This document shows positions 1 to 64,000 of a stretch of DNA of 64,000 nucleotides, one piece after another. Source of the stretch: a virus (taxonomy: Duplodnaviria; Caudoviricetes); IMG/VR virus record IMGVR_UViG_2562617114_000001, positions 1-64,000 of that record. One strand, written 5' to 3'. The position numbers and the translations under genes are program-made. The number at the start of each line of letters is the position of its first letter. Position 1 is the first letter of the stretch. Below the pieces are notes generated by a model. That model was given only the letters and a program-made list of their open reading frames with translations. It ran no database searches and was not told where the DNA came from.

Positions 1-44
1 TCATAACCCTGAGGTCGGCAGTTCAATTCTGCCTCCCGCTACCA
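1..44 (+). tRNA. 3' half of tRNA-Met(CAT), initiator-like; probable attL core
   Basis: tCATaa anticodon loop, CCC stem side typical of initiator tRNA, T-arm GGCAG-TTCAATT-CTGCC, acceptor strand TCCCGCT-A-CCA; 5' half lies outside window. Confidence 0.85.
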
Positions 45-1602
45 CCTCAACAGCCGACAACTCAGGTCCGGCTATTGAGGACAATTTTCCCCTGATTTCG
101 TATTTATAATCGGCTCCGGGTCTTCTCGGATGCACTGTAATGCTGGTGACAATCTCTCTGATCATCGTGCCTGCTTCATGAGGAAGTTCGCCCAGCTTAT
201 TCTGTAGGAGCTCTGTGAGGTTTTGGATCACGTAGCGGAACCGATCTATGGCGAGCGGCTTCAGATACAGGACATTGGTGGTCGGCTCCGTGGTTGCAAG
301 TTCCGCTTTGATCCGGTCGCGTTCCTTCCGCAGCTTCGGCATGATGGCCGCAACGTCGTCATCTTCAATTAGGCCGCGCGAAATTTGGTCGACGATAGCG
401 GTGATGCGGTCTTGCACGTCAGTCAAGGCAGTCTCCAGCGTCGCGCGAGTGCCGCGCCATTCGGCTGCCTTGCGGCGGCTGTGGGCCTCATATTCAGTCA
501 AGAAACCGTCGATATATTTGGTGTCTGAAAATATGCTCCGGAGCCGGTCGACAACGTCGTCTTCGATTTTCTGGAGGTAATAACGACCGCTGTTCGCGCA
601 GTCGCCGGACTCCCGGTACCGACTGCACATGATGCGCGGGCCCGACTTGTCGGTGCTAGTCGTGGTCAATGCCCCACCGCACGATGCACAGCGCAATAGG
701 CCTGTTAGCATTCGCTTGGCCCGAGGCATGTACTTGCCGCGCGGACCGCCAACTGCTTCCTTGCGAGCCCTTGCCGCCTCATAGATCTCGTCGGAAACGA
801 CCCGCAAATGAGGGGCTTCCGAATATTCATATTCGTTGACGTCGTTTTCCCTGGAGACCCGTCGGCCCGTCGCAGGGTCTTTCACCATCCGCACGCGGTT
901 CCAGACCCGCTTGCCCACATAGAGCGGATTGCGCAGGATGCCGTGGCCTCGCTTCTCATTGCCGTTGATAGTCGAAGCGTTCCACTGCCGACCGCGGGGG
1001 GCGGGGATGTTGTCGTGATTCAGGATCGAAGCGATTGCTCGCGGGCTCACGCGGGCCACATAGAGATCGAACACTCGGCGGATTACTTCTGCTTCGGCCT
1101 CAACGATCCTTAATTCCCCCGGCTCACCGGGAACAGGTTCATAGCCGTATGATTTGCCGCCGGCATTGCGCCCCTCGCGGATCACGCCGAGCATGCCGCG
1201 CTTCGTCTTCTTTGCTCCTTCCTCCCGCTGCATCTGCCCGATAACGCCGTACATACCCACCTGGACGGTGTCCAACAAGCCGCCATTCACGCAGTTGATT
1301 GCCACACCGCGGAACTTCAGCGTTTTGTGGACATGGGCGAGATCGGCGATGTCGCGCGATATACGGTCGGGCGCTTCCGAAATGACGATGTCGAATTCGT
1401 TCCGCTCTGCCGCCTGCATGAGGTGAGCCAGCCCGGGACGGCCGAACATCGAGGCCCCTGATTTTGCCCGATCAGAATATTCACCTACGAGCTCGAACCC
1501 AGATCGTTCGGCATAGGCTTGGCAAAGCCTGATCTGGTCCTCAACCGATCTGTCGTTCTGGAGGTCGGTGGAATAACGGGCGTAAATGATTGCGCGGTTC
1601 AT
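1..1602 (-). CDS. Large serine recombinase (integrase)
   Basis: N-terminal YARYSTDLQ resolvase motif, DRISRD, recombinase domain, CxxC zinc ribbon (CASCGG), coiled coil; 533 aa. Confidence 0.95.
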   Translation of the reverse strand: MNRAIIYARYSTDLQNDRSVEDQIRLCQAYAERSGFELVGEYSDRAKSGASMFGRPGLAHLMQAAERNEFDIVISEAPDRISRDIADLAHVHKTLKFRGVAINCVNGGLLDTVQVGMYGVIGQMQREEGAKKTKRGMLGVIREGRNAGGKSYGYEPVPGEPGELRIVEAEAEVIRRVFDLYVARVSPRAIASILNHDNIPAPRGRQWNASTINGNEKRGHGILRNPLYVGKRVWNRVRMVKDPATGRRVSRENDVNEYEYSEAPHLRVVSDEIYEAARARKEAVGGPRGKYMPRAKRMLTGLLRCASCGGALTTTSTDKSGPRIMCSRYRESGDCANSGRYYLQKIEDDVVDRLRSIFSDTKYIDGFLTEYEAHSRRKAAEWRGTRATLETALTDVQDRITAIVDQISRGLIEDDDVAAIMPKLRKERDRIKAELATTEPTTNVLYLKPLAIDRFRYVIQNLTELLQNKLGELPHEAGTMIREIVTSITVHPRRPGADYKYEIRGKLSSIAGPELSAVEVVAGGRIELPTSGL

Positions 1603-1613
1603 TTCGTACTCAC

Positions 1614-1799
1614 TTAACGATGTTTTTCATACATATTGGAGGGCCTGAGGGAGGAGGCGTCAAGCTCAGCCTGATGGCGTGCGAGAATTTTGATCAGCTC
1701 CATCAGCGGATCTCGCTCCTTAAGGGGAGACGTTACCCCGGAATGCGTGGGGCGAGACGGCGTAGGTTTTGGTCGGTCGATCATCTCAAAGGTTTCCAT
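1614..1799 (-). CDS. Small protein upstream of integrase, candidate recombination directionality factor
   Basis: 61 aa, GGAG upstream, helix LMELIKILARHQAE, adjacent to integrase; function inferred from position only. Confidence 0.45.
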   Translation of the reverse strand: METFEMIDRPKPTPSRPTHSGVTSPLKERDPLMELIKILARHQAELDASSLRPSNMYEKHR

Positions 1800-1817
1800 A
1801 ATTGGAGGGGGTGACGG

Positions 1818-2075
1818 TCAGGCGTTGCCGACTGTCGGGTAGGTGAGAGCATCGTAAAGGCCCCATGTTTCCACGAGGCCCTTGGCGTATTCGAGATCCC
1901 CGATGGCGCCGAAGCGTCGGAGCTGCGTGGTCGGGTAATAGGTTCCGTCGATCGACCAGAAGACGCTGCCCACGGCAGCCTTACCGACAACAAACTGAAT
2001 GATGTAACTGCCGGTCGGGTAGCCGTCGCTGTCAACCAGCCGCATTGTCGGAGTCCATTCGCAGGCGTAGGGCAT
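1818..2075 (-). CDS. Hypothetical protein (start uncertain)
   Basis: Coupled to J-domain gene stop (TGATG). Confidence 0.5.
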   Translation of the reverse strand: MPYACEWTPTMRLVDSDGYPTGSYIIQFVVGKAAVGSVFWSIDGTYYPTTQLRRFGAIGDLEYAKGLVETWGLYDALTYPTVGNA

Positions 2076-2656
2076 CAGGCGCGCAGCTCCTTCAGCGCCT
2101 CGTCCCTGGCAACGTTGAGTTCGGCCATTGCCTCGGCACTGCCGCCGGCGTCAGGGTGAGCTTTGCGAGCCAACTCCTTGTAGGCTTGCTCGATAGCATC
2201 GGCCGAGGGGACGCCGTTCGATCCCTCGAGTCCAAGCACCTCGCGCCAGTTCTTCTTGGTCGGTGCCGGCAGAGCCAGCAGACCGGTGAAGGTGGCACGC
2301 ACGATGTGCAGGCCTCCATGGCGGAGTTCCGTCCGCCGGCCGTCGATGATGTGATAGATCGCCTGGACATTGTCCTCGACCTTCGGATAGCGATCGACGG
2401 CGATGCAGACTGACATCCCATCCCATGTGAACCAGACAGCAACGCCAGTGTCGGACGGCCGATCCTCGCCGAGTGTGACGTTCGAAGAGATCGTGATGTT
2501 CTCGACTTTTCTGCCGGAGTCAGCGGCGAACAGGTGCAATGACGACCGCACGTTCTTCAGAGCGCCTGGCAAGCCAGTCTTGAATTTCGAGGCGGTCTTG
2601 TTCTTGGTCCGCGGGATGTTGTGCGGCCAGGTGAGCGGGTAAGCGGTAGGTTCCAT
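2075..2656 (-). CDS. C-terminal J-domain (DnaJ-like) protein
   Basis: WREVLGL...IEQAYKELARKAHPDAGGSAEAMAELNVARDEAL, with HPD motif. Confidence 0.9.
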   Translation of the reverse strand: MEPTAYPLTWPHNIPRTKNKTASKFKTGLPGALKNVRSSLHLFAADSGRKVENITISSNVTLGEDRPSDTGVAVWFTWDGMSVCIAVDRYPKVEDNVQAIYHIIDGRRTELRHGGLHIVRATFTGLLALPAPTKKNWREVLGLEGSNGVPSADAIEQAYKELARKAHPDAGGSAEAMAELNVARDEALKELRA

Positions 2657-2657
2657 G

Positions 2658-3764
2658 TCAGATCACCAGGGTTAGATGTTCAGCCGCCCGGGTCGCCGCC
2701 GTGTAGAGCCAGCGATCGCGGTCTTCTCGGAATGCGCTGCTCTCGTCGAACACGCACACGTTCTGCCATTGCGAGCCCTGCGATTTGTGGCAGGTGATCG
2801 CGTAGCCGTATGTGAATTGCTGGGTGTCGCGCAGCTCCTTGAAGGGGATCTTCTGCGCCTCCACATCGTCGTCGAAGAACTCCTTGCGGACGGCTACCTT
2901 GATGGGGTCTTTCATTCGGTCAGGGTCGTCCGACATGATCGACAGGCTCACCGACTTCTTGAGCGCGCGGCGGCTCACGACTTCGAAGATTTCTCCGTTG
3001 GAGATCTTCTTGTCCTTGTCGTTGCGGAGGCAGATCAGCGGCTCGCCCTTCATCGGCAGGGGATCTTCCTTGCCGGCACGCATGCGTAGGCGCTTGTTGT
3101 AGGCCTGCCGCGTGCTGTTGCGCCCGACCAGCACTATGTTCGCGCCGGTGACCAGTTGAGGGTCAAGGTGCTGCCTGTCGGTGACGATCAGCCCGTCGGT
3201 GTTCATGTGCTCACCGCGGAACCTGCCCTCGCGGATCTGTGTGGCGAGCCAGACGATCGGGCTTTCGGCGGCCTGGCGGTGCACCTCCGTGAGGAGGTAA
3301 TCCGGCTTCTGCTCGGTGAAGTAGCCGCCGCCCTTGACCGGCGGGAGTTGCCCCGGGTCTCCAAGGACGATGACGGGCTTCCCGAACGAGAGAAGTGCCT
3401 TGCCAACTTCCTCGTCTACCATGGAGCACTCGTCGATGACGATCAGCTTGAACTTGTCGAGCGCATCCGGTTCTCGGAGGGTGGTTTCCAAATCGCCGGT
3501 GACCGGGTGGATTTCGGTCTTGTAGATCAGCGAGTGAATGGTGCGGGCGCCTTTGCACCCCTTCTGCCGCATGACGCTGGCGGCCTTGCCGGTGTAAGCC
3601 GCGAAGGCGACCCTACCGTCGACGTGCTCGGCGAGATGCATGGCGAGGGTGGTCTTGCCGGTACCGGCGTAACCGGACAGGTAGAAGGTGGGCTTGTAAC
3701 GCATGCGCAGCCAAGCGCCGGCAAGCGAGAGGGCTTCATTCTGTTGAGGACTCCATTGGGTCAT
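2658..3764 (-). CDS. RecD/Dda-like SF1B DNA helicase
   Basis: GYAGTGKT Walker A, IDECSM, GDPGQLPPV, HRQA, YAITCHKSQGSQW, YTAATRA. Confidence 0.92.
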   Translation of the reverse strand: MTQWSPQQNEALSLAGAWLRMRYKPTFYLSGYAGTGKTTLAMHLAEHVDGRVAFAAYTGKAASVMRQKGCKGARTIHSLIYKTEIHPVTGDLETTLREPDALDKFKLIVIDECSMVDEEVGKALLSFGKPVIVLGDPGQLPPVKGGGYFTEQKPDYLLTEVHRQAAESPIVWLATQIREGRFRGEHMNTDGLIVTDRQHLDPQLVTGANIVLVGRNSTRQAYNKRLRMRAGKEDPLPMKGEPLICLRNDKDKKISNGEIFEVVSRRALKKSVSLSIMSDDPDRMKDPIKVAVRKEFFDDDVEAQKIPFKELRDTQQFTYGYAITCHKSQGSQWQNVCVFDESSAFREDRDRWLYTAATRAAEHLTLVI

Positions 3765-3910
3765 GGCGCCCCCGCATAGATCAGTAGCACGAGGCCGAGG
3801 AAGACGACGGTGAAGACAATGGCGCCGCCCTTGATCCCGCCAAGGTTCGGGAACGCCCTATGCAAGACGAAAGCGAAGACAGCGCCGAGTACGAGAAGAG
3901 CAAAAAGCAT
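3761..3910 (-). CDS. Small two-helix membrane protein (49 aa, not in ORF track)
   Basis: Own translation MLFALLVLGAVFAFVLHRAFPNLGGIKGGAIVFTVVFLGLVLLIYAGAP; ATGA overlap with helicase start. Confidence 0.7.
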   Translation of the reverse strand: MLFALLVLGAVFAFVLHRAFPNLGGIKGGAIVFTVVFLGLVLLIYAGAP

Positions 3911-3911
3911 G

Positions 3912-4370
3912 TCAGACTCCTGTGAGTGGTGCGTCCATTTTCAGGACGGGGACGAACCAGTTGATTCGGATGTTCTTCTGGTCACCGAAATCTTTTGCCT
4001 CAAATTCCCCGACGATCCAGGTTGGCTTTTCGCACCGCCGGTCATAGGCTCCATCCTGCCGGCGCCACCGCTTCCCGCCTGTCGTGCCGGTCGGAAGAGT
4101 GGCGCTGTATTCGGGTAAGGCTTCGAACTCCGCCTTGGTCAGGTGCAGCGGAGGGAGGCTGGCGTAATCGAAGCCGTGGCTGTTGCACTCACGAGCGTCC
4201 TTGCACATCTCCCTGTGCAGCTTCGCGTGGTCGTTGTCGCCGTAGTCCGAATCTCCACACTCCCTGCAGCTGTAGACCGGGATTGAACAGGCCGCGTCCG
4301 GATAGCATCCGCAGTTGGCGCCGCCGAGGATGACCATTAGGTGGCCGTTGGCGCAGTAGCGTTCGGTCAT
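3912..4370 (-). CDS. Cys-rich hypothetical phage protein
   Basis: 152 aa, several C/H pairs, ATGA-coupled. Confidence 0.7.
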   Translation of the reverse strand: MTERYCANGHLMVILGGANCGCYPDAACSIPVYSCRECGDSDYGDNDHAKLHREMCKDARECNSHGFDYASLPPLHLTKAEFEALPEYSATLPTGTTGGKRWRRQDGAYDRRCEKPTWIVGEFEAKDFGDQKNIRINWFVPVLKMDAPLTGV

Positions 4371-4600
4371 TTCTTTTTCCCCTTCTCGATTGGCTCCAGG
4401 ACCAAACGGTATCCGAGCTCGTTCGCCATCTCCTCGACGTCCATGATGCTTGGGCTGCGGTAGCCGTGGCGCCAGTGGCGAACGGCGTTGAAATGGCGAT
4501 TGATGCGGAAGGCCATGGCCTTGAGGCTGATCTTGCGGGCGCCCATCTCTGTGAAGAGCGCCTTCAATATTGGTGATGCCGTCCTTGGCTCTAATGTCAT
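4367..4600 (-). CDS. XRE-family HTH protein
   Basis: ISLKAMAFRINRHFNAVRHWRHGYRSPSIMDVEEMANELG. Confidence 0.8.
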   Translation of the reverse strand: MTLEPRTASPILKALFTEMGARKISLKAMAFRINRHFNAVRHWRHGYRSPSIMDVEEMANELGYRLVLEPIEKGKKK

Positions 4601-4806
4601 TTTATTGGCACCTCGAGGCCGTGCTGATTGATGAGCTCGGCGAGCCGGCGGGCGATCGCGTGGGTCTGTTCTTTCGAGATACCGTTGGTGGTACCCATCA
4701 GCGCGATCTGAAATTGTGCTCGGCCTTGGGCGTCGAGCAGCAGCAGGCCACCACCCACGATGCCGGAGTAGGGGATGATGCGGGCGTCGACCTTCATTGT
4801 GGTCAT
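4597..4806 (-). CDS. Hypothetical protein
   Basis: ATGA overlaps at both ends. Confidence 0.65.
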   Translation of the reverse strand: MTTMKVDARIIPYSGIVGGGLLLLDAQGRAQFQIALMGTTNGISKEQTHAIARRLAELINQHGLEVPIK

Positions 4807-5276
4807 GCGAAAATCCTCCAGATGCCGTAGGCTACGAGCGCGATTGCTGCCCACAGACCAATTGAGACGAGGAACGCTGGCCGGAAGCGCCTGACAGGGA
4901 CGGTGATCGCCTCCTCAGTCTCCCTCAGCTTTTTCGTGAGATCGTTTTGGCTCCGCACCCGTCTGATGGCGATGTCGATGTCAGCGGGGTCGAGGTTCTG
5001 GATGACCTGAAGATCCACCGAGCTGATCAGCACCTTGTGGTCGACGGCTGCCTCGCACATCGTTCTGATCTCTGCCGCCTTCCTCAAACGCGGCCGCAAT
5101 GGATCGCCCATGGTAACCGCTAAGAGACCGCGGCCGCCGATCGAGCGCCATTCTTCAGTGGCTTCGTCGTAGTCGGATTTGTGTTTGCTGAAGGCGAAAA
5201 GGAACGGGTCGATCTTCGACAGCAGATCGTAGGTCGAAACCCATGCCATGGCGGACAATGCAGCGGTGCCGGTCAT
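4803..5276 (-). CDS. Hypothetical protein with C-terminal TM helix
   Basis: FLVSIGLWAAIALVAYGIW tail; ATGA-coupled. Confidence 0.7.
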   Translation of the reverse strand: MTGTAALSAMAWVSTYDLLSKIDPFLFAFSKHKSDYDEATEEWRSIGGRGLLAVTMGDPLRPRLRKAAEIRTMCEAAVDHKVLISSVDLQVIQNLDPADIDIAIRRVRSQNDLTKKLRETEEAITVPVRRFRPAFLVSIGLWAAIALVAYGIWRIFA

Positions 5277-5440
5277 GCTGCACCGCCCTTCAGGCGCTTC
5301 ACCTTGTCGATGATGATGCGCGGGTAGCGCTGCTTGAAAATGTCCCGGGCCTCGTTCGGGTCTTTGGCTTCGATGTCGATGTGCCCGCCGCCGTCGTAGT
5401 GGACGCGGAACAGGGTCAGTTCCTCAGTTTGAGATTTCAT
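5273..5440 (-). CDS. Hypothetical protein
   Basis: MKSQTEELTLFRVHYDGGG; ATGA-coupled. Confidence 0.65.
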   Translation of the reverse strand: MKSQTEELTLFRVHYDGGGHIDIEAKDPNEARDIFKQRYPRIIIDKVKRLKGGAA

Positions 5441-5862
5441 TTCGGTTCTCCGGGTTTCGCATATTTGCGGGGTTGGAAGGGACGGGAGGGCCACTTGCTC
5501 TTGCGTGGTGGCGGCTCTTCGCCCTGGTCCTTCGCCAACAAGCGGCGTCGGAAGTTCTCCTCTGAGTCAGAGACTCGGTGCATTTTTGCGATTTTGCCGA
5601 CGTCGCCGTCTGCGGTAGTGATCCGTTTCTCCCCGCCGCGCCCAAAGGTCTTTTCCTTGTGCTCGGCGAGAAGCAGCATATCGATGTGGTCCGGGTCGTT
5701 GGCTGGTGGGACCGTGTCACCTGTATGTGGATTGATGGGCCGGAGCGCGAGTGCCGGGTTGTGGTCGAACTGAACGTCAGCGACGCTCAGTCCGAACCTT
5801 CGGAGGGCAGCTATGAGTTTGACGCGGTCCGGTATCGCTTTGCGCTTTACCTTCTCTCGCAT
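5437..5862 (-). CDS. Degenerate HNH-like protein
   Basis: VQFDHNPALALR...AND..H...HKEKT pattern. Confidence 0.55.
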   Translation of the reverse strand: MREKVKRKAIPDRVKLIAALRRFGLSVADVQFDHNPALALRPINPHTGDTVPPANDPDHIDMLLLAEHKEKTFGRGGEKRITTADGDVGKIAKMHRVSDSEENFRRRLLAKDQGEEPPPRKSKWPSRPFQPRKYAKPGEPK

Positions 5863-5867
5863 CCGTC

Positions 5868-6065
5868 TCAGAGCCGCCCGCCTCCGTTCTGGTAATTATT
5901 GAGGAGGTTGGCGATGGTCTCCGCCTTGCTCGGGTCAACCATGTGGCAGACCACGCCCTCTTCGTTACCCTCCAAGATGTGCCGTCCGGTGACGCGTGAC
6001 TCGACCACGTAGGTCTGGTCTTCATCGGAGAGGTGGATAGTAATCGTCTTATAGCGCGCCTCCAT
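5868..6065 (-). CDS. Hypothetical protein
   Basis: MEARYKTITIHL with GGAGG RBS. Confidence 0.6.
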   Translation of the reverse strand: MEARYKTITIHLSDEDQTYVVESRVTGRHILEGNEEGVVCHMVDPSKAETIANLLNNYQNGGGRL

Positions 6066-6067
6066 GA

Positions 6068-6427
6068 TTACGCCTCCACAACAGGGGTTTCGGTGGCTTT
6101 GCCCTGTTCGGGCTCGAGCGGCTTCAGCTTGCGGGTCAGGTGAACCGCCTTGAGGGAGGCGAAGCTGCCGCTCTCGTCGCGAACCCACACCATTTCGTCG
6201 TGGACCGCGAGCACCGTGACCTTCTCGAGTTCCTTCCCGTCGATGCCAGCGGGGCGCCAGGCCTCATCGCCAACCGCGAAGAATGGGCGGACCAGCTTGA
6301 GCTCGTCGGCAGTGACCGCAAAGCCTTGGTATTGCACGTCGACATAGACACTTTCTGGCTTTGACTGATCGTACTTCACGACACCTGGCACCAGGACCAG
6401 GTCACCTTTGCGAAATTGCTGTTGCAT
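6068..6427 (-). CDS. Hypothetical protein (tandem SH3/KOW-like beta motifs)
   Basis: FRKGDLVLV and FAVGDEAW repeats; GAGGAGG RBS. Confidence 0.65.
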   Translation of the reverse strand: MQQQFRKGDLVLVPGVVKYDQSKPESVYVDVQYQGFAVTADELKLVRPFFAVGDEAWRPAGIDGKELEKVTVLAVHDEMVWVRDESGSFASLKAVHLTRKLKPLEPEQGKATETPVVEA

Positions 6428-6437
6428 AATCGCCTCC

Positions 6438-7166
6438 TCAAGCGAACGGTGTGCCGGCCAAGCCGCGCGATTGGTTGAGCCAGTGACGGGCGGTGTGCTT
6501 GGCCTCCGCATCGATGTGTGCCGCCTTGTTGACGCACCAATCGAGAAAGCCGAAGTCCATCTCCTCCCACGTTTTCCCGTAGTTTTGGCCGAACCTGACG
6601 GTGAGCTGCAGAACCGGAGCGCCGGTTAGCTCGATCAGTTTTTGCGGATGCTTCATCAGCATCTGCCGCGCGAGTATGTGCGCCGTTACGTAGCAGTCTG
6701 GACCGGCACGGTGCGGGGGGAGCGTCAGCTCGGACCGCGCAAAGTCTTCCTCGAGGTTGAGGTAGTACCGGAGGGCTTGGTTGGAAAAGCTGGGCGCGTC
6801 AGGCCACAAGTGCTTGGCGCACTTCATTGTGCAAATCCAGGGGAAGGCCCCGCCGGCAAAGAACGACCGCTCGAACTCTGCATGGTGAGCGCAGAAGATG
6901 TCGCCGGGCTCCATGCCGTCCATCAGGATCATGCAAGCCTTGCCAGGGTCGATCGCGCCGGCGACCATGTCATCGCTGATATGATGAACTGCCCGAGCTT
7001 CGGGCGGGATGGCGATTCCGGGATTGACGAGCATGGTCGTCGGGCGGGAAACGATCCCTGCCTCATCGACGTCGCAAAACGCGGCCTCGACAATGCCCAC
7101 GGCCTTTCCTCTTTGGCGATCTTCCGGCGTCCCGGTAGTTTCGAAGTCAACCACGCGCAATTTCAT
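6438..7166 (-). CDS. DnaQ-like 3'-5' exonuclease (ExoX-like)
   Basis: VVDFETTG, AHHAEFE, WICTMK, HRAGPD DEDDh motifs. Confidence 0.92.
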   Translation of the reverse strand: MKLRVVDFETTGTPEDRQRGKAVGIVEAAFCDVDEAGIVSRPTTMLVNPGIAIPPEARAVHHISDDMVAGAIDPGKACMILMDGMEPGDIFCAHHAEFERSFFAGGAFPWICTMKCAKHLWPDAPSFSNQALRYYLNLEEDFARSELTLPPHRAGPDCYVTAHILARQMLMKHPQKLIELTGAPVLQLTVRFGQNYGKTWEEMDFGFLDWCVNKAAHIDAEAKHTARHWLNQSRGLAGTPFA

Positions 7167-7495
7167 GGCCTCACCTCCACTGCCAGAGCATCGGCCATGA
7201 CTGCGGCCTGCAGCTGCTCCTTGGCAGCCTGGAGGTCGTCGAGGGCCCATTTGGCGAGGCCTTTCAGGAGCGTCTCGCCCGGGAAGTGCTCCCGCGCCAG
7301 GGCCTCGATGGCATCCTTCATGGTGTAGTCACCGTGGTCGACGTGGATCGACATACGGTACCGGCCGCCTTCTTTTTCGAACCGGTGCACCGCATCAAGG
7401 ACGCGCTCCTGTCGCGCGACCTTCTCGGTGAGTTGGAATATCTCTTCTGTGTATTTTCTCACGATTAAATCCTCTGCCGTTTCACTCCCCAGCAT
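7163..7495 (-). CDS. Hypothetical coiled-coil protein
   Basis: 110 aa, ATGA overlap with exonuclease. Confidence 0.6.
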   Translation of the reverse strand: MLGSETAEDLIVRKYTEEIFQLTEKVARQERVLDAVHRFEKEGGRYRMSIHVDHGDYTMKDAIEALAREHFPGETLLKGLAKWALDDLQAAKEQLQAAVMADALAVEVRP

Positions 7496-7547
7496 TCGCG
7501 CTGAGGTTTACGGAGCCCCTTGCAAGGGCTCCGATTTCAATTCAGGG

Positions 7548-8801
7548 TTAGGGGTATTTGCCGACATTTAACTTTTCGACATCGAGCAGGGACTTGATTT
7601 TGTGGACGAACATGGCGTGCTCGCCGGCCCACGCCTCCTCCTTCACCTGCTGCTGGATCGCCCAGTCGGACATGTCGATGCAGGCCTTTAGCAATGGATG
7701 CGTGTAGGCGGGTGTCGCTTCTTTCCAGTCGACCGCCGCCTGCTTGAGCACGCCGCGCCGGCCGCGAGGATCGAGATCTGGCAGGAGGGCAACGCCGAGT
7801 AGCTTCTCGGCGGCTTCAGCGGCTTTCGCCTTGTCCGCGGGGAAGACATCGACTTCTGGGACCGCTGGTGGCACCAAGTCCTTCTTGGTCTCGGTTTTGG
7901 TCTGCTGGGTGTTCCCGGCGTCTTTGTTCTCTGGCTGCCGCTCCTGCTTCCGCGATGCCCTCCCGTCGCCGGTGTTGTTGATCCGCTGCTGGCGTGGCTC
8001 CTGCTGGCTGCCCGCGGGCTGCGTCTCCCGCGGCTGCTGCATTGGGGGCTGCTGCTTGTTCTCGATCGATGGCGTGGCGTTGCCTTCGATGACTTCGCCC
8101 GTGAACGGGTTGGTCCGCTCGACCACGCGGTTCGGTGTGAAGTCGAACAACTCGTCCTGGCGCTCGAGGAGCGCGCGGATCTTGTCGTTGTTGACCGAGA
8201 TATACTTGGCGCCGCGCCGGAGCACGGCCTTCTTGTACATTTCATTCGTCCAGTTCTTCCAGGCAGGCGAGTCGGGCGCCTTCGAAGCCTTCCGAACGTT
8301 CTCAAAGTCGACGATCGACATGGTCTCGAGGTGCATGACCCGCTTATGCTCGTCTCGGAAGACAACGTAGCCGCCGACCACCTTGCCGCGGTCGGTAGCG
8401 AACCGGTCGGACACATGGGAAAGGGAGTCGGGATCGGACTCGTCCAGCGTGAACACGTCCTTCTCGAAGACGAGGTTACAGACGATGTTGAAGACGCCGC
8501 CGAGTTCCTTCATCCGTTTGATGATGCCTTGCACCATCGGCTGATACTGAAGCTCACCCTTGTAGGGGATCATGGCGGCTTCTTTGTTGTCCGGCACGAG
8601 GCCGTCGGCCGCGCACTTCGAGATCTCGCGTTTGATACTGTTCTCGGAGCACTTGAGAATGTCCGGGTTCTGCTGAACGGCGATCATGAAGACGGACCGG
8701 AGGCGGTCGAAGCTCTTGCCGCTGTCTAGTACAAGCGGCTCGAGTTCAACGCGCAGGCCGTCGATCAGGCGGCCAGCTTCAACGGTTGTTAGGCTGTTCA
8801 T
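7548..8801 (-). CDS. recT: RecT-family single-strand annealing protein with long low-complexity linker
   Basis: AADGLVPD..EAAMIPY..ELQYQPMVQGIIK, W..WTNEMYKKAVLRR. Confidence 0.88.
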   Translation of the reverse strand: MNSLTTVEAGRLIDGLRVELEPLVLDSGKSFDRLRSVFMIAVQQNPDILKCSENSIKREISKCAADGLVPDNKEAAMIPYKGELQYQPMVQGIIKRMKELGGVFNIVCNLVFEKDVFTLDESDPDSLSHVSDRFATDRGKVVGGYVVFRDEHKRVMHLETMSIVDFENVRKASKAPDSPAWKNWTNEMYKKAVLRRGAKYISVNNDKIRALLERQDELFDFTPNRVVERTNPFTGEVIEGNATPSIENKQQPPMQQPRETQPAGSQQEPRQQRINNTGDGRASRKQERQPENKDAGNTQQTKTETKKDLVPPAVPEVDVFPADKAKAAEAAEKLLGVALLPDLDPRGRRGVLKQAAVDWKEATPAYTHPLLKACIDMSDWAIQQQVKEEAWAGEHAMFVHKIKSLLDVEKLNVGKYP

Positions 8802-9906
8802 ACTGGATTCCTCGATTGTAGGAGGGCATGACCGAGTGGTTGAGCCGAAGCGGCGCCTTGGGCGGGGGCGTCCAGAGCTGAGCCGGACCCCACTGGTTCA
8901 TGTAGGAGTGGTAAACTTCGACCGTGTCGGCCACGATGTTGCGAGCGTGCTCGAACATCCTGTCGGCGGTGTCGATCGAGAGGGTGACCGGGATCATCCC
9001 GGAGTCCTTGCGGATCATTACCCAAACCCACTCGACGCCGTCGCCCTCGAGTAAGCTCTTGATGAAACCATCGCGAGGAGCGTCACCGTAGACGGCGCCG
9101 TAGGCGAGGAGCTTCTTCGCTTCTTGGAAGAGCTCCATATATGCCGCGACCTGGATGTCGTAGCACATGTCGTAGACCTTAAAGATGCCGGCTTGCTCGT
9201 GCGTTCCGCCCTTGTAGGTGTCGAATGATTTGAGGTCGACGATCAATGACTTGACGCGATCGCCGGCCGGCGGGATGGCGTAGTCGAGACGGCACTTGCG
9301 CCGGACGCCGTTGATGGTGACGATGATGGACAGCTCGGCCGCACCACTGATGAGCGAGCCGGCGACCATGACAGACGCGAGGGTAGGATCGCGCGTCATA
9401 TTAGCGACAGCATCCTCAATCTCCTGCACCTGTCGGTCGTCGAGGGTTTCGTGGTCCGGATGGTCGAAATACCAGCGGGCAAGGATTTCGTCGAAGAACG
9501 GCGGGCATTCGTCCAACTCTCGAGCTCGGGCCATCAGCTCCGGCTTGTTGCCGGTGAGCTTCTGCCCGTGCATGCGGAGGAACTCCTTGATCTGGTCAGT
9601 GGTGTTGAGTGCGTCCGGGTAGTCGCTCGGTACCGGCGGATTGGCATAACGCTCTTCGAACGCCGCCTTGCCCTCGAGCACGCGGCAATGCCACGCGCGG
9701 CCCCAGGTCAGATATTTCGGATCGCTCTTGCGCGGGCGGAGCCGGTCGTACTGCCACTTGCAGGGATCTTTCGCCAGCTGCATGAACGAGGTCGAGCCGA
9801 TCGCCGTGTCGGCGTGGTAGATCTCCTCCGGAAGGCCGAAGTAGATGCCGTCCGGCAACTGGTAGCGGCCGTCGGCGTCTGGCTTGAAATCGAGGTAGGT
9901 TTTCAC
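8779..9906 (-). CDS. RecE/ExoVIII-like PD-(D/E)XK exonuclease
   Basis: YHADTAIGSTSF, WGRAWHCRVLE, RKCRLDY..DLKS, YDIQVAAY; GTG start after AAGGAGG; adjacent to recT. Confidence 0.85.
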   Translation of the reverse strand: MKTYLDFKPDADGRYQLPDGIYFGLPEEIYHADTAIGSTSFMQLAKDPCKWQYDRLRPRKSDPKYLTWGRAWHCRVLEGKAAFEERYANPPVPSDYPDALNTTDQIKEFLRMHGQKLTGNKPELMARARELDECPPFFDEILARWYFDHPDHETLDDRQVQEIEDAVANMTRDPTLASVMVAGSLISGAAELSIIVTINGVRRKCRLDYAIPPAGDRVKSLIVDLKSFDTYKGGTHEQAGIFKVYDMCYDIQVAAYMELFQEAKKLLAYGAVYGDAPRDGFIKSLLEGDGVEWVWVMIRKDSGMIPVTLSIDTADRMFEHARNIVADTVEVYHSYMNQWGPAQLWTPPPKAPLRLNHSVMPSYNRGIQYEQPNNR

Positions 9907-10409
9907 AGGCCACCCTCCTTCGTCGTCACCCGGTACCGGATGATATCGCTGTTGAAATTCGAGTCGTCGGGATTGGAGTGCTTCCACCAGAGCCGCTGAA
10001 CTCGAGCTTTGTCGGTGCGGCCGTCACGCGTCTGGATCTCGACGAGCGTATTGTCAGGAAGTTCCGGCTTCTCGCGATCGCCGGACCAAACGATAAAAGC
10101 CTCGTTTTCGAAGATGCCTTCCTCAAGGGGAGGAATGACGACGTCTGGCAGAGCGCCGTCCATCATGTCGGCCAGCGCGCGAAGCATGCGTGCTGACTTC
10201 TCGGCATCGCCGTGGAAGGAGCTGACGCGGGCGTGAAACTGATAGGCAGCGTCGACCTTGATCTCTGTGCCAACCTTGATGTCCCGGCCGCCGTTGAGCC
10301 GGGTCCATGCCTCGTCATAGGAGCTGGTGAAACCGGCCGCCTTGATGATCTCTTCCTGAGAGATCTCGACAACGAACCTCTCGCGGCCGGCTGCTGCGAT
10401 GATCTTCAT
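9903..10409 (-). CDS. Hypothetical phage protein
   Basis: 168 aa, coupled at both ends. Confidence 0.7.
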   Translation of the reverse strand: MKIIAAAGRERFVVEISQEEIIKAAGFTSSYDEAWTRLNGGRDIKVGTEIKVDAAYQFHARVSSFHGDAEKSARMLRALADMMDGALPDVVIPPLEEGIFENEAFIVWSGDREKPELPDNTLVEIQTRDGRTDKARVQRLWWKHSNPDDSNFNSDIIRYRVTTKEGGL

Positions 10410-10825
10410 GCGACACCGCCTTTAAGCAGGGTCACGCCGTCGACAAACCGCGAATCCCACATAGCTCGGAAATCCGTGTCGGGGCTCAAGGTGCCGGCGG
10501 AGATAGCCTCGAGGAGCTCGACAACGCGGGATTCGGCAGCCTCGTCGCTCTCCGCCTTGAACTGGTATCCGTGGTTGGCAGGCTCCAGTCTGTGCACGGG
10601 AGGCTCAACCGGATGGGCAGGGTCGAGCGCGAACACCAGGAGCTCGTGCGTCATCCCCTCTTTGTAGAGTGTGGGAGCCTGCTGGCCCGGGAGATCGGTC
10701 GTAAGGTCGTAGAGGAACACGACGTAGCAATCCCAAAGAGGGTGCGCCCAAGCCGCCTCGACGATCCACGTCTTGTTGAATGCGCCGGTGGCCGGCGCTG
10801 CGGGAATATGTTCGCGGAATGTCAT
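10406..10825 (-). CDS. Hypothetical protein
   Basis: 139 aa, ATGA-coupled. Confidence 0.7.
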   Translation of the reverse strand: MTFREHIPAAPATGAFNKTWIVEAAWAHPLWDCYVVFLYDLTTDLPGQQAPTLYKEGMTHELLVFALDPAHPVEPPVHRLEPANHGYQFKAESDEAAESRVVELLEAISAGTLSPDTDFRAMWDSRFVDGVTLLKGGVA

Positions 10826-12105
10826 TCGGCTGCCTCCAGCTGAGCGCCGGCAACACGACCGTCCTCGATGACGATCGCGGTATCGCGAGGCGACTGCACG
10901 GACTCGAGCCAGATCTGCATGTCCTGCTCTTCCGCGTAGGTAGCGAGCAGCTTCATCGAGTCGGTGTCGAGCAGCGAGCCGTCACGCACTCGGATGACGC
11001 GGAGCTTCGGGTTCATGGCGCCGGCAACAGCGACAGACACGCGAAGCTGCTCGGCGTCGCTCGCCTGATCGAAAGGCTGGCCGTTGACAAGGATCGAGTC
11101 ATCGGTCAGCTCAAGGCCGCCGACAGGGAGCTCCGCGCGCCTGACCGCCCTGGAGGCCGCTTCCTTGCGGTCGTCGATGGCTTTGGTGTAGGCGGCGCTC
11201 TTCTCCTCGGCTGCCTTCAATTCGTTCTGCAGCGTCGCGCGCTGCTGCTTGCGGTCCACGTAGCGGTTGGTCTCTTCCGCCTTGGTGATCTGCTGGCGGA
11301 TGGTCTCGATGTCGACCTTCTCGCCGCTCGTGTCGATGCCATCGACTTCATCGCGCAGTTCCTCAATCGCCAGCTCGTCCGCAATGATGGCGGCTTGCAG
11401 AGTTTTGATCTGTGCCTTGCGGGTGGCGTTGATCGAGTCGAGGGACTGGATGCGCTGATCGATGTTCTGCCGTTTGGTGATGGCGGCATCGATCTTGCTA
11501 TTGTGATCCATCGCCCTGGAGAGCTCGCCCATTAGGGATTCGGCGCTGATCCGCTGGTCGGGGGTGTCCTCCGGCACGGCAATGGCGTCGATGCGGGCCT
11601 TCAGATCGCGAACGGTGCGGTTGACGTCGGTCCGGGCCTCGAAGTCCGCCTTGTTTTTGGCTTCGGCATCGGCGAAGTCATAGTCCTTCACCAGCGCCCG
11701 CAGCGCCACCACCTGCTCCTGTGGCTTCATACGAGCGAAGGCGAGGGGGTCGAAGGTAAGGTCGCCGATGAAGGTCTCGAGCAGCTTGACCGGGCTGTCC
11801 GCCTTGAAGCCATCCTTGTTCTTCACCGTCAGGGCGATGGTGACGTCGCCGTCTGGCTTCCGCTTGAAGGTCTTGGTGACGATGTAGTCGCCAAGGTCGA
11901 TCTCGACGAACCCCTTCTCGGCACCTTCGCGGATTGGGCTCGACTGCACCACCTTGTTGGAGTCGAGCGCCCACCAGATCGCGTCTAGGATTGACGTCTT
12001 GCCCTGGCCGTTCTTGCCCGTGATCTCAACAAGATTGCCATCTGGTCGGATCTCGACGGCAACCAGCCGCTTAATATTTTCTGCCTGCAATGAAACGATC
12101 TTCAC
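10822..12105 (-). CDS. SMC/Rad50-like ABC ATPase with coiled coil
   Basis: GKNGQGKTS Walker A, long coiled coil, ASDAEQ signature, VRDGSLLD Walker B region. Confidence 0.88.
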   Translation of the reverse strand: MKIVSLQAENIKRLVAVEIRPDGNLVEITGKNGQGKTSILDAIWWALDSNKVVQSSPIREGAEKGFVEIDLGDYIVTKTFKRKPDGDVTIALTVKNKDGFKADSPVKLLETFIGDLTFDPLAFARMKPQEQVVALRALVKDYDFADAEAKNKADFEARTDVNRTVRDLKARIDAIAVPEDTPDQRISAESLMGELSRAMDHNSKIDAAITKRQNIDQRIQSLDSINATRKAQIKTLQAAIIADELAIEELRDEVDGIDTSGEKVDIETIRQQITKAEETNRYVDRKQQRATLQNELKAAEEKSAAYTKAIDDRKEAASRAVRRAELPVGGLELTDDSILVNGQPFDQASDAEQLRVSVAVAGAMNPKLRVIRVRDGSLLDTDSMKLLATYAEEQDMQIWLESVQSPRDTAIVIEDGRVAGAQLEAAE

Positions 12106-12108
12106 GAC

Positions 12109-12327
12109 TTAATCCTCAGTTGGATGATCTTCTGCTCTTGCTTCCGCGATGAAATTTTCGCGGACTTTCTCTGGCAATCGCCGCCATCGGCGGGCGCATG
12201 CCTGCTCCGGGGTCTCCGGGATCTGTTTGCCGTTGAGATTGAGCACCAGGCAGGAGCCAACCCCGAAGGCGATGAAGCGTTGGTAGATTTCGAAAGCGCG
12301 GCCTTCGATCAGCTCGTGGTCGGTCAA
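12109..12327 (-). CDS. Hypothetical protein
   Basis: TTG start overlapping stop of upstream ORF; MTDHELIEGRAFEIY. Confidence 0.55.
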   Translation of the reverse strand: MTDHELIEGRAFEIYQRFIAFGVGSCLVLNLNGKQIPETPEQACARRWRRLPEKVRENFIAEARAEDHPTED

Positions 12328-12494
12328 AGATCCACCCCATGCGCTCGTGCGAGGCACTGAACGCGGGACGATTCGATGAGCTCTTTCTGCCCGGCGGACA
12401 GCTGTTCGCCGCGGTGCCACGCCTTGATGGCCTCAACCGTGGCGGAGCGAACGTCGGAGGCTTTCGCCAATGCAGATTGTATTGAGTGAATCAT
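12324..12494 (-). CDS. First gene of leftward operon, 56 aa (not in ORF track)
   Basis: Own translation MIHSIQSALAKASDVRSATVEAIKAWHRGEQLSAGQKELIESSRVQCLARAHGVDL. Confidence 0.5.
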   Translation of the reverse strand: MIHSIQSALAKASDVRSATVEAIKAWHRGEQLSAGQKELIESSRVQCLARAHGVDL

Positions 12495-12537
12495 GGGATC
12501 CGCGAAACTGCCGTTATCTACGTATCGAATGAACTAG

Positions 12538-12593
12538 ATAATACGCATCGTATCGTAGGTGTCAACGGTGCGGTAAATTAATTCGCAACGTAT
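12538..12593 (-). promoter_or_regulatory. PL-like leftward promoter with two operators
   Basis: Minus strand TTGACA-N16-TATTAT; operators ATACG-CAT-CGTAT (12541-53) and ATTCG-CAA-CGTAT (12581-93). Confidence 0.7.
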
Positions 12594-12619
12594 TGACTGT
12601 CGGCATGAGCGGGGAGCAT

Positions 12620-12662
12620 AAAAGAGAAAAGCCCCGCACCTCTTTGCAGGAGGTCGGGGCTG
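12620..12662 (-). terminator. Intrinsic terminator
   Basis: GCCCCG-ACCTC..GAGGT-GCGGGGC followed by TTTTCTCTTTT on minus strand. Confidence 0.75.
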
Positions 12663-13190
12663 AGACTGGAAGGCAAATTCGTTTCGCGGCGAAGATCTCC
12701 AGTAGCGCTGAATATACATACACAACGTATTATTTCAAGCTACTCGTCCTCGCTTTGTTCCAAATCCTGTCCAGTTTGCATCATGTGAATGACGCGAACC
12801 GGTTCGCCCATGATGTAGATCCGAGCAAGAACGGGATTTGATCTGGCTCAAGGGGTTTCTGGCGGCGAAAGCTGGCAGCCTGCCCTGATCAACGGAGACG
12901 TCTCCGAAAAAGAGGCTGATATGGTGGGGCGGACGAGCACGCTGCCATCTGTGGGATAAGCGGTGGTCGGCTCGGTCGGGCAGATACTCCTTCCACTCCA
13001 GGGAACACGCTTCTACTCGGAGCGTGGTTCTTGGTTTGTGGGCATCACAGTGATCTCTCAATCGAGCAGGGGAAAGAAATTCAAGACTTCATGAAGGGTA
13101 GAGAAGGTATTGATAGACCCCATGAGCTCTTAACGTTTACGCTCTGTGGTTGTCTCAAGCGGTCGATTCAGAAAAACGCGGACTCCGAAA

Positions 13191-13928
13191 TCAAATCGAG
13201 CGCCCGAACCACATGACCCGGCCCGCAACATTGAGCAGATCGACTTCGCCTGAAGTGACTTCTTCCGCGGGGTACTTAGGGTTGTCGCTTATCAGTTGAA
13301 GGGAGCCATTCATCCTCCCGTGAATTCGCTTCACCAGAACCATGTCCCCGTAAATCACGACATAGATGGCGTTGTCCTTGACCCGGTTTATCGAGGTGTC
13401 GACGAGCAAGACGTCACCGTCTCGAATTGTCTCCTCCATGCTATCACCGCGGGCGCTGAGGATGCGAGCGGCCGACGGATTGACGCCTTTCGCGCGCAGC
13501 CAGTGAGATTGGAAAGCGAGATATTCCAGCGGATCTTCGCCATACGGAACCAACCCGTTCCCCGCTGATGCCTGGACATCAAGACGCGGAATCAATGCGA
13601 ATTCCTGGGAGCCCCCGACTTCCGTCTGGAAATAGAAGACGTCGCCGTCGGCTTTACCTTGGACGATCGCCGTCACTTCGGACTCGGCGCCGATTGAAGT
13701 CGCTTTATACGCGTCGTCGGGAGTCCCGAACATCAACCAAGCGGGGTCTACATTAAAATGCTGGGCGTATTTGATCGCGGCAAGGCGATCGAATTCGCGC
13801 GTACCATTTTCATGCGCTGTGTAGGTGACAATCTTCGTATTGATCCGACGCGCGGCATCCGATGCGGTCTTATCACCTGCTTTTGCCCGGGCAAAACGTA
13901 GCCGAGCGTGCGGAGTATCCAACTTCAT
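13191..13928 (-). CDS. cI: CI-like repressor (HTH + S24 peptidase)
   Basis: N-terminal HTH; ARGDSMEETIRDGD and VLVKRI Ser/Lys dyad; divergent from cro-like gene. Confidence 0.93.
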   Translation of the reverse strand: MKLDTPHARLRFARAKAGDKTASDAARRINTKIVTYTAHENGTREFDRLAAIKYAQHFNVDPAWLMFGTPDDAYKATSIGAESEVTAIVQGKADGDVFYFQTEVGGSQEFALIPRLDVQASAGNGLVPYGEDPLEYLAFQSHWLRAKGVNPSAARILSARGDSMEETIRDGDVLLVDTSINRVKDNAIYVVIYGDMVLVKRIHGRMNGSLQLISDNPKYPAEEVTSGEVDLLNVAGRVMWFGRSI

Positions 13929-13959
13929 ACTCTCTGAAACTCCTCTTTTGTGTGGCTTC

Positions 13960-14000
13960 ATACGTTTCGTATTGACCGCATAAAAATGCGTTCCGTATAT
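13960..14000 (+). promoter_or_regulatory. PR-like promoter with operators
   Basis: TTGACC-N17-GTATAT; operators ATACG-TTT-CGTAT (13960-72) and ATGCG-TTC-CGTAT (13986-98). Confidence 0.75.
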
Positions 14001-14029
14001 ATTACCTCAAATTGGAGACGTAAAGCCAG

Positions 14030-14311
14030 ATGGAAGCCAAAGAACTTGCGGTAAAAGAAAACGGCTACGAGGCCAAGCTCACCGGGGACCAGGTGCGGTT
14101 CATCCGCACGATGCTCGGAGAGAGCCAAGCGACCTTCGCAATGCGCTTCGCAGTTCAGCAGCCGGTCATCTTCCGGTTGGAGAAAAAGCGGACGGTCGAG
14201 CAGGGCCCGATCATCATCCTCATCGACATGCTGGCGAAGCAGTTCAGCATCGAGGTGCCGGAGAAGCCCATCCGCCGGCCAGATCCAGAGCCGGCCGCGG
14301 CGGCTGAATGA
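14030..14311 (+). CDS. Cro-like HTH protein
   Basis: LTGDQVRFIRTMLGESQATFAMRFAVQQPVIFRLE; divergent from cI. Confidence 0.8.
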   Translation: MEAKELAVKENGYEAKLTGDQVRFIRTMLGESQATFAMRFAVQQPVIFRLEKKRTVEQGPIIILIDMLAKQFSIEVPEKPIRRPDPEPAAAAE

Positions 14312-14321
14312 GGCGGTCGCG

Positions 14322-14660
14322 ATGGGGGCGGTACGAGGGAAAGGTTGGACGAGGGAGCGGGACGGCATCCTTCGTGATCTGGCAGCGAAGGAATTATCCG
14401 CGCGCCAGATAGCATCGAAGATGGGGCTCAGTAACGTCCTCGTTTCGAAGCGCATCAAGAAATTGGGCTTGCGTGAGGTGACTGAACCCAAGGCGCCACC
14501 CCAGCCCAACCACATCATCGATTACAAGCGAGCGCGCCGAGGCTTCCATGTGCCGGCTCATCTCGAGAACCAATACTTCGAACTGATCAGGTCCGGAGTG
14601 TCCATCGCCGAGGCATGCCGGCGGCTGGAAATCAACGTGCATGCGCCAGCACAGAGGTGA
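14322..14660 (+). CDS. GcrA-like HTH protein
   Basis: WTRERDGILRDLAAKELSARQIASKMG...KRIKKLGL resembles the GcrA N-terminal domain. Confidence 0.65.
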   Translation: MGAVRGKGWTRERDGILRDLAAKELSARQIASKMGLSNVLVSKRIKKLGLREVTEPKAPPQPNHIIDYKRARRGFHVPAHLENQYFELIRSGVSIAEACRRLEINVHAPAQR

Positions 14661-14663
14661 GAG

Positions 14664-15152
14664 ATGATGAGTAAGGACCACAATCAGAAAACAGAACAGG
14701 AGCTCCACGAAGAGCGCGTGTTCCTGAACGCGTACACGGATCTGAAGGGCCACAAGTCCGACATGGCGAGCACGAAGGGCGACATGGGCGCCATCTACAA
14801 GCGCCTGAAGGATCTCGGCTGGTCGAAGGCCGATGTCGAGTTCGCCTTCACGCTCGAAGACAAGGATGTCGGCAAGGTCGTCGCCGAGTTCGAGCGCCGC
14901 ATCCGCATCGCAAAGATGTTCGGCCACCAGGTCGGCCGGCAGATCGATCTCCTCGACAAGGATCGGACGCCGCAGGACGAGCGCGCCTACGAGGAAGGCC
15001 TCGCGGCCGGCAAGCTGCGCAAGAGCGCAAGCAATCCGTACCAGCCTGGTTCGGAAGAGTTTCAGCGTTGGCAGGACGGCATGAACGAAGGCACCGCCTG
15101 GATCAATGCCGAAACTGACAAGGCCGTCAACGGCGAGCAGGCGCCGGACTGA
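14664..15152 (+). CDS. GapR(DUF2312)-like protein with RMF-like C-terminal motif
   Basis: DMGAIYKRLKDLGWSK..; C-terminal AYEEGLAAG....NPY.......W.DG. Confidence 0.5.
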   Translation: MMSKDHNQKTEQELHEERVFLNAYTDLKGHKSDMASTKGDMGAIYKRLKDLGWSKADVEFAFTLEDKDVGKVVAEFERRIRIAKMFGHQVGRQIDLLDKDRTPQDERAYEEGLAAGKLRKSASNPYQPGSEEFQRWQDGMNEGTAWINAETDKAVNGEQAPD

Positions 15153-15210
15153 TACCACCTGCAGACTACCGACGACCCCCGGCAACAATGCCACAAGATG
15201 GAGAAGACCA

Positions 15211-15396
15211 ATGGAAAAGACGTTTCAGTTCGAGCTCGACGACAAGGTGAAGCTCGAGCTCAGCAACGAGACCGGCATGGTCATCGGCCGCGCTGAATTC
15301 ACGACCAAAGACCCCCAATACCTCGTTCGTTACAAGGCTGCCGACGGTCGCCTGGTCGAAGCATGGTGGGATGAGGACGCGATCCTCGCGGCCTGA
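15211..15396 (+). CDS. Hypothetical small beta protein
   Basis: FQFELDDKVKL..GMVIGRAEF..QYLVRYKAADGR..EAWW. Confidence 0.7.
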   Translation: MEKTFQFELDDKVKLELSNETGMVIGRAEFTTKDPQYLVRYKAADGRLVEAWWDEDAILAA

Positions 15397-15404
15397 CCCG
15401 TGTC

Positions 15405-15785
15405 ATGGCCTACCGCCTCTCACGCTACCAGCAAGCAAGGCTGGATGCCGCATTCGCACGGGCTGATCGCGAGTCGGCGCTGAGGAAGCAGGACGGGCGC
15501 TGCAAGTACTGCCTCTGCAAACTCAACTACAAAAACGTCACCCGGGATCACGTCGTTGCCCGGGCGACAGGTGGCCTAGACCACCGAAACAACATCGTCG
15601 CGGCCTGTGTCCGGTGCAACCGGCTCAAGGGGTCGATGTCGGTCAAGCTGTTCTTGCGTCTGATCACTCACCCGCTTCCAGGCGAGCACATGGTCTACCG
15701 GATGATCTGGTTCGACCGCCGGCTCAACATCGCGCTCGATGAAATGGAAAAGAACGTGTTCCGCGCTGTGGGGATCAAACAATAA
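15405..15785 (+). CDS. HNH endonuclease
   Basis: CKYC...TRDHVVAR..GG.DHRNNIVAACVRCN. Confidence 0.9.
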   Translation: MAYRLSRYQQARLDAAFARADRESALRKQDGRCKYCLCKLNYKNVTRDHVVARATGGLDHRNNIVAACVRCNRLKGSMSVKLFLRLITHPLPGEHMVYRMIWFDRRLNIALDEMEKNVFRAVGIKQ

Positions 15786-16384
15786 TGCGACTGCTTGCTT
15801 ACGGAGGTCTGGCTAACTGGCCGTTCGGCGATCTGATGCCGGGCAGCTTTGATTTCATGATGGTGGACTATCCGTGGCAGCAGGAGATGTACTCCAAGCG
15901 CGGTGAGAAGAAGGCGCCGCAGGGCAAATACAAAACCATGACGGTCGAGGAAGGCCTTTCCCTTCCAGTCATGGACCTTGCGGCGCCTAACACCGTCATG
16001 TGGATGTGGGCCATCAACCCAATGCTCGATCAGGCCTTCATCCTCATGAAGGGGTGGGGCTTCGAGTTCAAGACCGCCGGCACCTGGCTGAAGACCACGA
16101 AGCACGGGAAGATCCATTTCGGTACCGGCTATATCCTTCGCGGCAGCAACGAACCGTTTCTGATCGGGACGCGTGGCAACCCGAAGACGTCGAAGAGCGT
16201 CCGCTCCGGCTTCACCGGATTGGCACGTCGTCATTCTGAAAAGCCTGAAGAGGCATTCGTTGCAGCTGAAAAGCTGATGCCGAACGCCAACCGCCTCGAG
16301 CTGTTCAGCCGCACCGATCGGCCGGGCTGGCAGTCGTGGGGTGACGAAGCTGGCAAGTTCAACCCGCTCGAGGTGGCGGCATGA
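15785..16384 (+). CDS. MT-A70 family adenine methyltransferase
   Basis: DYPW (DPPW variant), LAAPNTVMWMW, GWGFEFKT..W.K, HSEKPEE, LELFSR. Confidence 0.9.
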   Translation: MRLLAYGGLANWPFGDLMPGSFDFMMVDYPWQQEMYSKRGEKKAPQGKYKTMTVEEGLSLPVMDLAAPNTVMWMWAINPMLDQAFILMKGWGFEFKTAGTWLKTTKHGKIHFGTGYILRGSNEPFLIGTRGNPKTSKSVRSGFTGLARRHSEKPEEAFVAAEKLMPNANRLELFSRTDRPGWQSWGDEAGKFNPLEVAA

Positions 16385-17025
16385 AGAACGCGGCCATCTT
16401 CCTCTGCGACACGACCGGCATCATGGCCCGGCCATGGGCCGAGGCCGGCGTCGAATGCTACTGCGTCGATATCCAGAACGGGTTCAAGCGCAGCAAGGCG
16501 ATCGGCAACCTCCATTTCGTGTGGGGTGATGTCCGCAGCTGGACGCCGCCGCGCCGCAAGATCCTGTTTGTCGCGGCCTTCCCGCCGTGCACGCACGTTG
16601 CCAACAGCGGCAGCCAGCATTTCGAGCAGAAGGGCGGGGTAATGCTGCGCGATGCGCTCGAGGTGTTCGAGGCGTGCCGCATGGCGGCCGCGTGGTCGGG
16701 CGCTCCCTACTGCATTGAGAACCCGAAGGGGTTCCTGTCGAACGTGCCGCACATCGGCAAGCCCGACTACATGTTCCACCCTTGGCAATTCGCCGGGTAC
16801 CACAGCGCCGATCATTACACCAAGGAAACGCATCTCTGGACCGGCAATGGTTTCGTCATGCCGCTTCACCGGCCTTACTACGAGAACGCGACGCCTCCGG
16901 ACAATCGCATCCACATGGCCGCCGGCTCCGGTTTCCGCGGCGATGCCCGAAGCAAGACGCCGATCGGCTTCTCCCGTGCCGTGTTCGACGCCAACGCGCC
17001 AGCATCAATCAGGAGAGCAGCATGA
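16381..17025 (+). CDS. Phage Dcm-like cytosine methyltransferase
   Basis: AFPPCT catalytic PC, IENP motif, YTKETHLW. Confidence 0.8.
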   Translation: MKNAAIFLCDTTGIMARPWAEAGVECYCVDIQNGFKRSKAIGNLHFVWGDVRSWTPPRRKILFVAAFPPCTHVANSGSQHFEQKGGVMLRDALEVFEACRMAAAWSGAPYCIENPKGFLSNVPHIGKPDYMFHPWQFAGYHSADHYTKETHLWTGNGFVMPLHRPYYENATPPDNRIHMAAGSGFRGDARSKTPIGFSRAVFDANAPASIRRAA

Positions 17026-17621
17026 ATTACGATCCCAAGGGCGCTCCCGGTTCATATTTCGTCTTCGATCCAGGTCGGACCACGGGCTTCGCTTACTGCC
17101 TCGCCGGTGGCGAGCGGATGCGAAGCGGCACCTGGCGCTTCAAGCAGGAGTCGCCGGGCGCGGCCTACGCCGAGTTCGTCGGATACCTGAAGCGCATGTT
17201 GACGGGGCTGCCTGACCCGCTGGTTGGCATCGAACTTATGACCGTCGTCGACCATGGCGAAAACGGGAAGTCAGCGATCGACGCTCAGCAGGTGATGTTC
17301 TCGTCAGGCTGGCCGACCCATGCGCAGACGCTTTGCCACACGATGGGCCTGCGCGAGCCGCAGCTGATCGCCATCTCGACCTGGCGTTCGAAAACTCATC
17401 GCAAGATGCGGGTGCCGGACAGCATGAAGAACTTCAAGCAGGCCGATAAGTCGAAGTGGTTGAAGCAGCAGGCCAAGGACTACTGCGACCGGCAGGGCTG
17501 GGGCTACAACTCAGAAGACGAGGCGGAAGCGCTCTGCATGCTCGACGCTCTGCGCATGATGCACGAGCCGTCATATGCCTTCGACAAGGGCGCGTCCTAC
17601 CAGCAGGAGTCGTTCCTGTGA
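17022..17621 (+). CDS. RuvC-like Holliday junction resolvase
   Basis: FDPGRTTGFA, IELM, WR, DEAEAL acidic motifs. Confidence 0.7.
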   Translation: MNYDPKGAPGSYFVFDPGRTTGFAYCLAGGERMRSGTWRFKQESPGAAYAEFVGYLKRMLTGLPDPLVGIELMTVVDHGENGKSAIDAQQVMFSSGWPTHAQTLCHTMGLREPQLIAISTWRSKTHRKMRVPDSMKNFKQADKSKWLKQQAKDYCDRQGWGYNSEDEAEALCMLDALRMMHEPSYAFDKGASYQQESFL

Positions 17622-17944
17622 CAGGTCGTATTCCGTGCATCAACCCCTGCTGCAAGCGCACGGCCTCGGCTGAGAAATACAGCTACGAGATCATTTGCGG
17701 GAAGTGCTTCCGCAATCTGCCAGTCGAGATGCGCAACACGCACCGCTTCTACTGGCGGCAGCTCCGCAAATGGGAGCGCCGCATCACCAAGACCACCGAC
17801 GAGCTCAAGCGCGAACGCATGAAGCCGATCTGCAACATGTGGTCGGACAAAATTACCCGCCATTGGGACGAGCAAATCAAGGCGACCTTCAGCAGCGAGA
17901 AGCCCGAAGGCATCGACGCCTTCCTCGAAGAAATGGGCCTGTAA
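17618..17944 (+). CDS. Zn-finger hypothetical protein
   Basis: GTGA overlap; PCINPCCKRT...ICGKC. Confidence 0.7.
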   Translation: MTGRIPCINPCCKRTASAEKYSYEIICGKCFRNLPVEMRNTHRFYWRQLRKWERRITKTTDELKRERMKPICNMWSDKITRHWDEQIKATFSSEKPEGIDAFLEEMGL

Positions 17945-19041
17945 TGCGATTCACAGATCAGTTTCTCGACGACCTCCGCGAGCGCGTGTCTATATCCGAT
18001 GTGGTCGGTACCCGTGTGACGTGGGAACGGTCGAAGACCCGGCCGCAGCGGGGCGACTATTGGGGGTGCTGCCCGTTCCACGGCGAGTCGCGCCCGTCCT
18101 TCCACTGCGAGGATAAGAAGGGCCGGTACCACTGCTTCGGTTGCGGCGCGTCGGGCAACCACTTCAAATTCTTCATGGACCTGGATGGCGTGACGTTCCC
18201 GCGCGCCGTCGAAATCGTGGCTTCGTTGGCTGGCGTCAGCTTACCGGGATCGGAAGAGACCGCGGATGAAAAACGCGAGCGCATGAAGCGAGAGGCAGAT
18301 CGCGCGCGCCGTAACGTCCAGAAGGAAGCTGACGACCGCCGCGAGCAGGAGCGCAAGGCGGAGTCGGTGCGCTCTATTTGGGAGGGAGGCGTCGCGATCG
18401 CCGGCACGCTCGCAGAAACCTACCTCCGCACCCGATCGATCGAGCTGGCCGACTTTCCTGCCGGCATGGCGTGGATGCCGAGCCTTCGCTTTCACTCGCG
18501 CCTCAAGTTGGGCACGGAGCGGCACCCGGCGCTGATCGGCGGGGTTCAGAGCAAGAGCCGGAAGCTGGTCGCCGTGTGGCGCATCTTCCTTGGTCCGGAC
18601 GGCAAGGCCATTTCCGATAAGGAAGGCAAGAAGGTGAAGCTCGGCTTCGGCCCGGCGACCGGTGGAGCGGTGCGGCTTGGCCCGGTAACGGAGACGCTGC
18701 GCCTCACGGAAGGCATCGAGACCGGGCTGGGCGTCATGCTGCTGACTAAGCCGAACGCCTCGACGTGGGCCACACTTTCCACCTCCGGCATGATGAATTT
18801 CGAAATCCCCGAGGGCGTCAAGCGCCTCGAGATCTACGCGGATGGTGATCGCCACCGCCTCAATAACAAGACGGGCGACCTGATGGAGCCGCCCGGAATC
18901 GTCGCGGCGAAGAAACTCCAGGAACGTGCAAGGCAAGAAGGCGTCGAGGCGGTCGTGCACCCGTCGCCTGAACCTGACGACTGGCTGGACGTATGGGTTC
19001 AAAGGAAGAAAGATGAGCAACGCATCTCCCACTATCGGTAA
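17944..19041 (+). CDS. DNA primase (CHC2 zinc finger + Toprim)
   Basis: CCPFHGESRPSF...YHCFGCGASG; LTEGIETGL; YADGD. Confidence 0.92.
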   Translation: MRFTDQFLDDLRERVSISDVVGTRVTWERSKTRPQRGDYWGCCPFHGESRPSFHCEDKKGRYHCFGCGASGNHFKFFMDLDGVTFPRAVEIVASLAGVSLPGSEETADEKRERMKREADRARRNVQKEADDRREQERKAESVRSIWEGGVAIAGTLAETYLRTRSIELADFPAGMAWMPSLRFHSRLKLGTERHPALIGGVQSKSRKLVAVWRIFLGPDGKAISDKEGKKVKLGFGPATGGAVRLGPVTETLRLTEGIETGLGVMLLTKPNASTWATLSTSGMMNFEIPEGVKRLEIYADGDRHRLNNKTGDLMEPPGIVAAKKLQERARQEGVEAVVHPSPEPDDWLDVWVQRKKDEQRISHYR

Positions 19042-20428
19042 CCTCAAGCTCGAGCAGTTGGTGCTCGGCTGCATCCTCCTCAACGAGGAGAACTACTGGC
19101 ACGTCTCTGAAATTCTGACGATCGAGCTGTTCGCATCCGAAGACCACCAGAAGATCTTTGCCATTATTCATGAGCTGGCATGCGACGGCCGCGCTATCCG
19201 GGTTCCGATCGTCGCCGGCCGCATCGGCAGCCTCAGCGAGGATAAAGACCCAGAAGCGTATGTGTCGATGCTGCTGCATGTGGCATCGCGCGAGGAAGGC
19301 ATCCCGCTCCAGGACTACGCCTATGAACTGCGCTCGTCCGCGACCAGGCGCAAGGTGATCGCGCTCGCCGAAAACATGATCAAGACGGCGAACGACCTGA
19401 AGTACGACCCGGACCAGATCGTTGACCGGGCATCGGAACGCCTGGCTGATATCTCCCGGGCGTCGGCGATCGAGCACGAGTCGACCGTGTCCAGCACCAT
19501 CGGCCAAGTGGTGAAAATGGCGGGCGATAGCAGCAGCTCAATGGCAATCCGCCCCTGCTTGAATGGCTTGGAGAAGATGATCGGCTCGCTGGCGACGGGC
19601 TCTCTCGTTTTGTGGGGTGGAGCGCCCGGCTCTGGCAAGACCGCAATGGCGATGCAGCAGATGCTGTTCTCGAGCACCATCCACCCGACATCGCTGTTCG
19701 AATTGGAGATGGATAACCGGTCTCTGGTGGTGCGCTCGGTCGCTGGTGAAACCGGCGTTTCCATGCGCGACATCATGCGCGGCCTGAACGATGATCAGTT
19801 CGAGGCGCTGATAGCAGCACAGCGCTCGTTCGCGAACCGCAAGCTGAACATCGTAGCACCGTCGAAGATGACGATCCAACAGATCCGCAGCCGGGCCTAT
19901 GCGCACAAACGAAAGTTCGGCCTGGATCTTCTTGCTGTCGACCACCTGAAGCTGGTGGATCGGCCGAGCAAGACGCGCATGGACCCGGTCGAGCGCGCCT
20001 ATGAAAACGCTCGCGACCTAAAGGCCCTCGCGAAGGATCTCAATTGCTGCGTCATCGGGCTCTGCCAGTTCACCAAGGCGGCGCGTCAGAAGGAACAGCC
20101 GGAGCCTGAGATGGAAGACTTCTATGGCGGCTCGCTCGAGGAGCACGCTGACCTGATGCTCGCCAACTTCAATCGAAACGACTGGCATAAGCGCAATCCC
20201 CCGATGACCAACAAAGGCAACCTGAAGGAGGAGTGGGACCGCAAGGTGCAGAGCACCGCAGGAAAGATCGAAGTCTACAAATTGAAGGACCGCTTCGGGT
20301 CGCCACGCGATCGGCACATCTTCGATTGGGACGGGAAGATCACGCAATTCAAGGACCAAGTTTTCGAAACGCAGACCTCGTTCCTCTCGCAGGACGAGCG
20401 TGAGTTCGACCTGGGAGCAACCGCATGA
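19013..20428 (+). CDS. dnaB: DnaB-like replicative helicase
   Basis: EQLVLGCILL, GGAPGSGKT, FELEM, VDHLKL, LKALAKDLNCCVIGLCQ, SLEEHAD. Confidence 0.93.
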   Translation: MSNASPTIGNLKLEQLVLGCILLNEENYWHVSEILTIELFASEDHQKIFAIIHELACDGRAIRVPIVAGRIGSLSEDKDPEAYVSMLLHVASREEGIPLQDYAYELRSSATRRKVIALAENMIKTANDLKYDPDQIVDRASERLADISRASAIEHESTVSSTIGQVVKMAGDSSSSMAIRPCLNGLEKMIGSLATGSLVLWGGAPGSGKTAMAMQQMLFSSTIHPTSLFELEMDNRSLVVRSVAGETGVSMRDIMRGLNDDQFEALIAAQRSFANRKLNIVAPSKMTIQQIRSRAYAHKRKFGLDLLAVDHLKLVDRPSKTRMDPVERAYENARDLKALAKDLNCCVIGLCQFTKAARQKEQPEPEMEDFYGGSLEEHADLMLANFNRNDWHKRNPPMTNKGNLKEEWDRKVQSTAGKIEVYKLKDRFGSPRDRHIFDWDGKITQFKDQVFETQTSFLSQDEREFDLGATA

Positions 20429-20877
20429 ACGACTTTTCTTACGAGCTTGAAACCGTCGCCACCGTCGGCACTTTCGCGAAGCTTCGGACATCGAGGGACG
20501 GAGAGCTCAAGCCCATCCTCGAAAGGGGCGGCCGGCCGAAAATCTACAAGAGCAGGACCGAGGCAATCCAAGATCTGCTCGACCACATCGTCGCCTACAT
20601 CAACGGCCGCCTGGTCCGTGATGGCGAAATAGCCGGAGAGACGGCAGCAGAAGCGGAGGCGGTATTCAAGGCGCCGCTCCGGCAGAAGGGGAAAACCCGG
20701 GTGATCACAGTAGCTTACAAGGGGCGAGGCGATGGGGAAGACAAAGCACAGCGACAGCAGCATCTACGTGGTGTGGGTTCTATGGCTGATCGGGATGTCG
20801 GAGAAGAAGATCGGCCTCGTCGCGTCGAAGGGCGGCAAGCAGGTGTCCGGCATCGTATCTCGCTCCCCCTACGCTAA
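20425..20877 (+). CDS. Hypothetical phage protein
   Basis: ATGA overlap with helicase. Confidence 0.6.
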   Translation: MNDFSYELETVATVGTFAKLRTSRDGELKPILERGGRPKIYKSRTEAIQDLLDHIVAYINGRLVRDGEIAGETAAEAEAVFKAPLRQKGKTRVITVAYKGRGDGEDKAQRQQHLRGVGSMADRDVGEEDRPRRVEGRQAGVRHRISLPLR

Positions 20878-21037
20878 CCGATCGGCGATGAGCGACGACC
20901 AAAGGCAGAAGGCGCTCGACGAACTGGCGTCGGTGCGCGTCGGCGAGGACGGGAAGAAGATGGACGGCGGCATCCTCGACCGCATTCCAATGAAGATCAT
21001 TCCGCTGCAGGGGCGGCAGCTGAAAAGGAGCAAATGA
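20732..21037 (+). CDS. Hypothetical phage protein
   Basis: Protein-like 101 aa with GAGG upstream; overlaps previous ORF by 146 nt. Confidence 0.6.
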   Translation: MGKTKHSDSSIYVVWVLWLIGMSEKKIGLVASKGGKQVSGIVSRSPYANRSAMSDDQRQKALDELASVRVGEDGKKMDGGILDRIPMKIIPLQGRQLKRSK

Positions 21038-21038
21038 A

Positions 21039-21860
21039 GTGGCAACGGGACAAGGCATTCTCGAGAGACTGAAGCGCGCGAGGGAGATGCCGCCGGCCGA
21101 CACGAAGGCCGGAGTCCTTCCGCTCGTCGCCTTCTATGGCCGCGATCAGCAGCAGGAGGAATTGCGCAACCGCTTCTACTCCGCAATGGAACGGGCGATG
21201 GCATTCCGAGAGGACGACTTCCCGGACCAGATGGGCGGCGGAAAGAAACCGCACTGGACATTGGTCGACCTTCGCGATGCGATCGCGGTGGTCAATGCCA
21301 ACTCCAGCCCGATCGAGTTCCTGGTATCGCGCGGGGAGATGCAGACGGGCAGGGATCTCGAGGGGATGGGTGGTGTTCGCTTCCACACTGCACTTCGCCT
21401 GCGCGATCTCATCGACGGGGCCAGGGTGAACGGCATGAAGTCGCCGAACCTCGAGGGTGGCGGCGGAGGGGGCGGCAAGTCGGCCGACATCCGCGGCTAT
21501 CAGCTCGACTGCATCAAGCTCCTCGGCCGGGTGAAGGCCGACATGCCGGAGCAATGGATATTCCCCATGCTCGAGTCGGTAGTGTTCATGGATGAATGGA
21601 TGGACCTTTGGCCGGTGACCGATGGTCCGGTAGCGAGGAGGGAGGCGCTGAGGAAGCGGCGGCTGAAGACAATTCAGGCCCTCCACTTCGCTCTCGATCG
21701 AGCAAGCCTTAGCCTGGGGTATATGCAGGAGAATGATTTCAGGCAGCGGTGGGGTCTTGACGCACCAGCCCAGCCTTACGCAGCTCGTCGTCATACTCAG
21801 GCGTCCACGGCTTCAAACCAGCTCGGACTGCTGACATCGCAAGGCGCTCGGAAACGGTGA
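21039..21860 (+). CDS. Hypothetical protein, possible late regulator (DUF6456-like)
   Basis: Last gene of replication operon; ALRLRDLIDG...GGGGG pattern; family uncertain. Confidence 0.55.
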   Translation: MATGQGILERLKRAREMPPADTKAGVLPLVAFYGRDQQQEELRNRFYSAMERAMAFREDDFPDQMGGGKKPHWTLVDLRDAIAVVNANSSPIEFLVSRGEMQTGRDLEGMGGVRFHTALRLRDLIDGARVNGMKSPNLEGGGGGGGKSADIRGYQLDCIKLLGRVKADMPEQWIFPMLESVVFMDEWMDLWPVTDGPVARREALRKRRLKTIQALHFALDRASLSLGYMQENDFRQRWGLDAPAQPYAARRHTQASTASNQLGLLTSQGARKR

Positions 21861-21999
21861 GCTCTCGCTTGCCGGTGGAGATCAGGCTGACAGTGTTGCT
21901 GCCAGTGATACCCATCAGCTCGGCGGCCTGGCTGATTTGCCGGCCGTTGAAGCCGAGCCGGGCAACCCATACCCTGAAGTCGTTTATTGCAGTCTTCAT
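21739..21999 (-). CDS. HTH protein
   Basis: ISQAAELMGITGSNTVSLISTGKREL; GGAGG RBS. Confidence 0.7.
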   Translation of the reverse strand: MKTAINDFRVWVARLGFNGRQISQAAELMGITGSNTVSLISTGKRELTVSERLAMSAVRAGLKPWTPEYDDELRKAGLVRQDPTAA

Positions 22000-22445
22000 G
22001 TTTCCTCCTGCATGTCCTGGGTAACCTTTTCGGCGACATCGAAGTTGGCCTTGTTCACCACCAGCAGCTTGGCAAGAACGTGGACGGAGTGCGGGATGTC
22101 CTGCTCTCCGTCCAGCCATTTCATGACCCTGCTTTGCGGCACGCCGCAGATCTCCGCGAAGTAGGTGGGGGTCGTATTCATCTCGTCAATGAGCACAGCC
22201 AGCTCGGCGCCGGTCAGCCGGATGTAGCCGCCGGCCTTCCTGGTATCTATCGTGCGGCTTTCGTAGAGGCGGATGACCGCCTCCATCGCCGCAATTTCCG
22301 CCATCCGCTCGTCGTCGAAGGTGCGGACGCCGTTGTCGTCTCGTACCAAGTCAGGGATCAGCCCGGGTAAGGCGAACTGGCCGGCGAACCGGCCGTTGCG
22401 GGGTAATGCCTTGGCTATAAGGCGGGAGGCAGGCTTGATGCTCAT
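21996..22445 (-). CDS. Protein with C-terminal XRE HTH
   Basis: TPTYFAEICGVPQSRVMKWLDGEQDIP. Confidence 0.75.
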   Translation of the reverse strand: MSIKPASRLIAKALPRNGRFAGQFALPGLIPDLVRDDNGVRTFDDERMAEIAAMEAVIRLYESRTIDTRKAGGYIRLTGAELAVLIDEMNTTPTYFAEICGVPQSRVMKWLDGEQDIPHSVHVLAKLLVVNKANFDVAEKVTQDMQEET

Positions 22446-22481
22446 GGTGATCCCTGTGTTCTGCAGCATGTCTGCTTTCTC

Positions 22482-24101
22482 TTAATCTATTTTATGCCAA
22501 GTCGGCCAATCGTATCGGTCACGCTTCTTGCCGTTTTTGCTGACGGTGATGAAGCCGGTATTCACATTCGTCCCGACCGACGAGAACGAGTTAGGCGGGA
22601 GATCTTCCCACCGTGCGCCCATATCCTCCATCAGCTGGCGGAACGCGACCGACTTGTGTGTCTGTCGGAACTCGGTGCCGGCCGACATGATGGCGATCAA
22701 CTTCCCGTCGGGCTTGAGGAATTTCAGGGCGTGGACGACATGGTCAATGTCCCGCTCCCGATCGAAGGGTGGGTTCATGACCACCAGGTCGTACAGCCCG
22801 GTGGTCTCTGGCTCGATCGATATGAAGTCCGCATTGAAGACTCGGCCAAGCTTCCTGGCTTTCAGATCCGGGATCAGGTGCGGCTGGATCTCGATGCAGT
22901 CGACGACGTGGTCGACGCGGTACCGCTCCTGGTCCCAGCTCTTTTCGTAGTCGGGGTAGCACGCGACGGCGAGGTTGCCGGTACCCGCAGACGGCTCCAG
23001 GATCTTAAGGCGATCGCTCTCTTTCAAGCGGTGCCAGACGGGAGAGTTGCGGAGGATACGCTGCGCAGCGGCCGCCGGGGTAGGGTAGAAGCCGAAGTAG
23101 CGGGCAGGTGCCGTCTTCGCCTTCTCCGGTGAAAGCGGATCGTCGTCCACCTTGCGGCCATCGGCCAGCACTTCGCCATAGTATTCGCCGATCAGCTTGT
23201 TCACCTTGGCGACGAGATCCTTCCGCGTAAACCATAGGTGAGCGTTGCCGTTCTTGAAGATGCGGACATTGAAATACTCGGTCTCAACTTCGGTCTGGCG
23301 AGCGCCGGTCTGACCGTGGCGGGCGAGGTCGATCTCGCCGATGGTCTTAGTGAAGTAGTCGGCGGGCCGCTTCTGGCGCCGGGCTGCTTCATTTTCCTCG
23401 TCCTGCTTGCGAACCTCGTTCAGCTTGCCGTCAAGGATGGTGAACGTTCGCTCGATATCGATCAGCGTGGAGCGCTCGTCCTTGTGGGAGCTCCAGTTCC
23501 AACTGCCGTAGTCATTGAAGCAGCGGGTGAGGATCACGCGGGCTCCGACCTTGAACCCGTTGTGGGATCGGAAGCGACGGTCGAGCTTCGCGAAGGCGTT
23601 CGCCATGCCGCGCCGGAAGATCATGTCGGCGTCCATCATGAACTGCTCGAGCGTTGCGAGGACGTTTTCGACGGTCACCGGCGGCATGCCCTTGGCGGCC
23701 TGCTCCTCGGTGATCAACTGGCCGGGCTCCGTCGGCTCCTCGATGATGTGGGACATCTGTTCGCGCAGCTGGTCCTTCGCCTGTCGGTCCATCAGGTGCT
23801 CGAGCTCGGTGTGGCTGACCACCCATGCCCATACATTCAAGTCGATGATGTGCCGCTTCTCCCGCATGTAGTCGTCGAGGGGCGAGCGGCTGAGCGGGTG
23901 GAGCGCGCGCCGAGTGTCGACTTCATACGCCGCGTTGTAGGCGTTGGTGCGGGGGAAGGCGCGCTTCGCCATGTCGATTGCCGCGAGCTCAGCCTCGTGA
24001 GCCTCTTCGATCTTGGCGTGGGCGACTCCGAATAACTCGAGTGCCTTGTCCCGATAGGCGACGATCTGCTCGACCGTGTTGCGGGATACGATTGCGTTCA
24101 T
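22482..24101 (-). CDS. DUF4942 + class I SAM-dependent (N6-type) DNA methyltransferase
   Basis: FKNGNAHLWF; ILEPSAGTGNL; VVMNPPF. Confidence 0.88.
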   Translation of the reverse strand: MNAIVSRNTVEQIVAYRDKALELFGVAHAKIEEAHEAELAAIDMAKRAFPRTNAYNAAYEVDTRRALHPLSRSPLDDYMREKRHIIDLNVWAWVVSHTELEHLMDRQAKDQLREQMSHIIEEPTEPGQLITEEQAAKGMPPVTVENVLATLEQFMMDADMIFRRGMANAFAKLDRRFRSHNGFKVGARVILTRCFNDYGSWNWSSHKDERSTLIDIERTFTILDGKLNEVRKQDEENEAARRQKRPADYFTKTIGEIDLARHGQTGARQTEVETEYFNVRIFKNGNAHLWFTRKDLVAKVNKLIGEYYGEVLADGRKVDDDPLSPEKAKTAPARYFGFYPTPAAAAQRILRNSPVWHRLKESDRLKILEPSAGTGNLAVACYPDYEKSWDQERYRVDHVVDCIEIQPHLIPDLKARKLGRVFNADFISIEPETTGLYDLVVMNPPFDRERDIDHVVHALKFLKPDGKLIAIMSAGTEFRQTHKSVAFRQLMEDMGARWEDLPPNSFSSVGTNVNTGFITVSKNGKKRDRYDWPTWHKID

Positions 24102-24472
24102 GCTGGTCTCCGTTGATGCCATAGGCGGCGGGGGGGAATTGCTAAGATGTTAAGGCCTGGGGTTGAAAACCCATCCCTGGTCCATACCTCCTTGTGGCGC
24201 CAACAGAGACGAAATGATGTATCGTGGAACTTAGCCAGGTAAACCCAAGCCCCAGACAGGCGGCGGTAGTGGGGATCGACAGGTGGCTCCGGCCAGCCGA
24301 AGCCGGGCGGTGGTGGAAGTAGAAAGTGATTTACCGAACTCTCTGGGAGGCTCCGGAGACGGGGCCGCTTTAACTTATGGCCGTTTAAGTTGCGCTAGGT
24401 CGAAAATAATACTTGCAATTGGGAGTGCCTTTTCATTTCATCTCGCAATAATTGCCAATGAAGAGAAGCAGA

Positions 24473-25042
24473 ATGGAATCCCCGATCGCTTTGCCAAGCT
24501 TTGAGCAGCAGCTTGACGCCATGTTCGGCTGTTGCGATCCCGCCGGACGAACCATCGAAGACCCTGAACGCCACTTTAGCCCACAAAGTCTCCAGCGCCT
24601 GGACGAGGATACTGCGCCACTCATTAGACGCTATATGGAATTGGCATGTGATGGGTTGAGGCTTCCTGGTGTGTTGCACCGGACGCATCCTATGCTTTGG
24701 CTGATCGACAAACCAGGTGATGTCTGGACTGCAATAGAGGAGGTCATTGATGCGGAAACGGGTGCATACCTGTATCCTCTTTCTCGCAGCCAAAGTTCAA
24801 AGCCCGGGCATGTGCGCCTCGGACATCCGTCTTTAGTAATTGCCCGCAACAAGCATGCTCGGATCGGCGGAGAGATTAAGTATTCCGCTGCTGCAAATAA
24901 GTGGATCATATCAAATCGGTCCGGGAGGTATGGCACCCGCCCAAATCAAACGCAGGCTCATTTGGCTGCTGCAGCCAGTAGGTTTATGGAATTCGATATC
25001 GAACTCACCGTAAGCTTTTGGCAGCCAGGAAACTCACAATGA
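24473..25042 (+). CDS. Accessory (moron) protein 1, unknown; toxin-like motifs
   Basis: Opposite strand to neighbours, lower GC; GHPSL..ARIGGEI..ISNRSGRYG. Confidence 0.7.
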   Translation: MESPIALPSFEQQLDAMFGCCDPAGRTIEDPERHFSPQSLQRLDEDTAPLIRRYMELACDGLRLPGVLHRTHPMLWLIDKPGDVWTAIEEVIDAETGAYLYPLSRSQSSKPGHVRLGHPSLVIARNKHARIGGEIKYSAAANKWIISNRSGRYGTRPNQTQAHLAAAASRFMEFDIELTVSFWQPGNSQ

Positions 25043-25746
25043 TAATATTTTGGGATTTTGAACCATCCGAAATGCCTGCGCTTCAGGAAGTGATTACCTC
25101 GTCTGAAGGACTCAAAACTTTTATCTCTTCATTGAAGCATTTTCTGGCTGTGACCCCTCTCGATGGCGGAGCAGGAGAAGACCTGATCTATACTACTGGG
25201 ACAATGCTTACGAACGCTAACATTTGGTCGCGCCTACCGGCGGAGGATTTGGCCAACGCTTTAGCAGGCGAAGTCCCCATCGCTGCTGTAAAGTTGATCT
25301 TAGAACACGCATCGAGCGAATATCGACGCGCGGTGATCAGCGCGATGGAATCCACCACTCTATTGACTGAGTATAAGGAAATCTTAGATCGTGTGGAGGT
25401 CAACGAGCGATACAGTGCTCCCGAAGAATTTAAATTCCGGGGAAGTACACGCTTACCCGATCTTTCGCTCACGATGAGAAGTTATAAACCAAACTCGTTA
25501 CTTTTACGGTTTCACCATAAATTGCCTGAATCTAACTTGCGTTCTAACTTCGGTATTCACTTCCGTGCGTTAGGGCTTGAAAGCTCGGTTGCTATCTCGC
25601 TCGGTTTAGGAGTGACATGGGGCGTAACAATTAGACCAAATGCTGTGATAATGCATATCAATGGAAAGTATTTCGTTGAGATCGATGAAAGCGTCCTGCG
25701 GAAAGTAAGTAGCCAAAAAAAGGCGCCGATTTTCAGTCGGGATTGA
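25039..25746 (+). CDS. Accessory (moron) protein 2, unknown
   Basis: ATGA-coupled to protein 1, AT-rich codon usage. Confidence 0.7.
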   Translation: MIIFWDFEPSEMPALQEVITSSEGLKTFISSLKHFLAVTPLDGGAGEDLIYTTGTMLTNANIWSRLPAEDLANALAGEVPIAAVKLILEHASSEYRRAVISAMESTTLLTEYKEILDRVEVNERYSAPEEFKFRGSTRLPDLSLTMRSYKPNSLLLRFHHKLPESNLRSNFGIHFRALGLESSVAISLGLGVTWGVTIRPNAVIMHINGKYFVEIDESVLRKVSSQKKAPIFSRD

Positions 25747-25785
25747 TAGCTTTTACAGGTAAAGCTGCAGCAGTGCGGCACGAGA

Positions 25786-26031
25786 ATGACGTGGGCCGTT
25801 AGCATCCGAAATAACTCCTCTGGTGGTGAAGGCCCGATAAGAGATGACGAAGGGGTTAACCTCCCTGACCAAGAAGCTGTTCGGAGAGAGGTGGCGATGA
25901 TTGTGACTGGTCTTGCGCGAGATGAAATCCGGATGCAGCAGGCGGCCAATATCGTAGTCAACGTTCGAGATGAGGCCGACGCCAAGGTGTTCGTCGGCCA
26001 GTTGCAATACTCGGGTCGCTGGCAGGGGTAA
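25786..26031 (+). CDS. DUF6894-like protein
   Basis: DDEGVNLPDQEAVRREV...VRDEAD..VF. Confidence 0.65.
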   Translation: MTWAVSIRNNSSGGEGPIRDDEGVNLPDQEAVRREVAMIVTGLARDEIRMQQAANIVVNVRDEADAKVFVGQLQYSGRWQG

Positions 26032-26066
26032 TCCTCTTTCCGCAAATGCGCCCGTACCGTGCCCGG

Positions 26067-27227
26067 TCAAACCCGCATCGGCATCATGACGTAGGTGACG
26101 TCGTCATCCGCGCCGTCCTTGACGATAGCCGGGTCACCCGGGCCGCCGAGCTCGAGCATTGCGCCACCGTCCAGCTGCGCCAGGATCTCGAGCAGGTAAC
26201 CGGCGTTGAAGCCGATCTCGAGTGTGACGTCGTGATCGACGGTGATTTCGGTTGATGCGTGGCCGAAGTCCGGGTCGTAACAGGTGATGGCGATCTCGCC
26301 CGGTGCCAGGGTCAGCTTTGACGATCGGCTCTTCTCGGCCGAGATGGACGAGGCCTGCTTGAGCGCGTCGATGAAGGCTGCCGTCCGGACCGGAACCTTG
26401 TGCTGGTTCTGCGTCGGGATGACCCGCAGGTAGTTCGGGAACGTGCCGTCGACGACCTTTGACTCGAGCAGCTCATCCTCGCCGATGAGGAATGACACGC
26501 CGCTGTCGGTCACCGAGACCATGATATCGATCGGGCAATCCTTCCGCTTCAAGAGGCGCAGCAGCTCGCCAACCGTCTTCCGCGGGATTATCATGCCGTT
26601 CTCGATCGCTTCCGCACCAGCCGGCGCCGGGATCTCAAAGCGAGCCAGGCGGTGACCGTCGGTCGCAACAAACGCCAGCCGGTTGTCGTGGGCGAGGTGC
26701 ATGAAGACGCCGTTGAGGTAGTAGCGCGTCTCCTCTGTTGAGATAGCGAGCTGGATCTTCGACATGGCCTTCAGCAGTGTGGCCGCCGGCACCATGAAGC
26801 TGACGTTCGACTTGCCGAGAGCGGTGCGGAACGCAGCGTCTTCCGGAAAGTCCGACCGCTCGTGCTCCTGCTTCAGGGTGAGCTTCAACTTGCCGATCGA
26901 CACGGCCAGGCTATCACCGTCCAGGGTGAAGTTGATGTTGGCTGCGTCCTTCACCTTGTCCATGATGCCCTTCAGCTTGTGGGCATCAACGATCGCGAGG
27001 AAGTCGCTGTCGGCCTTACCGGCGACCAGCGTCGTGCTGTAGACGTCCATGTCCGTGCCGATGACGTTCACGCCCTTGCGGTTGGAGGTGATGAGCACTG
27101 TGTTCAGGACAGGGATGGTGTTCTTCTTCTCGACCACCTTGCAGGCATTGACCATGGCCTTTTTGAAAACCGAATAGTCAAGGGACGCCGTGGAAACAGA
27201 GGCGGCGATGTTGGCAAGTGCGTTCAT
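26067..27227 (-). CDS. dnaN: DNA polymerase III beta sliding clamp homologue
   Basis: KKNTIPVL, GTDMD, AISTEETRYYLNG, VATDGHRLA, DGTFPNYLRVIP, IGFNAGYL, YVMMPMRV. Confidence 0.95.
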   Translation of the reverse strand: MNALANIAASVSTASLDYSVFKKAMVNACKVVEKKNTIPVLNTVLITSNRKGVNVIGTDMDVYSTTLVAGKADSDFLAIVDAHKLKGIMDKVKDAANINFTLDGDSLAVSIGKLKLTLKQEHERSDFPEDAAFRTALGKSNVSFMVPAATLLKAMSKIQLAISTEETRYYLNGVFMHLAHDNRLAFVATDGHRLARFEIPAPAGAEAIENGMIIPRKTVGELLRLLKRKDCPIDIMVSVTDSGVSFLIGEDELLESKVVDGTFPNYLRVIPTQNQHKVPVRTAAFIDALKQASSISAEKSRSSKLTLAPGEIAITCYDPDFGHASTEITVDHDVTLEIGFNAGYLLEILAQLDGGAMLELGGPGDPAIVKDGADDDVTYVMMPMRV

Positions 27228-27274
27228 GGGTAGTCTCCGTGGTTCGCATGATTGCGGGGTGGTTGCCGGTTAAC

Positions 27275-27499
27275 CTACCGGCGGAGGATAGAGTAGGCGG
27301 TGGTTTCGGCCACAGCCCGGGGGTCGATGCGATCGGGCTCGATGGTGAGCCCGTCGGTAGCGTGCAGGGGATAGGAGTTGTGCGCCGTGAACCGCCTGCT
27401 TGCGGGGTCGAACGATATATACAGGGCTCCTGGCTTGATTCCGGGGCGAATGATGAGGCGGCCATCTCGCCGGACGTTCCAGTAGTCGAGGTCGATCAT
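27275..27499 (-). CDS. Small paralogue family member P1
   Basis: LYISFDPASRRF and C-terminal IDPRAVAETTAYSIL. Confidence 0.65.
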   Translation of the reverse strand: MIDLDYWNVRRDGRLIIRPGIKPGALYISFDPASRRFTAHNSYPLHATDGLTIEPDRIDPRAVAETTAYSILRR

Positions 27500-28233
27500 C
27501 CAAGGTATCCGGTGCGCGGGATCAGGTCGTACTTCTTGCCGATCTCATAGGTGATTTCGGTCGGCGTCTGCCCGGCTTCCATTGCAGCGGTGATGCGCTC
27601 CGGGTGGTCGGACACGAGGTCACCGTATCCCCATTGGCGCTCGGCTTCGGCCCGGCAAGCTGTGATGTATTCTTCCGGCGTCATCTTCTTGCGCTGGAAG
27701 TCTCGGTTGCTCGGGTCCGTCGTGCTCCCCTTGTCGGCGGCCACCATGGAGACGAAGATGGTGTGGATGTCAGGGTGGTAAGGCTCGCGGTTGTACTGGT
27801 TGTCTTCGGTGAGGAGCTTCCAGTCTAGCCGGCGAAGGACTTCCGGCACGAACTCCCAATCGTAGGCGTTCACGAACTCGTAGCCTTGCGACTCCGTGTG
27901 GGTATGCACCCGGAGCGCAATGTCGCCGGCTTGCACGGAGCAGTGGCGCATGGCGGACGAGCCGAGCCCTTCGAAGTAGTCCTTCAGCAGATCGTGGTCT
28001 CGGTTCTCGCACAACCATTCCCAGGCGCAGAGGGCGGCTTCCATCTGCAGGTGGGTGTAGGCGTCAGCATCGCTGAACCTCGCCTTCGGATCATCCTTCA
28101 CGCTGGCGAAGACCTCGATGCCGTTGGCGTCCTTACGGGGCTGCTTCTTGATGAAGACGCTCCACGATGTGGTGTCGCCGGCCAGGCTATCAATGTCAGC
28201 AGCGTGGGCATAGCCGATACGTTTGATGGGCAT
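27496..28233 (-). CDS. Acidic hypothetical protein
   Basis: AAAGGAAG RBS preceded by hairpin motif. Confidence 0.75.
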   Translation of the reverse strand: MPIKRIGYAHAADIDSLAGDTTSWSVFIKKQPRKDANGIEVFASVKDDPKARFSDADAYTHLQMEAALCAWEWLCENRDHDLLKDYFEGLGSSAMRHCSVQAGDIALRVHTHTESQGYEFVNAYDWEFVPEVLRRLDWKLLTEDNQYNREPYHPDIHTIFVSMVAADKGSTTDPSNRDFQRKKMTPEEYITACRAEAERQWGYGDLVSDHPERITAAMEAGQTPTEITYEIGKKYDLIPRTGYLG

Positions 28234-28264
28234 GGTCTCTTCCTTTCGCATGATTGCGGTGTGG

Positions 28265-28549
28265 TCAGGTGGCAACGCCGAGCGAGGCGGCGGTGCAGTT
28301 AGCGATAATGTGTGGCGGGATGATCGAGATCAGATACTCTCGAAGCTTGTCAGGCACATCGATGGTGCCGACGCCGTCAGCGCTTAGCCTTGTGCAGGTG
28401 CCGAAGACTCTTTGCTCGACCATGTAGATTGCATACCAGCGAGGGGCGCGACCATTGCTGAAGTCGATATAGATTCTGTCTTTCGTGCTGAATGAGGCCG
28501 CGATGTAGATCTCGGTGATGCGGTGCCGGATGCGGGCCGGGTCAACCAT
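28265..28549 (-). CDS. Small paralogue family member P2
   Basis: WYAIYMVEQRVF and LISIIPPHIIANCTAASL. Confidence 0.65.
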   Translation of the reverse strand: MVDPARIRHRITEIYIAASFSTKDRIYIDFSNGRAPRWYAIYMVEQRVFGTCTRLSADGVGTIDVPDKLREYLISIIPPHIIANCTAASLGVAT

Positions 28550-28735
28550 CTATTTCGGCACCCGGATCTTCGCCACGCTGTAGGGCTCGGCCGCCATGGG
28601 GTTAAGGCGACCGTCTCCGTAGATGGTGTGGTCTTGGAGGTGGTTGCGGACCGCATAGACCGCCTGCTTCTTGGACAGCAGGGCATCGAACCGCACCCGG
28701 ATTGTGATTTCGTGAGTCGTGCTCTTCATGGTCAT
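28550..28735 (-). CDS. Hypothetical protein
   Basis: MTMKSTTHEITIRVRF; ATGA-coupled. Confidence 0.6.
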   Translation of the reverse strand: MTMKSTTHEITIRVRFDALLSKKQAVYAVRNHLQDHTIYGDGRLNPMAAEPYSVAKIRVPK

Positions 28736-29367
28736 GCCTCCTTGGTGCAGAAGGCCTTGGCCCGGTCGATCAGCTTCGCCAACTCTGCGGAGTGGTGCGT
28801 CTCGTTCTTGATCTCGGCGAGGGCAGCCAGTTCTTTCACCAGATGGCAGGCCTCCCAGCTGAAGGGCTCGCCGTCCTTGCGCATGTCCATCTCCACGCCA
28901 TCGCCGCCCCACTTGTCGTCGTCGTTGGGGTCGTCCTCGTCCGGGCCATAGACGATCATAGTTTGGTCGCCTTCGATGGCGTCATCGATCGAGTAGTTGA
29001 AGTCGTCGTGCCTCAAGGTCGTTGCCTTCGCGACGGCCTCGTCGAAGCTTGTTGCCTGCACTTCGGTGTCGCACTCACCGCGGAAGGTGGCGAACAGGCG
29101 GACGCCGTAGGTGCGGAGCACGGGCTCGTCGTCTTCGCCGTCGCTGTCCTCGTTCGCCTCGATCTCCGCCATGTTGATCGCGCTCTGCATCACGTTCCGT
29201 GCAGTGTCGGCATCGAGTTGGCAGCGGAGGCGAAGGAAGTGGAAGACGTTGGTGACCAGGTCTTTCGCCTTCGTCTGGTCGTCCTCGCCGTGCATGGGGT
29301 GGGACAGGGTGAAGGCGTCGATAGCCAGAGCTGCGTAGGATGCGCGGTCTGCATTGTCTGGTGTCAT
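28732..29367 (-). CDS. Acidic hypothetical protein
   Basis: AAAGGAG RBS preceded by hairpin motif. Confidence 0.75.
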   Translation of the reverse strand: MTPDNADRASYAALAIDAFTLSHPMHGEDDQTKAKDLVTNVFHFLRLRCQLDADTARNVMQSAINMAEIEANEDSDGEDDEPVLRTYGVRLFATFRGECDTEVQATSFDEAVAKATTLRHDDFNYSIDDAIEGDQTMIVYGPDEDDPNDDDKWGGDGVEMDMRKDGEPFSWEACHLVKELAALAEIKNETHHSAELAKLIDRAKAFCTKEA

Positions 29368-29435
29368 GGGGGTTCTCCTTTGTTGCCATAGCTGGCGGGG
29401 TGGACTCCGTCCGCATCCGGTCCCATAATCCCGGC

Positions 29436-29639
29436 ATGCCAGACATTGACTGGAATAAAGCGCCAAAGGCGGCGCGGTGGTGGGCGATGGACAAGGATGG
29501 CGAGGCACACTGGTTCTGCGCCCCGGATGTCGCTGCGTTCACAGACTTCTGGTTCAGCGAGCCTATGCTGGCACCGAAATTCGGCTACGATGGCGATTGG
29601 CGGCAAAGCCTAGTTGAGAGGCCAGCCGTCAAAAGCTGA
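29436..29639 (+). CDS. Small Trp-rich phage protein (antisense insertion)
   Basis: IDWNKAPKAARWWAMDKDGEAHWF...WRQSLVERP. Confidence 0.7.
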   Translation: MPDIDWNKAPKAARWWAMDKDGEAHWFCAPDVAAFTDFWFSEPMLAPKFGYDGDWRQSLVERPAVKS

Positions 29640-30795
29640 TGCTGATCGGCTCACCGAACGGCAGATCCGCCGTCAGCTCGTCGAACCTACGCGGGTCACC
29701 GTAGACTCCCCACAGGACCGGGATTTCCGGATCGTTGCCGAAGTCGTAGACCTCGAGGTCGGTCAGGTAGATGATGAACCGCGCTTCCGGGAACCGCTCC
29801 ATGATAACGTTGAAGGAGTCGCGGAAAGCGGTACCGCCCCCGCCGACCGGCCGGAGCACCAGCTCGTCGCCGTTCTCGAACTCCTCGATCGCCTGCACCT
29901 TGGCGTCGGCATAGATCACGGTCAGCTTGTCGATCGCGCCTTCCATGTATGCGCCGTTGATCTCCGCCGCGAAGTCCTTGCAAGGCTTGTCGTCGAAGAC
30001 GGAGCCGGAGGAATCCTGCACGATGATGCCATGGCTGACGCCGTCGCTGATCGTGCCGGGGGTGACGAAGCCGAGCGGCAACATGCGCCGGTTCGGTTTC
30101 GACCAGCTGAAATCCCGAGTCATGCTCTCGTCGATGAAGCGGCGGAGCATCGCGCGCCAGTCGACCTTGGGCCGGAGCAGCTCTTCCACGAGCTTGGCGA
30201 TGTTGGCGGGTAGTTTGCCAGCCTGCGCTCCCTTGGCGGCCATGGCGGCCTGCTGGATCTGCACGTTCATCTCCGCCTCGAGCTCGGCAATGGTCGACTG
30301 GTCATGTGGGGCGCAGCCGTCGAGGACACCGCCGCAACCGCCGCCGTCCATGCTGTTCTCGTCGGAGTCGTCGCCGTTGTTCTCGTCGTCGAGGATACGG
30401 TAGATTTCCTCCGCGGACAGGCCGGTGAAGCGCGGCTCGAGCAGCCCGCACTCCGGCATCTTGCCCACCTTGCACTCGACCAGCTCGCCGTTGATGGCGT
30501 AGTCGGCCGCCTTGTTCCACCGGCCGGGCTTGCGGTGCTGCCGGCGGGTGTGATGCTTCAGCGCATTGTGCATGACCTCGTGGGCCAGGACGAACACCAG
30601 CTCGTCCTTCTTCAGGCTCATGACGAACGGCGTGTGGTAGTAGAGGTGGCGGCCGTCGGTTGCCATCGTGTCGATGCGCGGGTCATCGGTCGCATCGATC
30701 TTCTTCAGCTGCAGCATGAGCACACCGAAGAATGGGTGGTCCCACAGCAGGCCGGTCTGCGCGGCGAGGATCTTGTCTTGGACGTTCATGGTCAT
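29629..30795 (-). CDS. Metallopeptidase-VWA protein (DUF2201-like)
   Basis: TMATDG, LAHEVMH (HExxH), WNKAADYAIN, MIDAS-like DSSGS, GGGT, YLTD. Confidence 0.9.
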   Translation of the reverse strand: MTMNVQDKILAAQTGLLWDHPFFGVLMLQLKKIDATDDPRIDTMATDGRHLYYHTPFVMSLKKDELVFVLAHEVMHNALKHHTRRQHRKPGRWNKAADYAINGELVECKVGKMPECGLLEPRFTGLSAEEIYRILDDENNGDDSDENSMDGGGCGGVLDGCAPHDQSTIAELEAEMNVQIQQAAMAAKGAQAGKLPANIAKLVEELLRPKVDWRAMLRRFIDESMTRDFSWSKPNRRMLPLGFVTPGTISDGVSHGIIVQDSSGSVFDDKPCKDFAAEINGAYMEGAIDKLTVIYADAKVQAIEEFENGDELVLRPVGGGGTAFRDSFNVIMERFPEARFIIYLTDLEVYDFGNDPEIPVLWGVYGDPRRFDELTADLPFGEPISISF

Positions 30796-31103
30796 GTCCC
30801 TTGTGCATGGTTGCGGGTGAGGATGGCCGCCAACCCGACGGCCAATTGTTGCTGAGTGAGTTGGGTTCGGAGGATGCCGGCCAGGTGATGGTTGCTGGCG
30901 TTCATCTGGCCGATCGGCCTATCCCTCCGGATGATGTAGACGTTGAACGTCCGGGTGTCGGTGAGCAGGCACAAGCAGTATTCGTGATCGCGGTCTCGCT
31001 TGCGGCGGAAGCGCCAGATGTAGGCCCAATTTTGCAGCCCATCGTCAGGCTGAGGCGGGCGGATATTCGCCAGCCACGCTTGCTTGCGGGCTTCGCTGGT
31101 CAT
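30792..31103 (-). CDS. Small paralogue family member P3
   Basis: YCLCLLTDTRTF and ILRTQLTQQQLAVGLAAIL. Confidence 0.65.
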   Translation of the reverse strand: MTSEARKQAWLANIRPPQPDDGLQNWAYIWRFRRKRDRDHEYCLCLLTDTRTFNVYIIRRDRPIGQMNASNHHLAGILRTQLTQQQLAVGLAAILTRNHAQGT

Positions 31104-31468
31104 GGGTGCATCGCGTTCCACGCATCTTTCATGTAGCCGACGGCGTCGGCGGCATGGGTGTCGGCTTGTCGAGTGGCCGCCGCCTTGGATGCGCGCTGCC
31201 AGATTGTCGGGCTTATCGAGGCTGCGACACATGCGGCCAGCGCCCTGGGACCGATCGCTTCCTTGCCGATGTCGATCTCATCCGGCTTTGCTGCTCGCCA
31301 TTTCTGCCATGGGCTGACCTTGCTGTAGCGGCGACGGTAATCTCCGTTGAAGCGGCGGTCGATCACGTCATACTCAAGCCGGATCTCCATCGTGCAGGCC
31401 TTGCTGGTCCGGTCGCGGATGAGCCAGTTGAAGGGCTTCACTTCTTTGACGCTGTAAGTGCGGGGCAC
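31100..31468 (-). CDS. Small paralogue family member P4
   Basis: IRLEYDVIDRRF and IGPRALAACVAASI. Confidence 0.65.
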   Translation of the reverse strand: MPRTYSVKEVKPFNWLIRDRTSKACTMEIRLEYDVIDRRFNGDYRRRYSKVSPWQKWRAAKPDEIDIGKEAIGPRALAACVAASISPTIWQRASKAAATRQADTHAADAVGYMKDAWNAMHP

Positions 31469-31470
31469 TG

Positions 31471-31866
31471 TTACCTCCGTGTGATTGCCAGTGCCGTCGC
31501 CCTTGCGATGTCGGCAGCCGAGAGTTTCGATTTCAGGATGTCGGTGACGTTGCCTTCCTGCGTGAGCGTGGCGTCACCTTCGATGAACATCTTGGGGTGA
31601 ATGCAGGGGCCGGCTTCAGCCTCGATGCCTTGGGATCGAAGGCCCATGCGGTTTCGCCGACCATCCAGCGAGGGCTTGCCGGTGTTGCTCGCCAGAAACT
31701 TGCGGGTCTTGGGGGTGTAGGTGAGAACCCAATGGGACATCTCACCATCGCCGCGGATGCCGAAGAAATACCAGCGCAGCTCTTGCGTGGTCGGCTTCCC
31801 GTCGAGGATGACTCGCGTCTCCTCCGGTGCGAAAGGCCCGAAGACTTTGCGAATGATCGGCATCAT
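31471..31866 (-). CDS. Small paralogue family member P5
   Basis: WVLTYTPKTRKF and ILKSKLSAADIARATALAI. Confidence 0.75.
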   Translation of the reverse strand: MMPIIRKVFGPFAPEETRVILDGKPTTQELRWYFFGIRGDGEMSHWVLTYTPKTRKFLASNTGKPSLDGRRNRMGLRSQGIEAEAGPCIHPKMFIEGDATLTQEGNVTDILKSKLSAADIARATALAITRR

Positions 31867-32201
31867 TTCCTCCCGTAGTTGAGGGCGGCTATTGTGGCCC
31901 GGGCGATACGCTCATCGCCCAGGCGGTCTCTTAGAATGTCGGTGACGCGGGCGCCTTCGATCACACCGCGCTGCGTTTCGGGCAGCATGTCGAGGCTGCC
32001 TTGCTCGGCCAGCCGCTTCGCATACTTGGACTCGTTGCCGCCGGTGTGGTGCTTCACCCGGAACTTGCGGGTGTCGAGGAAGAAGGTCAGCGTGTAGCCT
32101 CGCACGTCGCCGTCCATGAGCACGCAGGAGAAGAACCACTTGAAGCCGTAGCCTTTGATCTCCTCACGGTACGGGCCCCACACTGCCTTGAACTTAGCCA
32201 T
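31863..32201 (-). CDS. Small paralogue family member P6
   Basis: YTLTFFLDTRKF and ILRDRLGDERIARATIAAL. Confidence 0.75.
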   Translation of the reverse strand: MAKFKAVWGPYREEIKGYGFKWFFSCVLMDGDVRGYTLTFFLDTRKFRVKHHTGGNESKYAKRLAEQGSLDMLPETQRGVIEGARVTDILRDRLGDERIARATIAALNYGRK

Positions 32202-32562
32202 CCATGCGGCCTCCGCGGAGTGATATCGCCGTCACTTCAGCGATGTCTTCGGGTTTGAGCATCGACTTCATGGCGACAGCCACGCTGCCCTTTGGGAGCA
32301 TGTGGCGGAGCACTGCGATCGGGCGGTAGATGTCCGCCAGATCCTTCGCATGGATCTTGTCCCAATAGGTGACCGTCAGAGGATTCGACGTGAACTTCTT
32401 CGTCTCGAGGCTGAAGCACAGGTGCCACCGGCGGATCTCACCGGCGGGTGTGACGCCGATGAACTCCCACTTGCAAATCTGCACGATCCGATCGGGATAG
32501 ACGCCAGCGTCCGCCGTCTTGTAGGACAGCGGACCGGCGATCCAATGCACCCCCTTATCCAA
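32194..32562 (-). CDS. Small paralogue family member P7
   Basis: WHLCFSLETKKF and MKSMLKPEDIAEVTAISL. Confidence 0.75.
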   Translation of the reverse strand: MDKGVHWIAGPLSYKTADAGVYPDRIVQICKWEFIGVTPAGEIRRWHLCFSLETKKFTSNPLTVTYWDKIHAKDLADIYRPIAVLRHMLPKGSVAVAMKSMLKPEDIAEVTAISLRGGRMDG

Positions 32563-33562
32563 GGGTCACATCCTGGTTCCGCACCGCCCAATCCGTGAAG
32601 GTCTGAGTGTGCGACAGGCCCGGGTCACGACGGACGGCATCGACCGCCATCATGATCTCGAACTCACGGGCAGGAATGCGTCGGATGTAGGTCATGGCGT
32701 TCTCGAAGGTCTTGGCATCGGCGCGACGGCCCAGTGCTGCCGAGATGGCAAACCGTGCCGACGGATCATCCGGAAGCGGCGCGCTGTTCGGGTTGGCGAG
32801 GACCAGATCCAGCGACGGGAGCTTCTGATAGACGCGGATGAAGCCTTCCAGCTCGCCGGCAGCACCATCGCCGACCACACCGGAGACCAGCGACAAGCGC
32901 CGGCTCGAGTCCTTGCCGATGTATTTGGCCGCCTGTTCCCACGAGCGGGGGGTGGGGAAGGCGCGGTCATCGGAGGACTCCGGCATCTTGTGGATGAGGT
33001 GCGGCCGGAAGCGGAGGAAGGCAATCATGATCGGGTCCATGCCGATCTTGTTGAAGTGCTCCACATGCACGTTGTCGTGGCCGGCGCTTGTGTCCGCCTC
33101 GACATCGATATGAGCGAAGCGGTTGGCGAGCGCCGTCGGCATGCGCTGTGCTGCTGCGCGGTCCGTCTGGCGGTTACCAGCTGCAACCACGCGCCAGCCC
33201 TTGGGGAGCACGTAGTCGCCGACCTTGCGATCGAGGACCAGGCCGAACATGGCGGCCATCATCGACGGCGGCGCGGCGTTGAGCTCGTCGAGGAAGAGGA
33301 TGCCTTCCGGACCGTCGCGCTCCACCTGTGGAAACTCGTCGGGCACCTTCCATTTCGTGGTGTCGCCGGAGATATCGGGCAGACCCATGAGGGCGACCGA
33401 GTCACGGGTGGAAGCGCGGAAGTCGATCAGGTTCCAGCCGCGGCTATCCGCAATCTGCTGTGTTGCCTGCGATTTGCCGCAGCCGGGTGGGCCCCACATG
33501 AACGCCGGCGTGTCCTCATCGAGGTAGTCGTTCAGGTTCAGGGCAGCAGTTTTAATGTGCAT
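32555..33562 (-). CDS. MoxR-type AAA+ ATPase
   Basis: GPPGCGKS, ILFLDELN, VVAAGN, ALANRF, FPTPRSWE. Confidence 0.92.
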   Translation of the reverse strand: MHIKTAALNLNDYLDEDTPAFMWGPPGCGKSQATQQIADSRGWNLIDFRASTRDSVALMGLPDISGDTTKWKVPDEFPQVERDGPEGILFLDELNAAPPSMMAAMFGLVLDRKVGDYVLPKGWRVVAAGNRQTDRAAAQRMPTALANRFAHIDVEADTSAGHDNVHVEHFNKIGMDPIMIAFLRFRPHLIHKMPESSDDRAFPTPRSWEQAAKYIGKDSSRRLSLVSGVVGDGAAGELEGFIRVYQKLPSLDLVLANPNSAPLPDDPSARFAISAALGRRADAKTFENAMTYIRRIPAREFEIMMAVDAVRRDPGLSHTQTFTDWAVRNQDVTLG

Positions 33563-33942
33563 TGGTCGTCTCCTTGTTTGCCATATTCGGCTGGGTCGAT
33601 GGGAAGGCCGATCCTCAAGCGGGTGAGGTCGGCAATGTCGGTGCCGCGCACCATGGAGAAAGCGGCATCGGCAAGCTTGTCGCGCGGGAAGCGCGGGTAG
33701 GACAGTTGCGGGAAGGGTGAGAGGTCTTCCGGCAGGCGGTAGTCGTGGAAGTTGGCGCCATACTTCGGCGCTTTGGCTCCCCAATGATCACGGGCTCGCA
33801 TCTTGAACGTCTTGTCGCGTGGCCCGATCAGCGCCTCGTATCGAAGCGTCTTTCCTTCGTCGGAGCGGAAGGCGAACCAGAACTTGAGCCGTCCGAAAAC
33901 TACCTGCCGGGCGTAGGGTCCGATCAGGAGTCCGGTGGGCAT
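33538..33942 (-). CDS. Small paralogue family member P8
   Basis: YEALIGPRDKTF and FSMVRGTDIADLTRLRI. Confidence 0.65.
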   Translation of the reverse strand: MPTGLLIGPYARQVVFGRLKFWFAFRSDEGKTLRYEALIGPRDKTFKMRARDHWGAKAPKYGANFHDYRLPEDLSPFPQLSYPRFPRDKLADAAFSMVRGTDIADLTRLRIGLPIDPAEYGKQGDDQCTLKLLP

Positions 33943-33943
33943 G

Positions 33944-34306
33944 TCACTTCCAAATGATCTCATCCGGAAACAGGATGGCCGGGCCGCATATGGGCGGCAG
34001 CTCCTCCGGGTCCATCGCCGGGCGCTGGGTCATCATGTTGTTGCGGTAGATTTCGGTCGCCCTAACGTTGCGGATGTGGCGGCCGTTGATGTTGCTGGTC
34101 TCTCCGACGAACATGTCGCGGCGTTCGCCCTCGTAGAGCACGGCAACATGCTCGACGGGTTCATCGAATGCGTCGGGCAGAAGCCGCTTGATCCAAGTCG
34201 AGATTGGCTCCCTTGTGAAGCGTGGCTCCATGCGGATTTCTTTTGCTTCGCCGAGCGCCGGGATGAGCAAAGCCCGGGCAAACGTTCCTGTTCTGAGGCC
34301 GGTCAA
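33944..34306 (-). CDS. Hypothetical protein (DUF3846-like, uncertain)
   Basis: EHVAVLYEG...MFVGE...NVRATEIY...ICGPAILF; TTG start after AAAGGAG. Confidence 0.7.
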   Translation of the reverse strand: MTGLRTGTFARALLIPALGEAKEIRMEPRFTREPISTWIKRLLPDAFDEPVEHVAVLYEGERRDMFVGETSNINGRHIRNVRATEIYRNNMMTQRPAMDPEELPPICGPAILFPDEIIWK

Positions 34307-34333
34307 TGGGCTCTCCTTTGTGCATGATTGCGA

Positions 34334-34366
34334 GAAAAAGGGACGCTGGCTCCGGCCAACGTCCCC
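34334..34366 (-). terminator. Intrinsic terminator
   Basis: GGGACG-TTGGC-CGGA-GCCAG-CGTCCC followed by TTTTT on minus strand. Confidence 0.75.
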
Positions 34367-34474
34367 ACGTGTTGCGGCGGGTTACTCGATTACTTCATGA
34401 CCGCCTCCTCTGGCTGTTGACGTTCGGGGTGAACCTGCCTTTACGGTCTCCACACCTACCGGGCAGGGATGGGA

Positions 34475-35371
34475 TCAGGCGAGGAAGTCGGACACGCTGT
34501 CCAAGATGCGCTGCGCCTCGGCCGCGGTGTCCTTGCGGACGTTCGCGTCTTCCTTCAGGGCCGCGGCATCGTACTTCGTGAGCGCCTTCAGACGCTCGCC
34601 AAGGGCGTCCAGCTCGGGCGACCCGACGATGTTGAGCGACGGCATGACGCTCACCAGATCCGCGATGTTCTCGACGAGGCTGGAGCGGAAGCCGCCGGTG
34701 CGCTCGCCGGGGGTGAAGCTGTTGAGGCGGTCCACCATGCGCTCTGTCAGGGTGGCAACGCGCTGGTAGACGTCGCGGACCGCGTTCTCGGTCGCCTTCT
34801 GCAGCTGCTCCTCGATATCGGCGCGGATGAGGGCGGCGTGTGCCTCGCTCATGTCGACGCGGAAGTCCGTCGAGGTCGGCACGGGCAGGACCGAATAGAC
34901 GATGCCGAACTTCTCCCGGATCTCGTTGCTGGTCGGGTAGTCGGTCGCCTTGAACAGCTTGCCCATGCGCTTTTGCGCGTCGGTGACGTGCTGGTCGAAG
35001 TCGTTCACCAGCTTATCCACCTCGCGCTGGAACTTGGCGGACTGGACGCGCATCCACGCGGTGAAGGGGAGATAGCCGTCGGCGCTGATGATGCGGCCGC
35101 CGTCATTGAGCCACGGCAGGGTGCGCTCATAGAAGCCGTTGCGGGTTTCGCTGACGAGCGTTTGAATGCCGGCGAGCGCTTCCTTGCTCACCAGCAGCTT
35201 GTTGACGCGGGAGGCGTCGGATGCTGCGTTGTGGGAGTCGTTGAGCTCCTGCGTCACCTGCCGATCAAGCCGGCGGCCGGACCACTGCGAAATCGTCACG
35301 CTGACGATCATCGCACGGCTGGCGAGGGTGGAGGTGGAGGCAGAGAGGGTAGCTGGGGTCATGGAATTCAC
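34475..35371 (-). CDS. DUF3150-like helical protein
   Basis: SQWSGRRLD..VNKLL..TLPW..G.RI..F.ATDYPT..EIREKF pattern; family recalled from phages/ICEs. Confidence 0.75.
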   Translation of the reverse strand: MNSMTPATLSASTSTLASRAMIVSVTISQWSGRRLDRQVTQELNDSHNAASDASRVNKLLVSKEALAGIQTLVSETRNGFYERTLPWLNDGGRIISADGYLPFTAWMRVQSAKFQREVDKLVNDFDQHVTDAQKRMGKLFKATDYPTSNEIREKFGIVYSVLPVPTSTDFRVDMSEAHAALIRADIEEQLQKATENAVRDVYQRVATLTERMVDRLNSFTPGERTGGFRSSLVENIADLVSVMPSLNIVGSPELDALGERLKALTKYDAAALKEDANVRKDTAAEAQRILDSVSDFLA

Positions 35372-35442
35372 GTTCAGTCTCCTTTGGTTGCCATGAGTGG
35401 CGGGGGCGGTGGAATCTACACGCGGGATTGCGTGGACAGAAG

Positions 35443-35730
35443 TCAGGCCGCGAGTGATGCGGCCAAGCACCGCGCTCTCTCTTCCGGCGGGATCATCGAC
35501 AGGAATAGCTCGGCAAGCTTACGCGGGCGCGGCAGGCGCTTTGTGGTGCCGAACCCGTTGTGGATTTTAACTCCAGCCCGGAAGCGCCGGGAATCCGTCT
35601 GGAAAACGAGGTGATACTGGCGGCGGGGTTTGCCACAATCAAACCTGTAGACGATGCCTTGGCCTTCCAGATCCGGCGTTGTCAGGCGGCCGACATAGCG
35701 GAACACGGGGCGGATGCTATCGGCGTTCAT
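35443..35730 (-). CDS. Small paralogue family member P9
   Basis: YHLVFQTDSRRF and FLSMIPPEERARCLAASL; ATGA-coupled. Confidence 0.7.
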   Translation of the reverse strand: MNADSIRPVFRYVGRLTTPDLEGQGIVYRFDCGKPRRQYHLVFQTDSRRFRAGVKIHNGFGTTKRLPRPRKLAELFLSMIPPEERARCLAASLAA

Positions 35731-36539
35731 CCGACCGTGTTCCCGTCTTCGTCGAAGGTGAAGTCGGCAAGCGCCTCGTCCACCGCCTCGTCGGACGTAA
35801 GGTACTCGTGCTCCGCCTCCAGCTGGCGATAGATCCAGTCCATGAACGAGCGGAGGCATGCGGCGACCTCCTCCACGAAAGGGCCGTAAATGAGCCCATA
35901 TCGACCACATAGCGCGTTCCAGGTCATCACCTGCAATTGGTTGTCTTCGTCCAGCGAGTCAGGCGTGGGCAAGTCTGCGTCGATCGACACCGAATAGGCG
36001 TGGCAATAGCTGGAGGTGCCTTTCTCGATGGTCACCGTTGCGTCCGGGATGAGCGCGTTGCACCGTTCCGATATGTCGGCCAGGGAGAACGCAATCTCAT
36101 GCAAGCGCTCATCCGTCGGGGCGTGGCGTATGACGGCGGAGAGGGAGGCGAGCGGATTGCTCACCGGGCGCCAATCGCCAGTAAAGCACGCGCCATCGCC
36201 TTGGCTGGAGAAGCCCGTGAAATAGATTGCGGGCGAGGTGACCGTCTCGCCGTTTTGCAGGCGTTCGCGCTTGTCGTCGATCTCAATGCCCATCACACCG
36301 GCGATCAAGATGGCGTCGTCATAGATCGAGTCCCACCAGTCGTAATGCAGGCCCTCGGCGCGGTAGTCGTCGCGGGCTCGTTCTTTCGCGCGGGGTGACA
36401 GCTCCTTAAACGAAAACTCCGCCTTGTCGGCGGAGTCGTCGTCCTCAAAGTCGGTTGCGGGCTGGTTGACGTAAATGGGTGCACCTTCAGCTATTGCGCG
36501 GTTGACGGCGCGGGTAAGGGCGGCACGAGCGGCGTTCAT
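35727..36539 (-). CDS. Acidic protein of a plasmid/ICE family often labelled antitoxin of toxin-antitoxin stability system
   Basis: FKELSPRAKERARD..YDWWDSIYDD..IYFTGFSSQGDGACF..WIYRQLEAEHEYLTSDEAVDE. Confidence 0.75.
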   Translation of the reverse strand: MNAARAALTRAVNRAIAEGAPIYVNQPATDFEDDDSADKAEFSFKELSPRAKERARDDYRAEGLHYDWWDSIYDDAILIAGVMGIEIDDKRERLQNGETVTSPAIYFTGFSSQGDGACFTGDWRPVSNPLASLSAVIRHAPTDERLHEIAFSLADISERCNALIPDATVTIEKGTSSYCHAYSVSIDADLPTPDSLDEDNQLQVMTWNALCGRYGLIYGPFVEEVAACLRSFMDWIYRQLEAEHEYLTSDEAVDEALADFTFDEDGNTVG

Positions 36540-36547
36540 GGGAAGCC

Positions 36548-36871
36548 TCACAGGCTTATGCGGATCGACACAGAAAAGCCCGCCGGTGCGATTTGCACGG
36601 GCGGGCGGTGGATCGGCGCGGGTTTCGGTTTAGGCGCGCGGTATGCGGCCTTGACGGGTTTCGGGCGCGGCAACGGGACCGGGCCAGCGATAGGCAATTC
36701 TGCGAACGACTCCACCAGTGTTGGAGCTGGCGGAGCGGGAATGGGTGCCAGCGCAACAGGGGCGGGCGCTGGTGCGGGTGCGGGCTTGCTGTTGGAGATT
36801 ATGCCGGTGGCGCCTTGGAAAAGCACGAGGGCGACCGTCGCAAGCGTGGGGAAGCCGCCAGCGTGACTCAT
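36548..36871 (-). CDS. Membrane-anchored Pro-rich protein
   Basis: N-terminal hydrophobic stretch, PAPAPAP linker; ATGA-coupled. Confidence 0.55.
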   Translation of the reverse strand: MSHAGGFPTLATVALVLFQGATGIISNSKPAPAPAPAPVALAPIPAPPAPTLVESFAELPIAGPVPLPRPKPVKAAYRAPKPKPAPIHRPPVQIAPAGFSVSIRISL

Positions 36872-37101
36872 GCGGCGGTTCGCTCGCGAGAGGGCAGGAA
36901 GAGTTCCCACGCTTCCCGGGTGGAAAGATAGCGCTCATAGGCAGCCCGGAGCGGCGTGCCTGGCTCACCATGGGCGCGGGGCGTATAGCGGACGTCGCCA
37001 GCCCATTCTCGCGGGAAGGTGCGGCGGATCTCGTCCATCCATTCCTCATCGGCGGCAAGGTGAGCGGCGTATGCGGCGGCCATGGGGGGCAGTTCAGGCA
37101 T
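36868..37101 (-). CDS. Hypothetical protein
   Basis: AAGGAG RBS; 77 aa. Confidence 0.7.
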   Translation of the reverse strand: MPELPPMAAAYAAHLAADEEWMDEIRRTFPREWAGDVRYTPRAHGEPGTPLRAAYERYLSTREAWELFLPSRERTAA

Positions 37102-37252
37102 AGCGGGTCTCCTTCCGAGCCTCGCGGAGAATGCGGCAGATTTCCTCTTTCACCTCTGCATTGGTGGGCTCGCGGCCCAGGCGGGCGCTAAGGCGGTTCA
37201 AGATCGTGTTCTGGTTGTCATTCCGGAACGTGATGTTGATAGCGATCGGCAT
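37094..37252 (-). CDS. Small helical protein (52 aa, not in track)
   Basis: MPIAINITFRNDNQNTILNRLSARLGREPTNAEVKEEICRILREARKETRYA; hairpin motif upstream. Confidence 0.7.
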   Translation of the reverse strand: MPIAINITFRNDNQNTILNRLSARLGREPTNAEVKEEICRILREARKETRYA

Positions 37253-37416
37253 GAGATATCCCTCTGTGCATAATTGCGGGGTGTCGCGCGGCGCTGATAT
37301 CGCGGGCAGGCAGCGGCGCGCATAGTCCTGCCGGTGGAATGAGAGCGGGCTTTAACGGTTCCCGCGCATGGGGTGCCTCCGTGGTGCGGTTGATCGGCGG
37401 GCGGTGGATGACGTGC

Positions 37417-37443
37417 AAAAACCCACCTATGGAGGCGGATCTT
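37417..37443 (-). terminator. Intrinsic terminator
   Basis: ATCCGCC-TCCATA-GGTGGGT-TTTT on minus strand. Confidence 0.6.
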
Positions 37444-37510
37444 CAGGTTCGGGCAGCAACGGCGCGGCCAAGGTGGCAGCCAGAGTGAACAAGAATGCGC
37501 GGCGGTTCAT
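37427..37510 (-). CDS. 27-aa peptide resembling a stand-alone Tat signal
   Basis: MNRRAFLFTLAATLAAPLLPEPEDPPP; ATGA overlap with upstream ORF; runs into terminator. Confidence 0.55.
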   Translation of the reverse strand: MNRRAFLFTLAATLAAPLLPEPEDPPP

Positions 37511-37674
37511 GTGGGCTTGATCGCGTCCAGATATTCCACCCAGCGAAGGGCAAGCACCCAGCAGGCGAGAATAAGCGCGATGGAAAGCGCCGTTACCACT
37601 GTGACCGTGTCCGGCTTGGGCGAGTCTGGCAGTCGAATGAGCGGGCGGACGGAATCGCGACCTTTATCATTCAT
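37507..37674 (-). CDS. Small single-TM protein
   Basis: VTVVTALSIALILACWVLAL; ATGA-coupled. Confidence 0.6.
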   Translation of the reverse strand: MNDKGRDSVRPLIRLPDSPKPDTVTVVTALSIALILACWVLALRWVEYLDAIKPT

Positions 37675-37850
37675 GACACAGGCTCCAAGGCAGCCAAGTC
37701 CCGTGCGGCGGCGATGGCGTCGGAGCGTTCCCTGTAGGTGTCGATAGGTCGGGCGAGACCGCGGCCGATCTTGACCGCCAGAACCCAAAGGGTGCCGTCT
37801 CGGCGGTGCTTGGGGAGGACGACGTAGCGGGAAGGGCTTAGCGTTTTCAT
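37671..37850 (-). CDS. Hypothetical 59-aa protein (not in track)
   Basis: MKTLSPSRYVVLPKHRRDGTLWVLAVK...; ATGA overlaps both ends. Confidence 0.6.
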   Translation of the reverse strand: MKTLSPSRYVVLPKHRRDGTLWVLAVKIGRGLARPIDTYRERSDAIAAARDLAALEPVS

Positions 37851-38011
37851 GCGGCGATCTCCGGAAGGCGGAGACGAGTGCCGTCAACCGAAAGCCAAAC
37901 GGGATTGCGCCGGGACGCGGGACGGATGTTGAGAAGGCCGAAAGCGATACAAAGGCGGCCTATCCGCACGAGGCGGACTCGGCCCACCTTGCGGGTGGAC
38001 ACGTTGAACAT
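37847..38011 (-). CDS. Hypothetical basic 54-aa protein (not in track)
   Basis: MFNVSTRKVGRVRLVRIGRLCIAF...; GGAG RBS plus hairpin motif. Confidence 0.6.
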   Translation of the reverse strand: MFNVSTRKVGRVRLVRIGRLCIAFGLLNIRPASRRNPVWLSVDGTRLRLPEIAA

Positions 38012-38050
38012 GCGGGAATCTCCATAGGTCGCATGATTGCGGGGGGAACG

Positions 38051-38075
38051 AAAAAAGCCGCCCGGAGGCGGCTTT
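38051..38075 (-). terminator. Intrinsic terminator
   Basis: AAGCCGCC-TCCG-GGCGGCTT-TTTT. Confidence 0.85.
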
Positions 38076-38099
38076 AGTTGTCGTAGAGGGGGAGAGCTT

Positions 38100-38336
38100 T
38101 TAGTTCAGCTTTGTCAGCACCGCGAGGGCGCTGACGGCCACGAAAAGCATGCTGCCAAGGCGGACGGTGAGCCGGAGCGTCACCGCGTCCAATGCAGCGG
38201 TCAGGTCTGACTTTGTTACGAGTTCTGCCATGATGAAATCCCGTGCGGCTTCGGCGTGGGCCTCGGCGAGTTTCTGCTCTACGCCTACGTCACGGAGGCG
38301 TTTCGCGTAACCCAGTGTATCAAAGGCAATTGCCAA
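38100..38336 (-). CDS. DUF1640/CCDC90-like coiled-coil membrane protein
   Basis: FDTLGYAKRLRDVG..QAE-like..LVTKSDL..C-terminal TM helix. Confidence 0.8.
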   Translation of the reverse strand: MAIAFDTLGYAKRLRDVGVEQKLAEAHAEAARDFIMAELVTKSDLTAALDAVTLRLTVRLGSMLFVAVSALAVLTKLN

Positions 38337-38383
38337 TTCAAATCTCCTTCATTGCATGATTGCGAGTTCGGCATGTCGCCGCG

Positions 38384-38445
38384 AAAAGGCGCACCACGGC
38401 GCCCTTGCGTAGGGACATGGAAAAGGGGAGGCTAATGCCTCCCCC
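38384..38445 (-). terminator. Two tandem intrinsic terminators
   Basis: GGGGAGGC-ATTA-GCCTCCCC-TTTT and GGGCGC-CGTG-GTGCGCC-TTTT. Confidence 0.8.
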
Positions 38446-38473
38446 CATCGATTACGGACCAACCGCGTATCTG

Positions 38474-39043
38474 TCAGGCGGCAATGTCCATTTCCGCCTG
38501 CTCCGGTGCGGCCGCCGGTGCCGCCTTGACGGCCTTCGCCTTGGCAGGCTTTTCCGCCTTGACCGGAGCGACGACGACATTCGGAGTCTTCGCCAGCGTC
38601 AAAGCTCCCTTGACCGCCTGCAGAATGCGAGGAGACGCGCCCTTTTCGGTCAGGGTTGAGACCACCTTTTCCAGATAGGCGACTTCATCGAATTCCTTTT
38701 CGGACTTCGCCTTGCCTGCCGAGCGTTCATAGTTGGCAGGTGCGATTTCCATCGCCTCATCCATCTTCGAAGCCTTCCCCTTGACGTAGGTGAAGACACT
38801 GGTTGCCTTGTCAAACGAGACCTTGCCGAAAGCCGTTGACCACGAAACGAGACCCTTGCGGTAGTTGACCGGAGTCACCGCGTAAAGCGCGTTGAGGTAT
38901 TTCGGATCGTTGTGCAATTCGACATGGTTCAATGCCGAATATGCAAGCTGGTGCTCGCGCTCCGAAAAGGTGGAAACCACCTTGCCGAAACCGTTGATTG
39001 CCGAATTGAGCTTGGAACCAGTGAGAACAACGAACTTAGCCAT
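38474..39043 (-). CDS. Conserved early phage protein with Ala/Lys/Pro-rich tail
   Basis: HQLAYSALNHVELHND..LNALY...LVSW..AFG resembles early genes of phiKMV/SP6-like phages (recalled, unverified). Confidence 0.75.
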   Translation of the reverse strand: MAKFVVLTGSKLNSAINGFGKVVSTFSEREHQLAYSALNHVELHNDPKYLNALYAVTPVNYRKGLVSWSTAFGKVSFDKATSVFTYVKGKASKMDEAMEIAPANYERSAGKAKSEKEFDEVAYLEKVVSTLTEKGASPRILQAVKGALTLAKTPNVVVAPVKAEKPAKAKAVKAAPAAAPEQAEMDIAA

Positions 39044-39132
39044 AACCATTTCTCCATTTGTGCCATGATTGGCGGGTTTGAAGCGATTGCTTCACTAAAG
39101 GCATGCTCGGAGACATGCCCTTAAAGCTGCAA

Positions 39133-39309
39133 TCACAAGGCCATTGCGGCCTCGTCTTTCCGGCGTTCGATTTCTTTCCGGTGAGACCGTGCCGTTTGTT
39201 CCGCCGTGATCGATCCGGCAAGGTTGCCGTTTCGAAGGTGGGAAGCCGCACGACGTTCCATGTAAGCCGCAAGGTTTTCCAACGCCTGAATTGCCCGTAG
39301 TTCTTCCAT
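39133..39309 (-). CDS. Small hypothetical protein
   Basis: MEELRAIQALENLAAYMERRAASH...; GGAAGGG upstream. Confidence 0.55.
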   Translation of the reverse strand: MEELRAIQALENLAAYMERRAASHLRNGNLAGSITAEQTARSHRKEIERRKDEAAMAL

Positions 39310-39361
39310 CTCGTTCGCCCTTCCACTGAAAGAGCAAGGCCGTTCGCCTTGCCGTCGCAAT

Positions 39362-39940
39362 GGAAAAGGCCCGCCAGAGTGAGACCGGCAGGCCCTTAGA
39401 AACTTTGATGTTTCGGTTATTCGGTTGTTTGTTCTCTGAAATCCCGTGCCTGTATCGGTTGAAGGGTTGCAGCACTTAAGGGATTTTCTCCCTTTGCCAG
39501 CTATCTTTCCGCCACCTGAGAGCGTTGCCGCTCCCTGCCGTGCCTATTGCTATTCCTAAAGCGAGCCTTTCGCCTTTCCAGTGCATGTTGATCCATGCTT
39601 CGCAATCTCTCCCGCCACCGCTCTAAGAGCGTTCGGCCGGAACCTTCACCGATGCAAGTGTTTTGATATCCGTACCTTGCCGCACGTCCTTCCCCGCAAC
39701 ACTGGTTTTGAGTTTCCAGCTACTGACACGCTTTCGCCTTGTCATTGGGTCGCCTGATTCGTGACCGCGTTTCTCGTTCGTCCAAGCTTTCTTTCAATCG
39801 CCAGAAACCACACGAACGAGTGTCCGTCACGTCTCTGGTACACCTGCCGAAAGCTTGGCAAGAAACCGTCATCTTGTTTTCAAAGAACCCGGCGAACCGC
39901 CTAACCGGCTTGCCGTCCCGAATGCTTTTCTCCATTCGGT
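39362..39940 (-). ncRNA. Candidate structured leader / ncRNA with boxA, ending in intrinsic terminator
   Basis: At least 7 hairpins including GAGCG-GCAA-CGCTC; GTTCTTTGAAAAC boxA at 39876-39888; terminator at 39362-39397. Confidence 0.5.
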
Positions 39941-39944
39941 ATGA

Positions 39945-39975
39945 ACAAGATAATACGTTTCGTATTGAGTAAAAG
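39945..39975 (-). promoter_or_regulatory. Leftward promoter with perfect repressor operator
   Basis: ATACG-TTT-CGTAT at 39953-65, identical to the cI/cro operator; TTTTAC-N16-TATCTT on minus strand. Confidence 0.65.
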
Positions 39976-40714
39976 CCCTAAATTACGAAAAACATGCCGA
40001 AACCGTATATCATATTGAAAACATTGAAAAAGAAAATTTGCAGAAACGTATTGCTACCCGTTCACAGCTGCCAAAAGTAGACCGGTTTTTCAGCCGAAAT
40101 CCGCAAAAGTTATCCATTTAAATCAGAGAGTTAGACGAGGAAAATAGGGTGTCGAGCTGTGCTCCGGTTCGAAGCCCGCCAAAAAAGCCAGCAAAACCAA
40201 TAGGGCGTTCGCCTGGTAGCAATCCTATACGACCCGAATAAACAGCACTCGAAGAGGGCAGGGGGACGCAAGGGAACGGGAAAGAGCCCCGCTTGCGTGT
40301 TAACAGTGCTGCGAGTCACACAAGCTTCCAGAACGTCGGATTGCGTCCTGAGTGATCCGGCTTCCAGCTTCCCCCTTCCATCGCTAGCACGCTAGGCAGC
40401 ACCCGCCGCGCATATCCTTCCAAGCCGGGTAAGCGCCGTTCCGTGCATCCGTCACCGCCACGCCGCGACCGCTTCACCGCGACCACGCAAGCAAGCGAAC
40501 CATTGACGCAAGGCAGGTGGAAGGGGGAGGGACAAGCCCCCAGAGGGGGAGAGGCAAGGCACCCGCCACCATGCCAGTGCGTCACCTGCCAGACTGCCAA
40601 GCCGCACCCTTGGCACCCGCCACACGGCAGCACCTGCCGCGACCATAGGCAGGCAGGCACCCTCGCAGGGCATTAGTTCAATGATATCAACGCGCTACGC
40701 ACCCCCGCCGAGCT

Positions 40715-40750
40715 AGGTTCTTCCGAGGGGGAGGGGGTCGACCGCGGGTC
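40715..40750 (+). other. Lambda-like cos site
   Basis: AGGTTCTTCC...GGGGGTCGAC-CGCGGG parallels lambda cosQ GGGTCCT and cosN GGGCGGCGACCT-CGCGGG; upstream of Nu1/gpA-type terminase. Confidence 0.6.
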
Positions 40751-40833
40751 GGCGGCAGCGCAGCCTTTGAGCGTTTTTGTGATTTCGAAATTCACCCTTC
40801 CGATTCCCGTTTTTCCAGCGAGAGGAAGCGATC

Positions 40834-41022
40834 GTGTTCAGATCTCCATTCAGCATCACGCCGGTGACGGACGGCCGAGGGGTGGTCACTGGCACCAGGT
40901 ACTTCTTCGACGAACTCGACGAGGATCAACGTGAGGAAATCATTCGCAAAATTCCCCGAGCGAAGATCTCGGACCGGGGAGTTATCGAGGTGATCGTTCC
41001 GGCTGACGACGAAGAAAAATAA
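40834..41022 (+). CDS. Hypothetical protein
   Basis: 62 aa, GAGGAAG RBS, GTG start. Confidence 0.6.
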   Translation: MFRSPFSITPVTDGRGVVTGTRYFFDELDEDQREEIIRKIPRAKISDRGVIEVIVPADDEEK

Positions 41023-41148
41023 TTCTCCGGATCGGGCAAGAAATGACCAGGCGCCACCGGGCGGATACCAAGCGCCTTGCGAAATCATTCTACGGGTCGC
41101 ATCACCTGAATGCGCAACGTAGAACAATCATATCGTTTGGGGTCTCGG

Positions 41149-41838
41149 ATGCGCATCGTGGTCGGCCGGTCGAACATGTCGGCGCTTAGGCGCTTCGAGG
41201 AAATGGCAAAGCTGCTCGCAAGTCCTCGAGCAAAATCGGAACTGATGCGCGGCGTGATCGACGCCGGCCGCAGGACGAAGACGCCAGTGCAGCGCGCGGT
41301 CTTTCGGCAGATGGCGCTGAAGCCTGGCAACTACAACAGCTACGTCGTGGCCGGCACGAGAGGCGTGCCTCGCAAGGAGCTCCTGGCCTACGACATCTTT
41401 GGCGTGAAGGGCGGCGCCAAGATCGAGGCTTACAAGGGCCTGCGCGCGGTAAGCCGAGGCAACAAGCTGAACGTCGGCCGCAAGGGCGGCGATCGCGGCG
41501 TGGTCCGATCCGGCGTCTGGAACAACCCGCGCATCTTCAAGCGCTCGTTCGAAGGCAATGCCGGCAGCTTCTATGCGATGCGGCCGGCGAGCGCCGGGAC
41601 ATCGAGCCGCGCACCGAAAGCGCTGTGGACGTTCGGCCTGAAGGTCAGCCAGCCGAGAGGCGCGCGCGGACGGTTCGAAGCGACCAATGTCCAGTATGGC
41701 AAGGTCCGCAAGCTCTTCGGCCCGGCGCTGATGAAGGAAATCCCGGAGGACCAGTCGCTCATGACCTTCATGGCGCAAGGCCCGATGCACCTCGAGCAGC
41801 AGGTGATGAAGCGGGTAACGAAACTCATGAGGTACTGA
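41149..41838 (+). CDS. Lambda gpZ-like tail completion protein
   Basis: Very basic; IFKRSF, VRKLFGPALMKE motifs. Confidence 0.6.
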   Translation: MRIVVGRSNMSALRRFEEMAKLLASPRAKSELMRGVIDAGRRTKTPVQRAVFRQMALKPGNYNSYVVAGTRGVPRKELLAYDIFGVKGGAKIEAYKGLRAVSRGNKLNVGRKGGDRGVVRSGVWNNPRIFKRSFEGNAGSFYAMRPASAGTSSRAPKALWTFGLKVSQPRGARGRFEATNVQYGKVRKLFGPALMKEIPEDQSLMTFMAQGPMHLEQQVMKRVTKLMRY

Positions 41839-42422
41839 TGGCAGCCCGGACTAAAAACGCCGCAGCACCGGCGAAGTCGTCCAAGAAGGCCCTCAAGCCC
41901 TTGAAAACCAAGGCGGCGAAGGCGGACGAAAAAACGGCCGTCGACGAGATGGTCGTCAACCAGACCGAAATGGCCGCCGTTCTGGGCGTGACCACGCGGT
42001 GGCTTCGGGAGCAGACCGCGGCCGGCATCGTCCCAACGGAAGGACGAGGGCGCTTCAAGATCGGCGCCGTCGTCCAAGCATACATCGCCTACTCCAAGGA
42101 AGGGGCGGTGAAAAAGACCGGGACCGAGAGCCTGGACGATCTCCGAAAAGAAAAGGCCCTCGACATCCGCCTCGCTCGAGCGCGGAAGGATCGTGAAGTC
42201 ATCGCCCTCGACGAAGCCATCAGCACGGCAGAGGAGTTGGCAGGCTTGTTCGTCTCCTCGCTCGTCGGTCTCCCAGCACAGATAACGGGGGTGCCGAGAG
42301 AGCGGCAACGGCTGAATGACATCTTCGACGCAGAGCGCCTACGCCTCACCGATCGTTTCACCAAAAGGATCGCAACTCTTCGCACGGGCGAGGAAGATCC
42401 TGACTCCACGGCCGAGGACTAA
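41838..42422 (+). CDS. Terminase small subunit (Nu1-like)
   Basis: wHTH NQTEMAAVLGVTTRWL..GRGRFKIGAVVQAYI plus coiled coil. Confidence 0.85.
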   Translation: MAARTKNAAAPAKSSKKALKPLKTKAAKADEKTAVDEMVVNQTEMAAVLGVTTRWLREQTAAGIVPTEGRGRFKIGAVVQAYIAYSKEGAVKKTGTESLDDLRKEKALDIRLARARKDREVIALDEAISTAEELAGLFVSSLVGLPAQITGVPRERQRLNDIFDAERLRLTDRFTKRIATLRTGEEDPDSTAED

Positions 42423-44388
42423 CCCGGTCGAATGGGGCAAGACCCGCGAATACAAGGAAACGGCCGGGCATCCCGGACCGCGCAACCCCTACAAGACGCC
42501 ATACATGGTGCCGTTCGCCATGCGGGTTCATGCGCGCACTCACAAGCGCGTCGTCATGGTGGTGTCGGCGCAGTCCGGGAAATCGGAAACGTTCCTGGAC
42601 CTGATGGGCGAGCGCCTGGACACGGCGCCGGTGCCGATCATCTACGTCGGCCCCTCGAAGCGATTCATCACCGAGCAGTGGGAGCCCCGCATCCTCGAGC
42701 TGATGACCGAGACGTCGCTTAAGGATCGGGTCGGCGCCAAGAGCCGGCAGACCAAGAGCCGCAAATTCATCAACGGTGTCCCGCTTCGCCTGGCACACGG
42801 GGGCTCGACCGGCGCCATGAAATCCGACCCGTTTGGCATGGCGTTCACTGACGAAGCCGACGAGCTCATGAAGGAGCTCAAGGGGCAGGGTAACCCGATC
42901 GGCCTGATCGATGCGCGCGGCGACACCTACGCAGACTTCGTGCATGCGATCACGTCAACGCCGAGCGAGGGGGTGGCTGAAGTGGAAGTCGACCCTGAAA
43001 GCGGCCTCGAGTTTTGGGGCGAGAGCGATCCGGAAGAGGTCAAGTCGACCGTCTGGCGCCTCTGGATGACCGGCACCCGGTACCATTGGGCGTGGCCTTG
43101 CCCACACTGTGGCGAGTATTTTATCCCGCGCTTCACTTGCCTCGGTTGGGAAAAGCCGAGGGACAAGGACGACAGGGAGCTGCCGTCGACGCCGATCATG
43201 GCGATGCAGACCGCGCACCTGGTTTGTCCGCACGGCTGCGTGATCTTCGAAAACGAGACGGTCACCGTCGAGCCGGCCAACCTGCCGGCGAAGGAATGGA
43301 TGAACGCCCGCGGCGTCTATGTTGCCCCAGGCCAGAAGATCCTCGCAGACGGCACAGTTGAGGGCCCCGTCCCGGAAGCGACAACGGTCAGCTATTGGGT
43401 GTCGGGCTTGTGCTCTCCGTTCGTGCCGTGGGGCGAGCGCGCTCAGCGCTACGTGGAAGCGGTACGATCGGGCAACCCGGGCGACATCGCGGCCGTCAAG
43501 AACCAGGGCTTCGGCGAGCTCTATTCGCCAGGTGGTGGCGCGGTACCGGAGTGGAAGGAAGTCGCCGCGCGGGCCAGCCCGGACTATCGCTGCGACGAGA
43601 TCGCAGAAGGTGTCCGTGTCCTAACGCTCACTGCCGACGTCCAGAAGGACCGGATCTATTACACGATCCGCGGATGGGGAGCGCACGGGACGTCTTGGTT
43701 GGTCAAAGCCGGCGAATTGTACGGGTCGACCGAAGAGCTCGAGGTCTGGAACGACCTGGCAGTGGTCGTCACAGATACCTACGACGGCATCCCGATACGG
43801 CTGGCGCTGGTCGATTCCGGCTTCCGGCCCGGCAAGAAATTCGTCGTTCCAGAGCACCGTGTCTATGCGTTCGCTCGTCGCTTCCCCCAGCTTGTGAGGG
43901 CGACGAAAGGCGCATCGACAACGATGAGAAAGCCGATCAGCACCAACACGATCGACATCAACATCGACGGCAAGGACATCAAGAAGGGCCTCGAGCTGGT
44001 CCGTCTCGACACCGATTACTTCAAGAGCTGGGTGCAGCAGAAGATCCGGTGGCTCGATGACCAACCCGGCTCCTGGTACCTGCCCGAGGATATTTCGGAA
44101 GATTACTGCAAACAGATGGTCTCCGAAGCTCGAGTCCGCGCACCGGGCGGCAAAGTCAAATGGATCATGAAGTCGAAGGCGAACCACTACTTCGACTGTG
44201 AAGCCATGCAGGGCGCAGCGTGCATGCTGCTCAACCTGACGAAACTGAGAGATGGACCGCCGCAGCGTCGGCGCCCCGTCCAAGAGCAACCAGCACCACC
44301 ACAGGAAGCGGCTCGGCCGGCGCAACCCAACAAGGGGGGCAGCCGTCCCTCCAGCTATTGGGGAGGTGCTTCAGACAGGTATTGGTGA
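42316..44388 (+). CDS. Terminase large subunit (gpA family)
   Basis: SAQSGKSE, DEADE, STP, WPCPHCG, TADVQKD, VDSG, NHYFDCE; start uncertain. Confidence 0.95.
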   Translation: MTSSTQSAYASPIVSPKGSQLFARARKILTPRPRTNPVEWGKTREYKETAGHPGPRNPYKTPYMVPFAMRVHARTHKRVVMVVSAQSGKSETFLDLMGERLDTAPVPIIYVGPSKRFITEQWEPRILELMTETSLKDRVGAKSRQTKSRKFINGVPLRLAHGGSTGAMKSDPFGMAFTDEADELMKELKGQGNPIGLIDARGDTYADFVHAITSTPSEGVAEVEVDPESGLEFWGESDPEEVKSTVWRLWMTGTRYHWAWPCPHCGEYFIPRFTCLGWEKPRDKDDRELPSTPIMAMQTAHLVCPHGCVIFENETVTVEPANLPAKEWMNARGVYVAPGQKILADGTVEGPVPEATTVSYWVSGLCSPFVPWGERAQRYVEAVRSGNPGDIAAVKNQGFGELYSPGGGAVPEWKEVAARASPDYRCDEIAEGVRVLTLTADVQKDRIYYTIRGWGAHGTSWLVKAGELYGSTEELEVWNDLAVVVTDTYDGIPIRLALVDSGFRPGKKFVVPEHRVYAFARRFPQLVRATKGASTTMRKPISTNTIDINIDGKDIKKGLELVRLDTDYFKSWVQQKIRWLDDQPGSWYLPEDISEDYCKQMVSEARVRAPGGKVKWIMKSKANHYFDCEAMQGAACMLLNLTKLRDGPPQRRRPVQEQPAPPQEAARPAQPNKGGSRPSSYWGGASDRYW

Positions 44389-44621
44389 TGGCTGACGAGA
44401 TCCCCATCGACGGACTGACCACGGAGGAGAGGCAGGCTTTCCTGAAAGATTTGAAGGAAGCCTTCTACTCCGGCACCCATCGCGTCCGCTTCCGTGAGCG
44501 CGATGTCACCTACCGCAAGCTCACGGAGATGAAGCAGATCATCGACGAGCTCGAGGCATCCCTGAAACCGAACCGCCGGCCACGCGCCGCCGTCTTCACA
44601 ACGTTCGGTCGGGGGTACTGA
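44388..44621 (+). CDS. Head-tail joining protein (gpW-like)
   Basis: LKEAFYSG..RVRF.ERDVTYR...EM; between terL and portal. Confidence 0.85.
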   Translation: MADEIPIDGLTTEERQAFLKDLKEAFYSGTHRVRFRERDVTYRKLTEMKQIIDELEASLKPNRRPRAAVFTTFGRGY

Positions 44622-46189
44622 TGGTTTCCAACTTCCTCGACAGAACGATCGGCTTCTTCAGCCCTGAGAAGGGAGCGAAGCGGGTCGCGGCACGGAAGCG
44701 GATGGAGCTGCTGGATGGGATACGGGCTTACGAGGGCGCGTCGAATGGGCGGCTGGCTCAAAACTGGCTTGCGCCTCGCGGGGATGCAAACGGCGAAATT
44801 TCGCGGGCGGGTGCAACGCTCCGGGATCGATCGCGCGATGCTGTCCGCAATCATCCGCTCGCGGCAAAGATCGTAACCATCCACGCCAACAACTTCGTCG
44901 GCTTCGGCATCACGCCGCAGTTCAAGACCGGCGATCCGGATCGTGACAAGAAGCTCACCGAGCTCTTCGACGAATGGTCGAAGGTTTGCCATGTGGATGG
45001 ATCGACTGACTTCTACGGCCTGACCTATCTCCTCGCACGCATGATGGTGCAGGACGGCGAACTCTACATCCGTAAGCGGACCCGGCTCATGTCGGATGGG
45101 CTGCCGGTACCGCTCCAGCTGCAGGTGCTCGATAGCGAGTTCTGCGACTGGTCCAAGAGCATCACGCTCGAGGGTAACCGGATCATCAACGGCATCGAGT
45201 ACGACGCGATCGGCCGGCGCCGCGGATACTGGCTCTACCCGCAGAATCCCCTGGGCAGTTACTCGTTTGGCGGCACGGTGGCCGTCAGCGGCTTCGTGCC
45301 GGCGACGGATGTGGCTCACATTTTCGAGCCGCAGACGAACCAGATCCACGGTGTGCCTTGGCTGGCGCCGATCCTGACCGAGCTAAAGGATCTCAGGGAC
45401 TACGAGCTTGCGGAGAACATCCGCAAGAAAGTGGAAGCCTGCTCCGTCGGCACAGTCGTTCTAGGCGACACCGAGAACGATGACGACCCGAACGTCGGCA
45501 TCACCGTCCCCGACCCGCCTGGCGAGGGCAAGGTCGAGCCGGCGGTTACGGACGTCTACGGCAATCCGATGGAACGGATGGAGCCGGGGATGTTCCACAT
45601 TCTGACGGGCGGCAAGGACATCAAGTTCAACACCCCGGCGATCTCGGCGGGCATGGAAGCGTATCTCCGCACTCGCCACCGCAGCATCGCGGCCGGCGCG
45701 CGGGTGACCTACGAGCTCATGACCGGCGATTTTAGCCAGGCCAATTTCGCATCGGGCAAGCTCGGCTTGCTCGAGTATCAGCGGTTCGTCGGGCATGTGC
45801 AGTGGCACATTCTGATTCCGCAGGCACTCGACAAGATCGGCGCTTGGTTCATCGAAGCCGCAAAGCTGGCCGGAAAGCTTCCTGCGAACGTGGCGGTGAA
45901 GATCGAATGGACGCCGCCCGAAGTCGAAAGCATCACCCGTCTCGACGACGCGCGCGCAGATCTCCTCGAGGTCCGCATGGGCAAGCGCTCCATGCCCGAG
46001 ATCATCGCCAAGACCGGACGCGATCCAGCGACCGTGCTCAAGGAGACAGACGAGTGGAGCGCCAAGGTCGATGCGACCGCCACCAAGCTCATCCTCGATT
46101 CCGATCCGCGCAAGGTCACCATCCAGGGCCAATTGCAGATGACGAAACAGGATGGCGACAACGGAGAAACCGATGCCCCAAGCTCTTAG
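44621..46189 (+). CDS. Portal protein (lambda family)
   Basis: YEGAS.GR..W, LRDRSRDAVRN, RGVPW-like HGVPWLAP, TGDFSQANFAS. Confidence 0.95.
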   Translation: MVSNFLDRTIGFFSPEKGAKRVAARKRMELLDGIRAYEGASNGRLAQNWLAPRGDANGEISRAGATLRDRSRDAVRNHPLAAKIVTIHANNFVGFGITPQFKTGDPDRDKKLTELFDEWSKVCHVDGSTDFYGLTYLLARMMVQDGELYIRKRTRLMSDGLPVPLQLQVLDSEFCDWSKSITLEGNRIINGIEYDAIGRRRGYWLYPQNPLGSYSFGGTVAVSGFVPATDVAHIFEPQTNQIHGVPWLAPILTELKDLRDYELAENIRKKVEACSVGTVVLGDTENDDDPNVGITVPDPPGEGKVEPAVTDVYGNPMERMEPGMFHILTGGKDIKFNTPAISAGMEAYLRTRHRSIAAGARVTYELMTGDFSQANFASGKLGLLEYQRFVGHVQWHILIPQALDKIGAWFIEAAKLAGKLPANVAVKIEWTPPEVESITRLDDARADLLEVRMGKRSMPEIIAKTGRDPATVLKETDEWSAKVDATATKLILDSDPRKVTIQGQLQMTKQDGDNGETDAPSS

Positions 46190-48365
46190 AGAGGCAATCG
46201 AGAAAGAAATCCGCATCCCGAAGAGCTTCGGCGAGGTCGAGGTGCGGGCCGACACCTTCAACGAGAACGATCGCACAGTCGAGGTTTGCTGGTCTACCGG
46301 CGCCAAGGTGAAGCGATATTCCTGGGATGAAGGCTACTACATGGAAGAGCTGCAGGTGGACAAGAAAGCTGTCCGCCTCGATCGGTTCAGCGCGATGTCG
46401 TTGCTCGACACGCACGACAACTACTCCATGGATTCGAGGCTGGGCACTGTCGTCCCAGGCTCGGTTCGCTTCGAGAACGGCAAGGCTTACGCGCGCATCA
46501 AGTTCTCGAGGAAGCAGCGCGCCGAAGAGATCATGCAGGACATCCGCGACGGACATCCCCTGCCGATCTCGGTTGGCTACAAAATCCACCGGTATGAGAA
46601 GACCGAAGGCGCAGACGGGCAGCTGCCTGTGCTGAGGGCGATCGATTGGGAGCCGCTCGAATTGTCGGCGGTACCGATCCCGGCGGACGCCGGAGCAATC
46701 TCCAGATCCGAGCCGGACGGCAAGGACTTCGAAACCGTCCTGGTCCGGCAGGACTCACCCCACGCGGCCGTGCCCGCAACTACGAAGGAAAGACCCATGA
46801 ATAAGCGCGAAGCCGCGAAGCAGTACAAGGGTGATCAGCTGGACGCCCTTGCCATTGGTGCAGGTATCTCCCGCAAGGAAAACGAGACTGACGAAGCCCT
46901 GCGCGCTCGCCTGCTCGATGCCTTCGACAAGGAAGACCGCGCCGCCGACGAGGCCGAAAAGGCTCGCAAGGCTGCTGAAGAAACCGCTCGCCGTGCCGCT
47001 GAAGAAGAAATCCAGCGCCGCGCAACCGGTCAGCAGCACCAGCAGCAGCCCACCGGTCTGACCGAGCAGCAGGCGCAGCAGCGTGCGGACGAGGCTGTCG
47101 CCGCCGAAGTCAAGCGCCGCTCCGACATTGAGGGCTTCGCTAAGATCTCCGGCCTGAAGTCCGACGACGAGCTCGTCCGCAAGGCGATCGACGACCGCCA
47201 CACGATGGAGCAGTTCCGGAACGCGGTCCTCGACAAGATGATCGCCGACCAGGCGCGCTCCCCGACCTTCCCGCACAGCGAGAGCCGTGGGATGGATGCG
47301 CAGGACACAATGCGCCGCATGGTCACCAACGCCATCCTCCATCAGCTCGGCGTCGAGTCGAAGCTCGAGGACGGCGCCCGCGAATGGCGCTCGATGGGCG
47401 CGATGGAGATGGCCCGGGAACTGCTGGCTGCACGCGGCCAGAGCACCCGTGGCGGCGTCCACCAGATCGCCGAGCGCTCGCTGCACACAACGAGCGACTT
47501 CCCGATCATCCTGCAGTCGGTCGTCCGTGCGGTTCTCCTGTCCCGCTACACCGGCTACGAGAACACGTTCCAGCTCTTTGCCTCGCGCGAAGTGCTGCCG
47601 GACTATCGTGAAGCCAAGGTGCTCGATATCGGCGCGGCGCCCGACCTGAAGCTGAAGAACGAGCACGGTGAGTTCGTGTCCGGCACGCTCCGCGAAAGCG
47701 AAGAAGCCATGAAGCTGCAGCGCTACGGTCGCGCGATCGGCTTCACCCACGAAATGCTCGTGAACGACCAGCTCGGTCAGTTCATGAAGGTGGTCGGCCA
47801 GTGGGGCGAGAAGGTCGCCAAGCTGGAAGGCGACGTCATGTGGGGCGCCATCATCAACAACCTGGTAATGAAGGATGGCTTTGGCCTCTTCCATGCCAAC
47901 CATAAGAACCTTGCCGCCAGCGGTACGGCTCTCGACATCGCCAACCTGAAGAAGGCCCGCACGGCGATGCGCGGTCAGAAGGACATCGACGGCGGTATCA
48001 TCAACCTCAACCCGAAGTATCTGTTCACCGGCTCGAACCTCGAGCTCGATGCGCAGACGCTGGTTGCGGCTCCGTACAACCCGGTCGTCGCCGGCGAAGT
48101 CACCCCGCAGGCGATCAAGTCGCTGGTTCCGGTCTACGAGCCGCGCCTCGACCTGATCACCAAGAACGCATGGTTCCTGTTCTCCGACTCCGCTTCGGAT
48201 CGCGGCCTGCACTACCTGCACCTGCTGGGTTACGAGCAGCCGACCACGAACGAGCAGATCGGTTTCCGCATCGAAGGCGTGGAGTTCACCATCGCGCATT
48301 CGTTCGGCGTCGGCCTGACAGACTACCGGTTCGCCTACAAGAACCCTGGCGTCGATCCAACCTGA
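46152..48365 (+). CDS. Prohead protease-major capsid fusion
   Basis: N-terminal LLDTH..LG.V..ISVGY..WEPLELSAVPIPAD protease; C-terminal HTTSDFP..YGRAIGFT capsid domain. Confidence 0.93.
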   Translation: MATTEKPMPQALREAIEKEIRIPKSFGEVEVRADTFNENDRTVEVCWSTGAKVKRYSWDEGYYMEELQVDKKAVRLDRFSAMSLLDTHDNYSMDSRLGTVVPGSVRFENGKAYARIKFSRKQRAEEIMQDIRDGHPLPISVGYKIHRYEKTEGADGQLPVLRAIDWEPLELSAVPIPADAGAISRSEPDGKDFETVLVRQDSPHAAVPATTKERPMNKREAAKQYKGDQLDALAIGAGISRKENETDEALRARLLDAFDKEDRAADEAEKARKAAEETARRAAEEEIQRRATGQQHQQQPTGLTEQQAQQRADEAVAAEVKRRSDIEGFAKISGLKSDDELVRKAIDDRHTMEQFRNAVLDKMIADQARSPTFPHSESRGMDAQDTMRRMVTNAILHQLGVESKLEDGAREWRSMGAMEMARELLAARGQSTRGGVHQIAERSLHTTSDFPIILQSVVRAVLLSRYTGYENTFQLFASREVLPDYREAKVLDIGAAPDLKLKNEHGEFVSGTLRESEEAMKLQRYGRAIGFTHEMLVNDQLGQFMKVVGQWGEKVAKLEGDVMWGAIINNLVMKDGFGLFHANHKNLAASGTALDIANLKKARTAMRGQKDIDGGIINLNPKYLFTGSNLELDAQTLVAAPYNPVVAGEVTPQAIKSLVPVYEPRLDLITKNAWFLFSDSASDRGLHYLHLLGYEQPTTNEQIGFRIEGVEFTIAHSFGVGLTDYRFAYKNPGVDPT

Positions 48366-48385
48366 TCGGGATCACCTGACCCACT

Positions 48386-48419
48386 AGGCGCCGATTAAAC
48401 CCGGCGCCTTTTCCTTTTT
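48386..48419 (+). terminator. Terminator after capsid gene
   Basis: GGCGCCG-ATTAAACC-CGGCGCC-TTTTCCTTTTT. Confidence 0.7.
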
Positions 48420-48440
48420 GCAAACACGGGAGAACCCCAC

Positions 48441-48773
48441 ATGCGCAATTTCATTCAGCCGGGCAAGGTGATCACCGCAGTGGCGCCGTCTGGCGGCGTC
48501 GTCAGCGGCGGCTTCTACAAGATCGGTGCCTTTTTCGGTATCGCCACCACGACCAAGGCGGTTGGCGAGAACTTCGAGCTCGACATCAGCGGCGGCGTCT
48601 ACGAGCTGCCGAAGACCTCGGCCGAAGGCTGGGCGTTCGGCGACACGATCTACGCCACCTCCGGCGGTCTCATGACCACGGTCAGCTCCGGCAACACCAA
48701 GGTGGGTACGGCCGCTGCTATCGCCGCCAACCCCTCCGGCTCCGGCCTGGTGAAGCTCAACAACAACTTCTAA
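48441..48773 (+). CDS. DUF2190-type capsid decoration/cement protein
   Basis: MRNFIQPGKVIT..GGVVSG..GVYELPK. Confidence 0.88.
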   Translation: MRNFIQPGKVITAVAPSGGVVSGGFYKIGAFFGIATTTKAVGENFELDISGGVYELPKTSAEGWAFGDTIYATSGGLMTTVSSGNTKVGTAAAIAANPSGSGLVKLNNNF

Positions 48774-48827
48774 TCGCCTGACGGCGGCCTTCGCCGGCTG
48801 CCGCAACTCCCACAAGGAAACGCGATC

Positions 48828-49094
48828 ATGACGACCAAGAAGACCACCGCCAAGGCCGACCTCTCGAAGAGCTACGTGGCCGCACTCGACACCATCTTCG
48901 AAGGCAGCCCGGTTCGTGAGGGTGTCCCCGTCAGCGTGAGGGGTATGGCCGAAGAGCGCGTCCAGGAATACCTCGACGCCGGCCTGATCGAGCTCCCGGA
49001 CGAGCCGTCGAAGGAGGCCGTGGAAACGAGCAAGCAGCTCTCGGAAGAAGCCGCAAAGATCGACACCTCCGGTGACAAGCGCACCGAAAAGTAG
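48828..49094 (+). CDS. Hypothetical head-region protein
   Basis: AAGGA RBS; position in head operon. Confidence 0.7.
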   Translation: MTTKKTTAKADLSKSYVAALDTIFEGSPVREGVPVSVRGMAEERVQEYLDAGLIELPDEPSKEAVETSKQLSEEAAKIDTSGDKRTEK

Positions 49095-49103
49095 GGGCAG
49101 GCA

Positions 49104-49526
49104 ATGGCACTCTTCAACCGCCTGGACAAATTGACGAGCCGGGCGGTTGATACCGTCAACGCCACCCGCTTCGTGCTCACGCCGATGACGAGCACGCCGA
49201 ACGGTCGCACCCAACGCGACGCCAATCGGCAGATTATCGATGGCCGCGGCATCTTCGACTATGCCGAGATGGAATATGGCGTGCAGCTCGGCGTGCGCAA
49301 ATCTTACCGAGAGGGCAATGACCTTCGGTCCGTCCAGTCTGGACGAGATCCGCAGCTGTCGGTTGACCGCAAATATTTCGGAAGCTTGTCCGAGGAGGCG
49401 CTGCAGGGCGACATCGTCAAGTTCCCGGATGACCCCCACCTTCCAGATTTTCAGGTGACGAAGGCGCAGCGTGACGGGTTGACCCGCATAAAGCTCGACC
49501 TCGTCCAAATAGGAGGACAGGCATGA
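49104..49526 (+). CDS. Head-tail adaptor/closure protein
   Basis: LQGDIV..FQVT..QRDG; position. Confidence 0.7.
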   Translation: MALFNRLDKLTSRAVDTVNATRFVLTPMTSTPNGRTQRDANRQIIDGRGIFDYAEMEYGVQLGVRKSYREGNDLRSVQSGRDPQLSVDRKYFGSLSEEALQGDIVKFPDDPHLPDFQVTKAQRDGLTRIKLDLVQIGGQA

Positions 49527-50287
49527 GCCTGAACCGCTTGGTAGCGCGGCTCTCCGTCGTGTCCGCCCTGAACAATTACCTCACGGCGCCCTGGCCGACG
49601 CTGGCCGGCCCGAACATCTTCGACTCCAAGATCGAGCCGGTCGAGGATATGAAGCTGGACCGCGCGTTCCCGTGTGCCGTTGTCTACACCGACTACGACA
49701 AAGACCATTGGGCGAAAGCTGACAGCGATCGCAAGCACCGCCTCATGACGGTCACCATCGAACTGCTGATCGTTCAAGTGGCGGAGCAGATCGAGACAGA
49801 AGGTCAGCCGACTCGCTATCAGCTCGAGACGCCGACCACGGACAGCGAGATCGAAACCTCGCTCGACATATTCGAGGTGCAGATCTTCCGCGCGCTCAAC
49901 GCCGGCAACGTGGCGAGCGACTGCTTCAACTATCTGTGCACGTCCTACGACAACGTGATCAGCCGCCGCGGTGCATCGATCGAGGGCGGCCAGCGCCTAG
50001 CAGCGCGCCAGCTCACGCTCGAAATGAAGACGCCGCGGGACAATATCAAAGGGGTCATCCCGGAGCAGATCGAGGCATTCCTCAACAAGCTGGAGGAGCA
50101 CGCGGACTACGGCGACCGCGTCGACAACATCCGCGCCATGTTCACCGCTACCGCTACCGAGACGGCGGGGGAGAAGGCACGGAAGGCTTACGGCTATTCG
50201 ACGGATGTCGGCAGGATGCTCGGCTACGAGCCCGGGCCGGAGGTGCTCCTGCCGGCGAACCTGACCTTCCAGCTCAAGGGAGGATGA
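49523..50287 (+). CDS. Tail terminator/completion-like protein
   Basis: FPCAVVYTD motif; position. Confidence 0.6.
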   Translation: MSLNRLVARLSVVSALNNYLTAPWPTLAGPNIFDSKIEPVEDMKLDRAFPCAVVYTDYDKDHWAKADSDRKHRLMTVTIELLIVQVAEQIETEGQPTRYQLETPTTDSEIETSLDIFEVQIFRALNAGNVASDCFNYLCTSYDNVISRRGASIEGGQRLAARQLTLEMKTPRDNIKGVIPEQIEAFLNKLEEHADYGDRVDNIRAMFTATATETAGEKARKAYGYSTDVGRMLGYEPGPEVLLPANLTFQLKGG

Positions 50288-50291
50288 AGGC

Positions 50292-50852
50292 ATGAGCTAC
50301 GAGGTGGTCTTCCGCCGACTGCTGGACCGCATTGAGCTCCTCGAGCGCACCCTTCAGCGTGTCCAGACCCGTCAGAACAGCATGTTCCGTGAGGGCGTTG
50401 TCACGTCGGTCGATGCTGAGAACTATACCGCGATTGTCGATGCGCACGGGATTGAGAGCAAGCCCGTCCCTTGGCTGCAGCAGGCAGGCGAGATCAACGA
50501 ATGGACTCCGCCATCAAAAGGGCAGCGGGTCGTTCTGGTTTCACCCGGCGGCGACATGGGGAAGGCGTTCATTCTCCCCGGGGGCTTTACTGATGAGGTG
50601 AAGCAACCGCATGACAAGGGAGCCGAAAAGCGTGTGAAGATCGGTGGATGCGTGCTCACGCAGTCAGCCTCGGGTCTGATCCTCGAGGTCGACGGCACGA
50701 AATTCGAGTTCACTGCCGGAGGTTTTAAGCAGACCAACGGCGACCAGATCCACCATGGCGGCAAGCAAGAGCACGACGGCCAGAACGTCGGCAAGACACA
50801 CGTTCATGGCGGCATCGTTCGCGGCGTCGCGGACACCGACCCACCCCACTAA
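50292..50852 (+). CDS. Baseplate spike (P2 gpV-like)
   Basis: VPWLQQAG..WTPPSKGQRVVLVSPGGD; C-terminal HVH iron motif. Confidence 0.92.
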   Translation: MSYEVVFRRLLDRIELLERTLQRVQTRQNSMFREGVVTSVDAENYTAIVDAHGIESKPVPWLQQAGEINEWTPPSKGQRVVLVSPGGDMGKAFILPGGFTDEVKQPHDKGAEKRVKIGGCVLTQSASGLILEVDGTKFEFTAGGFKQTNGDQIHHGGKQEHDGQNVGKTHVHGGIVRGVADTDPPH

Positions 50853-50862
50853 GGAGACGACC

Positions 50863-51066
50863 ATGAAGACCACCTATTTCGCGACCGCCGAAGGTCACAT
50901 CCTGGGCAGCTGGCGGAACGCGGGCGATTCCGTCGGCGAACTGACTGAGCGCGAGGCGAAGTATCTGGAGATGCACGGCACAATCGCCAGGACGAAGCTT
51001 GAAACCAAGGGCAAACCGCCCGCCCTGGAACCTGACGCGGCAGTGATCGAGCGGAAGACGCGATAA
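50863..51066 (+). CDS. Hypothetical protein
   Basis: AAGGAG RBS; LTEREAKYL. Confidence 0.7.
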   Translation: MKTTYFATAEGHILGSWRNAGDSVGELTEREAKYLEMHGTIARTKLETKGKPPALEPDAAVIERKTR

Positions 51067-51482
51067 TGGCTCGGGTCGGGCTCGACGCCACAACCGGTCG
51101 CCTGCTTTACGGGTGGGACCACTGCGTTCAGAGCATCACCAAGATCCTGACCACTGAACTGCGCGAGCGGGTGCAGAGGCGGAGCTTTGGCTCCGTCCTG
51201 CCAAGAATGATCGACCGTCCGCAGAACCAGGAGACGGTCATCGACATCTATATGGCCGTTGCTGAATCGCTCGAGCCACGCGTCGTCGAAGGCCACCAAA
51301 TGGGCGAGCCAGGCTTCGTGCTTTTGAGGACCAGCCTGGATGCTAATGAGGCCGGTCATCTCCTCATGCTCGTCAGCGGCGTGTTTTTCGAGAACGGCCA
51401 CCTTGGCGACTATAGCAACCCTGCCGCTCGTGAAATCTCCTTCGTGGTCACACAGGACAGTTTGGAGATCGCCGCGGCCTAA
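51066..51482 (+). CDS. Baseplate wedge protein (gpW/gp25-like)
   Basis: HCVQSITKILTT..ERVQRRSFGS. Confidence 0.9.
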   Translation: MARVGLDATTGRLLYGWDHCVQSITKILTTELRERVQRRSFGSVLPRMIDRPQNQETVIDIYMAVAESLEPRVVEGHQMGEPGFVLLRTSLDANEAGHLLMLVSGVFFENGHLGDYSNPAAREISFVVTQDSLEIAAA

Positions 51483-51499
51483 GCTCGAAAGGAAGGGCG

Positions 51500-52387
51500 T
51501 TGTCCACTTCGGCGATCGACATAACCAAATTGCCAGCGCCGAGAGTAATCGAAGAGCTGAACTACGAGGCCTATCGAACTCGCGGCATTCAGGAATTCGT
51601 CGCCGTGTGGGAGACCGTTCGTGCGGAGAATCCCTCTCTCGGGCTACCATCTTACACGGTTGACGCGCTGGAGACCGACCCCTTCGTCATCCTCAATGAG
51701 GCCGAAAGTTATCGCGAGACGCTTCTGAGGGCTCGCGTCAACGCGGCGCTTCGAGCAACTCTTTTGGCGTTTGCCAAGGGTAGCGACCTAGATCATCTCG
51801 CCGCCTTCTATGACGTTTCACGAATGATCGGGGAGCTTGACGACAGGTTGGTTGACCGCGTCATACTGGCCATCCAGGGCAGATCGACCGGCGGTACTGA
51901 GCCACGTTACAAATTCATCGCCATGTCGGCGGATATCCGCGTCCAAGACGCCATTGTCTATACTGTCGGCCGTAGCCCGCTCATTCACGTCGCCGTTTTT
52001 TCCACTGCTCCAGACGGCGTGGCGTCCGCGGATCTGTTGGAGATCGTCAACGCGGCCCTTCAGGACCCAGCAGTTCGAATGGTCAACGACACCATCGTAG
52101 TCGCCTCGGCAGTGAAGCAAGTCATCGACGTCGTCGTGGATGCCTGGCTGTTGCCAGACGCCGACGTCGCAACCTTGGACCGGGCTGCCGACAACCTCCG
52201 GGCAGCTTGGTCATCCGCTCGGTCGCTCGGCCGCGACTTCACCACCAGCTGGTGGATGGCGCAGCTCATGATCGCGGGAATTCACAGGGTGAAGCCAATC
52301 GCACCGTCTGCCGACGTGGTTGTCGTGCCGTCAGAGTCAATTTCGATCGGAACGATCACCCTTAACAACAGAGGAAGGGCTTACTGA
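51500..52387 (+). CDS. Baseplate J-like protein
   Basis: IDITKLPAP.VIEELNYE, AKGSDLDHLAA. Confidence 0.92.
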   Translation: MSTSAIDITKLPAPRVIEELNYEAYRTRGIQEFVAVWETVRAENPSLGLPSYTVDALETDPFVILNEAESYRETLLRARVNAALRATLLAFAKGSDLDHLAAFYDVSRMIGELDDRLVDRVILAIQGRSTGGTEPRYKFIAMSADIRVQDAIVYTVGRSPLIHVAVFSTAPDGVASADLLEIVNAALQDPAVRMVNDTIVVASAVKQVIDVVVDAWLLPDADVATLDRAADNLRAAWSSARSLGRDFTTSWWMAQLMIAGIHRVKPIAPSADVVVVPSESISIGTITLNNRGRAY

Positions 52388-53505
52388 TGACTTCTTTGCT
52401 CCCCCTCAATACAGGATTGTTTGAGGGGGCGCAGGAGAAGGCCCTCCTGCCGAGGTGGCCCCTTTTGGAGGTTGGAGCAGATGCAATTGCTTCCGCAAAG
52501 AGAGCCCCTCCGCCTTCCGTCCTGCCATACCTTGTCTACGAATATGGGCTTGGTGAGCTGACGCCCTACGTGCCGAACCTCTACACGCTTGTCGTCGACC
52601 GAGAAGGCGTGAATTGGCAGCGCATTCGCGGAACACCGGCGGCCGTCAATAAGGGCCTTGGTTGGCTTGGTTACTCCGCCACGATGGAGGATGCTTGGCA
52701 CGGCCGTGCCTATTGGAATAGCACCCAACTGCGGTTCCCCGAACTGCCCGCTAACGACAACCTGGATCTGGAGCGGATCGAAGGGATCACTCGCCTTTCT
52801 ATGCCGCTGCGTTCTCGGCTCCGCCGTGGCGTCCATCAATATGATGTTGGCGCGGTCGAGGCGGACGGAAGCCGGCTCGACGCCAGCATTCTCGATCGGG
52901 AGAGTGGCGTTGCCGTTACGGCCACCGGCACGCTCTGGTCGTTCGGTCGCACCACCGAGATCGATCATCTTCTGACGGAGGCCGAAGGCACCGCGATCGG
53001 CAATTGGATACCCGAACCAGCGGAAGGTGGGCTGAAATGGGTGGACATGCAATACCCGTGGGTGACCGCGAACTTCTTGTGGGCCGATAACCCGGCTGTA
53101 CAACGCCGAACACTGATGGCCGCCTGGTTCGCCGCGCGCGTTCTTTACGTCACGTTCCGCGACCAGAGCGGAGACGTCATCGGCCATCGACGTTGCCGTG
53201 CTGATCATCCCGTTCGCGAGCAGGTCGAGGGCGCCTACCTAGTCGGCGGCGTGCGCTATCAGCCGCAACCGGGCGCCGCGCGTGTTTACCTCGAAGCGAT
53301 GACAGATTTCGAGGACGCATTCGACGTCGAAGCGAAGGCCGTCGAACTGACGGTTGGCGCTACCCTGGCGCCTGGCATCAAGCCCGGCCGGCTCTGGCTG
53401 CAGCCGGGCGAGCTACTCGGCGGTCACGCGATCGCCGTCACGTCCATTTCCCTGCCGCTGCGCAAGACGGTGCGCGAGCAGATCAAAATCCTCATGAGGT
53501 TCTAA
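52387..53505 (+). CDS. Tail protein I (P2 gpI-like)
   Basis: SLLPLN, LPYLVYEYGL, RIRGTPAAV. Confidence 0.85.
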   Translation: MTSLLPLNTGLFEGAQEKALLPRWPLLEVGADAIASAKRAPPPSVLPYLVYEYGLGELTPYVPNLYTLVVDREGVNWQRIRGTPAAVNKGLGWLGYSATMEDAWHGRAYWNSTQLRFPELPANDNLDLERIEGITRLSMPLRSRLRRGVHQYDVGAVEADGSRLDASILDRESGVAVTATGTLWSFGRTTEIDHLLTEAEGTAIGNWIPEPAEGGLKWVDMQYPWVTANFLWADNPAVQRRTLMAAWFAARVLYVTFRDQSGDVIGHRRCRADHPVREQVEGAYLVGGVRYQPQPGAARVYLEAMTDFEDAFDVEAKAVELTVGATLAPGIKPGRLWLQPGELLGGHAIAVTSISLPLRKTVREQIKILMRF

Positions 53506-56500
53506 TGTACGAGCACGCTAGCGGCTTGCCCCACGCCTATGACCGCGCCGCAGGAAAGCCTGAACAGCAGAGCGTCGTTTTTTATGGCGATCGCCCGTTC
53601 ATTCAGGGCGCCGAGTTGGTCGAGCTTCAGACGATCATCCGTGGTCGCCATGATCGGCTCGGCCGCCTGGTCGCCCGTGAGGGCAACCGGATCGCCCGCG
53701 CCGACGCCATCGTCGATATCGAAATTGGGGCCATCACCCTTGCCTCCGGCAGTATCTATGTCTCCGGCGACGTCTTCCCAGTGGGCGAAGCCGTTCTGGA
53801 AGACGTGCCAATGACCGGCCGCGTCGAAATCGGCGTTCGTCTGGTCCGCTCTTACGTGACGCACGAGGATGATCCCAGCCTCGTCGGCCTGGTTCCCGGC
53901 TCTCTTGCCGAGGGCGAGCCAGGTGCTGCGCGCGAAATCGCCAGCATCTCCTGGGCTCTTGAAGGCGACGACGGTGAAGGGGCCTTCTATTCCGTCTACA
54001 CCCTGCTCGACGGAACTATCCTCGACCAGACCGGCCCGTCCATTCTGGAGCCGGCCCTTCAGGCAATCGCCGCCTATGATCGCCCTAACGGCAATTACAT
54101 CGTGTCGGGTTGCCGCGTGACGGCGATCAGCGCCGCCGGCGGCAATCAGATCTTCTCGATCGAGCAGGGCGAAGCTAACATCAACGGCTACAAGCGCACC
54201 CGTCTTGCGGCCCTACGGCACACTCAGCCCATTGCTTGGGAAGAGGTTGCCATTCCCGGCGAAACCAAAACCTATGGCGGCGGGGCGAGTTACACGTTCG
54301 CGGTCGATTTCGCGCCGATCGGCGTCATTAACTCGATCCTTCTGACAAAGGAAAAGACTGTCACGCTAACGCGGGGCGCGATCGCCAATGGCTCTGACGG
54401 TTTGCCAGACAGTAGTGTGATTTCGGTCTCGTCCGTCGTCCAGGGCGGCACGACCTACGTCGCGGCCACCAGCTACAATCTTGTCGGCAACGCGATCGAT
54501 TGGGCGCCTGCCGGCGCGGAGCCGGCAATCGGCTCGACGTATAACGTTACCTATCGGTACCGTGCTGCCGTCGCGCCCACGGCAAGCACCGACACGACAA
54601 TCACCGTTTCGGGCGGTGTGGCAGGCGGCGACATCATCACTGCCTACACGCAAAAGCTACCGCGCATCGATCGCCTCTGCCTCGGCCAGGACGGTTCGCC
54701 GATCTACATCAAGGGGCTGCCGGCGCGTAGCAATCCGATGGCGCCGGGGGTGCCGAGTGAAATCCTGCCGCTTTGCCAGATCTTCAATGACTGGATGTCA
54801 CTGCCCGTCGTCACCAATGACGGGGTGCGCTCCCTGCCGTATTCGGAGATGTGGCGGTATTTCAACCGGGTGATCGATTATGAGCGGCTGTTCCAGCTGG
54901 AGCGCCTTCGCAACAACATCGACTTTCGGGAGCCGGTCGCCAAGAAGGGGATCTTCGTCGATCCCTTCCTCGACGACAGCTATCGCGATGCGGGCGAGGC
55001 GCAGACCGGTGCGATTGGCAATGGCATGCTCCAGCTCGCCATCACGCCGACGTTCTTCACCGGGACGCTCACTGCGCCGGTCATGCTGGATTGGGTTGAG
55101 GAAGTCCTGGTCACACAGGACCTGAAGACGGGTTGCGAAAAGATCAACCCCTACCAGAACTTCAATCCGCTGCCCGGCTCACTCCGCCTCACACCGGCTG
55201 TCGACTTCTGGACCGAGGATAGAACCGACTGGCTCTCTGCGCAGACCATCGAGTTCAACCGTGGCACTCGCTTCGACGGTGGCCCGCTGCAGACGACAGA
55301 CACGGAAACCCAGCTCGTCGACCATCGCGTCGAGCAGCTGGAATTCCTTCGGCAGATCCCGGTGGCTTTCACCATCAGCGGCTTTGGCCCAGGCGAAATC
55401 CTCCAGACGCTGACCTTCGACGCCATCAACGTCAAGCCGGCGGGAACACAGACTGCCAATGGTTCCGGACAGATCACCGGCACGTTCAACATTCCGCTGA
55501 ACGTCACCGCTGGCACGAAGATCGTTGCCGCCAAGGGCGTCGGCGGGACGGAAGCCAACGCGATGTTTACCGGACAAGGCACCATCGAGATCGACACCAT
55601 GCGGCGGGTGACAACGGTCCAAAACTGGACAGCACCTCAGCTGGTTCAATGGGTTCGAGATACCGGAAATAACGGCTGGGACAATAACACCTCCGATGGC
55701 ACCGGAAGTGCGCCGGATCCGCAAGCTCAGATGTTCGCGGTACCGGAGATGCGCCAACTGGTGGGCGTCGATTTCCATATCTGCCATGTCGGCAACCAGG
55801 CGAACCATCTGCTCGTGGACCAGGTATCGATCAACAACGGATACCCGACGACGAACATTGCCGCCGAGGTAGTCGTGCCGATGACAGGTGCCGTCGCCGG
55901 CTGGAAGGAGGCGCGCTACAATCTGCCGCTGACCACGCCGGCTGATCGGGCGCATGCGTTCGTCATCAAGACCGATGATGCCGACCATTCCGTCTCGTTC
56001 GCCAAGCTCGGCGGCTTTGATGAGACCTTGCAGAAGTTCGTGACCTCGCACCCTTATGTGACGGGGCCGCGTTTCTCCTCGGTCAACGCCCAGACATGGA
56101 CGGCGCATCAGGATGAGGCACTCGCCTTCAGGATCGTCGCCGCGAAATACCTGGTGACCACGAAAACGGTTCCCCTGGGTAGCTTCGCGCTCAATCAGGC
56201 CTCTGATCTTCAGGTCCGAGCCGCTATCGAGCTTCCCGGTCCCGGATGCTCGGTCGTGTTCGAGATCGAGCGCACCAACGGCACGATTTACCGCCTCTTG
56301 CCGTTCCAGGTGCTGCAGCTCACTGAGTTCATCACCGAGACGGTGCAGCTGCGCGCCATCCTGACCGGAACAGAAAAGCTTTCCCCGGTGCTATTCGCTC
56401 CGGTGCAGCTGGTTGCCGGCAAGATCGGCACGACGCTGACCTACATCACCCGCGCCTTCACGCTGGGGACGGCTGTCCGGTTGACCAGCTACCTGAAGGC

Positions 56501-56726
56501 GTTCCTGCCGGGCGGCGCCTCGGTCGCCATGCACTATTCCAAGGATGGCGGAGCCTGGACGAGTCTTCCGTTTGTCAGCGCCGACGCCTTGGCGTTCCCG
56601 CTGTGGACGGAGCGCAAACATGAGGTGACGGGCCAGACCGGCACTCTGGTTCGCCTTCGCATCACCGGGACCGGAGGACCGGCCGCCCGGCTCATAATCG
56701 GCGATCTTGGCGCCGGCATCTTCTGA
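53505..56726 (+). CDS. Large baseplate/tail protein (DUF4815-like)
   Basis: QGAELVELQ, GIFVDPFLDDS, INPYQ; 1073 aa. Confidence 0.8.
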   Translation: MYEHASGLPHAYDRAAGKPEQQSVVFYGDRPFIQGAELVELQTIIRGRHDRLGRLVAREGNRIARADAIVDIEIGAITLASGSIYVSGDVFPVGEAVLEDVPMTGRVEIGVRLVRSYVTHEDDPSLVGLVPGSLAEGEPGAAREIASISWALEGDDGEGAFYSVYTLLDGTILDQTGPSILEPALQAIAAYDRPNGNYIVSGCRVTAISAAGGNQIFSIEQGEANINGYKRTRLAALRHTQPIAWEEVAIPGETKTYGGGASYTFAVDFAPIGVINSILLTKEKTVTLTRGAIANGSDGLPDSSVISVSSVVQGGTTYVAATSYNLVGNAIDWAPAGAEPAIGSTYNVTYRYRAAVAPTASTDTTITVSGGVAGGDIITAYTQKLPRIDRLCLGQDGSPIYIKGLPARSNPMAPGVPSEILPLCQIFNDWMSLPVVTNDGVRSLPYSEMWRYFNRVIDYERLFQLERLRNNIDFREPVAKKGIFVDPFLDDSYRDAGEAQTGAIGNGMLQLAITPTFFTGTLTAPVMLDWVEEVLVTQDLKTGCEKINPYQNFNPLPGSLRLTPAVDFWTEDRTDWLSAQTIEFNRGTRFDGGPLQTTDTETQLVDHRVEQLEFLRQIPVAFTISGFGPGEILQTLTFDAINVKPAGTQTANGSGQITGTFNIPLNVTAGTKIVAAKGVGGTEANAMFTGQGTIEIDTMRRVTTVQNWTAPQLVQWVRDTGNNGWDNNTSDGTGSAPDPQAQMFAVPEMRQLVGVDFHICHVGNQANHLLVDQVSINNGYPTTNIAAEVVVPMTGAVAGWKEARYNLPLTTPADRAHAFVIKTDDADHSVSFAKLGGFDETLQKFVTSHPYVTGPRFSSVNAQTWTAHQDEALAFRIVAAKYLVTTKTVPLGSFALNQASDLQVRAAIELPGPGCSVVFEIERTNGTIYRLLPFQVLQLTEFITETVQLRAILTGTEKLSPVLFAPVQLVAGKIGTTLTYITRAFTLGTAVRLTSYLKAFLPGGASVAMHYSKDGGAWTSLPFVSADALAFPLWTERKHEVTGQTGTLVRLRITGTGGPAARLIIGDLGAGIF

Positions 56727-56734
56727 GGATCGAT

Positions 56735-57799
56735 ATGGCAGTCACCGAACACTACGCTATCCCGCTTCCCGACCCGGCCGCCGAGGTTGATGAGGAATTC
56801 TATCGCCTGCAGCAGGCGTGGGCGGTCGTCGATGCCGCTATTTGGGCTCTGGCTAATGTCGTCGCCAACAAGGCCAATGCCAGCCACGGACATGGGATAG
56901 CTGATATCTCCGGTCTGGTGACGGCGCTTGCCGGAAAGATGGCCGCCACGCAGACGTTCGCGCTCGACGACCTGACCGACGTTAACGGCGCTACGGGCGC
57001 GGCAACCAATTACCTTCTGGTCAAGAACGCCAGCGGGCAATGGGTTCCATCTTCGGCTATCGCCGCGCTCGGTACCCATCAACACGCGACGGCCGACATC
57101 GTCGGCCTGACTGCCGCGATCAATGCCGCTGTCGCCGCCGTGGTCGCGGCGGCGCCGACGACACTCGACACACTCAACGAGCTGGCGGCCGCGATCGGTG
57201 ACGATCCGAATTTCGCGGCGACGATAGCCGCGCAGATCGGTTTAAAGGCACCAACCGCGAGCCCGACCTTCACAGGGACGCCGGCAGGCCCTACCGCCGC
57301 CGCTGGAACGAACACGACGCAACTGGCAACGACAGCTTTTGTTGCCGCGCTCGGCGCTCTGAAGGCTAATCTGGCATCACCAACATTCACAGGGACGCCA
57401 GCTGCACCAACTGCCGCGGCCGGCACTAACACGACGCAGCTGGCGACGACGGCATTCGTCGACAATGCGCTAAGTAAGACGGTCGTCAAACGAAGCGGGC
57501 AACTTACACCTTCCCTCGGCGGCACCCTCACTTACGCTCACGGCCTCAGCTACACCCCCGATGAGTATTGGGCGGAGTTGGAATGCATCGCGACTGACAA
57601 TGGCTGGGCCGCTAGCAACGTAATCAGAGCGCATGTCGACGACAACGGCGGCGGCTACGGTATCGAAGTATTTCGTGACGGCACGAGTGTGTATGGCATC
57701 GTCGGTGCAAATGGTATCGGCGTTCATCATAATAAAACGACTGGTGCTGCTTTTGTCCCAACAGTAGCAAGCTGGAGAGTGCGTCTATGTACACGCTGA
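56735..57799 (+). CDS. Tail fibre protein
   Basis: H.H.IADI.GL repeats, TLDTLNELAAAIGDDPNFA, SPTFTGTP repeats. Confidence 0.88.
   Translation: MAVTEHYAIPLPDPAAEVDEEFYRLQQAWAVVDAAIWALANVVANKANASHGHGIADISGLVTALAGKMAATQTFALDDLTDVNGATGAATNYLLVKNASGQWVPSSAIAALGTHQHATADIVGLTAAINAAVAAVVAAAPTTLDTLNELAAAIGDDPNFAATIAAQIGLKAPTASPTFTGTPAGPTAAAGTNTTQLATTAFVAALGALKANLASPTFTGTPAAPTAAAGTNTTQLATTAFVDNALSKTVVKRSGQLTPSLGGTLTYAHGLSYTPDEYWAELECIATDNGWAASNVIRAHVDDNGGGYGIEVFRDGTSVYGIVGANGIGVHHNKTTGAAFVPTVASWRVRLCTR
57257..57460 (+). repeat. Two imperfect 87-nt repeats in tail fibre
   Basis: ASPTFTGTPAxPTAAAGTNTTQLATTAFV at 57257-57343 and 57374-57460. Confidence 0.9.
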
Positions 57800-58422
57800 G
57801 TGAAAGGTTCTATCGGGATACAGAGGGGCGTTTTCTTGGCTCCTTCATTGGCGATTGGGTCAAGCAACCGACGCAGTCGGAGCCGCCACCAGATCCGTTG
57901 CCGGAAGGATGGGAGCCGCCAGACGAGGTATACGTCGAGGTTTGGCCGGATATTCCTGCCGGGGCTGTCGAGGTGTCACTAGCCCCCGAGCGAGCCGGTC
58001 AAATCTACGACCAAGTGGCATCAGTATGGATGGATCCGCCGGTCACCGCCGCAGAAGTGGACGCCGAGCGTGATCGGCGGATCGGGGCGGGTTTCACCTT
58101 CGAAGGCGTTTTGTATCAGTCGGACAAAGAGGCGCGCGAAAACATCATGGGGGCGCACAAGGCGGCCTCGGATGCGATGATGCTGTTTGGTGCTCAATCC
58201 GGAGATCTTGCTTGGCGCCTGCTTCTTGACCCCGCAGGACCGGAAGTGTTCGAGTGGATCGCTTCGGACAATTCCCGCGTACCGATGGATGCACCTACCG
58301 TGCTTCGCTTCGGCTATGCCGCCCTGTCCCACAAGGCGAGCCATATCTTCGCTGCGAGCGATCTAAAGAGCATGGACCCGGTACCGGTCGACTTCGCCAC
58401 TAATCCGGTTTACTGGCCGTAA
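57787..58422 (+). CDS. Tail fibre assembly-like protein (DUF4376-like)
   Basis: EVDAERDRRIGAGFTFEGVLYQSD..W.ASDNS.VPM. Confidence 0.75.
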   Translation: MYTLSERFYRDTEGRFLGSFIGDWVKQPTQSEPPPDPLPEGWEPPDEVYVEVWPDIPAGAVEVSLAPERAGQIYDQVASVWMDPPVTAAEVDAERDRRIGAGFTFEGVLYQSDKEARENIMGAHKAASDAMMLFGAQSGDLAWRLLLDPAGPEVFEWIASDNSRVPMDAPTVLRFGYAALSHKASHIFAASDLKSMDPVPVDFATNPVYWP

Positions 58423-58551
58423 GCCCGCGCATGCTAGCCGCGGCGAAGCTCTAGGCCGACTCCCTTGCCGTCCACCAACGTACAGCCAGGACTGGACGAC
58501 ATCTATCTCGTCATGCTTTTAGTGCTTCCCAAGCGTAAACGAGAGACCGCC

Positions 58552-59364
58552 ATGAGCCTTAGATCGACCATCCTCAACGCCGTCATAAAAGACAGCATGA
58601 TGATTACGGATTGCGCCTCTAAAGAGGACATCATGAAAGTCATCAGCCTGTTGACGCCGGTCCCGATTGGGGTCGAGCTTATTCGTATCGGCAGTGAGGG
58701 AGATGGGGGCTATTTGATTCCGGATGATATGGACGGGATCGAGTATTGTTTCTCGCCGGGGGTTTCGGAGGTTGCGGACTTCGAAGGGGATCTCGCCTCT
58801 AGGTTCGGGATTAAGTCTTTTCTCGCCGATGCCAGCGTCGAGGCTCCTCCGTCTCCTAATGGAATGTTTGATTTCGAGAAAAAATTCCTCGGGGCGACGG
58901 ATGGAGGGGATTTCATCCGATTGTCAACCTGGATTAACGAGAAGCTAGGCCCCGGTGAGAGGTCTGACATGATCTTGCAGATGGATATCGAAGGCGCGGA
59001 ATTTGACGTCCTTATCGAGACTTCCATCGAAACATTGAGGCGCTTCCGGGTGATGGTCATCGAGTTTCATGAGCTCGACATGCTTCTCACCAAGAAGGCG
59101 TGCCGCTTTCTAACGCCGATTTTCGAGAAGTTGGCGGCGGAGTTTGTCGTGGCTCATATCCACCCTAACAACTATCGAGCCCCGAGCTCAGCTTACGGTA
59201 TCAAGGTGCCGCGAATTCTAGAAGTGACATTTCTTCGTAAGGACAGGATCAAGGAGGACCGCGCAGTGGAATGCTTGTCATTCCCGCATAAACTGGACCG
59301 AAAGAACGTGCCCTCTGCGCCCGATGTCATTTTGCCGGAGATGTGGTGGAAGCCGCAGGCGTAG
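58552..59364 (+). CDS. FkbM-like SAM-dependent methyltransferase (moron)
   Basis: RIGSEGDGGY, FSPGV, ILQMDIEGAE, IEFH, HIHPNN; lower GC than neighbours. Confidence 0.82.
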   Translation: MSLRSTILNAVIKDSMMITDCASKEDIMKVISLLTPVPIGVELIRIGSEGDGGYLIPDDMDGIEYCFSPGVSEVADFEGDLASRFGIKSFLADASVEAPPSPNGMFDFEKKFLGATDGGDFIRLSTWINEKLGPGERSDMILQMDIEGAEFDVLIETSIETLRRFRVMVIEFHELDMLLTKKACRFLTPIFEKLAAEFVVAHIHPNNYRAPSSAYGIKVPRILEVTFLRKDRIKEDRAVECLSFPHKLDRKNVPSAPDVILPEMWWKPQA

Positions 59365-59496
59365 GCCTGCAACAATGGTGAATCCGCCGGCCGCCAACGG
59401 ACCCGATTCCGGCTGACGTCACCACAGATCCTGTCTACTGGCCGACGTGACGTAGACTGCGTCAAGGGGCTGCTGCCGGACATTTAGACTCAACCG

Positions 59497-59525
59497 AACC
59501 CGCCCTTTGAGGCGGGTTTTTCTTT
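59497..59525 (+). terminator. Intrinsic terminator after moron
   Basis: AACCCGCC-CTTTGA-GGCGGGTT-TTTCTTT. Confidence 0.85.
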
Positions 59526-59572
59526 GCCCGCCATCCGGTGCGGGAAAACAAAACCAATAAGGAATAAGCGCG

Positions 59573-61045
59573 ATGGCCGACATTTACCTTCACGGCGTGG
59601 AAACTACTGAAAATACCAATGGCCCGCGGCCTGTCGAGACGATCGACACCGGCGTGATCGGCCTCATCGGCACTGCCCCGGATGCGGAAGCTGGACTCTG
59701 GCCGGTTAATACTGTGGTGCCAATTTATGGCGCTGGCGGTGCGGTCCAGGGCCTCGGTGCCAACGGCACGTTAAAAGATGCGATTGAGGGCATCTTCGAT
59801 CAGGCTGGTCGGGTCTCCCATACGATTCTCGTTGTTCGCGTGACGGAGGGCGCCAATATCAAGGAGACGATGACGAATATCATCGGCAGCTCCACGCAAT
59901 TCACCGGCGTGCACGCGCTCCGCAAGTCACCCGGTGAGCACGGTCTTACCCCAAAGCTTCTTATTGCCCCCGGCTTCACCTCGAGTCGCCCGACCGATGG
60001 CATCTCGGCGATAGCCAAATCGACGGACGGGGTAGGGTACACCTCCGCGCCTACGGTGGCGATATCAGGCGGAGGCGGGACTGGCGCAACTGCCGTCGCA
60101 ACGATCAACAGCGTTACCGGAAAGCTCGATGAAATCGTCATCACCAACCCGGGGTTCGGTTATACCACCGTCCCGACGGTCACGCTTTCCGGCGGCGGTG
60201 CAACGACCCAGGCCACGGCAACGGCGACGGTCGGCACGGTCGCCAACCCCGTCACGATGGAGTTGCTGACGCTGGCTAACCGGTTCCGCGCAGGCGTGAT
60301 CAAGGATGCGCCGGCTACCACGACCTCGGCCGCGATTTCGGACCGTCTGGACTACGACACCGATCGTCTTCTGATAGTCGAGCCGATGGCGAAGATCTTT
60401 AAGGATGCGGCGGTGGTGCAGGAGCCGGCTTCCGCTCGTGTCGCGGGCCTTCAGGCTAGGGTGGATTATAGCGAGGGATTTTGGGTCTCGCCGTCCAACC
60501 ATGTGATCGAAGGCATCGTCGGCGTGTCTCGCCCGATCGAGCATTCCATCACCGACCCGTCGGCCGAGTCTCAGCTGCTCAACAAGAACGCGATCGCCTG
60601 CATCGTGCGTGCCCCGAGCGGCGGCTTCAAGCTTTGGGGCTCTCGCGTGCCGTCGTCGGACTCGCTCAAGTCCTTCTGGTCGGTCCGGCGGGCCCACGAC
60701 ACGATTATCGACTCGATCGAGCGGGCTGCAGAGCCTTTCATCGACCGACCGTTCAGTGTCCAGGTGCTCGTCGACATCGCTGAGACCGTAAACAGCGCGC
60801 TTCGTCGCTGGAAAGCTTTGGGCGCTACCCTGGGCGGCCGCGTCTGGCTCGACACCACGCTCAACACCAAAGAGACGTGGGCGAACGGGCAGCTGTTCAT
60901 CAGCTACGACGGTGAGGCGCCGGCTCCGATCGAGCATATCACCTTCATCTTCAACCGGAACACCGGCTACTACGAGGAGCTCGGCTCCAGTGCCGTCCGC
61001 GAGATCGCCCGCATGGCTGGTACGGCTATCCCTGCCAACGCCTGA
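59573..61045 (+). CDS. Contractile tail sheath protein
   Basis: YLHGVET, PKLLIAPGF, GFWVSPSN, FWSVRR. Confidence 0.95.
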   Translation: MADIYLHGVETTENTNGPRPVETIDTGVIGLIGTAPDAEAGLWPVNTVVPIYGAGGAVQGLGANGTLKDAIEGIFDQAGRVSHTILVVRVTEGANIKETMTNIIGSSTQFTGVHALRKSPGEHGLTPKLLIAPGFTSSRPTDGISAIAKSTDGVGYTSAPTVAISGGGGTGATAVATINSVTGKLDEIVITNPGFGYTTVPTVTLSGGGATTQATATATVGTVANPVTMELLTLANRFRAGVIKDAPATTTSAAISDRLDYDTDRLLIVEPMAKIFKDAAVVQEPASARVAGLQARVDYSEGFWVSPSNHVIEGIVGVSRPIEHSITDPSAESQLLNKNAIACIVRAPSGGFKLWGSRVPSSDSLKSFWSVRRAHDTIIDSIERAAEPFIDRPFSVQVLVDIAETVNSALRRWKALGATLGGRVWLDTTLNTKETWANGQLFISYDGEAPAPIEHITFIFNRNTGYYEELGSSAVREIARMAGTAIPANA

Positions 61046-61075
61046 TCACAACCGCACGCATAAGGAGATCGAACC

Positions 61076-61585
61076 ATGCGGCATATTCTGCAGGGCTTCA
61101 CCATGTTCATGGATGGGCTCGACTTCGGCATCGACACGGAGGAAGTGGAGCTCCCGCTCCCGACCCCGGTCACCCAGGAATACAGGGGAGGCGGCCAGGA
61201 TTTGGGCATCACGCTTCCCATGTCTGCGATCGAGGCCATCCAGATCACCGTCAAGATGGCGGGCCACAACCCCGACATCATGGCGGTCATGGCGCAGGCG
61301 CCGGGCGTCACCCGTCGCGTTACCTTCCGCGGCGGTGTGATGCGGGAGCAGGACGGTGGGATTGCCGCTCACGTCTGCATAGTCGAAGGCGCCATCAATG
61401 GCAGCTCTCGCGACCGCTGGCAGCGCGGTGAGAAGTCAGGCGTCGAGTTCGTCATGAACGGTGTCAAGTATTTCCGCTACGAGGCCGACACCCGCATCAT
61501 CCATGAGCTTCAGGTCTGGCCTCCGGTCCGGATGATCAACGGCGTCAACCAGCTCGCCGCTCTTAACCAGGCGCTCGGCTATTAA
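61076..61585 (+). CDS. Major tail tube protein (P2 FII-like)
   Basis: ELPLP..TQEYRGGG; RMINGVNQLAALNQALG. Confidence 0.92.
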   Translation: MRHILQGFTMFMDGLDFGIDTEEVELPLPTPVTQEYRGGGQDLGITLPMSAIEAIQITVKMAGHNPDIMAVMAQAPGVTRRVTFRGGVMREQDGGIAAHVCIVEGAINGSSRDRWQRGEKSGVEFVMNGVKYFRYEADTRIIHELQVWPPVRMINGVNQLAALNQALGY

Positions 61586-61614
61586 GTCGAGCCCCCAACC
61601 TACAGGAGAGTGAC

Positions 61615-62082
61615 GTGGTGGATCAGGTCACAAGGGCAATGTCGCAGCAGGAAATGGATCGCGTCCTGGAGCGCAAGGCAAAAGAAGTGGTGGTGGGCGC
61701 AGTTGCCAGCATGGCGCCCCCCGTATTCGTCGAGGGCGCCGTGAGACACATCTCCGTGCCACTCGATTATCCGGTCACCTTTAACGGCGGGACCATCAGC
61801 GAGGTAGTCATTCGACGGCCGACCATGAGGGAGTGGCGCGCATACCTTCGGGAATGTGTTGACGCGGTGAAAGAAAGAGGTCCGGGCGCTGACGACGATG
61901 TCGACCAAGTCTGGCTCAGCGTACCAGCCGTCGTTCTGGAGAACCTCGATTTCATCGATGCTTCGCGTGTGGAGAGCGCGCAAGAAGGTTTTTTCGAACG
62001 CACAAAGTCGTCTCCAGAGACGGAGACGGCGGATTCGTCGTCCAGCACATCCGACACTGGAGAACCTTCGCCTTCGTCGTGA
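61615..62082 (+). CDS. Tail assembly chaperone; -1 frameshift product extends to 62180
   Basis: IRRPTMRE..LDFID; slippery T TTT TTC at 61989-61995. Confidence 0.8.
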   Translation: MVDQVTRAMSQQEMDRVLERKAKEVVVGAVASMAPPVFVEGAVRHISVPLDYPVTFNGGTISEVVIRRPTMREWRAYLRECVDAVKERGPGADDDVDQVWLSVPAVVLENLDFIDASRVESAQEGFFERTKSSPETETADSSSSTSDTGEPSPSS

Positions 62083-62187
62083 TGAGGGAGAGCCAGGGCG
62101 GCGTGAGTATGGAAACCATTTTGGACGGCACCTTCCCGGATCTCATCGATCTGTGGGAGGAAGCCGTCTATATTCGATAGGTGAACA

Positions 62188-64000
62188 ATGGTCAGCCGCA
62201 CCGCTACCCTCAGACTCCAGCTCATCGATTCGGTAAGCGGCCCCTCAAAGAATGCGGCCGGCGCGATCAGCAGCATCAATTCGGCGCTCGCCAAGCTCGG
62301 AAAGGGCGGGTCGCCCGAGATCCGGCGACTGGCAAAGCAGCTCGAGTACCTTCAGAAGAAGGCGGGTTCGATTGAGGATTTCACGGCTACTCGCCGTGGC
62401 TTCAAGGATCTCGCCACGCAGATGAAGGCGGCGCAGAGCAACGTCTCCCGTCTCGAGGCCGCGCTTAAATCCGCATCCAAGCCTACAGCGAAAATGAAAG
62501 CGGATCTCGAGTCCGCCAAGGCCTCCCTGCGATCGACCACACAAGCCTTTAGGGACCAAGGGAACGCCGTCCGCCAGTCGGAACGTGCCCTGCAATCATA
62601 CGGTATCGCCGGCCGCCGTGGGATCTCCAGCTCGCAGCAGGCAATTCGCAATGAGATCGGCAAGACGATTCGCGAAATGCGTCGCCTCGACCAGGAGGCG
62701 CGCAAACCCAAGCCGCCGACCCCGCGGCCGCCACCTAGCCAGCGCCCTCCCGGCGGAGGATCTCCAGCCTATGACGCCGTCACGGCGGTGGGCGGCGGCG
62801 TGGTCGCCAACACCGGCAAGAACATTGCTCAGAAGTCGTTTTTCCTAGGCGTCGACTTCAACCGGGCCGCTGAATACCAAGCCGCGTTGGGTGACTTCAA
62901 AGGCGCCGATCGGAACGCGCTCAATCGTCAAGCCGAGAAGATCGGTGGCGACACCCGCTTTTCGAACGTGGATGTCGTCCGAGCGCAGACCACCGTCCTC
63001 CAGCGCGGTATCCGCGACGTGAAGCAGATCTTGGATCTGACGCAGAAGGTCACCGATTATTCGCTTGCCATGGGCGTCACTCTCGAGGAAGGCGCTGAGG
63101 CGGTGACCGGCTCGGCACTGTCGAAGCGCATCGATCTTCAGGATACCAAGGCTATCGGCAACTTTGTCGATTTCATGGTCTGGATGGCGAAGAACGGCGG
63201 TATGTCGAATGACGACGTCAGCCAGTTCGTCAAATACGGCGGTGCGCCTACGACGGGCGCCAAGCTGTCTGATGAAACCATGGCAGCCATGGGCATGATC
63301 CTCCGCCGCTCCGGAGTGCGAGGAGACGAGGCCGGCGTGTTCGCCCGCTCGGCCGCATCCAAGCTTGTGGCTCCCACTCAGAAGGGCAAGGACGCCCTGG
63401 CTGCGATGGGTATCGACTTCAGTAAGTTCACGTCGATCGACTCCATGAATGAGGCCGGTATCGGCATCATGATGAAGCAGAAGTTCGCAGCCACCCTCAC
63501 TGACGACATGAAGCAGAAGGTTAGGGAGCTCATCCAAAACGGTGAGTTCACGGACCAGGAAACCGGTGAGAGCCGATCGGTCATCTCGGACACCGGCGAG
63601 TTCGCTTCGCAAATGAGCCAGATCCTCGCCCCTTTGTTCACCGATAAGAATGGGAAGATGTCTGTTCAAGACGCCAAGGCCCTTTCGAAGGCTCTTGCCG
63701 ACTACCAGAAGTATTCCATCGACAGCGTCGACACGATGGGGCTGCTCAACGCGATCGCCGGCGCGCAGCCGGGTATCGGCAACCTCAATGCTTTCTTCAC
63801 CGACAAGCAGGGTGGCCGCGCCAACATGATCTTCTCGCAATGGGCAGAATTTCAGAGGCTGCTCGGGATGATGCAGAACGTTCCCGGTGGGATCGCAAAC
63901 AAGATCGGTACCGAAGCGAACCAGGGCATCTACGGTGATTGGACGAAGCTGACCGGTACCATCGAAACAGCGATGACCCGCATCGGGCAGGATTGGGAGT
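62188..64000 (+). CDS. Tape measure protein (5' part, truncated by window)
   Basis: Own translation MVSRTATLRLQLIDSVSGP..., helical, LNRQAEKIGGDTRFSNVDV; missing from ORF track because no stop in window. Confidence 0.92.
   Translation, partial: MVSRTATLRLQLIDSVSGPSKNAAGAISSINSALAKLGKGGSPEIRRLAKQLEYLQKKAGSIEDFTATRRGFKDLATQMKAAQSNVSRLEAALKSASKPTAKMKADLESAKASLRSTTQAFRDQGNAVRQSERALQSYGIAGRRGISSSQQAIRNEIGKTIREMRRLDQEARKPKPPTPRPPPSQRPPGGGSPAYDAVTAVGGGVVANTGKNIAQKSFFLGVDFNRAAEYQAALGDFKGADRNALNRQAEKIGGDTRFSNVDVVRAQTTVLQRGIRDVKQILDLTQKVTDYSLAMGVTLEEGAEAVTGSALSKRIDLQDTKAIGNFVDFMVWMAKNGGMSNDDVSQFVKYGGAPTTGAKLSDETMAAMGMILRRSGVRGDEAGVFARSAASKLVAPTQKGKDALAAMGIDFSKFTSIDSMNEAGIGIMMKQKFAATLTDDMKQKVRELIQNGEFTDQETGESRSVISDTGEFASQMSQILAPLFTDKNGKMSVQDAKALSKALADYQKYSIDSVDTMGLLNAIAGAQPGIGNLNAFFTDKQGGRANMIFSQWAEFQRLLGMMQNVPGGIANKIGTEANQGIYGDWTKLTGTIETAMTRIGQDWE

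Follow-up and report, generated by a model that had tools for sequence, protein, structure and literature searches.

The window, the whole stretch of 64,000 nt analysed here, comes from a phage that encodes RecT, an exonuclease, an HNH nuclease, a sliding clamp and a GcrA-like factor, and contains a long leftward accessory block that ends in two HTH genes (149 and 86 aa). Within this block, the sequence-only reading had described thirteen minus-strand 12-mers, each able to form a small hairpin. All thirteen are present, and each is followed on its 3' side by an SD-like sequence (GGAGA or GGGA) and then by a start codon. From the head of the block, with stem, loop and stem separated by hyphens, they are:

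39062-39073, minus strand: GCCA-ATCA-TGGC, heading the first gene of the block (189-191 aa, 38474-39043/39049)
38353-38364, minus strand: CGCA-ATCA-TGCA, with a C.A outer mismatch, ahead of a 78-aa gene (38100-38336)
38030-38041, minus strand: CGCA-ATCA-TGCG, just past a strong terminator (38075-38054), ahead of the gene for a 54-aa basic protein (37847-38011)
37267-37278, minus strand: CGCA-ATTA-TGCA, ahead of a 52-aa gene (37094-37252)
35390-35401, minus strand: GCCA-CTCA-TGGC, ahead of a DUF3150-like gene (34475-35371); homology with the related genome G405 begins here, with a different loop
34321-34332, minus strand: CGCA-ATCA-TGCA, just past a terminator (34366-34339), ahead of a 120-aa gene (33944-34306)
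33580-33591, minus strand: GCCG-AATA-TGGC, with a G.U pair, within the upstream ORF and ahead of a MoxR-type AAA ATPase gene (32555-33562)
30804-30815, minus strand: CGCA-ACCA-TGCA, within the upstream ORF and ahead of a DUF2201 VWA-metallopeptidase gene (29629-30795)
29385-29396, minus strand: GCCA-GCTA-TGGC, ahead of a 211-aa gene (28732-29367)
28247-28258, minus strand: CGCA-ATCA-TGCG, ahead of a 245-aa gene (27496-28233)
27245-27256, minus strand: CGCA-ATCA-TGCG, ahead of the DnaN-like sliding clamp gene (26067-27227); G405 homology begins here
24118-24129, minus strand: GCCG-CCTA-TGGC, ahead of a DUF4942 methyltransferase gene (22482-24101); G405 homology begins past the loop
22465-22476, minus strand: AGCA-GACA-TGCT, the weakest copy, ahead of the 149-aa HTH gene (21996-22445); conserved in G405

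The elements of this module follow one order from 5' to 3': a C-run, the 12-mer, an A, an A/C-rich linker of 5-7 nt, GGAGA, about 7 nt and the start codon. The 12-mer has the consensus N-N-C-R / N-N-Y-A / U-G-N-N, giving a 4-bp stem and a 4-nt loop, in which C3:G10, R4:U9 and the loop A8 are invariant, while pairs 1/12 and 2/11 covary. The weakest copy lacks the C-run, has a 10-nt linker and receives a negative leave-one-out PWM score. A recount agreed with the earlier figure of nine ANYA loops, and the two sites said to lie within an upstream ORF (33591 and 30815) do so. The G-U pairs proposed earlier are true G.U pairs in the GCCG/TGGC sites, whereas the CGCA/TGCA sites carry a C.A mismatch, and a strong intrinsic terminator directly precedes only two sites (38041 and 34332) rather than several.

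The motif had been thought to be confined to the region of 22-39 kb, but two further copies and a possible third lie elsewhere in the window:

5458-5469, minus strand: CGCA-AATA-TGCG, in full C-run/GGAGA context and with the best PWM score of the genome, ahead of a small gene starting at about 5440
15181-15192, plus strand: GGCA-ACAA-TGCC, ahead of a rightward 61-aa gene (15211-15393)
1795-1806, minus strand: TCCA-ATTA-TGGA, possibly a weaker copy, with a C-run upstream and an atypical SD context

An isolated GGCA-AYAA-TGCC site is also present in the related genomes G402, G404 and G405. The window is nevertheless strongly enriched for the motif, as the genome-wide scan suggested by the sequence-only reading revealed: the top seven PWM matches, and 14 of the 24 best, fall within it, all on the minus strand. 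The sequence CGCAATCATGC occurs 5 times in the window versus 16 times in the whole 7.05 Mb, and CGCANNYATGCR occurs 8 times versus 0.84 expected per 64 kb. When SD and start codon were included in the pattern, about 13 matches were found in the 17-kb block versus 0.6 predicted from the genome-wide density. The window's own genome contains 10 matches, while none of 400 other genomes of the order exceeds 3 or carries an array, and all IMG/VR loci with at least two copies encode proteins of the same phage family; the motif is therefore a signal of this phage family and not of the host. At least 12 related proviruses and prophages, all belonging to one phage family, have arrays with roughly 10-20 copies each, without exception on the strand of the genes; they are carried by Ensifer, Brucella/Ochrobactrum, Pseudochrobactrum, Ancylobacter and Peteryoungia and have a GC content of 0.48-0.64. 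An Rfam cmscan of the whole window (E <= 1) returned no matches, and a literature search with the exact motif sequence found neither a match nor a described counterpart.

The position of the hairpin is tied to the SD. The distance from hairpin to GGAG (5.9 +/- 1.2 nt) is as tight as that from SD to start codon (6.9 +/- 1.2 nt), and the two show no compensation (r = 0.09). The linker to GGAGA ranges from 2 to 8 nt, and the 3' end of the hairpin lies 12-20 nt ahead of the start codon, whereas the distance of the hairpin from the upstream stop codon is variable. The ATG within the motif itself lies in random frame (48/47/43). An A follows GGAG in 100 of 109 module sites versus 45 of 156 host GGAG sites. 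All copies keep a single orientation relative to transcription, those of the arrays lying on the strand of the downstream gene and the isolated plus-strand copy at 15181 preceding a rightward gene. In the accessory operon, the motif precedes 9 of 13 uncoupled cistrons as scored with a crude caller, and more after three mis-called starts were corrected by eye, but only 2 of 14 translationally coupled genes. Its absence before genes of other operons was upheld in the late operon, where none of 12 uncoupled genes has it. Conservation upstream of the 12-mer decays to background by about -6 nt and the upstream DNA of orthologues is unrelated, so there is no room for a two-element promoter.

To assess the stem without bias, we collected 119 sites from 10 genomes with positions 1, 2, 11 and 12 left free. 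Pair 2/11 was Watson-Crick in all 119 sites (G:C 70, C:G 45, U:A 4, unpaired 0) and pair 1/12 in 94. Paired cells amounted to 90.8%, and the covariation score was 0.441 versus 0.156 after shuffling; none of 500 shuffles reached the observed score, and slid controls stayed at or below 0.058. The proposed covarying hairpin was thus borne out, and covariation in relatives, which had been set beforehand as a check, is present across the 10 genomes. Five different Watson-Crick stem versions occur, and none of the 119 sites mixes GCA and CCA half-sites. The predicted free energy averages -2.5 kcal/mol, with a pair probability of 0.77 in a 90-nt context; the 4-bp stem is only marginally stable. On the sense strand, pair 4/9 is G.U in 23 sites and pair 1/12 is C.A in 21, which is mirrored on the antisense strand, and this wobble asymmetry does not pick between the strands. 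Breaking the hairpin in silico hardly altered SD accessibility (0.395 against 0.442 and 0.398), so a simple role in keeping the SD open is unsupported.

The motif also coincides with the junctions at which related genomes diverge. Between the window and G405, identity begins 3-7 nt upstream of the 12-mer, or past the loop, at 24129, 27256, 30815 and 35401; G402 and G404 show the same pattern. At several sites in these close relatives, homology begins at the C-run or within the 12-mer. These comparisons lend direct support to cassette shuffling, which the sequence-only reading had offered as an alternative. In close relatives the loop often differs together with a changed upstream neighbour, and identical loop variants recur across different genes and genomes. 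In one relative, G409, the same genes are kept with only 3 hairpins; since orthologues there stand behind hairpin-less leaders, translation as such does not require the hairpin.

A comparable arrangement is provided by the PeSLs (promoter-early stem-loops), mobile regulatory cassettes of T4-type phages (Arbiol et al. 2010, PMC2839356; Comeau et al. 2014, PMC4122927). Like the motif, they are short, conserved signals for expression that recur among the non-essential genes of a plastic region. In either case, the insertions, deletions and replacements that distinguish close relatives can be traced to recombination between the copies, with breakpoints at the repeats here for the window versus G405 and for G402 versus G404. 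A PeSL, however, is a sigma-70-like promoter plus a terminator stem-loop of about 50-70 bp, whereas our motif joins a covarying hairpin of 12 nt to an SD. No promoter hexamers matching the strong sigma-70-like early promoter of PeSLs accompany it, conservation ending about 6 nt upstream of the 12-mer, and a strong terminator lies directly upstream of only 2 of the 13 copies.

A hairpin that is sense-stranded, tied to the SD and restricted to one operon fits an expression signal. What is observed is the anatomy of the motif, its covariation and geometry, its restriction to one operon and one phage family, and its coincidence with junctions. From this we infer that the motif acts at the level of RNA, as part of a portable leader for translation initiation that also serves as a cassette-exchange junction, a reading to which we assign a probability of about 0.5; what reads the hairpin, which way it acts on translation and how recombination proceeds are likewise inferences. 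The element would be the 5' half of such a leader in one temperate myovirus-type phage family of Rhizobiales. In the long leftward accessory-operon mRNA, the mini-hairpin would span positions of about -29 to -18 relative to the start codon, standing alone as the C-run on its 5' side and the A/C-rich linker on its 3' side cannot pair. Whatever occupies the SD might read hairpin and SD together, either the 30S platform with the 3' tail of 16S rRNA or an RNA-binding factor gating 30S access, and the hairpin would thereby mark those cistrons of the operon that need de novo ribosome recruitment. This geometry differs from the split ribosome site of T4 gene 38, where a hairpin bridges SD and start codon; here it lies 5-7 nt upstream of an SD with ordinary spacing to the start. 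Because the module of about 25-30 nt is the sole sequence common to otherwise unrelated cassettes, recombination between its copies, plausibly by the phage RecT/exonuclease pair, would swap cassettes exactly at the module.

It is possible, though we hold it only tentatively, that a temperate dsDNA phage here uses a regulon-wide translational operator of the RegA or MS2 kind, with a reader protein yet to be discovered. T4 RegA and RegB target many early mRNAs simultaneously, and MS2 operator loops include AUCA and AUUA, as does the motif; in every case a small RNA signal lies where translation initiates, although the carrier here, a temperate dsDNA phage, sets it apart from these systems. Such an operator had been suggested from the first inspection, and its covariation, strand specificity, SD tie and restriction to one operon stood, but no RNA-binding or coat-like reader candidate emerged from sequence searches against Pfam, PHROG and PDB, from one AlphaFold model or from one atlas search for conserved proteins of unknown function. 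The 86-aa HTH protein, whose gene alone tracks the arrays and is missing from the array-poor G409, was tried as the reader and failed in an array-rich Ancylobacter provirus, where the 149-aa gene has no adjacent 86-aa HTH gene. The analogy with the MS2 loop class proved superficial: MS2-type operators have a bulged A and an ANYA loop and overlap the gene start, whereas the motif has no bulge and lies upstream of the SD with the start codon outside, and although 76% of sites have A as the first loop base, class II loops are hypervariable except for the last A.

A recombination site alone is an unlikely explanation. The 12-mer would then be a crossover point at the DNA level, through a single-strand hairpin or short homology, as a miniature analogue of integron attC or T4 PeSL shuffling; it would have no role in expression, and its nearness to the SD would reflect tight packing of cassettes that each bring their own ribosome site. 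The start of homology at or within the motif, the loop changes with the upstream neighbour and the recurring loop variants all favour this view, as do the invariant ATG and C3 expected of a shared crossover core, the phage-encoded RecT, exonuclease and HNH nuclease, and the tolerated hairpin loss in G409. Packing alone, however, leaves unexplained why hairpin-SD spacing is as tight as SD-start spacing, and the conserved A after GGAG, the retention of the motif within upstream ORFs and its co-orientation with genes on both strands are likewise unaccounted for. With its 12 nt, the element also falls far below the size of all known structure-specific recombination sites, and the window showed neither an integron-type integrase nor a HUH enzyme.

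We consider a signal for transcription improbable. The C-run and 12-mer could be a compact promoter with a single element, used by a phage-modified RNA polymerase in the style of T4 late or N4 hairpin promoters, or an ops-like hairpin on the non-template strand recruiting an elongation or antitermination factor for each cistron. The ops element shares with the motif a length of 12 nt and strand specificity, and the phage-borne sliding clamp and GcrA-like factor would suit such a role. Two copies lie no more than 12 nt from strong intrinsic terminators, behind which genes need re-initiation or antitermination, and this layout of terminator and then signal recalls PeSLs (PMC2839356). Against this, no gene for a phage RNA polymerase, sigma factor or NusG-like protein was found in the window, no NGN-domain gene (an RfaH/ops-type reader) is present in the prophage, host NusG and one paralogue lying elsewhere, and there is no -35-like conservation; a sigma-70 scan yielded no more than shuffled sequence did and picked out none of the motifs. 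The variable 2-8-nt linker and the SD tie do not suit a fixed transcription-start geometry, absence before coupled genes is a translational and not a transcriptional distinction, and the long structured leader that precedes the first copy points to a single operon read through by antitermination. A lambda-type nut site, with one promoter-proximal boxA plus boxB and a GNRA-like pentaloop, also differs from at least 13 copies per operon with an NNYA tetraloop and no adjacent boxA.

There is similarly little to recommend an array of DNA operators, at which a phage protein, such as either HTH protein encoded at the block end, would bind the quasi-palindrome as dsDNA at each copy and block transcription, like mycobacteriophage stoperators or phiC31 CIRs. 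The operators of Rhizobium phage 16-3 (ACAA-N4-TTGT) resemble the motif in its 4-N4-4 palindrome geometry, the two HTH genes would supply a binding protein, and the 86-aa gene is absent from the array-poor G409. Stoperators of cluster A mycobacteriophages are likewise many copies of a short site (12-14 bp) in short intergenic spaces and in one orientation to transcription (PMC9283540, PMC6550527). They are, however, asymmetric dsDNA sites matched by a true early-promoter operator, present in both genome arms and without an SD tie, whereas the motif is a covarying hairpin restricted to one operon with no promoter-proximal copy, none lying in the promoter/operator regions at 39.1-41 kb or 12-14.6 kb on either strand. 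A protein tolerating GCA and CCA half-sites would yield mixed sites, which are absent from the set of 119; the five stem versions and the Ancylobacter provirus also argue against it, and a roadblock would not need fixed SD spacing.

Least probable, and in our view very unlikely, is that the accessory block is an integron-like phage cassette array with the 12-nt hairpin as a minimal structure-specific recombination site, cut and rejoined by a phage enzyme between the loop and the 3' arm: attC sites resemble the motif in forming strand-specific cassette arrays of imperfect palindromes, with structure conserved above sequence and junctions inside the site, but they measure 57-141 nt, sit on the 3' side of each cassette and depend on an IntI integrase beside the array, whereas the motif is 12 nt long and 5' of genes, and no integrase domain was found among the window proteins scanned. 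If this reading were true, captured cassettes would arrive with a working translation start.

The entire window is prophage, corresponding to C8:236691-300690 of a 7.05-Mb genome whose GC content is 0.62 and whose 16S 3' end is of the Rhizobiales type. Its genes are arranged as follows:

1-12 kb, leftward: recombination genes (among them RecT, exonuclease, SF1 helicase, DEDD exonuclease)
13-14.7 kb: CI-type repressor gene (13191-13961), opposite cro-like and GcrA-like genes
14.7-22 kb, rightward: replication operon (HNH, primase, DnaB)
22-39 kb, leftward: accessory block (DUF4942 methyltransferase, DnaN-like clamp, DUF2201 VWA-metallopeptidase, MoxR AAA ATPase, many unknowns)
41-64 kb, rightward: late operon (gpA-type terminase, lambda-type portal, capsid, tail sheath)

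For the accessory block, the sequence-only reading had reported 13 copies of a 12-nt mini-hairpin (NNCR-NNYA-UGNN, a 4-bp stem with a tetraloop) upstream of Shine-Dalgarno (SD) sequences. All 13 were recovered in place between 22465 and 39073 on the minus strand, the least typical being 22465-22476, and the common unit turned out to be larger than first described: a C-run, the 12-mer, an A, an A/C-rich linker, GGAGA, about 7 nt and the start codon. The genome-wide scan bore out the proposed positional enrichment, since the motif+SD+start pattern has 486 matches (34 per Mb per strand), a density that predicts 0.6 for the block, and about 13 were observed there. The densest 20-kb bin held 14 such matches and every other bin at most 4. 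When a PWM built from the sites was run over all 7 Mb, the minus strand of the window supplied the top 7 and 14 of the top 24 matches. CGCAATCATGC was counted 5 times in the window versus 16 times in the whole genome, and CGCANNYATGCR 8 times in the window versus 0.84 expected. The block is enriched, as claimed, but the motif is not confined to it, and three more copies were found:

5458-5469 (-): extra copy
15181-15192 (+): extra copy, ahead of a rightward 61-aa gene
1795-1806 (-): extra copy, weaker

Covariation was assessed in a site search with the C-run, C3, R4, A8, T9, G10, A/C13, the SD and the start fixed and positions 1, 2, 11 and 12 left free, which returned 119 distinct sites. Pair 2/11 was G:C in 70 of these, C:G in 45 and U:A in 4, with no mismatches, and pair 1/12 was Watson-Crick (G:C, C:G or U:A) in 94 and C.A in 21. 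The formal count used alignment A2, some rows of which fail the C-run filter of the 119-site tally, and 90.8% of its cells were paired. The covariation score was 0.441 versus 0.156 ± 0.014 in shuffles, with 0 of 500 shuffles reaching this value and at most 0.058 obtained when the partners were slid, all figures that are inflated by related copies. Five distinct Watson-Crick stem versions occur: CGCA/TGCG, GCCA/TGGC, TGCA/TGCA, GGCA/TGCC and CTCA/TGAG, the last of which surfaced through a crude gene caller that was too noisy for a contrast of hairpin and no-hairpin genes over all genes. The version switches between orthologous sites, the first-gene site being GCCA/TGGC, GGCA/TGCC or CGCA/TGCG depending on the genome. 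Loops are conserved in class I (xGCA-AYYA-TGCx) and free except for the last A in class II (CCC-GCCR-NNYA-TGGC-A). Together, the stem versions and the score uphold the earlier proposal of a covarying hairpin, also among relatives. With a mean of -2.5 kcal/mol and a pair probability of 0.77 in context, the hairpin is weak, and the wobble pairs cannot choose the strand because G.U at pair 4/9 and C.A at pair 1/12 are mirror images on the two strands.

The geometry of the unit points to the ribosome site. The distance from GGAG to the hairpin (5.9 ± 1.2 nt) is as tight as that from GGAG to the start codon (6.9 ± 1.2 nt), and the two spacings show no mutual compensation (r = 0.09). An A follows GGAG at 100 of 109 module sites versus 45 of 156 host GGAG sites; the SD therefore belongs to the conserved module. 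The genomic 16S tail extends 5 nt past CCUCC, about the length of the linker, so an extended SD/anti-SD helix could, speculatively, end right against the hairpin. Within the block, the motif stands ahead of most genes that are separated from their upstream neighbour (9 of 13 uncoupled genes by the crude caller, and more after three mis-called starts were corrected by eye), the true exception being gene 35727-36539. It is missing ahead of genes that overlap the stop codon before them, with two exceptions whose motif lies inside the upstream ORF. The statement that the motif does not precede genes of other operons holds for the late operon (0 of 12 uncoupled genes) but fails for the rightward gene behind the (+) copy.

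A short recombination point for cassette shuffling had been offered as an alternative, and comparison with the closest relative of the window (G405; 84-97% identity) places homology breaks at the motif. At 24129, 27256, 30815 and 35401, the edge of the homology block lies 3-7 nt upstream of the 12-mer; base by base, identity begins at the C-run at 27256, and only past the loop at 24129 and 35401, where everything upstream is unrelated. At orthologous sites of the window and G405, and of the relatives G402 and G404, the upstream 40 nt are either nearly identical or random, and at the random ones the loop often differs as well. The same junction pattern has been described for the PeSLs of T4-type phages, in which homology breaks at the repeats in a like manner (PMC2839356). 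Mechanistically, the phage RecT and exonuclease could use the ~25 nt of homology. A site serving recombination only would explain these junctions, but it fails on some of the tests. More generally, each of the three rivals (recombination alone, a DNA operator, a compact transcription signal) accounts for part of the data and fails on the spacing, covariation or promoter-region test. Regarding the operator, a stoperator-type repressor site is unlikely: neither promoter region carries a copy, and there are no mixed half-sites. Regarding transcription, nothing is conserved past about -6, contrary to a two-element promoter, and the motif does not qualify as a strict nut or ops site. An SD-exposing insulator was also rejected, since accessibility is almost unchanged in silico, where simple SD unmasking finds no support. 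A termination-reinitiation signal at the upstream stop was rejected because the motif can lie anywhere from within the upstream ORF to over 80 nt past its stop codon. The motif ATG, 17-25 nt upstream of the start, is neither a true start nor a leader peptide, its frame relative to the gene being random (48/47/43) and uORF ends being untied to the start.

The motif belongs to one phage family rather than to the host. In 400 other genomes of the order, a degenerate motif+GGAGA pattern gave at most 3 matches per genome, compared with 10 in this genome, the only one with an array (many copies in one operon), which rules out a general host signal. The MoxR protein led to relatives from Ensifer, Brucella pecoris, B. 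tritici, Ancylobacter, Peteryoungia and Pseudochrobactrum. In stretches of 9-21 kb these contain 7-14 copies, every one on the strand of the genes. A gene-blind 15-mer scan of IMG/VR returned 114 loci; family proteins are encoded at every locus with at least two copies, and 87 chance matches encode none. Nine full provirus records (GC 0.525-0.636) were compared, eight of them array-bearing. In seven of these eight (G401-G405, G407 and G408), a single block of ~13-20 kb contains about 10-20 copies, all on the same strand; those of G410 are scattered across ~39 kb. An isolated GGCA-AYAA-TGCC copy is present in the rightward operon of several array-bearing records. The phage collection contained no closely related cultured phage (no DNA match; MoxR ATPase below 40% identity), Rfam gave no match to a known RNA family, and searching the literature for the exact 12-mers yielded one unrelated paper and no discussion of them. 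The pattern is real, statistically solid, family-wide and previously undescribed.

The array-poor relative G409 is a natural "hairpin-less" comparator. Its block (~29-47 kb) has the same core genes with only 3 hairpins; leaders without a hairpin are C-rich+SD for its MoxR and DUF3150-like genes and AT-rich+SD for its DUF2201 gene.

Among the conserved unknown proteins searched for a reader of the hairpin, nothing RNA-related was found; the gene content of array-rich genomes versus G409 gave no consistent candidate, and the prophage has no NusG/RfaH-like reader. Two coupled HTH genes close the block (21739-22445, minus strand), and their products may regulate it: a 149-aa protein with a C-terminal XRE-like HTH, universal in the family, and an 86-aa Cro-like HTH protein (21739-21999). 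The gene for the latter is the only one that tracked the arrays (found in 8 of 8 array-rich genomes, missing from G409). As a reader it was dropped because an array-rich Ancylobacter provirus shows it neither beside the 149-aa gene nor elsewhere in the 20 kb of that locus that were examined. All family members examined have the first block gene (38474-39049, minus strand; 189-191 aa). AlphaFold predicts a helical product (pLDDT 72) whose disordered, Lys/Ala/Pro-rich C-terminal tail is, as modelled, reminiscent of histone-H1-like nucleic-acid-binding tails. This product was set aside as an RNA binder; it has no PDB fold match, and an atlas search gave only unnamed viral clusters.

Several further features of the prophage were recorded. 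A long non-coding leader (39100-39950, minus strand) separates the presumed leftward promoter region from the first motif and gene, and two strong intrinsic terminators (38075-38054 and 34366-34339) lie within the operon, which suggests that the block depends on antitermination. The phage has its own three-domain DnaN-like sliding clamp (26067-27227, minus strand); primase, DnaB and the DEDD exonuclease were seen in the window, but no gene for a DNA polymerase. Between the clamp gene stop codon and the motif of the methyltransferase lies a low-GC (0.51) segment, 24137-26064, with two overlapping plus-strand ORFs (24452-25042 and 25018-25746) antisense within the leftward block, neither with a Pfam match. 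Unrelated DNA fills this slot in the closest relative, and the segment may be a defence or toxin cassette. Small translationally coupled genes (103-134 aa) whose function is unknown flank the MoxR gene in a run at 30792-34306 (minus strand), and at least one pair of them are paralogues (31471-31866 and 31863-32201). Directly upstream of the isolated (+) motif copy, 14664-15152 (+) encodes a 162-aa protein present in 7 of 9 fetched relatives, whose C-terminal stretch weakly matches the ribosome-modulation-factor (Rmf/CrpP-like) family, with an E of 0.0027 that misses the family cut-off.

The translational signal and the recombination point, earlier posed as alternatives, are combined in the reading that we consider most likely, at a probability of about 0.5: the motif has an RNA-level role in the translation-initiation region and is also a seam for cassette exchange. 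At the RNA level, the hairpin would be read by the host 30S or by a phage factor, although the phage reader protein envisaged earlier was not found among the proteins searched. This twelve-nucleotide signal, with clear covariation and fixed geometry, controls or accompanies about a dozen genes or more in each phage and spans a whole family of Rhizobiales prophages, among them prophages of legume symbionts and of Brucella/Ochrobactrum. Should its action be at the RNA level, temperate dsDNA phages would have in it a new class of translation-initiation element or of regulon-wide operator. Its position at mosaic junctions would provide a second, independent case, after the T4 PeSLs, of expression signals as seams for shuffling accessory genes, and the coincidence makes such shuffling experimentally tractable. 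As a marker, the motif also delimits the accessory cassettes in these prophages, which almost without exception have no known function and are candidates for host take-over or anti-defence genes.

Follow-up and report, generated by a model that had tools for sequence, protein, structure and literature searches.

Coliphage N4 gp24 and gp25 represent two protein families (PHROG 1297 and 1314), a MoxR-type AAA+ ATPase and a zincin metallopeptidase-VWA protein, which are found in Schitoviridae, jumbo phages and plasmids. tblastn searches for this ATPase/zincin-VWA pair returned 838 and 504 phage records. For pairs of the N4 gp24/gp25 type we found no described function in the literature, only a proposed role in virion assembly (Iyer et al. 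2021, PMC7824862). In other MoxR-vWA couples the VWA domain captures a substrate peptide for remodelling by MoxR, and such couples gain variable third components (PMC7159879). A transposon screen has also shown a phage MoxR ATPase to be required for overcoming a defence system (preprint 10.1101/2025.11.20.689424).

The same two families occur in the window (the whole stretch of 64,000 nucleotides that was analysed), which comes from a prophage in a temperate phage lineage of Rhizobiales-type alphaproteobacteria. The pair is located, like that of N4, in a non-structural region of early or middle genes. The N4 genes follow one another directly, whereas in the present lineage two to six genes of a new family occupy the gap and others flank MoxR. 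The family consists of small (74–134 aa), basic, single-domain proteins which diversify rapidly; its nine members in the window are designated s1–s9 (Table 1).

Table 1. Genes of the MoxR/VWA block and members of the small-protein family in the window
Gene	Position	Strand	Product and remarks
s1	27275..27499	-	74 aa; minimal family member, without N-terminal strand and middle insert
s2	28265..28549	-	94 aa; family member, type C2; g2-g9 hhalign P 7.8e-15, g2-g567 P 4.5e-8
VWA	29629..30795	-	388 aa; zincin metallopeptidase + VWA protein (N4 gp25 type); DUF2201_N (PF13203) E 1.7e-50, DUF2201 (PF09967) E 3.4e-16
s3	30792..31103	-	103 aa; final gene of the array; stop overlaps VWA start by 4 nt; family HMM E 2.6e-9 (window)
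s4	31100..31468	-	122 aa; type D4, with C-terminal extension; family HMM E 1.5e-12; g4-g9 P 7.7e-9
s5	31471..31866	-	131 aa; type A (most widespread subtype); family HMM E 7e-23
s6	31863..32201	-	112 aa; type A; member chosen for AlphaFold2 model
s7	32194..32562	-	122 aa; type A; first after MoxR, 8 nt overlap with MoxR stop
MoxR	32555..33562	-	335 aa; MoxR-type AAA+ ATPase; Pfam AAA_5 E 1.1e-6, AAA E 2.3e-5
s8	33538..33942	-	134 aa; type B; final 25 nt overlap MoxR start; g567-g8 P 1.4e-11 across 114 columns
120-aa gene	33944..34306	-	acidic protein (pI 5.7), conserved; between 295-aa gene and s8/MoxR
295-aa gene	34475..35362	-	mainly helical protein; upstream of MoxR; model pLDDT 82
s9	35443..35730	-	95 aa; between 274-aa gene and 295-aa gene; g2-g9 P 7.8e-15, g567-g9 P 3.6e-10

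MoxR, VWA and Neighbouring Genes

The presence of MoxR AAA+ and metallopeptidase-VWA genes, claimed earlier from the letters of the sequence, is confirmed by the AAA_5, DUF2201_N and DUF2201 matches. The ATPase matches phrog_1297 [E 2.3e-82] over 330 of its 335 residues and possesses Walker A (GPPGCGKS) and Walker B (LFLDE) motifs; a 409-aa version of this ORF starting at TTG 33784 was rejected as an over-extension, its homologues being 330–346 aa in length. The zincin-VWA protein, which has its metallopeptidase domain at the N-terminus and its VWA-like domain at the C-terminus, matches phrog_1314 [E 6.5e-87]. Residues H72, E73 and H76 together with D261, S263 and S265 are invariant among 22 homologues, and with its VWA MIDAS (DxSxS) and HExxH motifs thus preserved the machine is probably active.

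Judged by profile comparison, the 295-aa gene is the conserved third gene of the MoxR/DUF2201-VWA module of other phages and plasmids. It aligns with a gene of 316–352 aa, taken from marine phage contigs and a Paraburkholderia plasmid, which unlike its counterpart in the window lies between MoxR and VWA [hhalign probability 100%, P 3.6e-61, 297 columns]. Its earlier description as “DUF3150-like” fared less well. No HMMER match between the 295-aa protein and Pfam DUF3150 (PF11348; gathering score 24.9 bits) was obtained at E ≤ 5, nor was this gene among the matches when the whole genome was scanned with PF11348 at E ≤ 10. The nearest clusters in the ESM Atlas (score 0.97–0.98) do contain 12–41% members with PF11348, which offers a lead, but only that, to a remote relationship. 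The 120-aa acidic gene is found in 14 of 20 mapped loci, the window included; it was excluded as a member of the small-protein family (hhalign against the family, P 0.59).

Neighbouring genes include those for DnaN, primase, DnaB and RecT, and the genes of the module share the orientation of lytic replication genes and are chained with them. The structural genes of the phage are on the opposite strand, from 41 kb onward. This arrangement bears upon the suggestion that the pair is a virion-assembly chaperone which matures structural proteins, the small proteins being assembly factors or substrates. Iyer et al. 2021 (PMC7824862) proposed such a role, with peptidolytic processing, for the same pair in jumbo phages, drawing an analogy to the Acidianus two-tailed virus; this archaeal virus precedent is cited both there and in PMC7159879. 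Both here and in N4, however, the pair is situated among genes for replication and nucleotide metabolism, outside the structural module; and a copy number that ranges from two to nine among close relatives with the same virion genes would be odd for assembly factors. We regard this as improbable.

Still more improbable, in our view, is that the module serves the prophage in defence or exclusion as a ternary MoxR-vWA system, with the small paralogues acting as variable sensors or effectors. While bacteria are described as having MoxR-vWA conflict systems whose third component is hypervariable (Kaur et al. 2020, PMC7159879), the same pair is core to the strictly lytic N4-like phages and is here part of a chain of lytic genes. 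PADLOC detected nothing beyond a P-loop fragment. The P-loop begins about 25 residues from the start of MoxR, which leaves no room for the N-terminal extension (WxhapG, PsWRxa) defining VMAP systems, and the block contains no large VMAP-like gene.

A Family of Small Basic Proteins

All nine ORFs were found where the earlier note had placed them, on the minus strand, and every motif string quoted for them was verified. That note regarded them as divergent members of a single family, in which a conserved scaffold carries a variable middle segment, and named non-significant HMM-HMM comparisons beforehand as the outcome refuting this; the comparisons proved significant. Within the family, hhalign comparisons of orthogroup profiles gave P values from 1e-5 to 1e-15 (Table 1), including g3 with gX5 [5e-6] and with g9 [1.5e-5], while six decoy gene families from the same block gave P ≥ 0.014 against the family orthogroups. 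An HMM made from s5–s7 alone placed s9, s8 and s3 at ranks 4, 5 and 7 among 924 ORFs of the window, and single-linkage BLASTP through homologues from other loci connected s2, s4, s5, s6, s7 and s9. An iterated HMM recognized eight of the nine in the window at E ≤ 2.6e-9; s1 qualifies at the profile-profile level only. It is the weakest member: its orthogroup of three sequences matched a family profile built without it with a probability of 94% [P 1.3e-7], as against a lowest P of 0.036 in 30 column shuffles. Each of the nine shows the co-linear profile match over strand 2 (W.F), strands 3–4 ([YW].L.[FY]...R.F) and the last helix (L.PEDIA..TA..L) by which membership was defined. All nine ORFs are genuine coding genes, and they are homologous members of a single family.

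The iterated HMM collected 116–118 members across 21 loci, every one on the strand of MoxR and none on the opposite strand. A profile of the nine sequences run against the 7.05-Mb genome found matches at E ≤ 10 in these nine places only, and at 50% identity the family resolves into 282 clusters within a set of 1.84 billion representatives. Orthologues of s1 are present in L019 and L030 and those of s2 in five loci; s5 has many, with 40–64% identity.

The family is previously undescribed, in agreement with the earlier failure to recognize it. None of the nine proteins has a match in Pfam (E ≤ 1) or PHROGs, and NCBIfam and PADLOC, queried with s5 and s8, contain no matching family. A PDB sequence profile search with the small proteins gave a best E of 0.003 over 42 columns.

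The description of five paralogues in tandem between the ATPase and VWA genes, with coupled stops and starts, also proved correct. The junctions along MoxR-s7-s6-s5-s4-s3-VWA measure -8, -8, -4, +2, -4 and -4 nt, and overlaps of 4–25 nt chain the genes from s8 via MoxR to VWA. The start of s9 overlaps the stop of the ORF at 35727–36551 by 4 nt.

Predicted Structure

One of the nine, s6, was modelled with AlphaFold2 using a 101-sequence alignment (A2), giving a pLDDT of 77.7 and a pTM of 0.68. The model predicts strands at residues 2–16, 19–28, 33–41 and 47–52, a helix at 56–66, a strand at 78–83 and helices at 86–93 and 96–109; it shows a four-strand sheet packed against C-terminal helices. 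Conserved residues alternate along strands 2–4 and the last helix; the other face of the sheet and residues 53–85 vary. Since the conserved hydrophobics of the beta motif and the C-terminal helix alternate in this manner, the two presumably pack against each other, and the conserved motifs appear to make up the core of the fold. The “docking helix” proposed in the note finds no support in this model.

The predicted structure has no convincing match to a solved fold. Foldseek found none at E ≤ 0.001 in the PDB or BFVD, and VIA-align over 48,161 chains gave no Z ≥ 5, the best being the weak matches to SpoVG (Z 4.4, rmsd 3.0 A, 68 aligned) and Pur-alpha (Z 4.0, rmsd 1.6 A, 46 aligned). Both of these are nucleic-acid binders, all nine small proteins are basic (net charge +2 to +10, pI 8.7–10.8) and replication genes lie nearby, so that one might suspect the family of acting in regulation or as accessories to replication, with the sheet-plus-helix domain contacting DNA or RNA. 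The Z scores, however, are far under the level at which VIA-align calls a match meaningful, no conserved basic surface patch is evident (the single conserved basic residue, R45, is in a turn), and DNA or RNA binding would leave the fixed coupling to MoxR unexplained. We give this explanation little credence.

Cassette Turnover

Copies are exchanged cassette-fashion between near-identical phages. The window phage and its relative L035 share 91–97% protein identity in the neighbouring genes (dN 0.014–0.056), whereas dN reaches 0.18 in s7, 0.39 in s8 and 0.57 in s3, and the interior of the array cannot be aligned at the DNA level. Every dN/dS was below 1. The MoxR/VWA block is mosaic in general, so the co-location of its genes might partly reflect a recombination hot spot.

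Linkage to the MoxR and VWA Genes

A tight, recurrent tie of the family to the MoxR/VWA module had been claimed and is borne out: in 31 of 31 loci (19 MoxR-baited and 12 family-baited) the family adjoins MoxR (phrog_1297) and/or the zincin-VWA gene (phrog_1314). Occurrence apart from these genes, named as refuting the tie, was seen in none of the 12 family-baited loci (among them G011, G033, P0012, P0021, P0019, P0031, P0126, P0170, P0135, L058 and L059), which include MoxR genes merely 42–43% identical to that of the window. The 19 MoxR-baited loci whose MoxR is ≥ 63% identical each carry two to nine copies. Throughout the lineage the MoxR-VWA gap contains two to six copies, chained by overlapping stops and starts, and family genes only. 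A type-A gene follows MoxR immediately in 20 of 20 mapped loci; the first family ORF opens between -88 and +122 nt from the MoxR stop (23 loci), and in 11 of 23 loci the end of a type-B gene lies 3–30 nt within the start of MoxR.

In L052 (Agrobacterium-type prophage, 13 contigs) the VWA gene has been lost while MoxR and three family genes are kept, indicating that VWA is not strictly required for their retention; if the small proteins depend on the machine, they are tied more closely to MoxR than to VWA. N4-type phages and loci with MoxR at 28–41% identity possess the pair and lack the family, which implies that the machine has a task independent of it.

These observations can also be read as signs of independent accessory proteins, such as stand-alone defence inhibitors or host-takeover factors, which have come to rest in an early accessory block that is also a recombination hot spot and do not need MoxR or VWA. 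Anti-defence genes typically show replacement by cassettes and a high dN; s1, s2, s8 and s9, four of the nine copies, lie outside the MoxR-VWA gap among the other genes of the block; family genes may outlast VWA; and in other phages unrelated genes (an Nmad5-domain gene and a 202-aa gene) occupy the same gap. Yet the adjacency extends to all 31 loci, a mere hot spot should have gathered mixed cargo where the gaps of the lineage hold the family alone, and coupling of a type-A gene to the MoxR stop is invariable. We consider independence doubtful, though a good deal less so than the explanations discussed above.

Proposed Function

Our tentative preference, held at somewhat below even confidence, is that the small proteins serve the phage MoxR/VWA-peptidase machine as exchangeable partners, whether as its adaptors or as its clients, in conflict with the host. 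We infer physical binding, adaptor or client status and the role in host conflict. The small genes form part of a MoxR AAA+/zincin-VWA/295-aa-protein operon and are co-produced with it by translational coupling. The constant core, a four-strand sheet on C-terminal helices, would display to differing targets an insert and a sheet face that both vary, and each copy would link another protein, probably of the host, to remodelling driven by ATP and possibly to cleavage. On the alternative view, each copy would itself be a client which the machine activates.

A more specific version, which we think unlikely as a whole, is a programmable remodeller-protease in which the paralogues are interchangeable adaptors. 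Through its variable face and insert each would bind a different host protein, immune sensors and effectors being examples, and deliver it to be unfolded or cleaved by the MoxR hexamer and zincin-VWA protein. If this were true, phages would retarget one machine by exchanging 0.3-kb cassettes, and the widespread N4 gp24/gp25-type pair would have its first function.

Comparison with Known Systems

Like the module in the window, the MoxR-vWA ternary conflict systems (Kaur, Burroughs, Iyer and Aravind 2020, PMC7159879) combine a chaperone couple with additional components that diversify, and the logic proposed, in which vWA captures a peptide and ATP then drives remodelling, is the same. Those systems are cellular and belong to multicellular bacteria; their third component is of the VMAP, iSTAND, FtsH or beta-propeller kind and their MoxR has a special N-terminus, none of which is present here. 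The window module belongs to a phage, and what varies in it is a set of separate proteins of 10–15 kDa.

Phage arrays of diverged anti-defence or accessory paralogues are likewise tandem, translationally coupled, fast-evolving and swapped among close relatives. The present array differs in being embedded in and restricted to one conserved enzyme operon.

NorQ-NorD, CbbQ-CbbO, RavA-ViaA and CoxD-CoxE also pair an AAA+ MoxR ATPase with a VWA protein having an intact MIDAS, and act on specific clients. Couples of the NorQ-NorD type serve one fixed client enzyme and have no peptidase domain, whereas the window couple has a zincin domain and is accompanied by an interchangeable set of small proteins.

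Prophage setting and gene limits

The window is a prophage within a 7.05-Mb genome. Its leftward block, about 22 to 39 kb, encodes the nine small proteins s1 to s9 together with a DUF4942-methyltransferase, a DnaN clamp, a MoxR-type ATPase and a DUF2201 zincin-VWA protein. The named relatives of this block belong to Ensifer, Brucella, Ancylobacter, Peteryoungia and Agrobacterium, which suggests that the host is probably a member of the Rhizobiales.

All nine ORFs listed in the earlier note, and every motif string quoted there, were found in the sequence. A longer, TTG-started MoxR ORF was rejected as an over-extension in view of the length of its homologues.

Features of the prophage; for s1 to s9 the best gene limits are given
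Feature	Position	Strand	Remark
DUF3799/PDDEXK protein	8779-9987	-	exonuclease-like
RecT, PDDEXK exonuclease-like gene, primase, DnaB	upstream of the terminase, portal and capsid genes		
DUF4942 + methyltransferase fusion	22482-24122	-	546 aa
Two-gene cassette	24452-26031	+	196 and 242 aa
s1	27275-27499	-	
s2	28265-28549	-	
s3	30792-31103	-	
s4	31100-31468	-	
s5	31471-31866	-	
s6	31863-32201	-	
s7	32194-32562	-	
MoxR	32555-33562		335 aa; limits judged from homologues of 330-346 aa
s8	33538-33942	-	
295-aa gene	34475-35362		
s9	35443-35730	-	
Terminase gpA, lambda-type portal, capsid gene	from about 41 kb	+	

The junctions in the order MoxR/s7/s6/s5/s4/s3/VWA measure -8, -8, -4, +2, -4 and -4 nt. 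Between s8 and the start of MoxR the overlap is 25 nt. For s7, s8 and s3, the members for which it was calculated, the dN/dS ratio was below 1 (0.17–0.65), which supports real coding genes. This, together with orthologues in many loci and HMM hits that fall exclusively on the coding strand, rules out that the ORFs are not genes.

The DUF4942-methyltransferase fusion resembles PADLOC 'mad2' (E 9.5e-13) as well as, in several PHROGs, methyltransferase portions of giant phage polyvalent proteins, and is 97% identical in L035, the closest related locus. The two-gene cassette is of lower GC, runs on the strand opposite to the block and has no Pfam match for either gene; a DUF6894 gene (E 7e-12) comes after it. 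The segment which contains it (24136–26065) does not align with L035, where about 3.5 kb of other DNA is found instead.

The nine proteins as one family

Direct BLASTP joins only s5, s6 and s7, and s2 with s9. An HMM built from s5–s7 alone ranked s9, s8 and s3 fourth, fifth and seventh among the 924 window ORFs. Relatives came from several sources. The nine-sequence profile gave clusters of 4–5 matches in each of two congeneric genomes, and the MoxR protein as bait gave 16 loci with MoxR 63–93% identical, five of them in named genomes and 11 in IMG/VR. The iterated HMM converged on 116–118 members in 21 loci; each lies on the same strand as MoxR, and the strand opposite has none.

Through the collected relatives, single-linkage BLASTP connected s2, s4, s5, s6, s7 and s9. 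Profile-profile comparison of orthogroups linked the s5–7 type (type A) to the s8 type (type B) at P 1.4e-11, and s2 to s9 at P 7.8e-15, with s3 linked at P 5e-6; for six decoy families taken from this block P was never better than 0.014. The weakest member is s1; with three orthologues it matched a family profile lacking s1 at a probability of 94% (P 1.3e-7), the minimum over 30 column shuffles being P 0.036. Set against decoys and shuffles, these values show that the nine proteins are a single family, outlying s1 included, and the HMM-HMM comparison which the earlier note had put forward as a check proved significant. The whole-family alignment is without any conserved stretch of 7–10 residues.

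A derivation of the family from a domain of MoxR, the VWA protein, the 295-aa protein or the block's other proteins (of 120, 258, 259 and 274 aa) found no support, hhalign giving a P of at least 0.16 throughout. Genes in the MoxR-VWA gap of distant loci (216, 202, 330 and 316 aa) were rejected as fused or enlarged relatives (hhalign P at least 0.3).

The C-terminal tail (residues ~326–369) of the exonuclease-like DUF3799/PDDEXK protein is a marginal hit of the family profile [16.9 bits, E 0.0016 among 924 ORFs] in the strand 2–4 half (W.W...V.L.ID..DR.F); this similarity could be due to chance or to a shared beta-meander module. A giant metagenomic repeat protein of 1981 aa (P0125) matches the profile 12 times, in the C-terminal helix motif only (L..E.I..C.AAL), so the helix-cap motif may exist in other contexts.

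None of the nine proteins has a match in Pfam or PHROGs, s5 and s8 have none in NCBIfam or PADLOC, and a profile search of the PDB returned no relative of the family. A word-indexed search recovered only 31 proteins. An exhaustive profile search of 1.84 billion representatives gave 282 clusters at E <= 1e-3, of which 126 reached E <= 1e-10; its 150 listed matches are all of 93–154 aa except for one repeat protein. Distribution is sporadic: family members occur in two of the 36 other genomes of the genus, and in a sample of 400 genomes from the whole order the hits were isolated and weak (E 6e-5 to 9e-4) and were treated as noise.

Association with the MoxR/VWA module

In each of the 20 loci mapped, the window among them, family members alone occupy the gap of 676–2511 nt from the MoxR to the VWA gene, two to six per locus. 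A type-A gene always comes first in this gap, and in 11 of 23 loci a type-B gene ends inside the MoxR start. As the mapped loci had mostly been baited with MoxR, the family was used as bait too (two same-genus genomes, eight family-protein look-ups and an IMG/VR scan with the s5 subtype). The MoxR and/or VWA gene adjoins family genes in all 12 loci of this set, including two in which MoxR is merely 42–43% identical to that of the window; homologues standing apart from the ATPase and VWA genes, a case raised in the earlier note, did not occur among them.

The pair is found without the family in twelve loci with MoxR at 28–41% identity, on a Paraburkholderia plasmid and in phage N4. It accounts for 838 (MoxR) and 504 (zincin-VWA) records in the phage collection, and is also present on plasmids. 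At L037:10961–12222, and likewise in L038 and L039 (MoxR 41% identical), the gap of these phage contigs is taken not by the family but by a Nmad5-domain gene (Pfam E 1e-6) together with a 202-aa gene that is unrelated.

A natural variant (L052, from an Agrobacterium-type prophage; 13 contigs) has lost the VWA gene and kept s8-type, MoxR, s7-type and s2-type genes. The deletion (L052:8001–11100) runs from just past the first array gene into the C-terminal part of the 258-aa gene and takes most of the array with the VWA gene; MoxR, the 295-aa gene and three family genes stay.

The MIDAS and HExxH motifs of the VWA protein are intact. PHROGs and many phage records of RefSeq give proteins of this kind (phrog_1314; gp25 of phage N4, our locus L054) the label 'HNH endonuclease'. 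Since Pfam reads a DUF2201_N metallopeptidase and a DUF2201 VWA domain with HNH absent, the label is probably a propagated mis-annotation.

The 295-aa gene, called 'DUF3150-like', falls short of Pfam DUF3150, and ESM Atlas alone sets it beside viral clusters, 12–41% of whose members carry that domain. The gene is clearly homologous to one of 316–352 aa which, in marine phage contigs and the Paraburkholderia plasmid, is flanked by MoxR and VWA (hhalign probability 100%, P 3.6e-61). By this homology the general module is a triad of MoxR, VWA and third gene; in this lineage the third gene has been shifted to a place upstream of MoxR, and the new family occupies the vacated slot. The model of the 295-aa protein (pLDDT 82) consists mostly of long helices, and a fold search with it returned generic helical bundles only (best Z 10.7, on the C-terminal four helices).

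Turnover of the small genes

The MoxR, VWA, 295-aa, 120-aa, DnaN and methyltransferase proteins are 91–97% identical between the window and L035 (dN 0.014–0.056), whereas s7 is 74% (dN 0.18), s8 54% (dN 0.39) and s3 33% identical (dN 0.57). DNA-level alignment to L035 is absent from the array interior (30820–32161), the s1/s2 segment (27259–29639) and the s9 segment (35405–36546). Judged by this contrast with their conserved neighbours, the family genes are replaceable cassettes within an otherwise conserved operon.

Such turnover might be read as the gathering of stand-alone accessory proteins in a hot spot, which we consider unlikely. The conserved, translationally coupled order around MoxR across much divergence, the exclusiveness of the family to this operon, the intact motifs of the VWA protein and the cassette turnover itself are best explained by small proteins which work with the machine.

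Predicted structure

AlphaFold2 modelled s6 (101-sequence alignment; pLDDT 77.7, pTM 0.68) with a predicted four-strand meander (2–16, 19–28, 33–41, 47–52), followed by a helix (56–66), a poorly conserved stretch, a strand (78–83) and C-terminal helices (86–93 and 96–109). Searches of solved and viral structures (Foldseek against PDB and BFVD; VIA-align wide) gave nothing above background, the best match being SpoVG (Z 4.4, rmsd 3.0 Å, 68 aligned), and the s6 sequence had no usable hit in ESM Atlas.

The conserved positions are G9, P10, W22, F24, Y/W36, L38, F40, R45, F47, L90, L94, P96, E97, D98, I99, A100, T103, A104 and I/L107. Within the strands they alternate with variable ones, and in the last helix they show helical periodicity, from which we infer a hydrophobic core to which each of the two 'motifs' contributes one half; the opposite sheet face and residues 53–85 would then be free to vary. 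The 'scaffold with a variable insert' of the earlier note fits this model, but its 'docking helix' does not, that helix being predicted to belong to the core.

All nine proteins are basic (pI 8.7–10.8), which excludes DNA mimics. That they are nucleic-acid binders we regard as improbable.

Function and comparison with known systems

The locus is a MoxR-VWA system whose small-protein component is novel and diversifying. What the earlier note had observed was confirmed; its interpretation is only partly supported. We tentatively regard the small proteins as putative exchangeable adaptors or clients of the MoxR/VWA machine, used in host conflict. In this lineage the pair is accompanied by small proteins of its own, a set which is exchanged rapidly and could offer a genetic handle on the targets of the machine. 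Were they specificity factors, they would represent a new way to retarget one phage enzyme against changing host proteins; if not, they still form a sizeable, unannotated family (282 clusters) whose predicted structure has no convincing solved-fold match.

In the literature on the MoxR and zincin-VWA pair we found no experimentally established function. Iyer et al. proposed a virion-assembly role for this pair as it occurs in jumbo phages (PMC7824862); it seems quite doubtful to us that the small proteins are clients of a virion-assembly chaperone. Elsewhere VWA domains capture a peptide of the substrate that MoxR is to remodel, and MoxR-vWA couples take on third components which diversify (PMC7159879). 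A phage MoxR ATPase is reported to be needed for overcoming a bacterial defence system (preprint 10.1101/2025.11.20.689424); that the present locus is itself a defence system of the prophage we hold to be highly improbable. The precedents of the remodelling couples and of the counter-defence ATPase support the idea of adaptors or clients employed in host conflict.
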